DNA of 64,000 bases, taken from positions 44,578,001 through 44,642,000 of the forward strand of contig OZ024743.1 of NCBI GenBank assembly GCA_964016885.1, in the 5' to 3' direction. A model generated the notes under the pieces. It did not search any database, was not told the origin of the DNA, and was given only the letters and a program-made list of their open reading frames with translations. This document shows, piece by piece, positions 1 through 64,000 of this stretch. How positions within the stretch are numbered: position 1 is the stretch's first letter; the number at the start of each line of letters is the position of its first letter. The position numbers and the translations under genes are program-made. Source of the stretch: Eledone cirrhosa. Lineage: Eukaryota.

Positions 1-1784
1 TTTGGGGTTGTTGTGTAGTCTTTTTCTGTGATGCTGGTGTTGTGTTGGATGTAGTGTAATAATTGCTTGTTGTTCAAATTTAATGCTGTGTAGTGTGTAT
101 GGTTTTGGTTGTTTTGTTTTGTTTGCGTTTGTTGTGGGTTTGTTTCTGTTTCGCATTTTGGTGACTTTTGTGGTGTAGGTGATGGTGGTGTTGGGGTTAA
201 TGATGTTGATGGTGTTGGTGTTTGGGTTGATGGGGTTGGTGATGCTGGTGTGGATGGTGGCATATCTGTCCTAACTTTTTTGTTTCTTAGTTTATTTGTT
301 TCCCTCTGTATTTTGTTTTTGGAGGGGGAAGGAAGAGAATTTTTTCTTTTTTGGTTTCTTTTTTTTTTTCCGGATATCGTTTCCCACTCCTCGTCGTCAC
401 AATCTGTCTCCAGTTGTGATAGGCCGGGGAGTGGAAAATCCTCCACAGCCGTTAGTTTTGGTTGTGGTGTGGTGGATGGTGTAGGCGCTGGTGCTAGTTC
501 TGAAGCGTTGGGTGGTGGTGGTGTTGGTTTTGCTGGTGGTGGTAGTGGTGTTGGTTTTGCTACTGTTGCTGGGGTTGTTGCTGTTATAGTTGCTTCTGTT
601 GTTGCTGCTACAGTTGTTGCTGCCATCTCTGCTACTGGTGGTGTTGATGGTTGTGTCACTGGGGTGGGTAGGAGAGGTGGCCTCAACCTTTTAGCCTGAG
701 GGCAGAAAGCCCTTAGGTGGGTTCCTTCACCACAAACGACACACCTAGGTCTTCTGCCCTCGACAATTACCGTGAGGTGGCTGCCGTCAGTGAGGTCTAT
801 TACCTCTGGGATCTCCTCAATGCTTTTTTGGTCCGCTTGGATCAGGAGCTCCATCCCAGATCCGGACCAGTTTTCCTGCTTTTCTTTTGCTACTGCTATT
901 ATTTTCGTGTTGGCTTCGATGCCGGCGAGGACAGCCGCTATTAGCCAGGGAATTTCGATGGCCGGTGGAACGTGGGTCACCCTGATCTTTACGAGTCTCT
1001 GGCCACAATAGCTTGGGACGAGTGTGAGGTCGTCACTTTTTAATGGGGCCATGGAGTGTTCTCTAGCCTCCTCTGGTGTTTCAAAGAACACATCCACGGT
1101 TCCATACTTTTGCCCACGTCTGATGTGGGTTTTTCTTGCCCACACATGTCCCAAAGCTTTTTGGATTTGGGACTCGGATGCCCGTTCCACTCGGCGCGAT
1201 TTTACATTTATTGTTCTATACGACACGGTGCACAGGCGCCGATGCTCCATTTTATTAGGTGGGAGGGTGAAGCTGACCCTGTACCCATCTTTCTTTACCA
1301 TTTGTTTGGCATTTTCTAAATCTTCTTGAGTTACCGTGAACGCTTCGAATTGTTTTGCTACGATGGTGAAACTGAGGGTCGGTTTTATAATGTCATTGTT
1401 GTTGTTGCTATCGTTAATATTAATTTTATTTTCAGTTGTGGTGGTGGTGACGTCAGTCGTCTTTGGTGGGGAAGAGTCCATTTTGCTTGATTTCATTTCG
1501 ACGTCACGAGTTAATTTATTTTTTTCTTCTTTTGTTTCTGTTGTCGCGGTGGTGGTGGTGGTGGTGGTTGTCGCGGTGGTGGTGGTGGTGGAGGGTTTAA
1601 CACCTGCAGTCATTGGTAATGGCGGGAAATGAATGTCTGCCTGAGACAAATTTAAAATATTGCTACTGCTTATATTTTTTTTTGTGTTGGCAAACGTAGT
1701 AACATTTACAATGGTGGTGTCGGTGTGAGGTGTTATTTTGTGAGGAAGGCTTTCAGCTGCTTCGTGCACAGGGGAATTAGCCAT
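1..1784 (-). CDS. Tx1 ORF1 (gag-like, CCHC zinc knuckle, Thr/Pro-rich), partial
   Basis: ATG at 1784 (MANSPVHEAAES...); CVVCGEGTHLRAFC near 700-745 and WETISG near 385 are in the same frame at the points checked; continues past base 1. Confidence 0.75.
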   Translation of the reverse strand, partial: MANSPVHEAAESLPHKITPHTDTTIVNVTTFANTKKNISSSNILNLSQADIHFPPLPMTAGVKPSTTTTTATTTTTTTTATTETKEEKNKLTRDVEMKSSKMDSSPPKTTDVTTTTTENKININDSNNNNDIIKPTLSFTIVAKQFEAFTVTQEDLENAKQMVKKDGYRVSFTLPPNKMEHRRLCTVSYRTINVKSRRVERASESQIQKALGHVWARKTHIRRGQKYGTVDVFFETPEEAREHSMAPLKSDDLTLVPSYCGQRLVKIRVTHVPPAIEIPWLIAAVLAGIEANTKIIAVAKEKQENWSGSGMELLIQADQKSIEEIPEVIDLTDGSHLTVIVEGRRPRCVVCGEGTHLRAFCPQAKRLRPPLLPTPVTQPSTPPVAEMAATTVAATTEATITATTPATVAKPTPLPPPAKPTPPPPNASELAPAPTPSTTPQPKLTAVEDFPLPGLSQLETDCDDEEWETISGKKKRNQKRKNSLPSPSKNKIQRETNKLRNKKVRTDMPPSTPASPTPSTQTPTPSTSLTPTPPSPTPQKSPKCETETNPQQTQTKQNNQNHTHYTALNLNNKQLLHYIQHNTSITEKDYTTTP

Positions 1785-1993
1785 TTTTTTTCAAAGAAAT
1801 TTTTGGATAATAATAAAAGTTAAAATTTTGGGCACAAGGCCCCAATCTTTTTGGGTGTCCTTTTCGGAAAACAATGTATGTGTGCTTATAAACAGTTTAC
1901 AATAAAATTTTCCATAAATGGCAATTTTTAAACAAACGGAAATAACAAACCTTTGCGGAGCTCACGATAATACGATTTCCTACGTAGGTCGCC
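1..1993 (-). mobile_element. Tx1-clade non-LTR retrotransposon copy T1 (5' part: 5'UTR + ORF1; runs off window)
   Basis: Collinear with 23047-25010; 5' end GGCGACCTACGTAG abuts (AAT)n at 1994. Confidence 0.9.
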
Positions 1994-2014
1994 AATAATA
2001 ATAATAATAATAAT

Positions 2015-2810
2015 CATATCGGAGACTGAAGGACTGATTATATCAGCACAAGATCAGTGTCTGCCAACAAAAAATGACCAAGCCAACATAATAAAAAATG
2101 GATGCAACACATTATGCCGTGTATGTAAAAAACAACCAGCGACCATTGATCATATAATTTCATTGTGCAGTCCTATAGCTCCAACCGAATACCTAAACAG
2201 GCATGACAGAGCTGCACAATATATACATTGGATAATGTGTAAGCATTTTGAACTGCCCCATCAAAAGAATTGGTGGGAGCATCAACGACCTCCCATACTT
2301 GAAAAACATCACATCTCAATCTTGTGGAACTTTAGACCGAAAAATAGATGCAAGTAGACCTGATATAATACTGAAGGACTTTAAAAAGAGGGTATGCCTA
2401 CTAATTGATATGTCCGTTCCAATAGACAAGAATGTCCCTATAAAAACATTTGAAAAATTGAGCAAGTATAAAGACCTGGAGATAGAAATTGGAAAAATGT
2501 GGAAATTGAGAACTAAAACAATACCAGTGGTGGTAGACGCTCTAGTAATGATACATAAGGGGTCTAATGATTACTTATCGCAAATCCCAGGAAACCCGCG
2601 TATAGGAGAAATACAAAAGACAGTACTAATGGGAACTGCCCATATACTAAGGCAGATTCTGTCAATATAAGTACATCACAAGTCTAAACACCTAAATATG
2701 CATGTGTGTGTATGTATGTTCTTTCTTGAATATGGCGGACCTTGCTGTCTCTTGAGGTCACTGGTTGTGACTTGGTGATAACTCGTATGAACATGAAGCA
2801 AGATAAATGC
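2015..2810 (+). mobile_element. 5'-truncated R4/Dong family B copy (CCHC + RLE end + 3'UTR)
   Basis: Matches 34650-35452; RHD, RPDII..D and EKLSKY motifs; frameshifted; (AAT)n on both sides. Confidence 0.92.
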
Positions 2811-2811
2811 A

Positions 2812-2842
<31 letters not shown>

Positions 2843-3085
2843 TTTTCTTTATTAACCACAAGGGTTTACATAAATTAGACATTAAGGACAGTACAGGACA
2901 ATACAGGACGGTACAAATGGGCATTTCTGCGTGTAAAAAAAACAGAGGATGTAATAAAATAACAATGAAAAATTCCCCAATAGGGGAGAGACTTCCGAGG
3001 GACATTTGTGGAGAAAGCCCTTTAAAAGGCCACAGTGACCCTGACCACCAGGGCAAGTGCCCTCTCCCAGTTTTCCACCTTTAAT

Positions 3086-6000
3086 TTAAAGACACATACT
3101 CAGAGTAGGCCCATTCACTCGGGCCATACTTATTTCTCTCACCCATCTTTCAACAAAATAATGGGAAGAGAGCACTTCCCTCTCTACCCTGATTTTCCTT
3201 TTCAAATGAAATTTGAAAAAGTTAATCAGGGCATCACCGAAGAGGTAGGTGCTCTCTTCAGCGCTTTCAAACGTGTCCACCATACTGTCCCTTTCGCCAT
3301 GGCCACCAGACAGGTAAAAACTGCCTGCCCTTCCCGGCTAAAGTAAGAGGGCGGGGCAATCCTCAAGATGGACTCAGCTGATAGCTGGATCTGTCCTATA
3401 CGTGACAGCAGGTGTTCGACATAAACCCACAAGTCAGCAATGCTCGGACACTGGACGAGTGCGTGCAGGACGGTTTCGTCGCCCGGCGCGCATCTCGGAC
3501 ATGCCCGCCTGACGGCACCTCCATGCCTGTAGAGTTTATCCCGAACTGGCAAAGCTCCTCGGTAGCACTGCCAGGCCAGCGATTTCTGGAAGTTGTCCAT
3601 AGGCCACGGCCCGAAAGTCCTACCGAAGAGATTGGCTAGTTGATTTTCGTCGACGCCTAAATTTTCTCCAATACGTCGTCGCTCTTCGTCTCCACTAATC
3701 CTCTATAGAAAGCCAAGGTGGAGTTTCCACCGATCACATTGCCCGATTGCTCGAGGGCTGTGAGCGCCTGAAGACATTCCAGTCTCCAAGCGCTCCCTCT
3801 CGGTCTACGCATGACCCAGGACTGGAGACGAGGAGACGAGCGGGGGAAAGACGTTTTTAATGCAAACGGCGACCACACCTGATAACCGTCGAGGAAGAAG
3901 TGGAGACGTCGTAGCCTGAGCGCGTGTCTGCGCATCATCAGCCAAGGCATGCCAGCCCTCCACGTAGCGGGTGTTGACAGCAGATGGACCGCCTGAACAT
4001 CGGAGCGCGTCCCTTCCACAAAAACCGAAAGAGCAAACGCTCCAGCGCAGTCAGGCGGTGCTTAGGACAAGGTACGACAGTCAGGGGGTAGTAGATGACG
4101 GACGCGATGTACACGTTAGCCACCTCCGCTCGACCTTTCAGGGATAGCTTCCACTCCGCCTATTTCTGGGTGAGAGAAGCCACCCTGCTCGTCACCTCGT
4201 CCCAGGTTTTGGTCGTCTGGAGGTCCGGACCGTACCAGAGCCTTAGCAATTTAATTGGTCCGTCCGTCCAGCGCCCGACGACGCTGTTGTACGGCATGGA
4301 CCTGCCTCTTCAGTTGCCGAGCTGCAGGCCCACTGACTTTTCCTGGTTGATCATTGCTCCTGTCACCGCTTCGTATTCTCTTAGTGTAGTGCCGATCGCC
4401 TCGATGTGTTTGGCGTTCAACACCACTACGGTGACATCGTACGCATATGCTGACATGGATCTTCCGCATGCTAGTATGCGCGGGACCACCTCAACGTCTC
4501 CAGTTTGTGCAGTAATGGCTCGAGAGTCAATACGTACAATAGGGACGAGAGGGGACATCCTTGTCGGACCGAGCACATGATATTGAACGGTTCCGAAAGG
4601 TGACCGGTCACTCTCACCACAGAGCAGATGTTGCTGTGGATGGCAGCGATCCAGCCTCTGAAGACGGGCCCAAATCCAGCCGCCTTGAGGACTGCCGCTA
4701 GGTAACGATGGTCGACCCTATCGAAAGCTTTCGACTGATCTAAATTGATCAAAAACACCCACCCGTGCCAGGTTCCCTAGCTACCCTCTCTACGATGTAT
4801 CGCATGAAGTGGAGGTTGTCGTGGATGGAACTGTCAGGAATGGCGCATGTCTGCGCCCCTCCCACCAGACCACCAACGACAAGCGCCAACCTCTTTGCTA
4901 GCACATTGGTCAAAATCTTGAACTCTGTGTTTAGCACAGTTATGGGCCTGAAATTATCTAAGTTATACCCCTTGTTCGGATCCTTTCTGAGCAGTGCTAC
5001 CGCTCCTCGGCTCACAGAGCTGGGAATTCTCCCGTTCTGTTGCCAGTTGCAGTAGACGTCCGCCAAGAGGCCTCCGAACAAGTCTGGCATCTGTACGTAA
5101 AGTTCATAGGGCAGACCATCCAAACCAGGCGATTTACCCCTTGTGCAGCTAGTCATTGCCTCCCGTACTTCAGCTGCTGTTATCCGCTTTTTGCAACACT
5201 CCGCCTCAGTGGCCGAGAGCCGCGGTAGTCCATCGAGGTAGACACTGAAGTCCATCCCTCGACCCGGCCCACCGCTGCCTCCGAACAGCTGAGCGAAGTG
5301 TCGCTGAAAAGCTTCACACGTTTGGCCGGGATCGAGTAGCATGCGCTGGTCGTGGTCCACCAAAGACCGGAGGTGGCTTTGTTGCCACGATTCGCCTCCG
5401 CCACTCGGGCCCATTGAACGGATTTCGGCCCCTCGTATCTGAGAGGACGCACCCTAGCTCTGACAACGCAACCTTCGTGATTTGCATTGAAGAATTGGTC
5501 AAGGGCCAATTTCGCCGCAAGCACCTCGGTCGCGATGCCTTTGCTAAGCGCCTCGTCTAATAACTAACTAGTTCTCCCTCTGCTCTAATTTTCTCTGTTG
5601 CTAAAGCCTTACTAAACCTAATGGATTCTATTCTAATCGCTCTTTTCAGAGCAAACTACCACTTGTTGTTGACGATGGCCCCGTCAACGCCCGCTTAACT
5701 AGTTCGCTAATCCGGTCTCTGTAGGCCTTGCTCGCTGGTAAAGACGCGTTTAGCTTCCAGTAGCCGGGTCCTCGTCTATGAAGCCTATCTAAATCAAGCA
5801 AACATATCACGAATTAGTGATCCGTGTAGCTGACTATCTTGAATTGTGGACAGCCTATGCTAGACCTATCTATTTCCCTACAAAATACTCTATCTAGATA
5901 TGATCTGGATGACCCTATGCGATTTGTCCAAGTCCACATTGGCACATTCGGGAAATCGAATCGGTACCTGTCAGACAGTTCAAAACGCCTGAGCAGGTTG

Positions 6001-6497
6001 GTGAGGCTCTTGCACCCTCCAGCCCTATCCGTTAATCCCACACAGTCCCAGCGTGCATCTAAGATCCCGTTCCAGTCGCCCACTAGCACTAAAGAGCGGG
6101 ACGTTCAAAGAAAGGTCTCCAGACGCCGGAAGAAATCAGGCCGCCCTGCTCCTGTCGGGGCATAGACGGCCACTAGCCTGAAAGCTTGCCCGTCTCCGCT
6201 AGTCACGTCCAGCACCACCAACTTACCCTCTGGGTCCAGGAAGATGGCCCGTATGGCGAGATCCAAACCTCTCCGAAAAAGCACAGCAACTCCTGCCCCC
6301 GATCCAGGACGGCTGGGAGATGCGTACACATCGTAGCCGCCGAAGAGCGGTGCGAACGCCCGTGCTTCGGAGATTCTGGTCTCGCTGATGGCCACTACAT
6401 CTATGTTTCGTGACCTGAGGTCGTTGAGCAGGTGGCCCTGCTTCCATGACGACCCCAAGCCACGCGCATTTATGCTGCCTATTCTGAGTGAGGTCAT
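3086..6497 (-). pseudogene. Tx1 ORF2 (APE endonuclease-RT-zinc knuckle), broken
   Basis: Consecutive ORF fragments 6105-6497, 5814-6089, 5180-5524, 4749-5414, 4471-4758, 3226-3600, 3086-3283. Confidence 0.92.
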
Positions 6498-6532
6498 GTT
6501 TAAAATGGAGTGGAAAAGATGGGAAAGACCAC

Positions 6533-8622
6533 TTACCTTACTTTTCGTAGAGGAAGGATGGTTTCTCCATCCATTTTAACTTGATCGTCTGGTGAAGGGA
6601 CCGTTGAATCGTCCCTTCGGCTGGTCGTCGGCTCTTCTATGAGTATGTCCGAATACACTCTTCGGTTGAGAGTCCGTCCTAGGTCTCTGAAATCACCAAC
6701 TGCGTTGGGGAAGTTTGTTTTAGTGTCTGTATATTGTTTCTGCGCTATTTTTACCAGTCTTATGTTCGTTGGTGTTTTGATTGGTGCTGGTATTATGTTG
6801 TCATGCTGTGAAATGTCTGTGTGTTCAATTATGTAAGTCATTAGTTTCTTGTTGTGTGTATTTATTGCCGTGCATTTGTTTTTCTGGGGGTGGTGTGTGG
6901 TTCTGCTATTTTCTTGTCGTTTTTGCTGGGTGTGTGAGTTTTGTTGTGTTTGCGATGTTGGTGCTTGTGGTGGTGGTGTTGAAGGTGTTGTTGTTGTTGG
7001 CGGTGGGGTTGTCGTCGGAGGTGATGGTGGTGCTAGTGTGGGTGGTGATGGTGCTGGTGGTGTTGCGTCTGTGAGTCTCTTTGCAGTAGCCTTTACCCTT
7101 TTTTCATTTCTTTCCTCCCTTTTCGAAGGCGACGATGCGCTGCTTCTGCGTTTGTGCCTTCTTGCGACCTTTTGCCATCCCTCTCCCACCTCACACTCCA
7201 TGTCTGATTCTGTGAGGTCGGGGAGGGGTACCAGCTCCACTCTTTCACTTCTTGTTGTTGGTGATGTTTGCAGTGGAGTCTCTGTTGGAGCTGCAGTTGG
7301 TATTACTGTTGTTGTTGTTAATACTTCCACTGCTGCTGCTGTTCTTGATTTCCGTGGCGTGGGTATGGGTGTCACGGACCTATCGTTCCTGGTTGCCGCT
7401 TGTCCTGTTGCTGGTAGCAGTGGAGCCGGTTTCGGAAGGAGTGGTTTTTGTTTTCTCCTTTCTCAGGGTCTTCTCGTTGCAGAAGGCCCTGAGGTGAGTC
7501 TTCGATCCACAGCGAAAGCATTTCGGGCGTTTGCCCTCAACACTTATGGGCAGTTGAGTGTCGTTATCGAAGTCTATCACATCCGGGATAGCTTCGATGC
7601 ACTCCTGGTTCGTTTGGATTAACATCTCAATGGAGGTGCCGACCCAATCTTCTCTTACTCTTTTCTGCACTTGCAGTACAGTTGTTTTGTTCTCGCGATT
7701 CCGACGAGGACAGACGCGGCCAGCCAAGAAGGGTCCATCCCGGGGGGGACGTGGGTCAGTTTGACCCTCACAATTTTTTGCCCGCAGTAGGAGGGTACCA
7801 ACACCATTTCCTCGCTCCTTTGCCTCCTGGGGTGTGGAAAAAAGCACTTCTACGGTGGCATATTTCTTGCCTCGGGTGATATGCGTTTTCCGCTGCCACA
7901 CAGACCCTAAGGCTTTTTGTATTTGAGCCTCTGTGGCTCTTTCAACCCTACGGGATTTTGTGCTTACTGTACGGTACGTGACCGTACAGTGCTGTTGGGT
8001 TTCGAAGAACTTTTCGGCTGCCTTGCAGATTGCTCGGTGTCCGGTTTTCGTCACCATCTTCTTCGCTTCCTGTAATTCCTCATTTGTTATGAGGATGGTT
8101 TCCAGGTTCTTTGCGATACCTGCAAATGAGATTGATTTTCTTTGCTGCTGTTGTTGTTGTTATCGTCAGAGCTGCTGTTACTTTTGTTGTTGCTGCAGGT
8201 ACTACGACTATAGCCGCCGCCGCTGTTCCTGTGGTTGTTGTTGTTGTTGCTTCTGCTGCTAATGCTGTTGTTGTTTATGCTGCTGCTGATGCTGTTTTGG
8301 CTGCTACTGTTGTTTACCTTGTCACTGTTGCTGCTGCTGCTGTTATCACGGCTGCTACTGCTATTATTCATGACGTCAGACGAATGAAATGGGTTTTCGT
8401 ATTTACCGCACACCTTTTTCGTCGTTGTCGTCGTCGTGGAGAAATTTTCCCCGCTTTGCTCGTCATTTTTCTTTACTTGCGTCGCTTGCGAAAGAGAAGG
8501 GAGGGGAGAGACACGTTTAGAGAAGGTAGGGAGAGAGACAATCTTCTCTCTGCTGTAGTGACGATTGAGGAAGAAGTCTGAATGAGTGGGAGTGACCTAT
8601 GAAAATTCTTTTTCGTAGCCAT
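6533..8622 (-). pseudogene. Tx1 ORF1 type 2, frameshifted
   Basis: MATKKNF start at 8622; fragments 7380-8057 (CCHC) and 6533-7375 (Pro/Thr-rich, ends LRKVR*). Confidence 0.85.
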
Positions 8623-8835
8623 GTTTTTTTTGTTTAAAATAAATATTGGGCACAAAACCCCAATAAGCGGTTATTTAACCCCAAAGGGCCAAATAACCGG
8701 CAGAAAGAACCCTCTCACAAGGAGGAGGGTGTTTTTGTCTACAATTCGGTTAAAGTTTTAAACAATTTACAATTGTTATAGCTGTCAAAATTTACAATAC
8801 CTTACAGAGCCGAGCCTCCGTCAATCATCGCATTC

Positions 8836-8883
<48 letters not shown>
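8836..8883. repeat. (AAT)16 microsatellite, inter-element target tract
   Basis: Pure AAT run between the T2 5' end and the A1 5' end; similar tracts at 1994, 2812, 13605, 15452, 18927, 19129, 25011, 29609, 31160, 35459, 40290. Confidence 0.98.
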
Positions 8884-8885
<2 letters not shown>

Positions 8886-11800
8886 AGAAGACGCACGAGG
8901 TGGTAGAAGGTCATGAAATCGCTCCCGTCAGTTTTGAATTTTTAACATATTTAAATCATTTGTTAAATAACAACTCTTAGTACAAATGCTACGTAAAGCA
9001 TCCGGCTTGAGCCCCAACCAAATTCGGACCCAAAATATATTGTTATAAGGCTCAAATATTCAAATATTCAACTTTGTATTGTACATTGTATATTCAAAAA
9101 AGAAAATGGCTATAAATGGAAGAAGAACCCGCCTCCCCCTCTGTCTACACTATATAGAACAGCCAAACAACACCAATCTCACCAACACCAGAAACTAGAT
9201 ACACCACCTACCCCATCACCTCTCTGTGTACAAGAAAAACACAACAGCCAGATAACGGCAATTTCACCACCACCACAACCAATCTTAACATAATAAGGAT
9301 AATAATAAATACTATTATTATTGTCCCAAGTCTTAACAAACTGTTTAATCCCAACATTAAGGGAATTTAGGTCAACACACATATACGCGACTAACCCCAT
9401 AGATTCACCGAACGGACATCAGTCCTTCATTGCTACCACCGTTACAACAACACCATCACTGCTGCCATCATTACTACCACTATCCCACCATCACAGCCGC
9501 CACCACTCCTTCATTGCTACCACCGCTACAACACCATCACTACAGTGATACGATCACATCACCACCACCACTGCCTCGGTATCGACATCACCACCACCAC
9601 CACTGTCTCAGTATCGCTACCGCCGCTACTGTCTCCCATTGCTTCTGCTAGTTGCTGCCACCACATTATAGAATTCCTACTAAAAAAGAGGAAGGCATCA
9701 AAATATATAGATAGACTCAAAAGGGAAAAGAAAAAACAAACATCAAAACCAAAACAGCACAGCAACAACAGCAAAAAACGAGAAAAACAAACAGAGAAAA
9801 ACAAAAACAAAAAACAAAAAAAAAACGTAAAGAAAATAAGAATGAAGAGAGAAACAAGCGGACGGACAGAGAAGAGGAGGGAAAAACTAAGTCAGACATT
9901 CGAACACTACATTACAATGAAACTTATGCTTATTCATTTTGGTTTTTTTTTATGCATGTGTGTTTGTTTGTTTATTTGTGTTCGTCTACAGCGTGGTGAT
10001 AATGTCACACAAGTGCCAAATGGAACGGCGCAACCACCGGAAACGGTGAATCCACAGATGGCTATGTAACCATACATTCGCCAATCCTCGATAAGAGTGT
10101 TTAAATATCGAACCTAACCAGTTCGAATAACGGTGAAATGGAGACTAGAACGTCATGTGACAGACTCTCACCCAACAAGTGCTCCCTGGCGCAGCAGCAG
10201 GAACCTGACTGCCAACCAAATACTACTGGTGTTGGAGGAAGAGGAAGAAGGAAAGGGGCCAGAACCAACTGGACGAAAGAATTGAATAGAACTGTTATGC
10301 AATGTTACCTGAAAAGTAACCCCAAGGAGAGGGGCTATAGGAGACGGATGCATAACATCTGGAACGAGATGGGTCTATTTAAATTAGATGAACAAAAATT
10401 GGCCGGGCAGGCTCGGGTAATAAGAACTAATGGATGGATAAGCGAGCTGGAACTGGAGGAACTGAGCAGAGAGAATAGCTTGGAGATGGAGGGTGTAGTA
10501 TGCCAGACAAACGAGCCAGTGGGAAATGAAGGTGAAGAGGTCGAGAGAACGGAGGAACCACCCGAAGCAGACAATGATCTGAATACTGAGATAAATAATA
10601 CCTGGAACAGAGATACAGCCACTGAGGAGATGAATGCTGACGGGCTAGGACAAGATTCGGTTGACATCCTAAATTTAGTGGTAGATGAATTGAACAATGA
10701 TAGTGGGAGACCTATGAACCTAAGATTTGTAGACAGGAAAAAGTTAAAAGAAACAACAGCTAAGGTAAACAAAGTCATCCCATACCTTGGGGCGAGGAGC
10801 CTTCACCAGTGCAACAATATCCTCAAAGCAACAGCAAATACGGTGAGGAAACTACTTGGTATAAAAGCAAGAGGAAACAACAAACAAGAAAGAGCAGAGC
10901 CTTGGTGGAAGAAACGACTGAGTAGTCAAATCAAGGAAATGAGAAATGACATAGGAAAGCTTGAGTCACTACTGAATGGGACACTAAAAAACATAGGCAC
11001 TAAAAATAGACTGGAAATAAAGTACAAAACTAGGAGGAAAAAGCTAAATATTATCATAGAGGAACTGAACCAACGCATTGTAGCAAAGAGTGCAAAAATC
11101 AGGCGATACGAGAACAGAGTCAGTCAGTATAAACAGAACCGCATGTTCGACAACAACCAGAAGATGCTGTTTGGACAGCTTGAGGGGAAAGAAAGAGGCA
11201 ACGACATGTTCCCTGAGGCGGAACAAACTAAAACATTCTGGAGAGGAATATGGGAGCAGGATGTTAGACATAATGACCAGGCAGGGTGGATTGAGACAGT
11301 ACAGAGGGAGATCGGTGAGCAGGCACACCAACAAACTGATTTGAGTATCACAGTTGAAACTCTTAAGGGGCAGGCAAAAAAACTAACCAACTGGAAATCA
11401 CCAGGCCCAGATGGTGTGCAGGGGTATTGGATTAAAAATTTAACATCCCTCCACCCGAAACTGAAGGCCATGTTCAATGACTGCTTGGTGTCGGGTGAGG
11501 TGCCAGAGTGGTTGACAAAAGGTACCACAGTTCTGATAATGAAAGACCGAATCAAGGGTAATTATGTTACCAACTATAGACCTATCACATGTCTGTCCGT
11601 AATGTGGAAACTGTTGACGAGCATTGTGTCTGAGGAAGTCTACCACCACCTCCACACAAACAACTTGTTACCGGACGAACAGAAAGGATGCCGAAAGAAG
11701 TCACGTGGTACAAAGGACCAGTTACTTATTGATAAGATGGTAATGGGGAATTGCAGGAGGAGACACACTGATCTTGCCATGGGATGGATAGACTACAGAA

Positions 11801-13603
11801 AGGCATTTGACATGGTGCCTCACTCTTGGATCACCAAAAGCCTGGAGATCTTCAAGGTGGCAGATAACATCAGACAGTTGCTAGGCAGGAGTATGGGGTC
11901 CTGGGAGACAGAGTTGACATCAACTGGAGAATCCTTGGGAAGGGTGAAGATCAAGAGAGGTATCTTCCAGGGAGATAGCCTGTCCCCTCTCTTGTTTGTC
12001 CTTGCCCTGATGCCCTTGACCATTATGCTGCGAAAAGTGAGAGCAGGATACAAGTTGGGAAAGGGAGAGCTTACCATCAATCACCTCCTCTTCATGGACG
12101 ATCTTAAGCTCTTCGGGAAGAGTGAGAAGGAGTTGGATGTGCTTATTGACACTGTCCGTATTTTCAGCAGTGATATATGTATGCAGTTTGGTATTAGTAA
12201 GTGTGGAGTCATTGTGATGAGGAGGGGTAGGTTGAGCAGAAGTAACGGAATCCAGATACCAACAGGTGAGATGATAAAGGAAATTGACTCTGAGGAAGGA
12301 TACAAGTATTTGGGCGTTCTGGAGGCTGATGGCATAAAGAACAAAAAAATGAAGGAATTGTTAAGAACTGAATACATTCGGAGAGTAAGGAGCGTATTGA
12401 AGTCACATCTGAACAGCAGAAATGCCATAAGCGCAGTAAATTCCCGAGCTGTGTCTATTATTAGGTACAGTGCGGGAATTCTGAGATGGAATGTTGCTGA
12501 ACAAAAAGAAATGGATAGGAAGACTAGGAAGCTATTGACTATCTACAACATGTTCCACAAGAGGAGTGATGTCGATAGACTCTACCTAAGGAGATCTGAG
12601 GGAGGAAGAGGTCTTATCAGCATAGAGGACTGTGTTCAGATGGAGAAAAACAACCTATACAAATACGTGACCTATAGTAAGGAGCCAATGCTCAGAACTG
12701 TACTGAAGGAGGGGACAGTAGGCCAGGGGATGTCCAAGGAGGAAATAACATCAAGAAGAAAGAGCAGCCTTCAGGGAAAATCCCTTCATAGTACCTTCTT
12801 TGAGAAAACTGAATTTAGAGATCCACATGCATGGAACTGGTTGAGGAGAGGAGACCTCAAAAAGGCTACAGAAGGAATGTTAATGGCTGCGCAGGAGCAG
12901 GCCCTCAAAACGAAGTGGTTGAAACACCATATTTACGAGGAGGAGGCTAGCCCACTGTGCAGGATCTGTGGAGAGAGAGAGGAGACTGTGGCTCACATTG
13001 CATCCGAGTGTAAACACCTAGCCCAGACCCACTATAAGGGCTGGAGACATGATGTGATGGGCAGGGTGATCCACTGGCACCTGTGCAAAGTAAACAATTT
13101 ACCACATTCTGAGAAATGGTATGAGCATAAGCCAAAGGCGGTGATGGAGATCGATCAGGTGAAGGTGCTGTGGGATTTTAGGATACAGACGGACAAGAAA
13201 CTGGAACACAATAGACCTGACCTGGTGGTTGTGGACAAAGAAAAAAGATCGTGTCTGATTGTGGATGTGGCCTGCCCATTCGACACGAGAGTGCAAGAGA
13301 AGGAGAGGGAGAAAATTAACCGATACCAGAACTTAAAGTGGGAGGTAAAAAGGATTTGGAACTGCCATGAAGTCAAAGTGATCCCGATTGTCATAGGCGC
13401 ACTGGGGACTATCTCCAAAGGTTTCCGGGAATGGTTAAAGAAAATCGGCCCCTTCACGCTTTTTGGAACGCTTCAAAAGGCATGCTTGCTGGGAACAGCA
13501 AGAACCCTCCGATACGTCCTGAATATCTGAGGCTACAGGTAGTGGCTTGATATTCACTCAAACGGACTTTCCAGTTAACCAACATCAATGACTGAGATTC
13601 AAG

Positions 13604-13604
<1 letters not shown>
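8884..13604 (+). mobile_element. Full-length R4/Dong-clade element family A, copy A1 (intact ORF)
   Basis: ~1.25-kb 5' leader, single ORF, ~75-bp 3'UTR ending GAGATTCAAGG followed by (AAT)n. Confidence 0.95.
10138..13530 (+). CDS. RT / restriction-like endonuclease polyprotein (R4/Dong clade), 1130 aa
   Basis: N-terminal W..ELN..VMQCY domain; KSPGPDG, YRPITCL, IDYRKAFD, GIFQGDSLSP, LFMDD; CRICG..H...C; RHD, RPDLVVVD, IVDVACP, EKINRY. Confidence 0.96.
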   Translation: METRTSCDRLSPNKCSLAQQQEPDCQPNTTGVGGRGRRKGARTNWTKELNRTVMQCYLKSNPKERGYRRRMHNIWNEMGLFKLDEQKLAGQARVIRTNGWISELELEELSRENSLEMEGVVCQTNEPVGNEGEEVERTEEPPEADNDLNTEINNTWNRDTATEEMNADGLGQDSVDILNLVVDELNNDSGRPMNLRFVDRKKLKETTAKVNKVIPYLGARSLHQCNNILKATANTVRKLLGIKARGNNKQERAEPWWKKRLSSQIKEMRNDIGKLESLLNGTLKNIGTKNRLEIKYKTRRKKLNIIIEELNQRIVAKSAKIRRYENRVSQYKQNRMFDNNQKMLFGQLEGKERGNDMFPEAEQTKTFWRGIWEQDVRHNDQAGWIETVQREIGEQAHQQTDLSITVETLKGQAKKLTNWKSPGPDGVQGYWIKNLTSLHPKLKAMFNDCLVSGEVPEWLTKGTTVLIMKDRIKGNYVTNYRPITCLSVMWKLLTSIVSEEVYHHLHTNNLLPDEQKGCRKKSRGTKDQLLIDKMVMGNCRRRHTDLAMGWIDYRKAFDMVPHSWITKSLEIFKVADNIRQLLGRSMGSWETELTSTGESLGRVKIKRGIFQGDSLSPLLFVLALMPLTIMLRKVRAGYKLGKGELTINHLLFMDDLKLFGKSEKELDVLIDTVRIFSSDICMQFGISKCGVIVMRRGRLSRSNGIQIPTGEMIKEIDSEEGYKYLGVLEADGIKNKKMKELLRTEYIRRVRSVLKSHLNSRNAISAVNSRAVSIIRYSAGILRWNVAEQKEMDRKTRKLLTIYNMFHKRSDVDRLYLRRSEGGRGLISIEDCVQMEKNNLYKYVTYSKEPMLRTVLKEGTVGQGMSKEEITSRRKSSLQGKSLHSTFFEKTEFRDPHAWNWLRRGDLKKATEGMLMAAQEQALKTKWLKHHIYEEEASPLCRICGEREETVAHIASECKHLAQTHYKGWRHDVMGRVIHWHLCKVNNLPHSEKWYEHKPKAVMEIDQVKVLWDFRIQTDKKLEHNRPDLVVVDKEKRSCLIVDVACPFDTRVQEKEREKINRYQNLKWEVKRIWNCHEVKVIPIVIGALGTISKGFREWLKKIGPFTLFGTLQKACLLGTARTLRYVLNI

Positions 13605-13659
<55 letters not shown>

Positions 13660-13672
13660 TTAATAATAATAG

Positions 13673-14934
13673 CAAAAAATGAAGGAATTGTTAAGAACTG
13701 AATACATTCGGAGAGTAAGGAGCGTATTGAAGTCACATCTGAACAGCAGAAATGCCATAAGCGCAGTAAATTCCCGAGCTGTGTCTATTATTAGGTACAG
13801 TGCGGGAATTCTGAGATGGAATGTTGCTGAACAAAAAGAAATGGATAGGAAGACTAGGAAGCTATTGACTATCTACAACATGTTCCACAAGAGGAGTGAT
13901 GTCGATAGACTCTACCTAAGGAGATCTGAGGGTGGAAGAGGTCTTATCAGCATAGAGGACTGTGTTCAGATGGAGAAAAACAACCTATACAAATACGTGA
14001 CCTATAGTAAGGAGCCAATGCTCAGAACTGTACTGAAGGAGGGGACAGTAGGCCAGGGGATGTCCAAGGAGGAAATAACATCAAGGAGGAAGAGCAGCCT
14101 TAAGGGAAAATCCCTTCATAGTACCTTCTTTGAGAAAACTGAATTTAGAGATCCACAGACATGGAACTGGTTGAGAAGAGGAGACCTCAAAAAGGCTACA
14201 GAAGGAATGCTAATGGCTGCGCAGGAGCAGGCTCTCAAAACGAAGTGGTTGAAGCACCATATCTACAAGGAGGAGGCTAGCCCACTGTGCAGGATCTGTG
14301 GAGAGAGAGAGGAGACTGTGGCTCACATTGTGTCCGAGTGTAAACACCTAGCCCAGACCCACTATAAGGGCTGGAGACACGATGTGATGGGCAGGGTGAT
14401 CCACTGGCACCTGTGCAAAGTAAACAATTTACCACATTCTGAGAAATGGTATGAGCATAGGCCAGAGGCGGTGATGGAGAACAATCAGGTGAAGGTGCTG
14501 TGGGATTTTAGGATACAGACGGACAAAAAACTGGAACACAATAGACCTGACCTGGTGGTTGTGGACAAAGAAAAAAGATCGTGTCTGATTGTGGATGTGG
14601 CCTGCCCGTTCGACACGAGAGTGCAAGAGAAGGAGAGGGAGAAAATTAACCGATACCAGGACCTAAAGTGGGAGGTGAAAAGGATTTGGAACTGCCATGA
14701 AGTCAAAGTGATCCCGATTGTCATAGGCGCATTGGGGACTATCTCCAAAAGTTTCCAGGGATGGTTAAAGAAAATCGGCCCCTTCACGCTTTTTGGAACG
14801 CTTCAAAAGGCATGCTTGCTGGGAACAGCAAGAACCCTCCGATACGTCCTGAATATCTGAGGCTGCAGGTAGTGGCTTGATATTCATTCCAACAGACTTT
14901 CCAGTTAACCAACATCAATGACTGAGATTCAAGG
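13673..14934 (+). mobile_element. 5'-truncated family A copy (post-RT, CCHC, RLE, 3'UTR)
   Basis: Near-identical to 12343-13604; 393-aa open remnant 13679-14860. Confidence 0.95.
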
Positions 14935-15446
14935 AATAACAACCATAAATAATGGTAATGATAATAAAAGTAATACAAGTTGATATGTTAGTGAAAGATT
15001 ATAAATTCAAATATTAATGATAAAGTCCGATATTCTTTCCTCATATCACTACACAGATTAGCCTATTTCTTCAGCACAAAGTAATACAACTATTAGGAGT
15101 GATCATGTCATATGTCGTCGCTTATCTAACGGCTAAATAGAAACGCAGGTGTTTGAAAAATCATAAGTCCAATACTTTATTCTTCTAGTTGAGTGAGAGG
15201 AAATTTCAACCGTGTCTATTCGATGGACTGAGTGTAGGATTTCGAGTAGTTTTATATGCCAGAGGTGTTATTTCAAATCTAATTATTTTCCTGGAATTCA
15301 ATACATTATTCCGTTCATTCGAAATCTCTTCCATCCGTTATTCCATCCGTTATACAAAAAGTATAACATGTGACATGATCACAGTAGGGAATATAATACC
15401 AGAAGTATTACGAGTATTTTAAGTGTTATCAACAACAACAACAACA

Positions 15447-15501
<55 letters not shown>

Positions 15502-18500
15502 GGGAAGAATAAGGGAAGAAGACGCACGTGGTGGTAGAAGGTCATAAAATCGGTCCCGTAAGTTTTTGATTTTTAACATTTAAATCAATTGTGAAATAAC
15601 AATTATTAGTACAAATGATACATAAAGCACCGAATCAAGTCTCATAAAAATTCGGATCCATAATATATTGTTATATCGCTCAAATATTCAATTTTGTATT
15701 ATACATTTTATATTAAAAAAACAAAATGGTTATAAATGGAAGAAAACCCCCTGTCTACACTATATAGAACAGCCAAATAACAGCAATTTCACCAACACCA
15801 GAAACTAGATACACCACCTACCCCATCACCCCGCTGTGTACACTAAATACAACAGCCAGATAACGGCAATTTCACCACCACCACTACCAATCCCAGCATC
15901 ATAATAATAATTACTATTATTATTGTCTCAAGTTTTAACAACATTTTTAATTCCAATATTAAGAGAAATATGTCAACACATATATTAAACATACACGACA
16001 CAAACGCATAGATACTACAGATCAAACAAAACTACAGTCTATTCAACAAAACTCAGTAACGACAACGCCACCGCCGCCACCACTCCATCATTGCTACCAT
16101 TAGCCCATCACCGCCGCCACCACTCCTTCATTGCTATCACCACTATTCCCCCATTACCTTCTGTTAACTTAAGAAAGGGGAAGGTGGCGGTATCACTAGA
16201 CAAGGGAGAGGCTAGCAAAAGATATAAATAGATTGACTTAGTGACCCGGCCACCGGCCAAACGTCAACAACTATGGCACTGCTGGCTCCCCCCTTCCCCA
16301 CCAACAATATAAAAAGCCCCAGCACCACCACCGACATAGCCAACAACAATAACAGGCAACTTCAGCAAAAAGTATATTATATTATTGTAATGCACTGGGT
16401 GATTGCTGGCCTTGTGCCTGGAGGGGAGACAATTATTAATAATTTCATTCTTAAGCCACGCAATGCTCACATTAACGAACCACTCATGATAATAACAATT
16501 TAAAAAAACAACAAAAAAGAAAACCCCGTCACTAAGAAATATCGGGATGGCGGCCGGCGGGGAATAGCCGTGTCTCTAGGGGAGAACGACCCTTCTAGTC
16601 TTGGTTGACACTCGTTCTAGAAGTGGTAACACGAAATGATTACCCTTTGGCGGATAAGGATAAAACGCGACAAAATAAAGTAAATGTCTAATGATAAAAT
16701 CTCATACCGGATCGGCCGCCACCCGGGTAAAAAAGGGCCGCGTCCCTCAGAGAGGAACCAGACTGGGGTCGAAAAATCAGCTAATGGTTTAAACCCTCCC
16801 ATCACTTTGGAGCTGGAGACCTCCCATAAACGGAATACTCCTACTGTTGGCCCTCCATGCTCACCACCAAGAAATCCAAAGAAAAAGAGAGAAAAATGGT
16901 CAAGGGAAGATAATAAAGAAGTCCTTGAGGCTTTTTACACTGCCATGTACTACCCATCAAATACATCGAATACAGAACAGACATATATCAACTGGAAAAA
17001 GAAACATCCCGAAAACAGAGGCTATATTGACAGTAACAAACTAGCCAATATACGAAAAAATATTGTCAAAAAAAGGTTACTAACTGATATAGAAATTGAT
17101 CAGATCAAGCTATTAGCACAAAGTCAGCGAAGGGAAAATGAAACATGTGTCAGTGAAAACGAGGTAAAGTGTAACACTTTGAATCCCAGGCTTGGGGCGG
17201 AATCACTGACAACAGAACAAATTAAAGAAAGGATCGATAAAGTGGAGGGAGTGCATGCTCAAGATGAAACTTAAAATGAAAACAATGACATCGTAAATGA
17301 TAAAGAAATGAATGAGAATGAACTTGCCAACTTGAAGGATGAAATTATGATCGAATGGATGAAAATGAAAGAATCTGACATGGGGGAACGAGACACCCTC
17401 CCTAAGATCCAGAACTGCAAACAGAACCAAAAGATAATACACAAGACTAACATAATTATCGAAAAATTATCATCACAAACAAACTAAACAATACTGATTT
17501 AAATCATCTCTATTATGCATCGGCTAGAGTCACCACTCACTTATGTGGAGTGAAGATGAAAAAACAAAGGAATTCCCACAAGAAATCTACTTGGCAAGAG
17601 AACATCAATCGCCAAATAAACCTTCTCCGATCTGACATAGAAATTTTAAAAAACTATAAAGAAGGTGAACATGTTAAACAAACTAAACTTAGAAAATTGA
17701 AAAGAACGTACAGTATAAAACCAACAAGTGACATAGGCATGCTGATAGAAATAATCAAGCAAAAAGTGTCGGCCAAAGCTGCTGGTATTAGGCGCTTTGA
17801 AACGATCTAGATTCTATGAGGACAATAATATGTTCAAAACCACCCAAAAAAACTTATACAGGAAAATTCGTAAGTCAACAATAACTGCTAAATCAATACC
17901 ACCCAAGGAGGAAGTGCAAGAATTCTGGGAAATGATCTGGGCCGAAGAAAAAGTTCATAATATACATGCCCCATGGATAGACAGACAAATGAAAGATACA
18001 GCTCACCTTGAGGAACAAATGTGGGAAATATAACAGTTGAACAGTTGCGTTTGGAAAATACCCAGCACGAGCTAACAAACATTAACCCATCAGTGGTTGG
18101 CATCCTCTAGACCGAAATCGGAGACTGAAGGACTGATTATATCAGCACAATGTGAGTGTCTGCCAACAAAACTTTACCAAGCCAACATAATAAAAAAATG
18201 GATGCAGCCCATTATGCCGTGTATGCAAAAAACAACCAGAGACCATTGACCATATAATTTCAATGTGCAGTCCTATAGCTCTAACCGAATACCTAAACAG
18301 GCATGACAGAGCTGCACAATACATACATTGGATAATGTGTAAGCATTTTGACCTGCCCCATCAAAAGAATTAGTGGGAGCCTCAACCACCTCCCATACAT
18401 GAAAAACATCACATCTCAATCTTGTGGAACTTTAACATCCAAACAGACCGAAAAATAGATGCAAATAGACCTGATATAATACTGAAGGCCTTTAAAAAGA

Positions 18501-18926
18501 GGGTATGCCTGCTAATTGATATGTCTGTTCCAATAGACAAGAATGTATCTATAAAAACATTTGAAAAGTTCAGCAAGTATAAGGACCTGGAGATAGAAAT
18601 TGGAAAAATGTGCAAATTGAGAACTAAAACAATACCAGTGGTTGTAGGCGCTCTGGGAATGATACCTAAGGGGTCTAATGATTAATTATCGCAAATCCCA
18701 GGAAACCCGCGTATAGGAGAAATACAAAAGATAGTACTAATAGGAACTGCCCATATACTAAGGAAGATTCCGTCAATATAAGTACATCACAAGTCTAAAC
18801 ACTAAAGATGCATGTGTGAGAATGTATGTTCTTTCTTGAACATGGCGGACCTTGTTGTCTCTTGAGGTCACTGGTTGTGACTTGGTGATAACTCGTATGA
18901 ACATAAAGCAAGATAAATGATCCTGT
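15502..18926 (+). mobile_element. R4/Dong family B copy B1, internally deleted (RT core missing)
   Basis: Shared leader; MSNDKISY start at 16684; junction at ~18054 skips B2 33038-34571; family B 3'UTR then (AAT)n. Confidence 0.92.
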
Positions 18927-18944
18927 AATAATAATAATAATAAT

Positions 18945-19128
18945 TGTTTCTACTTTTGGCACAAGGCCAGCAATTAACCAGTGTATTACTGGTACTTTAT
19001 TTTATCGACCCTGTAAGGATGAAAGGCAAAGTTAACCTCGGTGGGATTTGAACTCAGATCGTAAAGGGACGTAACTACGCTGGAAAGCATGTCTGACCCT
19101 CTACCAATACTGCCAATTGACCACCCTT
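18945..19128 (-). mobile_element. tRNA-derived SINE within (AAT)n
   Basis: Minus strand TGGCAGTATTGG A-box and GAGTTCAAATCC B-box; tail GGCCTTGTGCCAAAAGTAGAAAC; AAT on both sides. Confidence 0.88.
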
Positions 19129-19405
19129 AATAATAATAATAATAATAATAATAATGCTTTCTTTATTAACCACAAGGGTCTACATAAAGTAGACATTAAA
19201 GACAGTACAAGACAATACAGGACGGTACAAATGGGCATTTCTGCGTGTAAAAAAAAATAAACAGAGGATGTAATAATAGAACAATGAAAAAATTCCCCAA
19301 TAGGGGGGAGACTTCCGAGGGACATTTGTGGAGAAACCCCATTAAAAAGCCACAGTGACCCTGACCACCAGGGCAAGTGCCCTCTCCCAGTTTTCCACCT
19401 TTAAT

Positions 19406-22400
19406 TTACAGACACATACTCAGAGTAGGCCCATTCACTCGCGCCATTCACTCTTGTTTCTCTCACCCATCTTTCAACAAAATGCTAGGAAGAGAGCACT
19501 TCCCTTTCTACCATGATTTTCCTTTTCAAATGAAATTTGAAAAAGTTAATCAGGGCATCACCGAAGAGGTAAGTGCTCGTCTTCAGCCCTTTCAAACGTA
19601 TCCACCATACTATCTCTTTCGCCATGGCCACCAGACAGATAAAAGCTGCCTGCCCTTCACGGCTAAAGGAAGAGGCGGGGCAATCCTCACGATGGACTCA
19701 GCTGATAGCCGGATCCGTCCTACACGCGACAGCAGGTGTTCGACATAAACCCACAAGCCAGCAATGCTCGGACACCGAACGAGTGCGTGCAGGACGGTTT
19801 CGTTGCCCTGTGCGCATCTCGGACATGCCCGCCTGACGGCACCTTCATGCCTGTAGAGTTTATCCCGAACTGGCAAGGCTCCTCGGTAGCACTGCCAGGC
19901 CAGAGATTTCTGGAAGTTGTCCATAAGCCTCGGCCCGAAAGTTCTTCTGAAGAGATTGGCTAGTTGATTTTCGTCGACGCCTAGAGTTTCCCCAAGTATA
20001 TCGTCGCTCTTCCTCTCCACTAATCCTCTATAGAACGCCAAGGTGGAGTTTCCACCGATCACATTGCCCGATTGCTCGAGGGCTGTGAGCGCCTGAAGAC
20101 ATTCCAGTTTCCAAGCGCTCCCTCTCGGTCTTCACTTGACCCAGGACTGCAGCTCCGTCAAGGAGACGAGCTGGGGAAAGACGCGTCTAGCAAACGGAGA
20201 CCACACCTGATCACTGTCGAGGAAGATGTGGAGATGTCGTAGCCTGAGCGCGTGTCTGCGCATCATCATCCACGGCATTTCCATCCCTCCATGTAGCGGG
20301 TGTTGACAGCAGATGGACCGCCTGACCATCGGAGCGCGTCGCTTCCACAAAAAGCGATAGAGCAAACGCTCCAGCGCAGTCAGGCGGGGCTTAGGACAAG
20401 GTACGATGGTCAGGCGGTAGTAGATGACGGACACGATATACGCGTTAGCCACCTCCGCTCGACCTTTCAGGGATAGCTTTCTCTCCGCCCATTTCTGGGT
20501 GACAGAAGCCTCCCTGCTCGTCACCTCGTCCCAGTTTTTGTTCGTCTGGAGATCCGGACCGAACCAGACCCCGAGCAATTTATTGGTCCGTCCGTCCAGA
20601 GCCCGACGACGCTGTAGGACGGCATGGACCTGCCTCTGCAGGTGCCGAGCTGCTGGCCCACTGACTTTTCCTGGTTGATCATTGCTCCTTCACCGCTTCG
20701 TATTCTCTTAGTGTAGTCCCGATCGCCTCGATGTGTTTGGCGTTCGACACCACTACGGTGATATCGTCCGCACATGCTGACACGGATCTTCCGCATGCTA
20801 GTATGCGCGGGACCCCACTCATCGTCTCCAGTTTGTGCAGTAATGGCTCGAGAGTCAATACGTACAAGAGGAACGAGATGGGACGTCCTTTCCGGACCGA
20901 GCGCATGATGTTGAACCGTTCCGAAAGGTGACCGGTCACTCTCACCACAGAGCAGATGTCGCTGTGCATGGCAGCGATCCAGCCTCTGAAGACGGGCCCA
21001 AAGCCAGCCGCCCTCAGGACTGCAGCTAGGTAACGATGGTCGAACCTATCGAAAGATTTCGACTGATCTAAATTGATCAAGGACCCACCCGTGCCAGGTT
21101 CCCTAGCTACCCTCTCTGCGATGTATCGGATGAGGTGGAGATTGTCATGGATGGATCTGTCGGGAATGGCGCATGTCTGCGCCTCTCCCACCAGACCCCA
21201 ACGACAAGCGCCAACCTCTTTGCTAGCACCTTGGCCAAAATCTTGAACTCTGTGTTTAGCAGAGATGTGGGCCTAAAATTATCTGTTATCCCCCTTGTTC
21301 GGATCCTTTCTCAGCAGCGCCACAGATCCTGGGCTCACAGAGCTGGGAATTCTCCCGTTCTGTTGCCAGTTGCAGTAGACGTCCGCCAAGAGGCCTCCGA
21401 ACAATCTGGCATCTGTACGTAAAGTTCATAAGGCAGACCATCCAAACCAGGCGATTTACCCCTTGTGCAGCTAGTCATTGCCTCCCGTACTTCAGCGGCT
21501 GTTATCGGCTTTTCGCAACACTCCACCTCAGTGGCCGAGAGCCCCAGCAGTCCGTCGAGGTAGACACTAAAGTCCATCCCTCGATTTGGCCCGCCGCTTC
21601 TCCCGAACAACTGAGCGAAGTGTCGCTGCAAAGCTTCACAGATTTGCCCGGGATCGAGTAGCATGCGCCGGCCGAGGTCCACCAAAGACTGGAACGTGGC
21701 TTTGTTGCCACGACGCGCCTCCGCCACTCGGGCCCATTGAACGGCTTTCGTCCCCTCGTGTCTGAGAGCACGCACCCTAGCTCTGACAACGCAGCCTTCG
21801 TGCTTTGCATTGAAGAATTGGTCAAGGGCCAATTTCGCCGCAAGTACGTCGGTCGCGATGCCTTTGCTAAGCACCTCGTCTAATTTTCTGACTAATTCTC
21901 CCTCTTCTCTATTTTTCTCTATTGCTAAAGCCTTACTAAACCTAATGGACTCTATTCTAATTGCTCTTTTCAGAGCAAACCACCACTTGTTGTTGACGAT
22001 GGCCCCCGTCAACGCCCGCTTAACTAGTTCGCTAATCCGGTCTCTGTAGGCCTTGCGCGCTGGTAAGGACGCGTTTAGCTTCCAGTAGCCGGGTCCTCGT
22101 CTATGAAGCCTATCTAAGTCAAGCACACAGATCACGAATTTGTGGTCCGTGTAGCTGACTATCTTGAATTGTGGACAGCCTATGGTAGACCTATCTATTT
22201 CCCTACAAACTACTCTATCTAGATGACCCTATGCGATTTGTCCAAGTCCACATTGGGACATTCGCGAAATCCAATCGGTACCTGTCAGACAGTTCAAAAC
22301 GCCTGAGCAGGTTGGTGAGGCTCTTGCACCCTCCTCCCCTATCCGCTAAACCCACACAGTCCCAGCGTGCATCTAAGATGCCGTTCCAGTCGCCCACTAA

Positions 22401-22811
22401 CACTAAAGAGCGGGACGTTCCAAGAAAGGTCTCCAGACGCCGGAAGAAATAAGGCCGCCCAGCTACTGTCCGAGCATAGACGGCCACTAGCCTGAAAGCT
22501 TGCCCGTCTCCGCTGGTCACGTCTAGCAACACCAACCTACCTTCTGGGTCCAGGAAGATGGCCCGTATGGCGAGATCCAAACCACTCCGAAAAAGCACAG
22601 CAAGTCCTCACCCCGATCCCGGACGGCTGGGAGATGCGTACACATCGTAGCCGCCGAAGATCGGTGCGAAGGCCCGTTCTTCGGAGTTTCTGGTCTCGCT
22701 GATGGCCACTACATCTATGTTTAGTGACCTGAGGTCGTTGAGCAGGTGGCCCTGCTTCCATGACGACCCCAAGACACGCGCATTTATGCTGCCTATTCTG
22801 AGAGAGGTCAT
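19406..22811 (-). pseudogene. Tx1 ORF2 (APE-RT-zinc knuckle), broken
   Basis: Fragments 22608-22811, 22215-22598, 21335-22135, 20679-21191 (CADD at the YADD position), 20132-20578, 19610-20062. Confidence 0.92.
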
Positions 22812-22845
22812 GTTGAAATGGAGTGGAAAAGATGGGAAAGACCAC

Positions 22846-24796
22846 TTACCTTACTTCTCGTAGAGGAAGGATGGTTTGTACATCCTTTTCACTGCTTGTG
22901 GCCTCCTCCGGAAAGATGTCCTTATAAATCCTCCTGGAGAGTGTTTGTCGGAAGTCTCCGATGTCTTTGGGTAATTTTTGTTTTAGTGTCGTGTACGTTT
23001 TCTGTGTGATGCGAGTGATTTGTATGTGTGGAGGTGGTGTGAACTTTTGGGTTGTTGTGTAGTCTTTTTCTGTGATGCTGGTGTTGTGTTACATGTAGTG
23101 TAATAATTGGTTGTTGTTCAAATGTAATGCTGTGTAGTGTGTATCGTGTTGGTTGTTTTGTTTTGTTTGCCTTTGTTGTGGGTTTGCTTCTGTTACGCTT
23201 TTTGGTGACTTTTGTGGTGTTGGTGATGGTGGTGTTGGGGTTAATGATGTTGATGGTGTTGGTGTTTGTGGTGATGGGGTTGGTGATGCTGGTGTGGATG
23301 GTAGCATATCTGTCCTAACTTTTTTGTTTCTTAATTTATTTGTTTCCCTCTGTATTTTGTTTTTGGAGGGGGAAGGAAGATATTTTTTTTCTTTTTTGGT
23401 TTCTTTTTTCTTTTTCCTGATACCGTTTCCCACTCCTCGTTGTCACAATCTGTCTCCAGTTGCGATAAGCCGGGGAGTGGAAAATCCTCCACAGGCGTTG
23501 GTTTTGGTTGTGGCGTGGTGGATGGTGTAGGCGCTGGTGCTAGTTCTTGCGCGTTGGGTGGTGGTGGTGTTGGTTTTGCTACTGTTGCTGGGGTTGTTGC
23601 TGTTACAGTTGCTTCTGTTGTTGCTGCAACAGTTGTTGCTGCCATTTCTGCTGCTGGTGGTGTTGATGGTTGAGTCACTGGGGAGGGTAAGAGAGGTGGC
23701 CTCAACCTTTTAGCCTGAGGGTAGAATGCCCTTAGGTGGGTTTCTTCACCACAAACGACACACCTAGGTCTTCTGCCCTCGACGATTACGGTGAGGTGGC
23801 TGCCGTCAGTGAGGTCTATTACCTCTGGGATCTCCTCAATGCTTTTATGTTCCGCTTGGATCAGGAGATCCATCCCAGATCCGGACCAGTTCTCCTGCTT
23901 TTCTTTTGCTATTTCTATTATTTTGGTGTTGGCCTCGATGCCGGCGAGGACGGCAGCCATTAGCCAGGGAATTTCGATGGCCGGTGGAACGTGGGTCTCC
24001 CTGATCTTCACAAGTCTCTGGCCACAATAGCTTGGGACGAGTGTGATATCGTCACTTCTTAATGGGGCCATGGAGTGTTCTCTGGCCTCCTGTGGTGTTT
24101 CAAAGAACACGTCCACGGTTCCATACTTCTGCTCACGTCTGATGTGGTTTTTTTTGGCCCTCACATGTCCCAAAGCTTTTTGGATTTGGGACTCGGATGC
24201 CGTTCCACTCGGCGCGATTTTATGTTAATTGACCGATAAACACGGTGCATAGGCGACGTTGCTCCATTTTATTAGGTGTGTGGGGGAGTGAGGCTGACCC
24301 TGTACCCATCTTTCTTTACTATTCCTTTGGCTTCTTCTAATTCCTCCTGAGTTACCTGGATCGCTTCGCACGTTTTTGCTACTCTGGCAAAACTCAGGGT
24401 AGTTGTCTTAATTTCATTGTTGCTGTTGTTGTTATCGTTATTTTTGTATTGTTAATTTTAGTTTCAGTTGTGGTGGTGGTTGCGTCAGTGGTGTTCGGTG
24501 TGGAAGAGTTCATTTTGGTTGAATTCATTTCGATATCATGAGTTAATTTATGTTTTTTTTATTTCTGTTGTCGCTGTGGTGGTGGAGGGGGTGGTGGTTG
24601 TCGCGGTGGCGGTGGTGGTGGCGGCTTTAACATCTGCAGTCATTGGTAATGGCGTGAAATGAACGTCTGCCTGAGACAAATTTAAAATATTGGTACTGCT
24701 TACATTTCCAGTGTTGGCAAACGTAGCAATATTTACAATGGTGGTGTCGGTGTGAGGTATTAGAGTGTGACGAAGGAGTGACTCTGAGACATCCAT
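22846..24796 (-). pseudogene. Tx1 ORF1 type 1, frameshifted
   Basis: Fragments 24548-24796, 23331-24173 (CVVCGEETHLRAFY), 23089-23433. Confidence 0.85.
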
Positions 24797-25010
24797 GATT
24801 TTTCAAAGAAATATTTTGTTTGATAATTATAAAAAGTTTAAATTTTGGGCTCAAGGCCCCAATATTTTTGGGTGTCCTTTTCAGAAATCAATGTATGTGC
24901 ACTTATATACAGTTAACAATAACAAATTTCTATAAATGGCAATTTTAAACAACTGAAAATAACAAACCTTTGCGGAGCTCACGATGATACGATTTACTAC
25001 GTAGGTCGCC

Positions 25011-25089
<79 letters not shown>

Positions 25090-28000
25090 GGGAAGAAGAC
25101 GCACGAGGTGACGGAGGTCATGAAATCGCTCCCGTAAGTTTTGAATTTTTAACATATTTAAATCATTTGTGAAATAACAACTCTTAGTACAAATGCTACG
25201 TAAAGCACCCGGCTTGAGCCCCAAAAAATTCGGACCCAAAATATATTGTTATAAGGCTCAAATATTCAAATATTCAACTTTGTATTGTACACTGTATATC
25301 CAAAAAAGAAAATGGCTATAAATGGAAGAAGAACCCCCCCCCCTCCTCCTCCTCTGTCTACACTATATAGAACAGCCAAACTCACCAACACCAGAAACTA
25401 GATACACCACCTACCCCATCACCTGTGTACACTAAACCACCACCGCTCACTACGGCCATCATTACAACCATTATCCCATCACCGCCGCCACCACCCCTTC
25501 ACTCCTTCACTGCTACCACCGCTACAGCACCATCACTACAGTAATACGGTCACATCACCGCCACCACTGCCTCGGTATCGACATCACCACCACCACTGTC
25601 TCAGTATCGCTACCGCCGCTACTGTCCCCCACACCTTCTAGCTGGCTGCTGCCACCACATTATAGAATCCCTACTGCTAAAAAAGAGGAAGGCATCAAAA
25701 TATATATATAGACTCAAAAGAAAAAAGAAAAAACAAACAACAAAACCAAAGCAGCACAGCAACAACAGCAAAAAACGAGAAAAACAGAGAAAAACAAAAA
25801 CAAAAACAAAAAAAAAACCCAAAAAACGTAAAGAAAATAAGAATGAAGAGAGAAGCAGGCGGACGGACAGAGAAGAGGGGGGAAAAACTAAAACTTAAAA
25901 AACAAAAACTAAGTCAGACATTCGAACACTACATTACAATGAAACTTATGCTTATTCATTTTTGGGGCCCTTTCTGCCTGTGTGTTTGTTTGTTTATGTG
26001 TGTTCGTATACAGCGTGGTGATAATGCCACACAAGAGCCAAGTGGAATGGCGGATCCACAGATGGATATGTAACCATACATTCGCCAATCCTCGATAAGT
26101 GTGTTTAAATATCGAACATAAACAGTTCGAATAACGGTGAAATGGAGACTAGAACGTCATGTGACAGACACTCACCCAACAGGTGCCCCCTGGCTCAGCA
26201 GCAGGAACCTGACTGTCAACCAAATACTGCTGATGTTGGAGGAAGGAGAAGAAGGAAAGGGGCCAGAACCAACTGGACGAAAGAATTGAATAGAACTGTT
26301 ATGCAATGTTACCTGAAAAGTAACCCCAAGGAGAGGGGCTACAGGAGACGGATGCATAACATCTGGAACGAGATTGGTTTATTTAAATTAGATGAACAAA
26401 AATTGGCCGGGCAGGCTCGGGTAATAAGAACTAATGGATGGATAAGCGAGCTGGAACTGGAGGAACTGAGCAGAGAGAATGGCTTGGAGATGGCGGGTGT
26501 AGTATGCCAGACAAGCGAGCCAGTGGGAAATGAAGGTGAAGAGGTCCTGAGAACGGAGGAACCACCCGAAGCAGACAATGATCTGAATACTGAGATAAAT
26601 AATACCTGGAACAGAGATACGGCCACTGAGGAGATGAATGCTGACGGGCTAGGACAAGATTCGGTTGACATCCTAAATTTAGTGGTAGATGAATTGAACA
26701 ATGATAGTGGGAGACCTATGAACCTAAGATTTGTAGACAGGAAAAAGTTAAAAGAAACAACAGCTAAGGTAAACAAAGTCATCCCATACCTTGAGGCGAG
26801 GAGCCTTCACCAGTGCAACAATATCCTCAAAGCAACAGTAAATACGGTGAGGAAACTACTTGGTATAAAAGCGAGAGGAAACAACAGACAAGAAAGAGCA
26901 GAGCCGAGGTGGAAGAAGCGACTGAGTGGGCAAATCGGGGAAATGAGAAATGACATAGGAAAGCTTGAGTCACTACTGAATGGGACACTAAAAACCATAG
27001 GCACTAAAAATAGACTGGAAATAAAATACAAAACTAGGAGGAAAAAGCTAAATATTATCATAGAGGAACTGAAGCAACGCATTGTAGCAAAGTGTGCAAA
27101 AATCAGGCGGTACGAGAACAGAGTCAGTCAGTATAAACAGAACCGCATGTTCGACAACAACCAGAAGATGCTGTTTGGACAGCTTGAGGGGAAAGAAAGA
27201 GGCAACGACTTTATCCCTGGGGCGGAGCAAACTAAAACATTCTGGAGAGGAATATGGGAGCAGGATGTTAGACACAATGCCCAGGCAGGGTGGATTGAAA
27301 CAGTACAGAGGGAGATCGGTGAGCAGGCACAACAACAAACTGATTTGAGTATCACAGTTGAAACTCTTAAGGGGCAGGCCAAAAAACTAACCAACTGGAA
27401 ATCACCAGGCCCAGATGGTGTGCAGGGGTATTGGATTAAACATTTAACATCCCTCCACCCGAAGCTGACGGCCATGTTCAATGACTGCTTGGTGTCGGGT
27501 GAGGTGCCAGAGTGGTTGACAAAAGGTACCACAGTTCTGATAATGAAAGACCGAATCAAGGGTAATGATGTTACCAACTATAGACCTATCACATGTCTGT
27601 CCGTAATGTGGAAACTGTTGACGAGCATTGTGTCTGAGGAAGTCTACCACCACCTCCACACAAACAACTTGTTACCGGACGAACAGAAAGGATGCCGAAA
27701 GAAGTCACGTGGTACAAAGGACCAGTTACTTATTGATAAGATGGTAATGGGGAATTGCAGGAGGAGACACACTGATCTTGCCATGGGATGGATAGACTAC
27801 AGAAAGGCATTTGACATGGTGCCTCATTCCTGGATCACCAAAAGCCTGGAGATCTTCAGGGTGGCAGATAACATCAGACAGTTGCTGGGCAGGAGTATGG
27901 GGTCCTGGGAGACAGAGTTCACATCAACTGGAGTATCCTTGGGAAGCGTGAAGATCAAGAGAGGTATCTTCCAGGGAGATAGCCTGTCCCCTCTGTTGTT

Positions 28001-29608
28001 TGTCCTTGCCCTGATGCCCTTGACCATTATGCTGCGAAAAGTGAGAGCAGGATACAAGTTGGGAAGGGGAGAGCTTACCATCAATCACCTCCTCTTCATG
28101 GACGATCTTAAGCTCTTCGGGAAGAGTGAGAAGGAGTTGGATGTGCTTGTTGACACTGTCCGTATTTTCAGCAGTGATATATGTATGCAGTTTGGTATTG
28201 GTAAATGTGGAGTCATTGTGATGAAGAGGGGTAGGTTGAGCAGAAGTAACGGGATCCAGATACCAACAGGTGAGATGATAAAGGAAATTGACTCTGAGGA
28301 AGGATACAAGTATTTGTGCGTTCTGGAGGCTGATGGCATAAAGAACAAAAAAATGAAGGAATTGTTAAGAACTGAATACATTCGGAGAGTAAGGAGCGCA
28401 TTGAAGTCACATCTGAACAGCAGAAATGCCATAAGCGCAGTAAATTCCCGAGCTGTGTCTATTATTAGGTACAGTGCGGGAATTCTGAGATGGAATGTTG
28501 CTGAACAAAAAGAAATGGATAGGAAGACTAGGAAGCTATTGACTATCTACAACATCTTCCACAAGAGGAGTGATGTCGATAGACTCTACTGAAGGAGATA
28601 TGAAGGTGGAAGAGGTCTTATCAGCATAGAGGACTGTGTTCAGATGGAGAAAATCAACCTGCACAAATACGTTACTGATAGTAAGGAGCCAATGCTCAGA
28701 ACTGTACTGAAGGAGGGGACAGTAGGCCAGGGGATGTCCAAGGAGGAAATAACATCAAGGAGGAAGAGCAGCCTTAAGGGAAAATCCCTTCATAGTACCT
28801 TCTTTGAGAAAACTGAATTTAGAGATCCACAGACATGGAACTGGTTGAGAAGAGGAGACCTCAAAAAGGCTACAGAAGGAATGCTAATGGCTGCGCAGGA
28901 GTAGGCCCTCAAAACGAAGTGGTTGAAGCACCATATCTACAAGGAGGAGGCTAGCCCCACTGTTCAGGATCTGTGGAGAGAGAGAGGAGACTGTGGCTCA
29001 CATTGTGTCCGAGTGTAAACACCTAGCCCAGACCCACTATAAGGGCTGGAGACACGATGTGATGGGCAGGGTGATCCACTGGCACCTGTGCAAAGTAAAC
29101 AATTTACCACATTCTGAGAAATGGTATGAGCATAGGCCAGAGGCGGTGATGGAGAACAATCAGGTGAAGGTGCTGTGGGATTTTAGGATACAGACGGACA
29201 AAAAACTGGAACACAATAGACCTGACCTGGTGGTGGTGGACAAAGAAAAAAGATCGTGCCTGATTGTGGATGTGGCCTGCCCGTTCGACACGAGAGTGCA
29301 AGAGAAGGAGAGGGAGAAAATTAACCGATACCAGGACCTAAAGTGGGAGGTGAAAAGGATTTGGAACTGCCATGAAGTCAAAGTGATCCCGATTGTTATA
29401 GGCGCACTGGGGACTATCTCCAAAAGTTTCCAGGGATGGTTAAAAAAAATCGGCCCCTTCACGCTTTTTGGAACGCTTCAAAAGGCATGCTTGCTTGGAA
29501 CAGCAAAACCCTCCGATACGTCCTAAATATCTGAGGCTGCAGGTAGTGGCTTGATATTCATTCCAACGGACTTTCCAGTTAACCAACATCAATGACTGAG
29601 ATTCAAGG
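25090..29608 (+). mobile_element. Full-length family A copy A2 (nonsense/frameshift in the 3' third)
   Basis: Collinear with A1; (AAT)n at both ends. Confidence 0.95.
26142..29534 (+). pseudogene. Family A RT-RLE ORF, interrupted
   Basis: 816 aa open, then TGA at 28590, TAG at 28902 and a frameshift near 28955. Confidence 0.93.
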
Positions 29609-29631
29609 AATAACAATAATAATAATAATAA

Positions 29632-31156
29632 TTACCATCAATCACCTCCTCTTCATGGACGATCTTAAACTCTTCTGGAAGAGTGAGAAGGAGTTGGATG
29701 TGCTTGTTGACACTGTCCGTATTTTCAGCAATGATATATGTATGCAATTTGGTATTAGTAAGTGTGGAGTCATTGTGATGAGGAGGGGTAAGTTGAGCAG
29801 AAGTAACGGAATTCAGATACCAACAGGTGAGATGATAAAAGAAATTGACTCTGAGGAAGGATACAAGTATTTGGGCGTTCTGGAGGCTGATGACATCAAG
29901 AACAAACAAATGAAGGAATTGATAAGATCTGAATATATTCGGAGAATAAGGAGCGTATTAAAGTCACATCTGAACAGTAGGAATGCCATAAGTGCAGTAA
30001 ATTCCCGAGATGTGTCTATTATTAGGTACAGTGCGGGTATTCTGAGATGGATGTTGCTGAACAAAAAGAAATGGATAGGAAGACTAGGAAGCTATTGATT
30101 ATCTACAATATGTTACACAAGAGGAGTGATGTCGATAGACTCTACTTAAGGAGATCTGAGGGTGGAAGAGGTCTTATCAGCATAGAGGACTGTGTTCAGA
30201 TGGAGAAAAACAACCTACACAAATACGTGACTGATAGTAAGGAGCCAATGCTCAGAACTGTACTGAAGGGGGGGACAATAGGCCAGGGGATGTCCAAGGA
30301 GGAAATAACATCAAGGAGGAAGAGCAGCCTTCAGGAAAAATCCCTTCATAGTACCTTCTTTGAGAAAACTGAATTTAGAGATCCACATACATGGAACTGG
30401 TTGAAAAGAGGAGACCTTAAAAAGGCTACAGAAGGAATGTTAATGGCTGCGCAGGAGCAGGCCCTGAAAACGAAGTGGTTTCAAACACCACATTTACAAG
30501 GAGGAGGCTAGCCCACTGTGCAGGATCTGTGGAGAGAGAGAGGAGACTGTGGCTCACATTGTATCCGAGTGTAAACACCTAGCCCAGACTCACTATAAGG
30601 GCTGGAGACATGATGTGATGGGCAGTGTGATCCACTGGCACCTATGCAAAGTAAACAATTTACCACATTCTGAGAAGTGGTCTGAGCATAAGCCAGAGGC
30701 GGTGATAGAAAACGATCAGGTGAAGGTGCTGTGGGATTTTAGAATACAGATGGACAAGAAACTGGAACACAATAGACCTGACCTGGTGGTTTTGGACAAG
30801 GGAAAAAGATCGTACCTGATTATGGATGTGGCCTACCCATTCGACACGAGAGTGCAAGAGAAGGAAAGGGAGAAATTTAACCGATACCAGTGGGAGTTAA
30901 AAAGGATTTGGAACTGCCATGAAGTCAAAGTGGCTCCGATTGTCATAGGCGCACTAGGTACTATCTCAAAAGGTTTCCAGGGATGGTTAAAGAAAATTGA
31001 CCCCGCCCCGCTTTTTGGAACACTTCAAAAGGCATGCTTGCTGGGAACAGCAAGAACCCTCCGATACGTCCTGAATATCTGAGGCTGCAGGTAGTGGCTT
31101 GATATTCATTCCAACAAACTTTCCAGTTAACTAACATCAATGACTGAGTCTCAAAG
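29632..31156 (+). mobile_element. 5'-truncated family A copy starting at INHLLFMDD
   Basis: Matches 12071-13604; truncation point differs from the 13673 copy. Confidence 0.94.
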
Positions 31157-31159
31157 AAC

Positions 31160-31235
<76 letters not shown>

Positions 31236-31243
<8 letters not shown>

Positions 31244-34200
31244 ACGCACGAGGTGGTAGAAGGTCATGAAATCGCTCCCGTAAGTTTTGTATTTTTAACA
31301 TATTTAAATCATTTGTGAAATAACAACTCTTAGTACAAATGCTACGTAAAGCATCCGGCTTGAGCCCCCAAAAAATTCAGACCCAAAATATATTGTTATA
31401 AGGCTCAAATATTCAAATATTCAACCTTGTATTGTACATTGTATATTCAAAAAAGAAAATGGCTATAAATGGAAGTAGAACACCCCCCCCCCCTCATCTG
31501 TCTACGCTATATAGAACAGCCAAACAACACCAGAAACTAGATACAACACCTACCCCATCACCTCTCGACCCCTCTAGTCTTGGTTGACACTCGTTTTAGA
31601 AGTGGTAACACGAAATGATTACCCCTTGGCGGATAAGGATAAAACGCGACAAAATAAAGTAAATGTCTAATGATAAAATCTCATACCGGATAGGCCGTCA
31701 CCCGGGTAAAAAAGGGCCGCGTCCCTCAGAGAGGGACCAGACTGGGGTCGAAAAATCAGCTAATGGTTCAAACCTTCCCATCACTTCGGAGCTGGAGACC
31801 TCCCATAACCGGAATACTCCTACTGTTGGCCCTCCATGCTCACCACCAAGAAATCCAAAGAAAAAGAGAGAAAAATGGTCAAGGGAAGATAATAAAGAAG
31901 TCCTTGAGGCTTTCTACACTGCCATGTACTACCCATCAAATACATCGAATACAGAACAGACATATATCAACTGGAAAGAGAAACATCCCGAAAACAGAGG
32001 CTATATTGACAGCAACAAACTAGCCAATATACGAAGAAATATTGTAAGAAAAAAGTTACTAACGGATATAGAAATTGATCAGATCAAGCTATTAACACAA
32101 AGTCAGCGAAGGGAAAATGAAACATGTGTCAGTGAAAACGAGGTAAACTGTAACACTTCGAATCCCAGGGTTGGGGCGGAATCACTGGCAACAGAACAAA
32201 TTAAAGAAAGGATCGAAAAAGTGGAGGGAGTGCATGCTCAGGATGAAACTCCAAATGAAAATAATGAGATCGTAAATGATAAAGAGATGAATGAGAATGA
32301 ACTTGCCAACTTGAAGAATGAAATTATGATCGAATGGATGAAAATGAAAGAATCTGACATGGGGCAACGAGATACCCACCCTAAGATCCAGAACTCCAAC
32401 AGAACCAAAAGATAATACACAAGACTAACATAATTCTCAAAAACATTATCATCACAAACAAACTAAACATTACTGATTTAAATCATCTCTATTATGCATC
32501 GGCTAAAGTCACCACTCACTTATGTGGAGTGAAGATGAAAAAACAAAGGAATTCCCACAAGAAATCTACTTGGCTAGAGAACATCAATCGCCAAATAAAC
32601 CTTCTCCGATCTGACATAGAAATTTTAACAAACTATAAAGTAGGTTAACATGTTAAACAAACTAAACTTAGAAAATTGAAAAAAAAAGTACAGTATAAAA
32701 TCAACATGTGACATAGACATGCTGATAGAAATAATCAAGCAAAAAGTGTCGGCCAAAGCTGCTCGTATAAGGTGCTTTGAAAAACGATCTAGATTCTATA
32801 AGGACAATAATATGTTCAAAAACAACCAAAGAAACTTCTACAGAAAAATTGGTAAGTCAACAATAACTGCTAAATCAATACCACCCAAGGAGGAAGTGGA
32901 AGAATTCTGGGAAAAGATCTGGGCCGAAGAAAAAATTCATAACATACATGCCCCATGGATAGACAGACAAATGAAAGATACAGCTCACCTGGAGGAACAA
33001 ACATGGGAAAATATAACAGTTGAACAGTTGCGCTTGGCTCTAAGAAAAACCAGCAAATGGAAATCCCCAAGAAAAGACAAAATACAAAACTTTTGGATAA
33101 ATGCCTTCACAGAGTCTCATGAGCTGTTAGCCCAACTTTACAATGAAATAGTTAAGGAGCCAGAAAAGATACCTTCATGGCTAGTTAACGGCATTACATT
33201 CCTGCTTCCGAAGAATGATGAGACAAACAATCCCAAAAATTACAGACCGATAACTTGCTTGACCACCATGTATAAAATTTTAACATCAGTCCTAACTGAA
33301 TACACATATGACCACCTGATAACAAATGACCTATTTCCCATTGAGCAGAAAGGGTGTAAACGAGGCTCATATGGCTGTAAGGATCAGCTTCTGGTTAACA
33401 AAATGATATTGGAAGATTGTCATAATAGACACAAAAATCTATCGATTGCTTGGATAGATTATAGAAAAGCATTTGATAGTTTGCCACACAGTTGGATTGA
33501 AAAATGTTTAGAGATTTTCAAAGTATCCCCCGTTGTCAGGAGGTTTTTGTCATTCAGTATGAAGACATGGAAAACGACACTCCTTTTGAATAGTGAAACA
33601 AAATCACTGGAAGCTGGAGAAGTTAATATTAAGTGTGGAATTTTTGAGGGTGACTCTTTATCACCGCTTTTATTCTGCATCGCACTTATACCATTAAGTA
33701 AAATGCTCAATGAAACAAATCATGGATATAAAGTCTATGACAAAACCATTAATCACCTGTTCTACATGGACGACCTGAAACTATTTGCAAAAAATGATGA
33801 ACAATTGCAAGGGCTATTATCCACTGTGAAGCAGTTCAGTGATGACATTAAAATGGAATTTGGACTAGATAAATGCGCCAAAGAAACGTTCACCAGAGGA
33901 AAGCTGCTGAAGAGTTCAGACATTAATCTTGATCGGGGGAACGTGATAAGAGAACTTGATCAAGAAAAAACTTACAAATATCTAGGTGTTTGTGAAGGAG
34001 ACGGAATCAAGCACTCGACAATGAGGGAAAGGATAGGGAAGGAATGTTACCGCAGAGTGAGAGCAATCTTAAAAACGGAATTGAATGCAAGGAATAGGAT
34101 CGATGCCATAAACACGCTTGCCATAACAGTAGTAACCTACAGTTACAATGTCATCAACTGGTCAAGCACAGAGATCCATAGGCTCGATACAAAAATTCGA

Positions 34201-35458
34201 AAATTCTTAACCATGCACAGAATGCATCAGCCTAAAGCAGATATAGATATAATATATCTCCCTAGGAAAGAAGGAGGACGTGGGTTAATCCAGTTAGACA
34301 TTGCGTTGAAAACTGCAACAATTGGATTATCTACATATCTAAGGGAATCACATGATTGGATGATCAAACTCGTTTTGAAACACGAAAGCATCAAAAGATC
34401 ATATTCCATTACAAAAGATGCACAAAGATACAGTAATGGACTACAAATTTCAGAAGTCCCATTTACTGCTGAAATGGAAAACACAGAAAAAGCAAAGCAG
34501 GTAAAAGTAACTGCAAAGAAAGAACTGCTACAGAAACTGGCTAAGAAATGGCAAGAAAAGCCTCTGTATGGAAAATACCCAGAGCGAGCTAACAATCCTG
34601 ATGTTGACAAAACTTTAACCCATCAGTGGTTGGCATCCTCTGGACTGAAATCGGAGACTGAAGGACTGATTATATCGGCACAAGATCAGTGTCTGCCAAC
34701 AAAAAATTACCAAGCCAACATAATAAAAAATGGGTGCAGCCCATTATGCCGTGTATGCAAAAAACAACTAGAGACCATTGACCATATAATTTCAATGTGC
34801 AGTCCTATAGCTCCAACCGAATACCTAAACAGGCATGACAGAGCTGCACAATACATACATTGGATAATGTGTAAGCATTTTGACCTGCCCCATCAAAAGA
34901 ATTGGTGGGAGCATCAACCATCTCCCATACTTGAAAAACATCACATCTCAATCTTGTGGAACTTTAGCATCCAAACAGACCGAAAAATAGATGCAAATAG
35001 ACCTGATATAATATTGAAGGACTTTCAAAAGAGGGTATGCCTGCTAATTGATATGTCTGTTCCAATAGACAAGAATGTATCTATAAAAACATTTGAAAAA
35101 TTGAGCAAGGATAAGAACCTGGAGATAGAAATTGGAAAAATGTGGAAATTGAGAACTAAAACAATACCAGTGGTTGTAGGCGCTCTGGGAATGATACCTA
35201 AGGGTTCTAATGACTACTTATCGCAAATCCCAGGAAACCCGCGTATAGGAGAAATACAAAAGATAGTACTAATGGGAACTGCCCATATACTAAGGAAGAT
35301 TCTGTCAATATAAGTACATCACAAGTCTAAACACTAAAGATGCATATGTGAATATGTATGTTCTTTCTTGAACATGGCGGACCTTGTTGTCTCTTGAGGT
35401 CACTGGTTGTGACTTGGTGATAACTCGTATGAACATAAAGCAAGATAAATGCAACTGC
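31236..35458 (+). mobile_element. Family B copy B2 with an A-type 5' leader (chimera)
   Basis: 31236-31566 matches the A leader; from 31567 (GACCCCTCTAG) it matches B. Confidence 0.92.
31663..35313 (+). pseudogene. Family B RT-RLE ORF; N-terminal frameshifts, 864-aa RT-CCHC-RLE part still open
   Basis: YRPITCL, IDYRKAFD, GIFEGDSLSP, FYMDD, CRVCK..H...C, RHD, RPDII..D. Confidence 0.93.
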
Positions 35459-35499
<41 letters not shown>

Positions 35500-35514
35500 T
35501 AATAATAATAATAA

Positions 35515-38500
35515 GGGAAGAAGACGCACGAGGTGGTAGAAGGTCATGAAATATTCAATTTTGTATTATATATTTTGTATTCAAAAAAAGAAAATGGTTA
35601 TAAATGGGAAAAAAACACCCTCTGTCTACACTATATAGAACAGCCAAATAACAGCAATTTCACCAACACCAGAAACTTGATACACCACCTATCCCATCAC
35701 ACTAAATATAACAGCCAGATAACGGCAATTTCACCAGCATTATAATAATAATTACTATTATTATTGTCTCAAATTTTAATAAAATGTTTAATTCCAATTT
35801 TACGGGAATATGTCAACACAAAATATAATAAAAATATATATTAAACATACGAACACAAACTCATAGATACTACATATCAGTAACCACAACGCCACCGCTG
35901 CCACCATCCCACCCCATCCATAATTGCTACCACTATCCCATCGTCGCCGCCACCACTCCTTCAATGCTACCACCACTATTCCCCTATTAACTTGAGAGAG
36001 AAAGGCGAAGGTGGCGGTATCACTAGACAAGGGAGAGGCTAGCAAAATATATAAATAGATTGACTTAGTGACCTGGCCACCGGCCAAACGTCAACATCAA
36101 CAACTATGGGACTGCTGGCTCACCCCTTCCTCACCAACAATATAAAAAGCCCCGGCACCACCACCGACATAGCCAACAACAATAACAGCCAACTACAACA
36201 AAAAGTATATTATATTATTGTAATGCACTGGGTGATTGCTGGCCTTGTGCCTGGAGTGGAGACAATTATTAATAATTTCATTCTTAAGCCACGCAATGCT
36301 CACATTAAGGAACCACTCATGATAATAACAATTTAAAAAAACAACAAAAAGAAAACCCCGTAACCAAGAAATACCGGGATGGCGGCCGGCGGGGAATAGC
36401 CGTGTCTCTAGGGGAGAACGACCCCTCTAGTCTTGGTTGACACTCGTTTTAGAAGTAGTAACACGAAATGATTACCCCTTGGCGGATAAGGATAAAACGC
36501 GACAAAATAAAGTAAATGTCTAATGATAAAATCTCATACCGGATCGGCCGTCACCCGGGTAAAAAAGGGCCGCGTCCCTCAGAGAGGAACCAGACTGGGG
36601 TCGAAAAACCAGCTAATGGTTCAAACCTTCCCATCACTTCGGAGCTGGAGACCTCCCATAACCGGAATACTCCTACTGTTGGCCCTCCATGCTCACCACC
36701 AAGAAATCCAAAGAAAAAGAGAGAAAAATGGTCAAGGGAAGATAATAAAGAAGTCCTTGAGGCTTTCTACACTGCCATGTACTACCCATCAAATACATCG
36801 AACACAGAACAGACATATATCAACTGGAAAAAGAAACATCCCGAAAACAGAGGCTATATTGACAGTAACAAACTAGCCAATATACGAAGAAATATTGTAA
36901 GAAAAAAGTTACTAACTGATATAGAAATTGATCAGATCAAGCTATTAGCACAAAGTCAGCGAAGGGAAAGTGAAACATGTGTCAGTGAAAACGAGGTAAA
37001 CTGTAACACTTCGAATCCCAGTGTTGGGGCGGAATCACTGGCAACAGAACAAATTAAAGAAAGGATCGAAAAAGAGGAGGGAGTGCATGCTCAGGAGGAA
37101 ATTCCAAATGAAAATAATGAGATCGTAAATGATAAATAAATGAATGAGAATGAACTTGCCAACTTGAAGGATGAAATTATGATCGAATGGATGAAAATGA
37201 AAGAATCTGACATGGGGCAACGAGACACCCACCCTAAGATCCAGAACTCCAAACAGAACCAAAAGATAATACACAAGACTAACATAATTCTCAAAAACAT
37301 TATCATCACAAACAAACTAAACATTACTGATTTAAATCATCTCTATTATGCATCGGCTAAAGTCACCACTCACTTATGTGGAGTGAAGATGAAAAAACAA
37401 AGGAATTCCCACAAGAAATCTACTTGGCAAGAGAACATCAATCGCCAAATAAACCTTCTCCGATCTGACATAGAAATTTTAACAAACTATAAAGTAGGTT
37501 TACATGTTAAACAAACTAAACTTAGAAAATTGAAAAAAAAGTACAGTATAAAATCAACATGTGACATAGACATGCTGATAGAAATAATCAAGCAAAAAGT
37601 GTCGGCCAAAGCTGCTCGTATAAGGCGCTGTGAAAAACGATCTAGATTCTATAAGGACAATAATATGTTTCAAAACAACCAAAGAAACTTCTACAGAAAA
37701 ATTGGTAAGTCAACAATAACTGCTAAATCAATACCACCCAAGGAGGAAGTGCAAGAATTCTGGGAAAAGATCTGGGCCGAAGAAAAATTCATAACATACA
37801 TGCCCCATGGATAGACAGACAAATGAAAGATACAGCTCACCTGGAGGAACAAACATGGGAAAATATAACAGTTGAACAGTTGCGCTTGGCTCTAAGAAAA
37901 ACCAGCAAATGGAAATCCCCAGGAAAAGACAAAATAAAAAACTTTTGGATAAATGACTTCACAGAGTCTCATGAGCTGTTAACCCAACTTTACAATGAAA
38001 TAGTTAAGGAGCCAGAAAAGATACCATCATGGCTAGTTAACGGCATTACATTCCTGCTTCCGAAGAATGATGAGACAAACATCCCAAAAATTACAGACCG
38101 ATAACTTGCTTGACCACAATGTATAAAATATTAACATCAGTCCTAACTGAATACACATATGACCACCTGATAACAAATGACCTATTTCCCATTGAGCAGA
38201 AAGGGTGTAAACGAGGCTCATAAGGCTGTAAGTATCAGCGTCTGGTGAACAAAATGATACTGGAAGATTGTCATAATAGACACAAAAATCTATCGATTGC
38301 TTGGATAGATTATAAAAAAGCATTCGATAGTTTGCCACACAGTTGAATTGAAAAATGTTTAGAGATTTTCAAAATATCCCCCGTTGTCAGGAGGTTTTTG
38401 TCATTCAGTATGAAGACATGGAAAACGACACTCCTTTTGAATAGTGAAACAAAATCACTGGAAGCTGGAGAAGTTAATATTAATTGTGGTATTTTTGAGG

Positions 38501-40289
38501 GTGACTCTTTATCACCGCTTTTATTCTGCATCGCACTTATACCATTAAGTAAAATGCTCAATGAAACAAATCATGGATATAAAGTCTATGACAAAACCAT
38601 TAATCACCTGTTCTACATGGATGACCTGAAACTATTTGCAAAAAATGATGAACAATTGCAAGGGCTATTATCCACTGTGAAGCAGTTCAGTGATGACATT
38701 AACATGGAGTTTGGACTAGATAAATGCGCCAAAGCAACGTTCACCAGAGGAAAGCTGCTGAAGAGTTCAGACATTAATCTTGATCGGGGGAACGTGATAA
38801 GAGAACTTGATCAAGAAAAAACTTACAAATATCTAGGTGTTTGTGAAGGAGACGGAATCAAGCACTCGACAATGAGGGAAAGGATAAGGAAGGAATGTTA
38901 CCGCAGAATGAGAGCAATCTTAAAAACGGAATTGAATGCAAGGAATAGGATCGATGCCATAAACACGCTTGCCATACCAGTAGTAACCTACAGTTACAAT
39001 GTCATCAACTGGTCAAGCACAGAGATCCGTAGGCTCGATACAAAAATTCGAAAATTCTTAACCATGCACAGAATGCATCTCCCTAAAGCAGATATAGATA
39101 TAATATATCTCCCTAGGAAAGAAGGAGGACGTGGGTTAATCCAGTTAGACATTGCGTTGAAAACTGCAACAACTGGATTATCTACATATCTAAGGGAATC
39201 ACATGATTGGATGATCAAACTCGTTTTGAAACACGAAAGCATCAAAAGATCATATTCCATTACAAAAGATGCACAAAGATACAGTAATGGACTACAAATT
39301 TCAGAAGTCCCATTTACTGCTGAAATGGAAAACACAGAAAAAGCAAAGCAGGTAAAAGTAACTGCAAAGAAAGAACTGCTACAGAAACTGGCTAAGAAAT
39401 GGCAAGAAAAGCCTCTGTATGGAAAATACCCAGAGCGAGCTAACAATCCTGATGTTGACAAAACTTTAACCCATCAGTGGTTGGCATCCTCTGGACTGAA
39501 ATCGGAGACTGAAGGACTGATTATATCGGCACAAGATCAGTGTATGCCAACAAAAAATGACCAAGCCAACATAATAAAAAATGCCGTGTATGCAAAAAAC
39601 AACCAGAGACCATTGACCATATAATTTCAATGTGCAGTCCTATAGCTCCAACCGAATACCTAAACAGGCATGACAGAGCTGCACAATACATACATTGGAT
39701 AATGTGTAAGCATTTTGACCTGCCCCATCAAAAGAATTGGTGGGAGCATCAACCACCTCCCATACTTGAAAAAGATCACATCTCAATCTTGTGGAACTTT
39801 AGCATCCAAACAGACCGAAAAATAGATGCAAATAGACCTGATATAATATTGAAGGACTTTCAAAAGAGGGTATGCCTGCTAATTGATATGTCTGTTCCAA
39901 TAGACAAGAATGTATCTATAAAAACATTTGAAAAATTGAGTATAAGAACCTGGAGATAGAAATTGGAAAAATGTGGAAATTGAGAACTAAAACAATACCA
40001 GTGGTTGTAGGCGCTCTGGGAATGATACCTAAGGGGTCTAATGACTACTTATCGCAAATCCCAGGAAACCCGCGTATAGGAGAAATACAAAAGATAGTAC
40101 TAATGGGAACTGCCCATATACTAAGGAAGATTCTGTCAATATAAGTACATCACAAGTCTAAACACTAAAGATGCATGTGTGAATATGTATGTTCTTTCTT
40201 GAACATGGCGGACCTTGTTGTCTCTTGAGGTCACTGGTTGTGACTTGGTGATAACTCGTATGAACATAAAGCAAGATAAATGCAACTGT
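35515..40289 (+). mobile_element. Full-length family B copy B3, multiple stops/frameshifts
   Basis: B leader with ~130-bp deletion at 35552; ORF remnants 36516-40144; (AAT)n at both ends. Confidence 0.94.
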
Positions 40290-40307
40290 AATAATAATAA
40301 TAATAAT

Positions 40308-42264
40308 GATTTCTTTATTGGCCACAAGGGCTGACATCAAGAAAAACCTCACAGACGGAACCGGACGGTATGATGTGGGTTTTGTGCGTGTAAATATTTT
40401 TATTATTTATATAAGAAAAGAAAAAAGACATAAAACATATATATATATAAACAATATAATGAAAATTGAAACAATGAAAGATTCCCCAATAGGGGGGAAA
40501 CCTCCGAGGGTTACTCGTGGCGAAAACCACACAAAAGACCACGGCCACCCAGACTACCAGGGCAAGCGCCCTCTCTCAATTTTTCCATCTCTCAAACTAC
40601 AGACGTATATTCAGAGTGGTCCCGTTCACTCGGACCATTCTCGCTACATTCACCCACCTTTCAACAAACTTGCTAGAAAGCAGCACTTGCCTCTCCACCC
40701 TGATTTTCCTCTTCAAGTGAAACTTGAAAAAGTTAATCAGGGATTCGCCGAAGAGGAAAGTGTTTGTCTTTAATCCTTTTAACCTTGTCCACCACACAAT
40801 CTCTTTCGCCATGGCCACCAGGCAGATGAAAACCGCCTGCCCTTCCTCCTCAAAGGAAGATGGCGAGACCATCTGCACAATGGACTCAGTCGACAACCGT
40901 ATCAGTCCCACACGTGACAGCAACTGTTCGACATAGCTCCACAAGTCAGCAATGCTCGGGCACTGAACGAGTGCGTGCACAACGGTTTCGTCGCTATGCG
41001 CGCATCTCGGATAGGCTCGGCTGACGGCATTTCCGTGCCTGTAGAGCTTATCTCGAACCGGTAGCACTGCCAGGCCAGGGATTTTTGGAAGTTATCCATA
41101 GGCCCCGGGCTGAAAGTTTTCCGGAAAAGAGCAAACAGCTGATCTTCTTCGACGCCCAGGATCTCTCCGAGAACGTCGTCGCTCTTCCCCTCCACTAGTC
41201 CTCTATAGAACGCCGAGGAGGATGTTCCACCGATACTGGTGCCCAACTGGGAGAGGGCAGTGAGCGCCTGGAGACATTCCAGTTTCCAAGCGCTATCCCT
41301 CGGTCTTTTTCTGACCCAGGACTGCAGCTCCGTCAAGGAGACGAGCTGTGGAAAAATGTGCCTGGCGAACGGCGATCACACCCGTTCACCATCAAGGAAG
41401 CACCAGAGATGTCGCAACCTCAGCGCATGTTTGCGCATCATCAGCATGGCATCCCCAGTCCTCCACGCAACGGGTGTTGACAACTGATGGACCGTCTGAC
41501 CATTGTAGCGCGTCCCTTCCACAAAAAGCGGAAGAGGAGGCGCTCCATTTTGGTGAGAATTGGGCTGGAGCAAGAGACGACGGTGAGGCGGTAACAGATG
41601 ACGGATGCGATGTACGCATTCGCCACCTCCGCCCGGGAGACAGTTTTCCTCTCGGCCCATTTCTGGGTGAGGGAGGCACCCTGCTCGTCACCTCGTTCCT
41701 GTTTTTCTCCATCTGGAGGTCCGGTCCGAACCAGACCCCGAGCAATTTAACCGGTCCGTCCGTCCAACGCCCCACGACGCTGTCGGACGGCATGGACTTG
41801 CCTCTCCAGGTGCCGAGCTGCAAGCCCACCGGCTTTTCCTAGTTTATCTTTGCTCCTGTCACCGCTTCGTATTCCTTGAGAGCGGTGCCGAGCATCTGGA
41901 CGTGCCTGGTGCTCGACACCACCACGGTGACGTCATCATCCAAGTTCGCGTAGGACGCCCCTCATCGCCCCCAGTTTGTGCAGTAACGGCTCGAGAGCCA
42001 ATACGTACAAGAGGGACGAGAGGGGATAACCCTGGCGGAATGAGCGCATGATGCTGAACGGCTGCGACAGGTGACCGTTCACCCTCACAACTGAGCAGAT
42101 GTCGCTGTACATTGCTGCGATCCAACCCCTGAAAACGGGCCCGAAACCGGCTGCCTCGAGGACCGCCGCCAGGTATCGACTGCTTTGGATTGATCCAAGT
42201 TGATCAGGGCCCCACCCTTGCCAGGTTCCTTAACCACCCTCTATATGATGTATCGCATGAGGTG
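40308..42264 (-). mobile_element. 5'-truncated Tx1 element of a more divergent subfamily (T4)
   Basis: RT end and zinc-knuckle homology to T2/T3; 3' end CCCTTGTGGCCAATAAAGAAA followed by ATT repeats; 5' side abuts (GAA)n. Confidence 0.9.
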
Positions 42265-42282
42265 GAAGAAGAAGAAGAATGA

Positions 42283-42339
42283 TTTTTACTATAGACACAA
42301 GGCCAGCAATTATCCCAGTGTTTTACTGGTACTTTATAC
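42283..42339 (-). mobile_element. SINE 3'-tail fragment
   Basis: CACAAGGCCAGCAATT..CCAGTG..TTACTGGTACTTTAT matches 18960-19000. Confidence 0.8.
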
Positions 42340-42460
42340 TAAATGTCGAACCTAAATAGCTCGAATAACGATGAAAAGGAGGCTGGAACTTCGTGTGAAA
42401 GACTCTCACCTGTCGAGTCAGGGGGTAGACCCGAGCATGATGTGCTCGGCAGGCCTCGCT
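42340..42460 (+). mobile_element. Fragment of the ORF start of a family-A relative
   Basis: MSNLNSSNNDEKEAGTSCERLSP aligns with A1 ISNLTSSNNGEMETRTSCDRLSP (10105 onward); followed by (GAA)15. Confidence 0.75.
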
Positions 42461-42799
42461 TGAAGAAGAAGAAGAAGAAGAAGAAGAAGAAGAAGAAGAA
42501 GAAGAAGATATCACCAACCAATATTCATATAATGAAACCGCGTGCGTAAGGGAAACGGGTTCAAAGACAAATTAATATCTCACGAACGTATTAAACACTA
42601 AACATAATACAATAAACACCGTATAATTCTCCTAAAATTCGAGATGCGGACTTCGAATCTAAGGAAAAGGAATTACGAAGACCTATACGAACAAAGCTTA
42701 ACTGACTTATAATATGGCAGCTGACATAAATGATAACATTATAAGTGAAGAGCTGGACTTTACCACCCACCCCCAGCACCATCACCACCACGTGGTACA

Positions 42800-43600
42800 A
42801 ATAAAATTATAAAGACTTAAATGGACAGAAGAGAAATATATTTCGATTCTATATGCATATTTTACGGCAACACTGTATTCATATAAAATGAGGGAGATAA
42901 ATATCCGATATCCTGATTTAAGACTCGATTCTAACAAACGTCCAAACCTAAGAAGATACATGCTACAAACAAAAACAATAAGTATTGAAATTGAACCTCT
43001 AAACGAACACAAATAATAAACAAAAATACAAAACAACTGCCGAACAGACAAATAGTGAGAATTTAAATCATGAAGATAGAATTAACAGATCTAAAATAGA
43101 TAAAGTAACAACCAAACAGAACAAAACGTAACTCTAAAAGACATACACAATGCAAAAGCCCATTCAGTACAATACACTGATGAATACAAATGAAATGAAA
43201 TGTGAGGAGGAAGTTGCAGGAAAAAGCAACTCTGAAGATAGAATTCAGTGTCACATTAGGTTAAAGACGCAAATAATATAAGAACTTCAAAAACATATCC
43301 ACCTCTCAAAAGTAAGTATCCTTGATAAAAAAGAAACAATTATTAAAATCGATCATCTGGTAATCATAGAAACATTAGTACGACAGAAACATTAGTATCA
43401 AAGTGGTAAATTACATAATATATACAGCAAACATTGTTGTTCCAAAAGCAAGTTGCATCTACAGAAACAAGTATAGTAAAACCACGACAAACATAGAAAA
43501 CAACCATAAATAATTATAGAAAATAAGTTAAAGGACCTCCTAAATATTATTGTAATAGTAAGGAAAACAACACAAATTAGGGAAATTAAGAAATTATTCA
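42800..43600 (+). pseudogene. Decayed N-terminal region of a third R4/Dong family
   Basis: KWTEEKYISILYAYFTA and YPDLRLDSNKRPNLRR resemble family B KWSREDNKEVLEAFYTA and HPENRGYIDSNKLANIRR. Confidence 0.6.
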
Positions 43601-43671
43601 AATAACATATAGTACGTGTGCAAACTTACATTTATGTATCAGCTGTGCTAGGGCGAAAATAAAATTCTAAT

Positions 43672-43677
<6 letters not shown>

Positions 43678-43726
<49 letters not shown>

Positions 43727-43890
43727 ATGTGTGTGTGTGTGTGTGTGAGTGTGCGTGCGTGTGTGTGTATGTGTGTGTGTGTGTGTGTGTGTGCGCGTGT
43801 GTGTGCGTGTGTGTGCGTGTGCATGTATATATATATATATATGTCTGTATATATATATATAATATATATATATAATATATAATTATATTA
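43678..43890. repeat. (TA)n/(TG)n compound microsatellite
   Basis: Direct observation. Confidence 0.95.
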
Positions 43891-43959
43891 TATTTTGAGA
43901 ATAAACTCTCAGTCATTTACAATAATTAAGCTCCAGGAAGGGTCTCTTCCGAGCAGTTA

Positions 43960-44329
43960 ATACATTTAAAGTATACGATAAACACGTAATGTGTTTACAT
44001 TGCAACAGACAAAGTTAGCTATTAATGAAATAAACTAATAAAAGTGAATACAATTTGTCTGTCTCGATATAAGTCAATAAAGACAATATTATATTGGCAA
44101 CAGCCATGATTCCTGGACATATTTAAATTTCAAAATTCAAACCTGTTCTGTAGACGAATTTGAACCTCGAAACCCAAATAAGTTTCGCAACAGTGGAATG
44201 TGAATTGAAAAATAAAGAGAATCGAGACAGACAAATCGTATTCACTTTTATTAGTTTATTTCATTAATAGCTAACTTTGTCTGTTGCAATGTAAACACAT
44301 TACGTGTTTATCGTATACTTTAAATGTAT
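43960..44329. repeat. Fold-back element, ~110-bp inverted arms
   Basis: 43960-44068 is the reverse complement of 44221-44329 with few mismatches. Confidence 0.92.
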
Positions 44330-44577
44330 ATATAATATATATATAGTAATAATAATAAATTTGAAGACTAAAATCCAAAGATAAGGATAAATATATATCA
44401 AATATATAATAACTGTAGAGCAAATATTTATTAAAATAACAGATTAAAGTTTAAGCAACGAATCTCTGCTTTCACCGTTAACAGGATTTTCTGAAACAAA
44501 AAAAATCAATCTGTGAACGCAGAAGTAAATATTTCGAAAAACGTTGTAACTGAAGGAAGACAGGAATACGATACTTT

Positions 44578-45258
44578 GGTTCGTGGAAATGTTCCCTGGC
44601 AAAGAACAAAATAAACGAAAATGATACGTCATTATTTGGAGCGTTGAAAACAATTACACGCAAAGACAAAACTACGTTTATGGCATAAATGAAGTCCTAG
44701 ACTAATATTCTATTAGGTGGTTCGTGGAGATGTTCCCTGGCAATGAACGGCAAAAAACGAAGATAATACGTCATTATGTGTAACGTGAGAACAATTACAG
44801 GCAAAGACAAAACCACGTTTATGGTATAACTGAAGTCGTAGACTAAAATTCGATTTAGTAAATCGAATGATTCCCGTCTTCAGAGTTAAGAATAATGTAA
44901 ATAAATTACAGAGGTTATGAAATCAACAATAATTAAATATATACATACACGTATCCATATACGTACATACACTTGCATACGTGAAAACACCCGCCATCGG
45001 TATGCAAATAGAGGCACGTACACAAAAAACACGGGCACACATACAAAAACCCACGCAACGCCTGTACCCGCACACATACGAACGTTTATGGTATAACTGA
45101 AGTCGTAGACTAAAATTCTATTCAGGAAACGGAATGATTCCCGGCTTCAGAGATAAGAAAAATGTAAATAAATTACAGAGGTTATTGAAATCAACAATAA
45201 TTAAATATATACATGCACGCATCCATATACGTACATAGACTTGCATACGCGAAAACAC
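44578..45258. repeat. Overlapping local direct duplications (~140-bp unit x2; ~175-bp block repeated at ~267-bp spacing)
   Basis: GGTTCGTGGA.ATGTTCCCTGGCAA at ~44578 and ~44719; ACGTTTATGGTATAACTGAAGTCGTAGAC at ~44815 and ~45082. Confidence 0.85.
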
Positions 45259-45279
45259 TCGACAGGTTTTCTGGAGTAA

Positions 45280-45509
45280 CAATGATATTAATAAATGGAA
45301 ACTATATTTATAAAACCATATTTATTCTATTATATATATTCCAGAAAAACTTGAACCGTTAAGATCTCGTTCCTGGATATGTCAATATTTATAAAACAAA
45401 CTTTGTATTTTATCTAATGAGAACGTAGCATGGTTTTGGTACCCTTGAAATATATACAATAGAATAAATATGGTTTTATAAATATAGTTTCCATTTATTA
45501 ATATCATTG
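45280..45509. repeat. Fold-back element, ~60-bp arms, with degenerate hammerhead (45407-45465)
   Basis: 45280-45340 vs 45449-45509 inverted; ATTTTAT-CTAATGA...GAAA-TATATA-CA-ATAGAAT. Confidence 0.85.
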
Positions 45510-45645
45510 ATATATAAATATATCTATATTGAACACAATTGATGGATCATCTGGAACTACATCGCATTTTCTTATTTTCTCTCTCACTCACTATGCGTGT
45601 GTGTATGCGTGCGTGTGTGTTTGTGTGTGCGCTTGTATGTGTGCA

Positions 45646-45683
<38 letters not shown>

Positions 45684-46384
45684 AATATTTATATTTTTAT
45701 CTGATCTAATTCACCTTAAGTTAATATGCGAGGAAAAACAGACGAGGTGTAATTAGAAAAAATTATTTAATGATACATTTTACCATGTGTTTCATTATTG
45801 ATTTACGTCATAGTCTAGTGGTTGTTTAGAGTAAATATTCTCAACGGGGGGGGGCGTTTCGGAGCTCGGGGGGGGGGGGGGCGTTTTGGAGCAAGGGTGC
45901 GTTAGGGGTTGTTTGAAGATTTGGGAGGCGCTGGAAGCCCCTTTACGTTTTTAGTTTGGTAAGTTTTATAAGTCATATTTGTACGTCTCTTAGACAGCCA
46001 GTGTGATTGAATTTGAATGAAGAAAACGAAGAAAATAAATAAAAGAAGCTTTTCAACGAATTCCCTAGGGAGATAAAAAAACGAAAGTAATAAAAAAAAA
46101 AGAACATAAGGACGTCAACTTTGACAACAGTTACAAGAAATGTCAGTGTTGAACAAATGAGCAACGATGGTTGCTAGACACTGTACAGCTTAATTCGGGA
46201 TGTTTGTTTACAAACACACCGAGCATTATAATAAATGTTCGGTGAATCCATACGTACATATATATATGTGTGCATGTATATATATATATATATATATACA
46301 TACTACTATACGTCTGTATACATACTTATATTTAAGTAACAGCTGTACTAAGAGTGAGAAATGAAATTTCGTTTCATTTTTTCC

Positions 46385-46441
<57 letters not shown>

Positions 46442-46553
46442 TATGTATACGTACATACATATATGTATACAGATGTACAGTAGTATGTATATATACTACT
46501 GTGCATAAGGAAAGTATATACTTTCAGACGTCAATCATCTGGCAGGAAGGTAT

Positions 46554-46596
46554 ACGTTGCTGATGATAGCTAATAAGCTTGAAACTAGTACAGCGT
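46554..46596 (+). ncRNA. Minimal type I hammerhead ribozyme fold
   Basis: Stem I ACGTTG/CAGCGT, CTGATGA, stem II AGCT-aata-AGCT (U.U closing), GAAA, palindromic CTAG loop, GUA site. Confidence 0.75.
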
Positions 46597-46719
46597 TCCT
46601 TTGTCAGTGTTGAACAAACGAGCAATGTTAATATGGTTCATCGATTACTCAATGAATACAGCAGTTTTACAATAGATTAAAAGCACTCAAGAATGAAATA
46701 TTCCTGGAGTTTTAATATT

Positions 46720-46963
46720 ATTCAAAGTATTAACAAATGAAAATATTCACATAATCAAAATATATGCTTTATTATATATATTTCAAAGGTCTGCCAATAC
46801 TGTAATTGAAATATCAAGACCGTAGATGTATGTCATATATTAAATCATATATTTTATCTGACGAGGACGTTCTGCAAAAAAAAACACAGTACCTTCGAAA
46901 TATATATAATAAAGCATATATTTTTATTATGTTATGTGAATATATTCATTTGTTAATATTTTG

Positions 46964-46966
<3 letters not shown>
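46720..46966. repeat. Fold-back element, ~70-bp arms, next to (TA)n
   Basis: 46720-46790 is the inverted copy of 46890-46966. Confidence 0.85.
46853..46913 (+). ncRNA. Type I hammerhead ribozyme fold
   Basis: Stem I TTTAT/ATAAA, CTGACGA, G..C-closed stem II, GAAA, TATATA loop, AUA site. Confidence 0.72.
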
Positions 46967-47011
<45 letters not shown>

Positions 47012-47096
47012 CTACATACATACATTTACGTATGTATATAGCTATGCATTTATATTTAAGTGTGTAAGAATATATATATATATATGTGCGTTTATA

Positions 47097-47128
<32 letters not shown>

Positions 47129-48373
47129 TATACACACAGACACACATGTATTTTCTTTTTTCAGTCTGGTCTACCATGTTTGAGCCCCCTGTTGGAGATA
47201 GATAGATAGATAGACGTTTACGAAACACACACACACATACACACAGTTCTTACTCTCTCTGCCTCCCTCCTCTCTTTCTCTCTTAATTTATATATATATA
47301 CATATATATATGGCGTTGTTATTTGGTTTTGTTGAAAAGAGCAGTGGCCTTTGACCTGGCAATAAAAACTGGAGACAAAATTATTTCTGTACCAAAACCA
47401 TGGCACACACAAGTTTGTGCGTGTGTGTGTGTGCGTGCACGTTTATGTGTGTGTGTGTGTATTTATCTATATATATATATAAGGGATACAGATATTGCTT
47501 TCTCTGTCACCAAGCTTCTCAATTCCTTCCTTGCTACTAAGTATTTTATTTTGCTACGAGGTATATTATTTTGCAACGTACTATTTTTCCCCTGAGTTTG
47601 TGATTTCAGAGAAAGGTAAGAAATTCTTCATATTGTGCATCTTTTGTATTTTGACTTTACAGTTTCAATTGTCTATCCACTTAAAATATTAGAACTGCTA
47701 AGAATTTTAAAAAAAGAAGAAATTTTTTCGACTGAGATCAAATCTTTTTTTTTTATTTCAAAAATATCTAATTTGAAATAGCTTGCTTTTGTTTTGAACT
47801 GAAACTTTTTTGTATTTAATTCGTACAAGTATTTTTTAAAGATTCTAAGATAACTTGATTTGGCTCAGTAATCTACTGATATCAAAATCAGTAGTGTATT
47901 GAAAAATTGAGAAATAGGGTAGGAGGCGTTTCGTGATTTCGAGGGGCAAAAGGGAGCGTTTGGCTGAAATGGGTTGAGAAACTTTGGTTTAGAGATATCG
48001 ATATTTCCGATCATTCCCCGCAATACCTCATGAATAACAGTTGTATTATTTCTGGAAGATTTCTTGAGTTGCAACGTCTGGGGTATTGCGAAGAATACTT
48101 GGAAATATCAGTATCTCTCATCAGCCCTGTTGACCATGATGTAACCCGATAATGAAACCCGTGTTAAAATCTATAATTAAATATGTTTTTCTAAACATGC
48201 CTTGTCTGTTTTTCCTAACATATTGAGTTTTAGGTAGTTCGTAAAATTATTGGAACTTGAAAAATACCCATGGATTAACACTTGGGATATTATCTAACAG
48301 GAGTCAATTATAAATTTTGAGGAATCTATGCAGCACGCTGCCTCTTTATTAACACTCCGAATGTTTTATTTTA

Positions 48374-48512
<139 letters not shown>

Positions 48513-48683
48513 TCATCATCATTCTATCATCGGGGTGGCGGCTGTCTGTCCTCCGGTCAAGCTGTCATGTGCGTTCAGGCGTGGGATGTCATTGGCCTGT
48601 CATATACTGCTAGATTTAATGTTCATATGCAACCGATATCTCCACATATTCAAATACATATAAATACACACATACATTGATAA

Positions 48684-49400
48684 CACCGTGTTAAAAAAAG
48701 ATTTGTTTTTTCTTTGTTCCTGGCTTGTAATGACTTTTTTGTGTTGCTTAGGTCCCAAATAAATAAAAAAAATGTGCTATTAAACAGTTAAAAGTTTGGG
48801 TTTGTAAAAATTCTAAGCTATTCACTAGAATTATATGCATGCTGGATTTTACGTTCTATGTAAGTTTAATTTGCTTATGTTAATTGATTTGTTTAATATA
48901 TGTTTCAGGTTAAATTAAAATTATAAAATAAAGAGTAATACCTAAAGAAAATTATAAAAGTGCAATAAAGTATAAAATTATTAAAAAGTGGATTAAAGAA
49001 ATTTATTGATACTGGATTTTCGCACTCTGAATAAAGGGTAAGTTGTGTTTTAAGCATTCGTCTCCAGGATGAAGCAGTGGAACTTGGTCAAGGAGGAAGT
49101 GCAGGTGAAAAGTCAGAGAAGGCGACACGAACCTTTCTCAGGCTTTTACACTCTTAGGGATAGCCTCTGTTTCTGCCATGACGTGTCTGGACTGTTTGAC
49201 GTTATTGGGGTGCCGTTTGTGCCCAAGGAGTGGCGGCTATTTATAGACAGCTCGACCACAAGTGTGAAGGCTGTCCTCCTCCACAATGGGACCAAGTTCC
49301 CGACACTGCCCCTAGCTCATTCAGTCTGCCCGAAGGAAGATTACTACAGTGTGAAAGTCCTCAGGTAGAATTTGGAAATCATTGGAGACTATATTATAGA
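48684..49400 (+). mobile_element. Decayed CMC/Chapaev3-like DNA transposon fragment
   Basis: CACCG terminus; WRLFIDSS..SVKAVLLHNG..LAHS; 48741-48885 matches the reverse complement of 61620-61760. Family assignment is from recalled motifs. Confidence 0.7.
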
Positions 49401-49642
49401 CACCTGAAATATAGGCATTGTTAGCTTAAGAGAAACTTAAAAATAAGGAGTGGCACCCCATTCTGAACTTGTTTATAGAATTCTTTCTGCCTTTGTTACT
49501 CTAAATATAAATTATAGCTTTAAAGAATTAGCTTTTAATGAATTCCCTTTTCTATCAACCAATGACCTCTACCCATCCCACTCCCTACCTTCTCCTACCA
49601 CCCGAAGAGACCTATAAATACCATATTTATTTTTTGATACCC

Positions 49643-49693
49643 AGATTCCTGATGATTTCTAAAGAATGAAACAGTTCTAGTCCTGTAGAATCT
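49643..49693 (+). ncRNA. Type I hammerhead ribozyme fold
   Basis: Stem I AGATTC/GAATCT, CTGATGA, stem II TTC-taaa-GAA, GAAA, stem III ACAG/CTGT, GUA site at 49685-49687. Confidence 0.8.
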
Positions 49694-49705
49694 CTTCTAT
49701 ATTAA

Positions 49706-49747
<42 letters not shown>

Positions 49748-50337
49748 CGTTTAACCATTATCAGTCCGAGCTGACGATCGGCAAGGTGAACCAATTGTTC
49801 TCGGTATGGTGAACTAACTGTTGTGTTACTACTTATATATATATATATATATATTAGATAAGGGAAGTGAGGATCTATACAAATCAGTGGATATAGAGAA
49901 AAGATGAATTTGGAAATAGCCCGGAAGATATATTTAAGCGTCTGTTTTTCTTTTTTGATTCGTCAAAGTGACATTATTGAAAATATAGTGTTATTAAAAA
50001 CATAATGTTATTAAAAAAAGAGAGAGAGACAATTCTTTGTTAAAAATGTTTTTGTGAAGTATATAAAGTATATGAGAAAACCTACCACATGCTTCAGCTC
50101 TTACAACCGCCTATCCTCTTTTGAACTATTGACCACTAAATTAAACAATACAGTCACAGCAGATTTTTCACATCAACAAAACAACGTCTTCTCATTCCGA
50201 GCCAATTCGATTTTGATTTTAATTTTAAACCTACATTTACTACTACCAACTCTTTTTAATTAACCTTTTTCACTGAATTTGACAAGATGGAGCTTAATAC
50301 ATCGAAACCGGTAATTTTCTCATATACATTTCCCTCT

Positions 50338-50503
<166 letters not shown>

Positions 50504-51068
50504 ATGTGCGTATGTCCTTGAACGGCGTTTCATAACTCAGATTGACGAATAAATAACTTACTTTTTACTCAAGTAATGTCTTCGTTTTTCTCTCTTCACT
50601 ATTCGTCAATATCTAATTTAACGGGTATAAATGAAATTTCACGATGCTAGTCTCCTGTTCTTGTTGATAACTTTATATTATCTTCAAACACGCCAACTAA
50701 ACAACAACTAAGTCCTTACAGAAACATCGATTGTGTCACTCGCATACCTTTCAATCCTCATCATTCATTCTTCTCACTTCCGTGCAAGTTTTATATATAT
50801 AAAGTGAATGAAATATTTTGCGGGTCAGGGTATTTTCGTTCAAAAGAACCTTCCTCTGAATCTATTTTTTAATTCCTCCATTGAAAACTAAACAGTAATA
50901 CAATTTGTTCGTTATTTCTCTTCTGTGCAATAATTTAAAATAAGAAATTCTTCAATTTTTCCCCTAATGACCTTCGGGAATTACTAGAAAACTATACTTT
51001 CTATTTTTCCCATTACATACATACAAACACACAAGCTCACACGCTTACACAGCCACACACATACACAC

Positions 51069-51153
<85 letters not shown>

Positions 51154-51190
51154 TATATATATGTGAGTGTATATATATATATGTGAGCAC

Positions 51191-51231
<41 letters not shown>

Positions 51232-51496
51232 TGTGTGTGTGTGTGTATGTGTGTGTGCGTGTATGTGTGTGTGTATGTGTGTGTGTGTGTATGCAATATG
51301 TATGAATAGTTATGTGGCTATATTCCGTACGGTTGAGCCAAATACAACTCGTAACTTTTCTAGAGATCTACAACTTTTATGACTTTTTATTGATTTCAAA
51401 TAATTTTTTTACTTTCCTGTATTTCACCAAACAAAGAAATATTTGTATGTAAGTGTTGCTACTAATATTACTAATAATACTAATAACAATAATAAT

Positions 51497-51880
51497 TGTT
51501 TCTACTTGAGGCACAAGGCCAGTAATTTGAAGGGAAGAGGAAAGTTGATTAACTCGACCTCAGGGCTTACTGGTATTTTACGATGAAAGGCAAAGTTAAC
51601 CTCGGCGGGATTTGAAATTAGAACGTAAAGGGCCGTAGCTCTATGCCGAATGATAATAATAGTAATCGTTTCTGATTTAGGCACAAGGCCAACAATTATA
51701 GGGTAGGTGAATGTCGATTTAATCGCCCCCAGAGCATTACTGGTGATTTATTTATCAACGCCGTAAGGTTGAAAAGCAAAGCTACTTCAGCGGGATTTGA
51801 AATCAGAACGTAAAGGGCCGTAACTCTATGCCGTAAGGCATAATGTCCGATGCTCTACCGATCCTGCCAATCCACCGCCA
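51497..51880 (-). mobile_element. Two tandem tRNA-SINE copies separated and flanked by AAT tracts
   Basis: GGCACAAGGCC tails at ~51510 and ~51680; GGGATTTGAA (B-box reverse complement) at ~51607 and ~51792. Confidence 0.85.
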
Positions 51881-53785
51881 TAATAATAATATTAATAATA
51901 ATACTACTACTACTACTACAACTGCTGCTGCTGCTACTATTACTACTAATACTACTATAATGTATCTCTCAAAGAAACAAAGAAATTATAGATATGTAAC
52001 GATTGCGGTAAAAACACACATCCCCTATTACAGGTGACTTGGAAATATATATTTTTTTTTTAAATTACGAGGCTATAATTAATTACACTCGCTCAAGATG
52101 TCACCCATTAAAATTAAACGAGGGATCTAATGATGGCGAAGCCACCGTTTTAACAATTCGGCTCGGCTGTGTCCAAGGATTCAAATAACATGTTTAATGA
52201 AACAATGAATGTTCAGATAATTTATCTTTATAATTTACTTGTAAAATCTTAGTTCAATACTATTCAGTATAAACCCGAAAAATCAAGACAAACTGAATCG
52301 ATTTTTCAAGGATTCGAGTGATGTGCGTATGTGTGTTTGCGTGTGTGTGTGTGTGTATGTGTGTGTGTGTGTGTGTGTGCTTGTGTTTATGTGTGTATAT
52401 ATGTGTGTGTGTGTGCGTGTGTTTATGTGTGTATGCGTTTGTGTGTGTGTGTTTAAAGTGGTTTGATTCTCCTTAAATACCCGGCTAGAATTCTGGCTAT
52501 AATTATTGAAAACACGGATTGATTAGTTATTTCCATTAATTGGTTTCTTATTTCTGATGATAACGAAATTCGATTACTATTGATTTGGCATACTAGTCGA
52601 CCATTGATTTTTAATGAAGATTTTCTTAGTATTAATTTCTTTTAGATACGTTATTGATTATTATATTATTATTTAGTTCTTTTTAATTTTTTTTTATAAT
52701 CCTGATGAAAATCAAGCAATGTAAGGTATTTCACTTTCACGTAATAAAGTTCTAGTTTTGTTTCTGTTGAAAAACAAGAAAAGAATTTATAAAATAACAA
52801 AGCTTCAACGCTTTTCCTTTTATCACCCGGAGAAAGAAAATAGCGAAAATTGATTTATCACATCGGATAGCAAGCTAACGAAATGGAAAAGATCTTTTAA
52901 AGCAAACACTCACACCTAATAAGCAGAGAAATGGTAAGGTTGCTAGATTACAATGTGCATTTATAATCAGAAATGCAGGTCCAAACAGAATGATAATAAT
53001 AATTGTTTTTATTATTATCTAATTTTTTTGTAAACTCAACCTAATTTTCAATATTTATCTACTGGCTTTCTTGAATTTGTGTGCATTGAAATTCTGTATT
53101 TATTCAGCTAAATTTGTGTATCGGTCAAATTGTACTGAATATTCTCTCTATAATCTGCATGTAACAGTAAACGGCAAATTTGCAGATTATTCAGAGCATC
53201 TGAGAAAACACTTCGATATTTGTTCCGTTTCTCTGCGCTCTGAAAACGATGTGTTATCTGTTCCAGCTCTATGCATTCTGATTTCAAATCTCGCTTCATC
53301 CAACAGGAAACGCGATGAAGATTTTGTCAGAACTTTCGAGCAGCAAAGAAAGACCAATGAGAATATAGTTTCCTTGGTGAGATCTGGTGATTGCTCTCTC
53401 TCTCTTTCCTTTCTTTCATAGAGTGAAAGGAAACGCTGATAGAGTATATTTTACTCAAGTGCTATAGAGTTTCTGAATCAACTTTTATATGTTTGTTGAT
53501 GATATCGACACCGGGAGGGGGAATGCCGATATAGTCATCCCGATGAGATTTGATTGCAGAGCATATATACTCTACGAATATTGCTTAAATCTTAGCGTAA
53601 ACGTGTGGTCCCCTACTTGCATTCTACCTATTTCCATTATGCTGAATTTGAAATCCTTCTACATATAAAAATCCATTATGAAATCTAACTGATCTTATAT
53701 GATTATTATATTTTCTGTATTTTTGCATGTGCGAAGGGTAACGAATTTTTCTTGTATACGACTATTCGAGTTAGTTTTCTGTGTG

Positions 53786-53854
<69 letters not shown>

Positions 53855-54719
53855 TGAAAACATTTATATTATTTCATATGCAGCAAATCGGTAGTCTTTC
53901 AAACATCGGATAGAATGTTTTGTGGTATTTGTTCCGACTCTCAGTCTTCTGAATTCAATGCCCATTAGGTCAATTGTGCCTTTCATTATGTCTATCGCTC
54001 TATCACACTCACTCTCGATACTTCTCACTCCCCCACTCTCTTTTTCAGGAGAAATTTCGATGGGTTTAGACCTGCAGAGGAACGGGCTCCACTAAACTTT
54101 GAAAAGCCAAAGACTTTTCTTCTCCGGTTCTATCGGAGTTTAAGTGCCTATGGCTTTATAATTTGAACTTACAGAGTTTTTCTATCACACGGTTAAATAA
54201 ACGAGAAATTTTGTGTAGACGCACATATCCTGCTGTGTCTTTTTTCCATAATCATCCGAGGATCAGCGACATGAACCCAGTGTAATGATTCAGGAAGATT
54301 CAGGAAGATATTAATGTTAGGTTGCAGATTTATAAGTAAAAATAAGAAAACAATTTGCTATAAATGTTATAGCAGTTTCATATTAATTATATGTATCTTC
54401 ATTGAGCGGTACTTGGTATTCGCCGAAGCCAACGGCTATTTCATCTAAATATTTATGCAAACTAAATGACCGGATCATTCGAACACTGGGAGCATTAAAA
54501 GATAATGTTTGACAAAAGCTAAATAATATATTCACACAAAAATCCTTACTTTTGTCGATGACATATTCCAAAATTCATTGAGAGTAGCCGTGTGATACAC
54601 ACCGATTAAGGGTTATTATCCAATAATGTTTTTCTTAGTCATACACAGGGATGGCATAGAATGGAGTAATGTGGGTTTTCTAGTATAAAAATTGTTTAAC
54701 AATAACAACGAATATGAAA

Positions 54720-56400
54720 AATTTCAAAATGAAAATTCCCCAATAGGGGGTGACTTCCGTGGATCACACGTGCAGAAAGTCTACAAAAATCCACGGTCAA
54801 TCTGACCACTAGTCCATGTGCCCCAGTTGTTCTTTTCCAATCTACAGGCCCCACCTCAGAGCAGGCCTATTCTCTCGGAGCATGTTCGCCACTCTCACTA
54901 CCTTTCGACAAACTGGTTGGAAGACAGTATTTGCCTTTCTACCCAGATTTTCCACATTAAGGGAAACTTGAAAAAGGTGATCAAGGCTTAGCCGAAGAAA
55001 GAGGTTTTCATCCTCAACACTCCCAAGTTTGTTCAGCACGTGACCTCTTTCGCAATGGCCATCTAACAAATCTGAACAGCATGCCCTTCCTGTCCCAAAA
55101 AGACGGCGGGGCGATCTTCACAGTGAACTCTTTCACAAACTGAAGGTGTTTGACATAATGCCACAAGTCAGCAATGTTCGGACACTGGACTCTTGCGGGT
55201 TCCTCGCGTTGCTCATATCTCAAACAGATATTCTGACGGCACTTCCATGTTTGTAGAGTATATCTTAAACTGCAAATGCTCCCCGGTAACAATGCCCGTC
55301 AAGTAACCTCTAGATTGTCTCCATAGTCCCCGAACGCAAGGTCCTCCGAAAAAGAATCTTTTATTTCCATCGTTGTGCAGTTTGCCCAAGAATTTCGTTG
55401 CTTTTACCCACCACAAACCCTCTATATAATGCCAAATGGTGTTTATACCTATCCTATTGTCTGATAGGCATGGGGCTGAGTGGGCATGAAGCCATTACAG
55501 TTTCCAAGCTCTCCCTCTGGGTCATCGCTTGGCGCATAACTAGCTCTGTCAAGGAGACGGGCTGAGAAAAAAGGCCTCTAAAGAGCAACCAAGCCTGTTC
55601 ACTATCAAGTAAAAGCTGGAGACATAGCCTCTTCGCATGTCTGCAAATCATGAGCCTAGGCTTGCCCCGTCCTCAACGTAGCATGTGTTGACAGCAGATG
55701 GATCACCTGACCATTGTGACAGGTCATTTCCACAAGAGAATGTGTGAACATTGGTTCTAACCAACGTGAAGGTGCCGCAAGTACATTACATTCACACATC
55801 CCAACAAAACAGACCCGAAACCGATTGCTTTAAGAACATCCGCTAATTACTGATAGTCGACACTTTCGAAAGCTTACTATTGTTCTAAATGATCAGGACC
55901 TTCTTAGCAGTACACTTTATGATGTATCGCTTAAGTTATAGGATGTCGTGTATGGCTTTTCTGGAAAATGCTGCACGTCTCTGGCTTCCCTACCAGCCCA
56001 CCGGCGACAAGCACCAACTTCGTTGCTAAAACCATGGTCGAAATGTTTAATTCTGCGTTTCCAGATACATGGGTCTCCATAATTAATATGATACACTTTA
56101 TTCGGGTTCTTTCTGAATAGCATGACCACTCTGTTGTGCACAGACATTGGAATTCTACCGTTCTGCTGTCAGACACGTTACAACTCCTCCAAAATGTCAC
56201 CGACAAGATCTGTCATGTTAGCGAAATGCTTGTGGTGCAGATCATGATTTACCATTCTTGCAGCTAGCCACCAACTCTCGTATTTCAATGGCTGTAATCA
56301 ATAGCTTTTTACAGCGCATATCCTCAGTCGAGAGGAGCCACAGCAAGCCGTCGTGGTAGGTATTCAAGTTCACTAATCACGATCATTTGCCTGCCACTAA
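54720..56400 (-). mobile_element. Old decayed Tx1 copy (3'UTR and ORF2 remnants)
   Basis: TTCCCCAATAGGGGG 3'UTR motif; VQCPNIADLW; TGTTGACAGCAGATGGA shared with T2. Confidence 0.8.
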
Positions 56401-56664
56401 TCACGATCATTTGAGTAAATTGTCGCTGGAAAGCTTTCCACATCTTTTCAGGATTGAGTAGTATGTGGTGGTCGTGCGAACTCCTTTTGCTGTTGCTAAT
56501 GTAAAGGATACGGTTTTGTAATTGTTCAAAGATGGTACTAACACAAACCGGGAAACGTTATTGAAAATAAAAATCCAAAAATATTCTGGGACACTTTGGT
56601 TCAAACAGATAGAGTTATTCAGCACAATATGCATAGCATCATTATAGTGGATAAGGTGGATTAG

Positions 56665-56815
56665 GGCAGTGGATTAGCAGTATCCGTAGAGGGTCGGACG
56701 CCATGCTTTGCAGCAAAGAGTTACGGCCCTTTATGGTCTGAGTTCAAATCCCACCGAGGTTAACTTTGCCTTCTATCCTTACGGGGTCGATAACATAAAG
56801 TACCAGTAATACACC
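56665..56815 (+). mobile_element. tRNA-SINE, 3' tail missing
   Basis: CTGAGTTCAAATCCCACCGAGGTTAACTTTGCC core. Confidence 0.82.
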
Positions 56816-56849
56816 GTGTCAGAAATACTTTGAATCGAGAGTGAGTGTG

Positions 56850-57072
56850 AGGCAAAACTTTGAAAACTATACCAAGACTGATAGAAGAGTTAAGATCGGT
56901 CAACAAAAACCTAAAGGGTTATTTGAAATTTGCATGTCTCCAAATATAACTAATCTACAAAATTATTTGTTGAGAGCTGCGAATATTCTGGGCGAAGTGC
57001 TTTCAATCTGAGGTCATTTGACTTGATTAGGGGATTAAATATTATCACCGTGCCAAGAAGTGAACAAACTTG
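56850..57072 (+). mobile_element. Decayed R4/Dong 3' end
   Basis: KTIP...ILGEVLSI* then TGAGGTC..TGACTTGAT and an AAT run. Confidence 0.5.
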
Positions 57073-57088
57073 AAATAATAATAATAAT

Positions 57089-57222
57089 TGTTTCTACTTT
57101 TAGTACAAGACCAGCGATTAGAAGGGAAGGAGAAAGTTCGTTATTGGTGCTTTATTTTATCGACCCCATAAGAAGGAATGGCAAAGCTAACATAGGCGGG
57201 ATTTTAACTCTAAACGTAAAGT
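57089..57222 (-). mobile_element. tRNA-SINE, 5'-truncated
   Basis: TGTTTCTACTTT..ACAAG.CCAGC tail next to AAT; TTTATCGACCCC core. Confidence 0.8.
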
Positions 57223-57224
57223 GC

Positions 57225-59210
57225 ATGTTCAGAGTAGGTACATCCACACGAGCCATTCTTATCACATGCACCCACCTTATAGCAAATGTACTAGGGGGAA
57301 GCACGTTTCTCTCCACCCCCACCTTCTTTTCCAAACGAAACTTTAAAACGTTGATGAAGTATTGACCGAAGAAAAAAGTATCTGTATTCGGTCATTTCAA
57401 CCTGATGCACCATACAACCTCTTTCGCTATAGCCACCAGACAGAAGAAAATTCCCTGCCCTTCTCGACCAAAAGAAGATGGCAGTGCGATTGTTATTATG
57501 GCCTCGATTGATAGCCGGATCGGTCCTACACACTACAACACCTGGTTGACTTAACTCAACAAGGCAATAATGTACGGGCAATGAAGGAGTGTATGCAGAA
57601 CGCTTTCGTCACTCTGCACACATCTCGGGTAGGTCCATCTGATAGTACTTCCGTGTCAGTAGAATTTATCTCGAACTGAGAGTGCCCCCCGGTAGCACAG
57701 TAAAGAGGTGGGGTTTTCCAGACGTTATCCATTGTCCCCGGATCAAAGGTCCTCCGGAACTGACTGGTCAGTTCCTCTCCAAGAGCGTCGTCGGAATTAC
57801 CCATCACTAATCCTTTATAGAACTGAAGTGGAATTTCCATTGACCGCATTGCTCGCCAGGTGGAGAGTAGTGAACGCCTGGCAACATTCTAGATGGCAGT
57901 CTCCCAGTCTCGGTCTCTTCTTGACCCAGGACTGCAGCTCTGTCAAAGAGACGAGCCGCGGAAAGGCTCGTCTGACGAATGGCAACCACACCGGTTCAAC
58001 ATTTAAGCAGAATAGCTGGAGACGCCGCAGCCTCAGCACATGTCTGCGCATCATTAGCCATGGCATGTACAGCCCTCCGCTTAGAGGGCGCTGGCAGCAG
58101 ATGGACCGCCTCACCAAAGGAACCTGTTTGGTGAGGTGCGAACGGGAGCAAGGCCCGTCGGACAGGTGGTAGTAGATGACATACAATGCACCCGTTCGCC
58201 ACCTCGAGCCACCAATTCAGGGATAGCTTGTCCACGACCCATTTCTGGGTGAAAGTGGCCACCCTGCTCGACACCTAGTCTCAGTGTTATCCACCTAGTC
58301 TCAGTGTTATCCACCCTATTGAATGCTTTCGGTTGATCTAAATTGATCAGAGCCCCACCGCAATCAACTTTACACCATACCCTCTTTATGATGTATCGCA
58401 TGAGGTGGAGGTTGTCGTGTATGGAACCGGTGGGGATTGCGCAGGTTTGTGCCTCCCCTACCAAACCCCTGACGTCAAGCGCCAACCTCTTTGCTAACAG
58501 ATTGGACAAAATCTTAAAATCTGTATCCCTCTTTTTCCCGTCTTTCCTCATCAGCGTTACTACGCTCCGGCTCACAGAACTGGGAATACTCCCGTTCTGC
58601 TGCCTATTGCAGTAGACCGCTTCGAAGAATTCTGTGTACACCTCTGGTATATCTCGTAAGGCAGAACATCCAAACCGTGTAGCTTGCGCTTCGTCAGTTG
58701 AAATGCCACTTCTAATCACCGCATCCAATTCAGCAAAAGGTTCCACCTCCTTTCTACTTTTTTACTAATACCTATAGAAACCTATCTAATCTCTCTCTTG
58801 GGAGCACTCTACCAGCTTTTTTGATGCCCCTCCCCGTTAACGTACACTTAATTAAAGTGCTGACCCGGTATCCGTAAGCCAATTGCATCGGAAATGACGT
58901 GGTGGGTTTCCAGTAACCAGGTCTTAGCCTAAAGGTTCTATCTAGGTGGATCATTCAGATCAAAATTTTGATCTGAATAGAAAACCGTTTCGAAATGTGG
59001 ACAACCTATACTATCATTATATGCTGACCTAGTAAAAAAACTATCTATATACGCTACAGATGACCATATGCGCTCGGTCCATGTCCATACTGGTGGATTA
59101 GGGAAATATAGTCGGTACATGTCAGACAGATGGAACTGGCTTATCAGGTACTTGAGCCTTTTGCAGCCCCACCGTCCGCTTTTATCAGCTACTCCCGCAC
59201 AAATCACAAC
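57225..59210 (-). mobile_element. Old decayed Tx1 ORF2 (APE to zinc knuckle, internal deletions)
   Basis: PVWTWT, RPGYWK, EAQTCAIP..SIHDNLHLMRYI, LVRRSICCQRPL. Confidence 0.88.
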
Positions 59211-59266
59211 ATTCTAAGAAATAGTATGACCATAAGCTAGAGTTGGTAATAGTTAGAATCAGTCAA

Positions 59267-59937
59267 TGTGCTGTGGGATTTCAGGATACAAACGGACAAA
59301 GAATTAAAACGTAATGGGCCTGATCTGGTGGTTTTTGACAAAACAAAAATCTTATTTGATTATAAATATGTATTGCGCTTTAGACACAAGAATGCAAGAA
59401 AAGAAGAACATTAACTGGTACCAGGATTTAAAGAGAGGACTGAAAAGGGATTGTAACTGTATTGAGATCAAGGTCGTTCTTATCGTCATAGGAGCACTAG
59501 GTACTATCTCAAAGAGCTTCCAAGGCTGGTTACCCTTTAGCATTTAAATAGCATTTAAACCGACCATATCCGGCCAGAATTTTCTCACCCTTTTCTCTTT
59601 AAACCGGTCATAATCGACGGCCCATACTCACGTTGAGGTATTGTTCTCAAAATAAATAGTATCAAAATCTCATAGATTCAATATTATGTAAGATAATTAT
59701 ATAAGATAAAGTATTTTCTGTGAAAAATACAATAACAAATATAGAGTAATATGAATACTAAAGGGTTAAAGAACATTAGACCAACCCCCTTTTTTGTAAC
59801 ACTCCAAAAGGCTTGTTTACTGGGAACAGCAGGGATCCTCTGATATGTTCTGAATATCTGAGGCTGCAGGTAGCAGCTTGCTGTTTATAAGGGCAAATGT
59901 TCCGGTACAATAATATCAATTATTGTAATATGAAATT
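59267..59937 (+). mobile_element. Old 5'-truncated family-A-like copy interrupted by a MITE
   Basis: VLWDFRIQTDK, IVIGALGTISKSFQGWL, YVLNI*, A-like 3'UTR, AAT run. Confidence 0.85.
59533..59765. mobile_element. piggyBac-like MITE
   Basis: TIR CCCTTTAGCATT / AATACTAAAGGG; inserted at the GGTTAAAG site of the Dong copy (TTA left, TTAA right). Confidence 0.8.
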
Positions 59938-59952
59938 AATAATAATAATAAT

Positions 59953-60171
59953 GGTTTCTTCTTTAGTTCAAGACCAGCAGTTTGAAGGGCAGGGGAAATC
60001 GTTTAAATCGACCTCAGTGCATTACTGGTAGTACATTATTTTATCGACCCCATGTGGATGAAAGGCAAAGCTAACCTCGATGGGAATTGAACGCAGAGCA
60101 TAAAGGGTGATAACTCTATGCTGCAATGCATATTGTCCAACACTCTCTCGACTCTACCAATCTACCACCCT
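59953..60171 (-). mobile_element. tRNA-SINE within AAT tracts
   Basis: Same core and tail as 18945-19128. Confidence 0.83.
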
Positions 60172-60304
60172 AATAATAATAATTATTATTATTATAAGTG
60201 AACCTGCAGTGTGCTACAGCCTCGCACTAACAAGTAATATGATTAATGATGATGGTGAATTAGAAAAATGTACACCTAATATAAGACTGTCTTTTCGGCA
60301 ATAA

Positions 60305-61775
60305 CACCGAGTAACATATTTTTTGTTCCCCGGTTCTAAGTGTTATTTCATGGTTTGTTATATCCCATTATTCTAAAAGAAAACACTATTATATAATCAG
60401 AAGTTTGGGTTTGTGGTCAGGAGTTTGATATTTCGAAATTTTCATATTTTCCAAGAAAAAACTCATTTTTTTTTTATTTATCAGTTCATATAATTAAATC
60501 AACAGAGTATATATTTATTTTATTACACAAGCTTATCAAAAGAAAACAATTAAAAACAAATAACACTTATAAAGCCACTTATACACGTCAGAAATGACTG
60601 GATATCCTGGATTTGCGGTTGTTGTCCAGGTCGCATTCCTGCACTAGCCCCCAGATATATTCCCCCATCATTATTTCATCGGTGAATTGGCAGTATCGGT
60701 AGAGGGTTGGACGCAATGCTTTGATGCATAGAGTTACGGCCCTTGCCATTCTGAGTTCAAATCCCGCCTAAGTTAACTTTGCCTTTCATCCTTACGGGGT
60801 CGATAAAATAAAGTACCAGCAATGCCCTGGGATAATTGCTGGCCTTGTGCCCAATGTAGAAACGATTATTTCATTGTAGTGGCTCTGGTATCTCCGCTCT
60901 ATCTCTTTCACATCTCGGTGGAATCGTTCGCCTTGTTCTTCTGAGTAGGCGCCCATATTGTCCTTGAATTTTTCCAGGTGAGCGTCCAGCATATGGAGTT
61001 TAAGCGACATCCTGCATCCCATGGCGCCAAAAGCCTTTATCAGATCCTGCACCAGTTGCTGGTAGTTTTCAGCTCTGTAGTTGCCCAGGAAGCCCTTAAC
61101 AACTGCCTTGAAACAGTTCCATGCTGTTCTCTCAATCATATTGAGCTTATTGGAGAACTCGGCAGACTCAAACACCTTCTTTATGTGAGGTCCAACAAAA
61201 ATTCCACCTTTGATTTTGGCTTCAGATAACTTGGGGAAGAACTCAAGAAGGTACTTAAAAGCGGCTGATTATTCACAAACTGCTTCATCAACCCCAACGT
61301 AATGTGCAGTAACGGCATGAGCACAATCCTGGGATCAACCAGTGGCTCCCACATGACGTTCCGGGTCCCAACTACAAATTCTGTTCGCTGCTCCCAGTTC
61401 TTTCTTTTGAAGTGGTAAGAGATGGCTCTGCTGTCCCAAAGGCAGAGGACGCATTGGAATTTAATAAAGCCTCATTGGTGTCCAAGCAGGAAACCCACCA
61501 TCTTGAAGTCTCCAATGATTTCCCAATTGTACTGGTTGTATTGCAGAGCTTCCAAGAGGACACTGTAATAATCTTCTTTCAGGCAGACTGAATGAGCTAG
61601 AGGCATAAACAAAATCATTTAACATAAGCAAATTAAACTTACATACAGCGTAAAATCCAGCATACAAATAATTCTAGTGAATAGCTTAGAATTTTTACAA
61701 ACCCGAACTTTTAACTGTTTAATAGCACTTTTTTTATTTATTTGGGACCTAAGCAACACAAAAAGTGATTACACG
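60305..61775 (-). mobile_element. Decayed CMC/Chapaev3-like DNA transposon, internally deleted
   Basis: MSLKLHML..H, SEEQGERFH, PLLHITLGL motifs; CACCG terminus at 60305. Confidence 0.75.
60680..60864 (+). mobile_element. Full-length tRNA-SINE with 10-bp TSD, inserted in the transposase
   Basis: TSD ATTATTTCAT at 60670-60679 and 60865-60874; removal restores YNEIMMGEYIW. Confidence 0.92.
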
Positions 61776-62391
61776 GGGAAATTACCCCCACACTGCTTAT
61801 TTATCACACCCCATTCTATTTCCATTTGTTTACTACAGGAATTATACACAGTACGAAAACTGATCGTTCCCTTTTGATCACGAAGCGAAAATCATATACT
61901 CTCTCACCTGGTGGTTTCCAGCATATTAAAGCAGAATACCGTTTTTAAATAGATTGCTGATTTCAACTGAAGCATAAACTACATCATTAAGTTGCATGAA
62001 TTTCCTGGTCTTCTTAATATTCGTTATTGTGTTATATTTAATTTGACATCATATTGATTGCTGAGTTGCTTTGTAACGCTTACCGCTTTATGTAAACTCT
62101 ATGTTAAGGTTGTATTGATTTTTAATATTGGTTCACACTCAATGTTACCTTGATCCGTATTTCATATTGATATCATTGTTAGTCATACTGCTTGTAAATG
62201 TGCATACATCTGTATGACTGTGTAGAACAGTAATACTGTGTATTAGACAGAAAATTGCCCTTTTTTCCTACCATAGTTTATTTATAAACAAACCTTATTG
62301 TGCACACTCTTATTGCTTGATTTTAAGATTTATCAACTCTGTGTTATCTTGATTCATTGACATTAGTATTTTTAATTATATCTTTTGTTGA

Positions 62392-63030
62392 AATGTATAG
62401 TTTCAAATATCTGGGAGCAATCGTTTCAGATGAAGGATCTAAACTCGAAGTACACGCCACATCTACCTAGAGCCGAGACCACAGTAGCACTCACAAAACT
62501 GTAGACCATCTAGAATGACAGGAAGACACATAACCGTCAGTTCAAAGATCAGACTGATACGCTCACTGCTCATGTCCATATTCTTGTATGCCTGTGGGCC
62601 TCGGACAATAAGAGCGGGACGGAAATGAAGGGCGCAGGCTATACAGATGAGATGCTTCAGAAAGCTCCTTCACATCCCCTACAGAGGCCGCATCTCCAAT
62701 AAGGATGTGCGAAATGTGGCAGCCATCGGGCCGAATGAATACCTACTGACCATTGTAAAACATTGAATACCATTGTAAAACAAAGCAAATTGATACGGTA
62801 CGGGCAGATGACAAGTTTTCAGGGTTTGTCAAGACTGTCCTGCAGGGATCAGTAGACGGACGGAGGAAGAGGGGCAAACAGAAAGAGAGATGGAAGGACA
62901 ACCTGGAATGGACAGGTATGAAGCTGAGTGCAACCATGAGGTGGAGAAGCTAGAGGAATGGAAGAAGCTGGTTATCATCTGTGGCGCCCCAACGGTCCAC
63001 TAGACTATGGGACAGATGAGAGATGAGAGA
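62392..63030 (+). mobile_element. Decayed RTE-clade LINE 3' fragment
   Basis: FKYLGAIVSDEGS, KIRLIRSL.MSIFLYAC, MRCFRKLL, GRRKRGKQK.RW.DN; GATGAGA repeat tail. Confidence 0.85.
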
Positions 63031-63349
63031 TAGTTCTCTAAGACTTTCTTTACATTAGTAGCACATTGTAATATACAGAAGACACACATTTTTCTCTGGA
63101 ATCAGTGAAAACAAAATTCAGCATTACAAAGCAAAGAGCACTATAAGTGAGTCATGAGCAAGTTAAATCACAGTGTGTGGTTTATATATATATATTTTTT
63201 TTCTTTTTAAAGAGTTAAACAATATTCAATGAGTACATAAAAGAATGAGTTTTACAGTAGATTGAAAGCACTCTACAAAAAGATATTTTCCAGATTTATT
63301 AATATTAAATTCAAATATTAATAAAATAGATGCTCTTGTGATCAATTAA

Positions 63350-63415
63350 ATTTTATTATACATATTTCAGAGGTACTTGAATCAAGTTCAATAGTACGTC
63401 CTCATCAGATAAAAT
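63350..63415 (-). ncRNA. Type I hammerhead ribozyme fold (left arm, mirror copy)
   Basis: Reverse complement of 63520-63585. Confidence 0.75.
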
Positions 63416-63519
63416 AAAATGATACATGACATACCCTGACATGTTAAATGGTTAAGATTTAATCAAAGTTGATTAAATCTTAACCATTTAACATGTCAGG
63501 GTATGTCATGGATCATTTT

Positions 63520-63585
63520 ATTTTATCTGATGAGGACGTACTATTGAACTTGATTCAAGTACCTCTGAAATATGTATAATAAAAT
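63520..63585 (+). ncRNA. Type I hammerhead ribozyme fold (right arm)
   Basis: Stem I ATTTTAT/ATAAAAT, CTGATGA, long stem II, GAAA, TATGTA, AUA site. Confidence 0.75.
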
Positions 63586-63624
63586 TTAATTGTCCACAAG
63601 AACATCTATTTTATTAATATTTGA

Positions 63625-63679
<55 letters not shown>

Positions 63680-64000
63680 CACATATGTTTATACACACAC
63701 ATATGTTCATATATATATATATATATATACATATAACACATATGTTATGGCTAAAACAGCACGATGTGCTGTGACCAGCGGCGTCGATTGGCGCCCGACC
63801 GTCTGGTGGGTCAAGGTAATCAAGGTGATATATATACTAGCAGTTTAGCCCGGCGTTGCTCGGGTTTGTTCATTTGCTATGAAAAGTTACATACCGGTAA
63901 ACGTGTCTTGAAAGCAAATAAGCTTATCAATTAAGTGCATAAAGCAGTTGAACCGGTTATTAAAAGTTACGAACCAATTAGCATTTTGGACAATCAATGA

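Follow-up and report, generated by a model that had tools for sequence, protein, structure and literature searches.

Why do two unrelated kinds of LINE stand end to end on a single trinucleotide repeat in Eledone cirrhosa, each keeping to its own strand? The question is raised by a window of 64,000 nucleotides (contig OZ024743.1, positions 44,578,001 to 44,642,000), which is the whole stretch of DNA analysed here. Self-BLAST, Pfam and tblastn placed 13 elements over 41,222 of the first 42,264 bp. In line with the sequence-only reading, which had proposed such a row of insertions, eight Dong-like LINEs of the restriction-like endonuclease (RLE) type lie on the + strand, and four Tx1-like LINEs of the AP-endonuclease (APE) type and one SINE on the − strand (Table 1). 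The chance of these orientations, if they were independent and random, is (1/2)^13, i.e. approx. 1e-4. The eight Dong copies belong to two families, A and B, with 40% protein identity. At eleven of the 12 internal junctions the elements are separated by AAT repeats 18 to 80 bp long, in one case ending in AAG. The remaining junction is a 578-bp gap with an apparently single-copy spacer of approx. 480 bp, which had no match among the 30 loci compared except the window itself. As this spacer is also bridged by a depth-8 contig from a public sequencing run, the row consists of two abutting arrays. A dedicated scan of positions 1-42,400 found no nested insertions, as expected from the earlier remark that no element interrupts the ORF of another. 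The array starts approx. 3.9 kb left of the window, and an additional SINE 3′ fragment (−), beyond the 13 elements listed, follows an AAG tract at ~42,281-42,337. The entire block measures at least 46 kb and consists almost exclusively of elements. To the left of the window, long open reading frames arise from a low-complexity CAC/ACC expansion and were rejected as genes.

Table 1. Elements, junctions and edges in the window
Feature	Position	Strand	Remarks
Tx1-like LINE, 5′ part of full-length copy	1..1993	-	type-b 5′UTR + ORF1 (ORF1 frame 3-1790); continues ~3.9 kb left of window to AAT tract
(AAT)7 junction	1994..2014		
Dong family B copy	2015..2811	+	5′-truncated
(AAT)10 junction	2812..2841		tail-to-tail
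Tx1-like LINE, full-length	2842..8835	-	type-a 5′UTR + ORF1; ORF2 with APE, RT, zinc knuckle, frame interrupted by stop codons and frameshifts; 3′ CUUGU stem-loop
(AAT)16 junction	8836..8883		head-to-head
Dong family A copy, full-length	8884..13604	+	intact 1141-aa frame 10105-13530 (RT, CCHC, restriction-like endonuclease)
AAT tract	13605..13670		66 bp
Dong A copy	13671..14934	+	5′-truncated
Degenerate AAT edge, spacer, (CAA)7(TAA)17	14935..15499		spacer ~480 bp, apparently single-copy
Dong B copy	~15500..18926	+	internal deletion ~1.5 kb; SINE 3′ fragment in 5′UTR
(AAT)6 junction	18927..18944		
SINE	18945..19128	-	184 bp; B-box-like head motif; 3′ CUUGU stem-loop in common with Tx1
(AAT)9 junction	19129..19155		
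Tx1-like LINE, full-length	19156..25010	-	broken; type-b ORF1 on type-a ORF2 lineage (92% DNA)
AAT tract	25011..25088		78 bp; head-to-head
Dong A copy, full-length	25089..29608	+	broken
AATAAC(AAT)6 junction	29609..29632		
Dong A copy	29633..31156	+	5′-truncated; more diverged subfamily
(AAT)18, then AAG run	31157..31236		
Dong B copy	31237..35458	+	A-type leader; 5′UTR deletion; open 877-aa frame 32680-35313
AAT tract	35459..35512		54 bp
Dong B copy	35513..40289	+	leader deletion; broken
(AAT)6 junction	40290..40307		tail-to-tail
Tx1-like copy	40308..42264	-	5′-truncated; third subfamily (76% DNA to type a)
(GAA)5 + SINE 3′ fragment	42265..42337	-	right edge of array
Older, decayed array	57074..60183		same polarity: AAT, SINE(-), Tx1(-), Dong(+), AAT, SINE(-), AAT

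A block of this kind could be produced by an assembler joining repeat reads at AAT tracts, and in the public-run data examined no long read or contig spans the stretch tested. An artefact of this sort is nevertheless scarcely credible. The copies differ by 1-8% and have private truncations, and the depth-8 contig runs from a Dong end into the spacer (14914-15420), although its origin may be the source sample. Moreover, Dong-end/AAT/Dong junction types occur in raw reads of two other samples, and misassembly would not respect a family-specific polarity.

Tandem duplication at the site, or unequal exchange among a few founder insertions, might also account for most of the array, with polarity simply inherited. 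Traces of such events exist. At 31237 and 35513 stand two Dong B copies that are mutual nearest relatives (99.0% over 780 bp), two near-identical loci (L083 and L084) lie approx. 98 kb apart, and a Tx1 triplet at C1:57.09 Mb (copies 96-98% alike) repeats an identical imperfect spacer, suggesting that local duplication also builds arrays. As the main cause, however, duplication is very unlikely and already largely refuted. The copies in the window differ in their truncation points and are only 92-99% alike, and most find their nearest relative elsewhere in the genome; they are mostly independent insertions. The same polarity is also seen at hundreds of unlinked junctions and in unselected DNA.

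Genome-wide, Dong and Tx1 copies meet at 318 tail-to-tail and five head-to-head junctions, and both same-orientation classes are empty (0 and 0), compared with an expectation of roughly 40 each for the same four motifs in random orientation (an estimate from the geometric mean). In 570 kb of unselected DNA, 12 of the 14 long AAT tracts (at least 10 units) adjoin these elements, tying the long AAT microsatellites of this genome to retrotransposition. Contacts between tract and element obey the polarity rule in 24 of 25 cases, and 5 of 36 tracts are flanked by elements on both sides. One SINE (L053) in this DNA has the wrong orientation. AAG runs also harbour both LINEs. Comparable arrays are present on other large contigs, some reaching approx. 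50 kb. The polarity rule is genome-wide, and the window is not a special locus.

This bears on the notion of a satellite-like or safe-harbour locus, which the sequence-only reading had entertained and which finds no support. If the array were a structure maintained by the host (satellite-like, centromeric, subtelomeric or a piRNA cluster), with a polarity selected for instance for antisense trapping, a dense block of at least 46 kb composed almost entirely of elements, and other arrays of approx. 50 kb, would be understandable. Polarity, however, follows the strand of the repeat and not the chromosome, and it holds for two-element contacts everywhere. The chains are dispersed over the genome, and the one in the window is interstitial, 44.6 Mb into a 379-Mb contig. 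Its units are heterogeneous and mostly independent insertions rather than homogenised tandem units. Maintenance by the host is therefore highly improbable, and a satellite or safe-harbour function is unsupported.

The flanks of the two LINEs reveal what each of them recognises. At 29 non-self loci per element, which were gathered by searches and represent the youngest best matches rather than a random sample, AAT follows every Dong A 3′ end (29/29) and is found within 125 bp of 27 of the 29 Dong 5′ ends. Among 5′-truncated Dong copies, 44 of 49 have AAT upstream and none has ATT. Since truncated copies cannot carry a 5′ repeat of their own, this AAT is a real pre-existing target of Dong. The earlier view of AAT as a target thus holds, but Dong A has a repeat tail as well: 21 of 89 Dong A ends share the inherited tail variant AATAACAATAAC. 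Target and tail are not alternatives.

Of 29 Tx1 3′ ends at the same type of non-self loci, 28 adjoin AAT and one an AAG tract that ends in AAT. The Tx1 register is fixed, (ATT)n|G...C|(ATT)n, with a perfect (ATT)4|G at 44 of 46 full-length 5′ junctions. While PMC4494074 takes more than 20% of flanks as the mark of target preference in the Tx1 clade, here 4,817 of the 5,734 exact 3′ ends in the genome continue with ATTATT, and AAT adjoins 29 of 29 5′ ends. The 22 truncated copies are less clean: nine have ATT at 11 or more of 12 letters and none has AAT; on inspection, seven look like subfamily or deletion breaks, two have ATT missed by the score, three a short or degenerate ATT, and one none. 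Both end flanks and junction counts support the view, put forward from the window alone, that endonucleases of two unrelated types have divided a single microsatellite by strand, and that insertions leave repeat on both sides so that chains can grow.

Alternatively, pairing of the RNA tail alone could set both target and strand. Endonucleases with a loose TpA-like specificity would nick widely, and only nicks able to pair with the (AAU)n of Dong RNA or the (AUU)n of Tx1 RNA would be productive. The inherited tail variant of Dong A fits this idea, as does the fact that the SINE, which is devoid of a fixed long tail, accepts the five bases ATAAT, whereas Tx1 resides in long tracts. Annealing between RNA and target has also been discussed for SART1Bm and R1Bm (PMC7265360). 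We still regard tail pairing as an unlikely sole determinant. The exact register of Tx1 argues against it, and target choice is credited mainly to the endonuclease in PMC4494074 and PMC7265360. Furthermore, a conserved determinant is implied by the TAA target that Dong has in silkworm, mosquito and snail alike (PMC3812793).

The SINE follows looser rules. It inserts at ATAAT| in 26 of 29 loci, with target duplications of at least 12 bp in 19 of 29 (mostly 12-21 bp). In the 570 kb of unselected DNA, only 5 of its 52 3′ ends lie at (ATT)3, and three copies are nested inside Dong or Tx1 elements elsewhere in the genome; insertions sometimes land inside ORFs. The SINE is thus not microsatellite-specific, and its target is looser than that of Tx1. 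Short, non-coding, flanked by target duplications and equipped with a 3′ tail shared with a LINE, it has the features of its class. A B-box-like motif is visible in its head by comparison with the consensus; scans of the window for tRNAs (ARAGORN) and with Rfam gave no matches. SINE and Tx1 3′ ends share a CUUGU stem-loop that covaries, with both sides changed in 4 of 4 pairs, the stem having been chosen by us from the same 10 sequences used for scoring. When single 3′ ends were folded, most z-scores fell short of significance. Based on the common stem-loop, it is likely that Tx1 mobilises the SINE in trans.

Taken together, the window shows one of many dispersed chains with the coding strand of Dong on the AAT strand and with Tx1 and the SINE on the ATT strand, and we consider it probable that this arrangement stems from endonucleases that nick opposite strands. 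The RLE of Dong likely nicks the ATT strand and the APE of Tx1 the AAT strand, in each case priming reverse transcription; that each enzyme likely cuts a different strand would explain the opposite orientations. An insertion would split the tract and add repeat units through target duplication and a read-through repeat tail. As duplications are unreadable inside pure repeat and were seen directly for the SINE only, we infer this gain for the LINEs. Each event would leave two targets, so that chains would lengthen by feedback, and base pairing between RNA tail and nicked strand likely makes the choice of site more precise. The SINE likely makes use of the Tx1 protein through the CUUGU stem-loop, which would account both for a polarity like that of Tx1 and for the shorter target, ATAAT. 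A host function would not be needed. We lean, with some caution, towards a wider proposal: a three-party, strand-partitioned niche, in which convergence has brought an RLE and an APE LINE to opposite strands of (AAT)n, each producing targets for the other, in which most long AAT microsatellites of the 3-Gb genome are their products and landing sites, and in which Tx1 drives the abundant SINE via the stem-loop.

Such a system, with its natural pair of LINEs, allows one to ask in what way APE and RLE recognise a single 3-bp repeat, each from its own strand, and to what extent the endonuclease or the RNA tail decides the site. It also supplies a candidate partner LINE for an abundant SINE, together with a testable minimal recognition hairpin. 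Short-read insertion callers would probably miss new copies landing in chains, a point of possible relevance, provided that the two genomes are related, to an octopus for which low Dong activity has been reported (PMC9115989).

The clade assignments are worded with care. The Dong-like elements encode RT, then CCHC and a PD-(D/E)xK RLE, in a single ORF, and the alignment of their profile with the solved R2 chain 9nl2_A (positions 336-1113) takes in the CCHC and PD...D...K-Y motifs. R2 and NeSL have N-terminal zinc fingers, whereas R4/Dong is devoid of them; in Dong protein P0001 the sole C-x(1,3)-C motif is at residue 952, i.e. N-terminal zinc fingers are absent. We call these elements Dong-like on the basis of anatomy and target, as the matched homologues carry no clade names. 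Likewise, Tx1-like is a name drawn from anatomy and target, the matches including no named Tx1 reference. ORF1 is followed by an ORF2 with APE, RT and a C-terminal zinc knuckle, as in the L1 group. An intact ORF2 frame of 1195 aa (G000, C1:57.10 Mb), matched by the Tx1 copies in the window, contains zf-RVT besides APE and RT, with L1 ORF2p as its closest match. With P0125, a metagenome scan gave no matches; a scan with the Tx1 alignment gave 64 distant loci, with no ATT-flanked 3′ end among the 15 inspected.

Insertion of Dong into TAA is already published. Dong of Bombyx mori (R4 clade, RLE), DongAg and DongBg share the single ORF, RT, C-terminal CCHC and RLE as well as the TAA/AAT site (PMC3812793), and in B. 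mori the TAA repeats lie upstream on the sense strand (PMC3774820), as they do here. The present elements differ in number (one subfamily end alone occurs at least 4,573 times), in comprising two families with a common 5′ leader, and in forming chains mixed with an APE element. An HDV-like ribozyme is present in B. mori Dong, whereas our own motif scan, run without a positive control, gave 0 matches in four Dong and three Tx1 leaders; Rfam gave no convincing match on leaders, an E-value scan returning chance-level matches only. The literature we searched held no (ATT)n-specific Tx1, no Dong/Tx1 co-arrays, no strand split of one microsatellite between RLE and APE elements and no three-party niche of this kind, though Repbase Reports, Kojima and Fujiwara 2004 or figure 3 and the supplements of PMC4494074 could hold one.

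Microsatellite-specific members of the Tx1 clade include Kibi in (TC)n, Koshi in (TTC)n, crocodilian elements in (TTCC)n/(TTTC)n and the telomeric Tx1-1_ACar (PMC4494074, PMC10088271). All are two-ORF APE-RT elements of the L1 group with simple-repeat targets, to which our data add (ATT)n, a target absent from those that we could find for Tx1-like LINEs. Co-use of the tracts by an RLE element and a 3′ CUUGU stem-loop with a repeat tail set the present element apart. Compensatory 3′ stem-loops mark LINE partners in stringent LINE-SINE pairs (PMC4824008). In crocodilians, SINEU-3 is likely mobilised by Tx1-Mar, shares its target preference and forms tandem insertions (PMC4494074). Here, in contrast, the SINE head looks tRNA-like, not snRNA-derived, the shared hairpin consists of a CUUGU loop on a 4-bp stem, and the SINE has a looser target than its partner. 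A parallel to the arrangement is provided by TRAS and SART, two LINE families inserted in opposite directions, and in arrays, into insect telomeric (TTAGG)n (PMC7265360, PMC10088271). Both of these, however, are R1-clade APE elements at telomeres, whereas the present genome has one RLE and one APE partner, both in AAT microsatellites that are interstitial and dispersed.

By self-comparison, Pfam and translation, the first 42,264 bp of the window, which lies at C4:44,578,001-44,642,000 on a 379-Mb contig of the 3.0-Gb assembly, carry 13 insertions totalling 41,222 bp. The eight Dong-like elements are on the + strand, the four Tx1-like elements and the SINE on the - strand, so the polarised array proposed in the sequence-only reading is real. 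Its claim of AAT tracts at almost every junction holds: 11 of 12 are such tracts (18-80 bp), and the remaining one is a 578-bp gap whose spacer appears single-copy. A depth-8 contig from a public run, possibly of the source sample, links this spacer to the adjacent Dong end; an array-spanning read was not found among the public-run reads examined. The left edge of the array is located ~3.9 kb left of the window. Other features are listed in the table; in the Penelope-like frames, which contain what we take to be a GIY-YIG-like motif, RVT_1 gave a weak match in L161 only.

Coordinates of the features discussed (window positions unless a contig, C, or a retrieved locus, L, of assembly G000 is named)
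Feature	Position	Remark
Older chain	57,074-60,183	polarity as main array
~220-bp repeated element in old Dong fragment	~59548-59770	common in unselected DNA
Low-complexity CAC/ACC expansion, 7 kb, stop-free frames	L172:2436-9512	~7.5-14.6 kb left of window; adjoins older Tx1 fragment
Long frames resembling Penelope-type RT elements	L151:7792-9438; L161:3265-5709	
Fold-back (palindromic), MITE-like elements	43960-44329; 46715-46971; 63294-63641	inverted identity up to 94%
5′ leader shared by Dong A and B	8884-9530; 15500-16150; 25089-25440; 31237-31566; 35513-35980; L122-L150	400-650 bp
Compared Tx1 pair	2842-8835; 19156-25010	
Fixed SINE 3′ fragment, AT-rich flanks	~36205-36270; ~16385-16450	in Dong B 5′UTR
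AAG runs at Dong 5′ ends	31214-31244; 42265-42279; 42462-42508; L134; L135; L140	
Other arrays, 10 to ~50 kb	C4:172.2, C4:242.1, C1:26.0, C1:35.9, C1:2.8 Mb	same polarity; picked for clustered hits
Triple Tx1, head-to-tail	C1:57,085,851-57,103,971 (L158-L160, L171)	copies 96-98% alike

Copies elsewhere follow the same rule. When the 30 best loci were retrieved for each element end, the window being one of them, AAT followed the Dong A 3′ end in 29/29 non-window loci, lay within 125 bp of the Dong 5′ end in 27/29, and adjoined the Tx1 3′ and 5′ ends in 28/29 and 29/29, respectively. Across 145 retrieved loci, 197 of 209 tracts adjoined an element. At contacts, the sense strand carried AAT for Dong in 180/182 cases, and ATT for Tx1 in 99/99 and for the SINE in 38/40. 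Of these four exceptions, three are tracts that switch strand and one (L053) is real. At L027 and L015 the tract turns from AAT to ATT and the adjacent element flips with it, at L027 with two Dong copies tail-to-tail; these flips are an internal control for strand-based polarity. Exact patterns recovered 4,573 Dong A ends and 5,734 Tx1 ends genome-wide, the latter followed by ATTATT in 4,817 cases. When a single set of four end motifs was combined at spacings of 10-40 bp, the two opposite-orientation arrangements of Dong/Tx1 junctions numbered 318 and 5 and the two same-orientation arrangements 0 and 0, where we estimate ~40 per class under random orientation. In 57 unselected 10-kb stretches at round coordinates, Dong, Tx1 or SINE adjoined 20/36 tracts of at least 4 units, 14/19 of at least 6 and 12/14 of at least 10; 24 of 25 contacts obeyed the rule, the odd one being a fold-back SINE piece. 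The window is a long example of a genome-wide pattern, with similar arrays at the five other sites tabulated, and is not unique.

Copies truncated at the 5′ end cannot bring a 5′ repeat, so a repeat upstream of them informs on the target. AAT lay upstream of 44 of 49 truncated Dong copies and ATT of none, three of the five misses being internal deletions. Among 22 truncated Tx1 copies, ATT was scored in 9 and AAT in 0; seven resemble breaks due to subfamily differences or deletions, and the remaining copies have ATT that is short or degenerate or that escaped the scoring, apart from one that lacks it. Full-length Tx1 5′ junctions keep an exact register (44/46 perfect). Dong A ends share AAC-containing variants, with AATAACAATAAC in 21/89, indicating that the element itself brings the first repeats. 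Thus AAT is both target and tail, which the earlier reading had set against each other as alternatives. AAG runs are tolerated as insertion surroundings; those at Dong 5′ ends may stem from slippage of the element's terminal GAAGAAGA or mark a second permitted target.

In target-primed reverse transcription the nicked strand primes the cDNA, and orientation therefore tells which strand was cut. For Tx1 and the SINE the primer would be the AAT strand, opened at AAT|; for Dong it would be the ATT strand. Endonuclease specificity and tail pairing are inseparable at the sequence level. Each insertion would divide the tract, leave two targets and probably gain units via duplication and tail; within pure repeats, the target duplications of the LINEs are unreadable. 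Chains could thereby grow by feedback without insertion into neighbours' ORFs. Most window copies have their nearest relatives elsewhere in the genome (94.6-99.1% identical), which fits stepwise accumulation. Local duplication adds to arrays in places: the last two Dong B copies of the window are each other's nearest relatives, and the triple Tx1, one copy of which has an intact ORF2, repeats identical imperfect spacers.

The + elements form Dong families A and B (40% protein identity). The copy at 8884-13604 has an intact 1141-aa frame, and a profile built from 44 homologues can be aligned with R2 proteins of solved structure across RT, CCHC and restriction-like endonuclease; a motif check of the protein sequence found no N-terminal zinc finger. 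For the - LINEs the match is an intact 1195-aa frame at another genomic site, which bears APE, RT and zf-RVT domains and is most similar to L1 ORF2p. The clade labels R4/Dong and Tx1 are assigned from this anatomy and the target. Dong A and B share a 5′ leader, and in 10 of the 29 best matches the A leader runs on into a B body, which suggests repeated leader exchange. The compared Tx1 pair has ORF2 and 3′UTR in common (92% DNA identity) and differs in 5′UTR and ORF1 (42% protein identity over 400 aa), suggesting that the types arose via an ORF1 and promoter swap.

The SINE is not confined to microsatellites: of its 3′ ends sampled in unselected DNA, 5/52 lie at (ATT)3, and Dong or Tx1 elements hold three nested copies. 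Young SINEs sit at ATAAT| in 26/29 cases, and 19/29 have a duplication of at least 12 bp; in most of these the second copy, too, has ATAAT at its end, showing that the site pre-existed. A CUUGU loop with a 3-4-bp closing stem of family-specific sequence is common to the SINE 3′ end and all Tx1 subfamilies seen. Scored over 10 ends, the stem has 87.5% of its cells paired, with two-sided changes in each of the four pairs; its score was reached in 0 of 500 shuffles, for a structure picked from the same sequences. A similar hairpin lies upstream of ORF1 in both Tx1 leaders. The SINE is probably mobilised by Tx1 ORF2.

Organism B (run X4), compared over window 14600-19500, has sequences closely related to Dong B and to the SINE. 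No ATT flanks were seen at the distant Tx1 relatives inspected. Whereas the Dong of B. mori has an HDV-like ribozyme, none was found in the Dong or Tx1 leaders here by a motif scan run without positive control. In the literature passages searched, we found no report of ATT-specific Tx1 or of mixed Dong/Tx1 arrays; each ingredient has a precedent, and the combination was not found reported. As far as the cited texts extend, coleoids show expanded or recently active Dong-R4 and L1-Tx1, with targets unmentioned (PMC13282606, PMC8967140, PMC9115989). The Dong elements of silkworm, mosquito and snail insert at TAA (PMC3812793); for Tx1 families, the reported targets are (TC)n, (TTC)n, (TTCC)n and (TTTC)n (PMC4494074) as well as telomeres (PMC10088271). 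Telomeric repeats are also entered in opposite directions by TRAS and SART (PMC7265360, PMC10088271).
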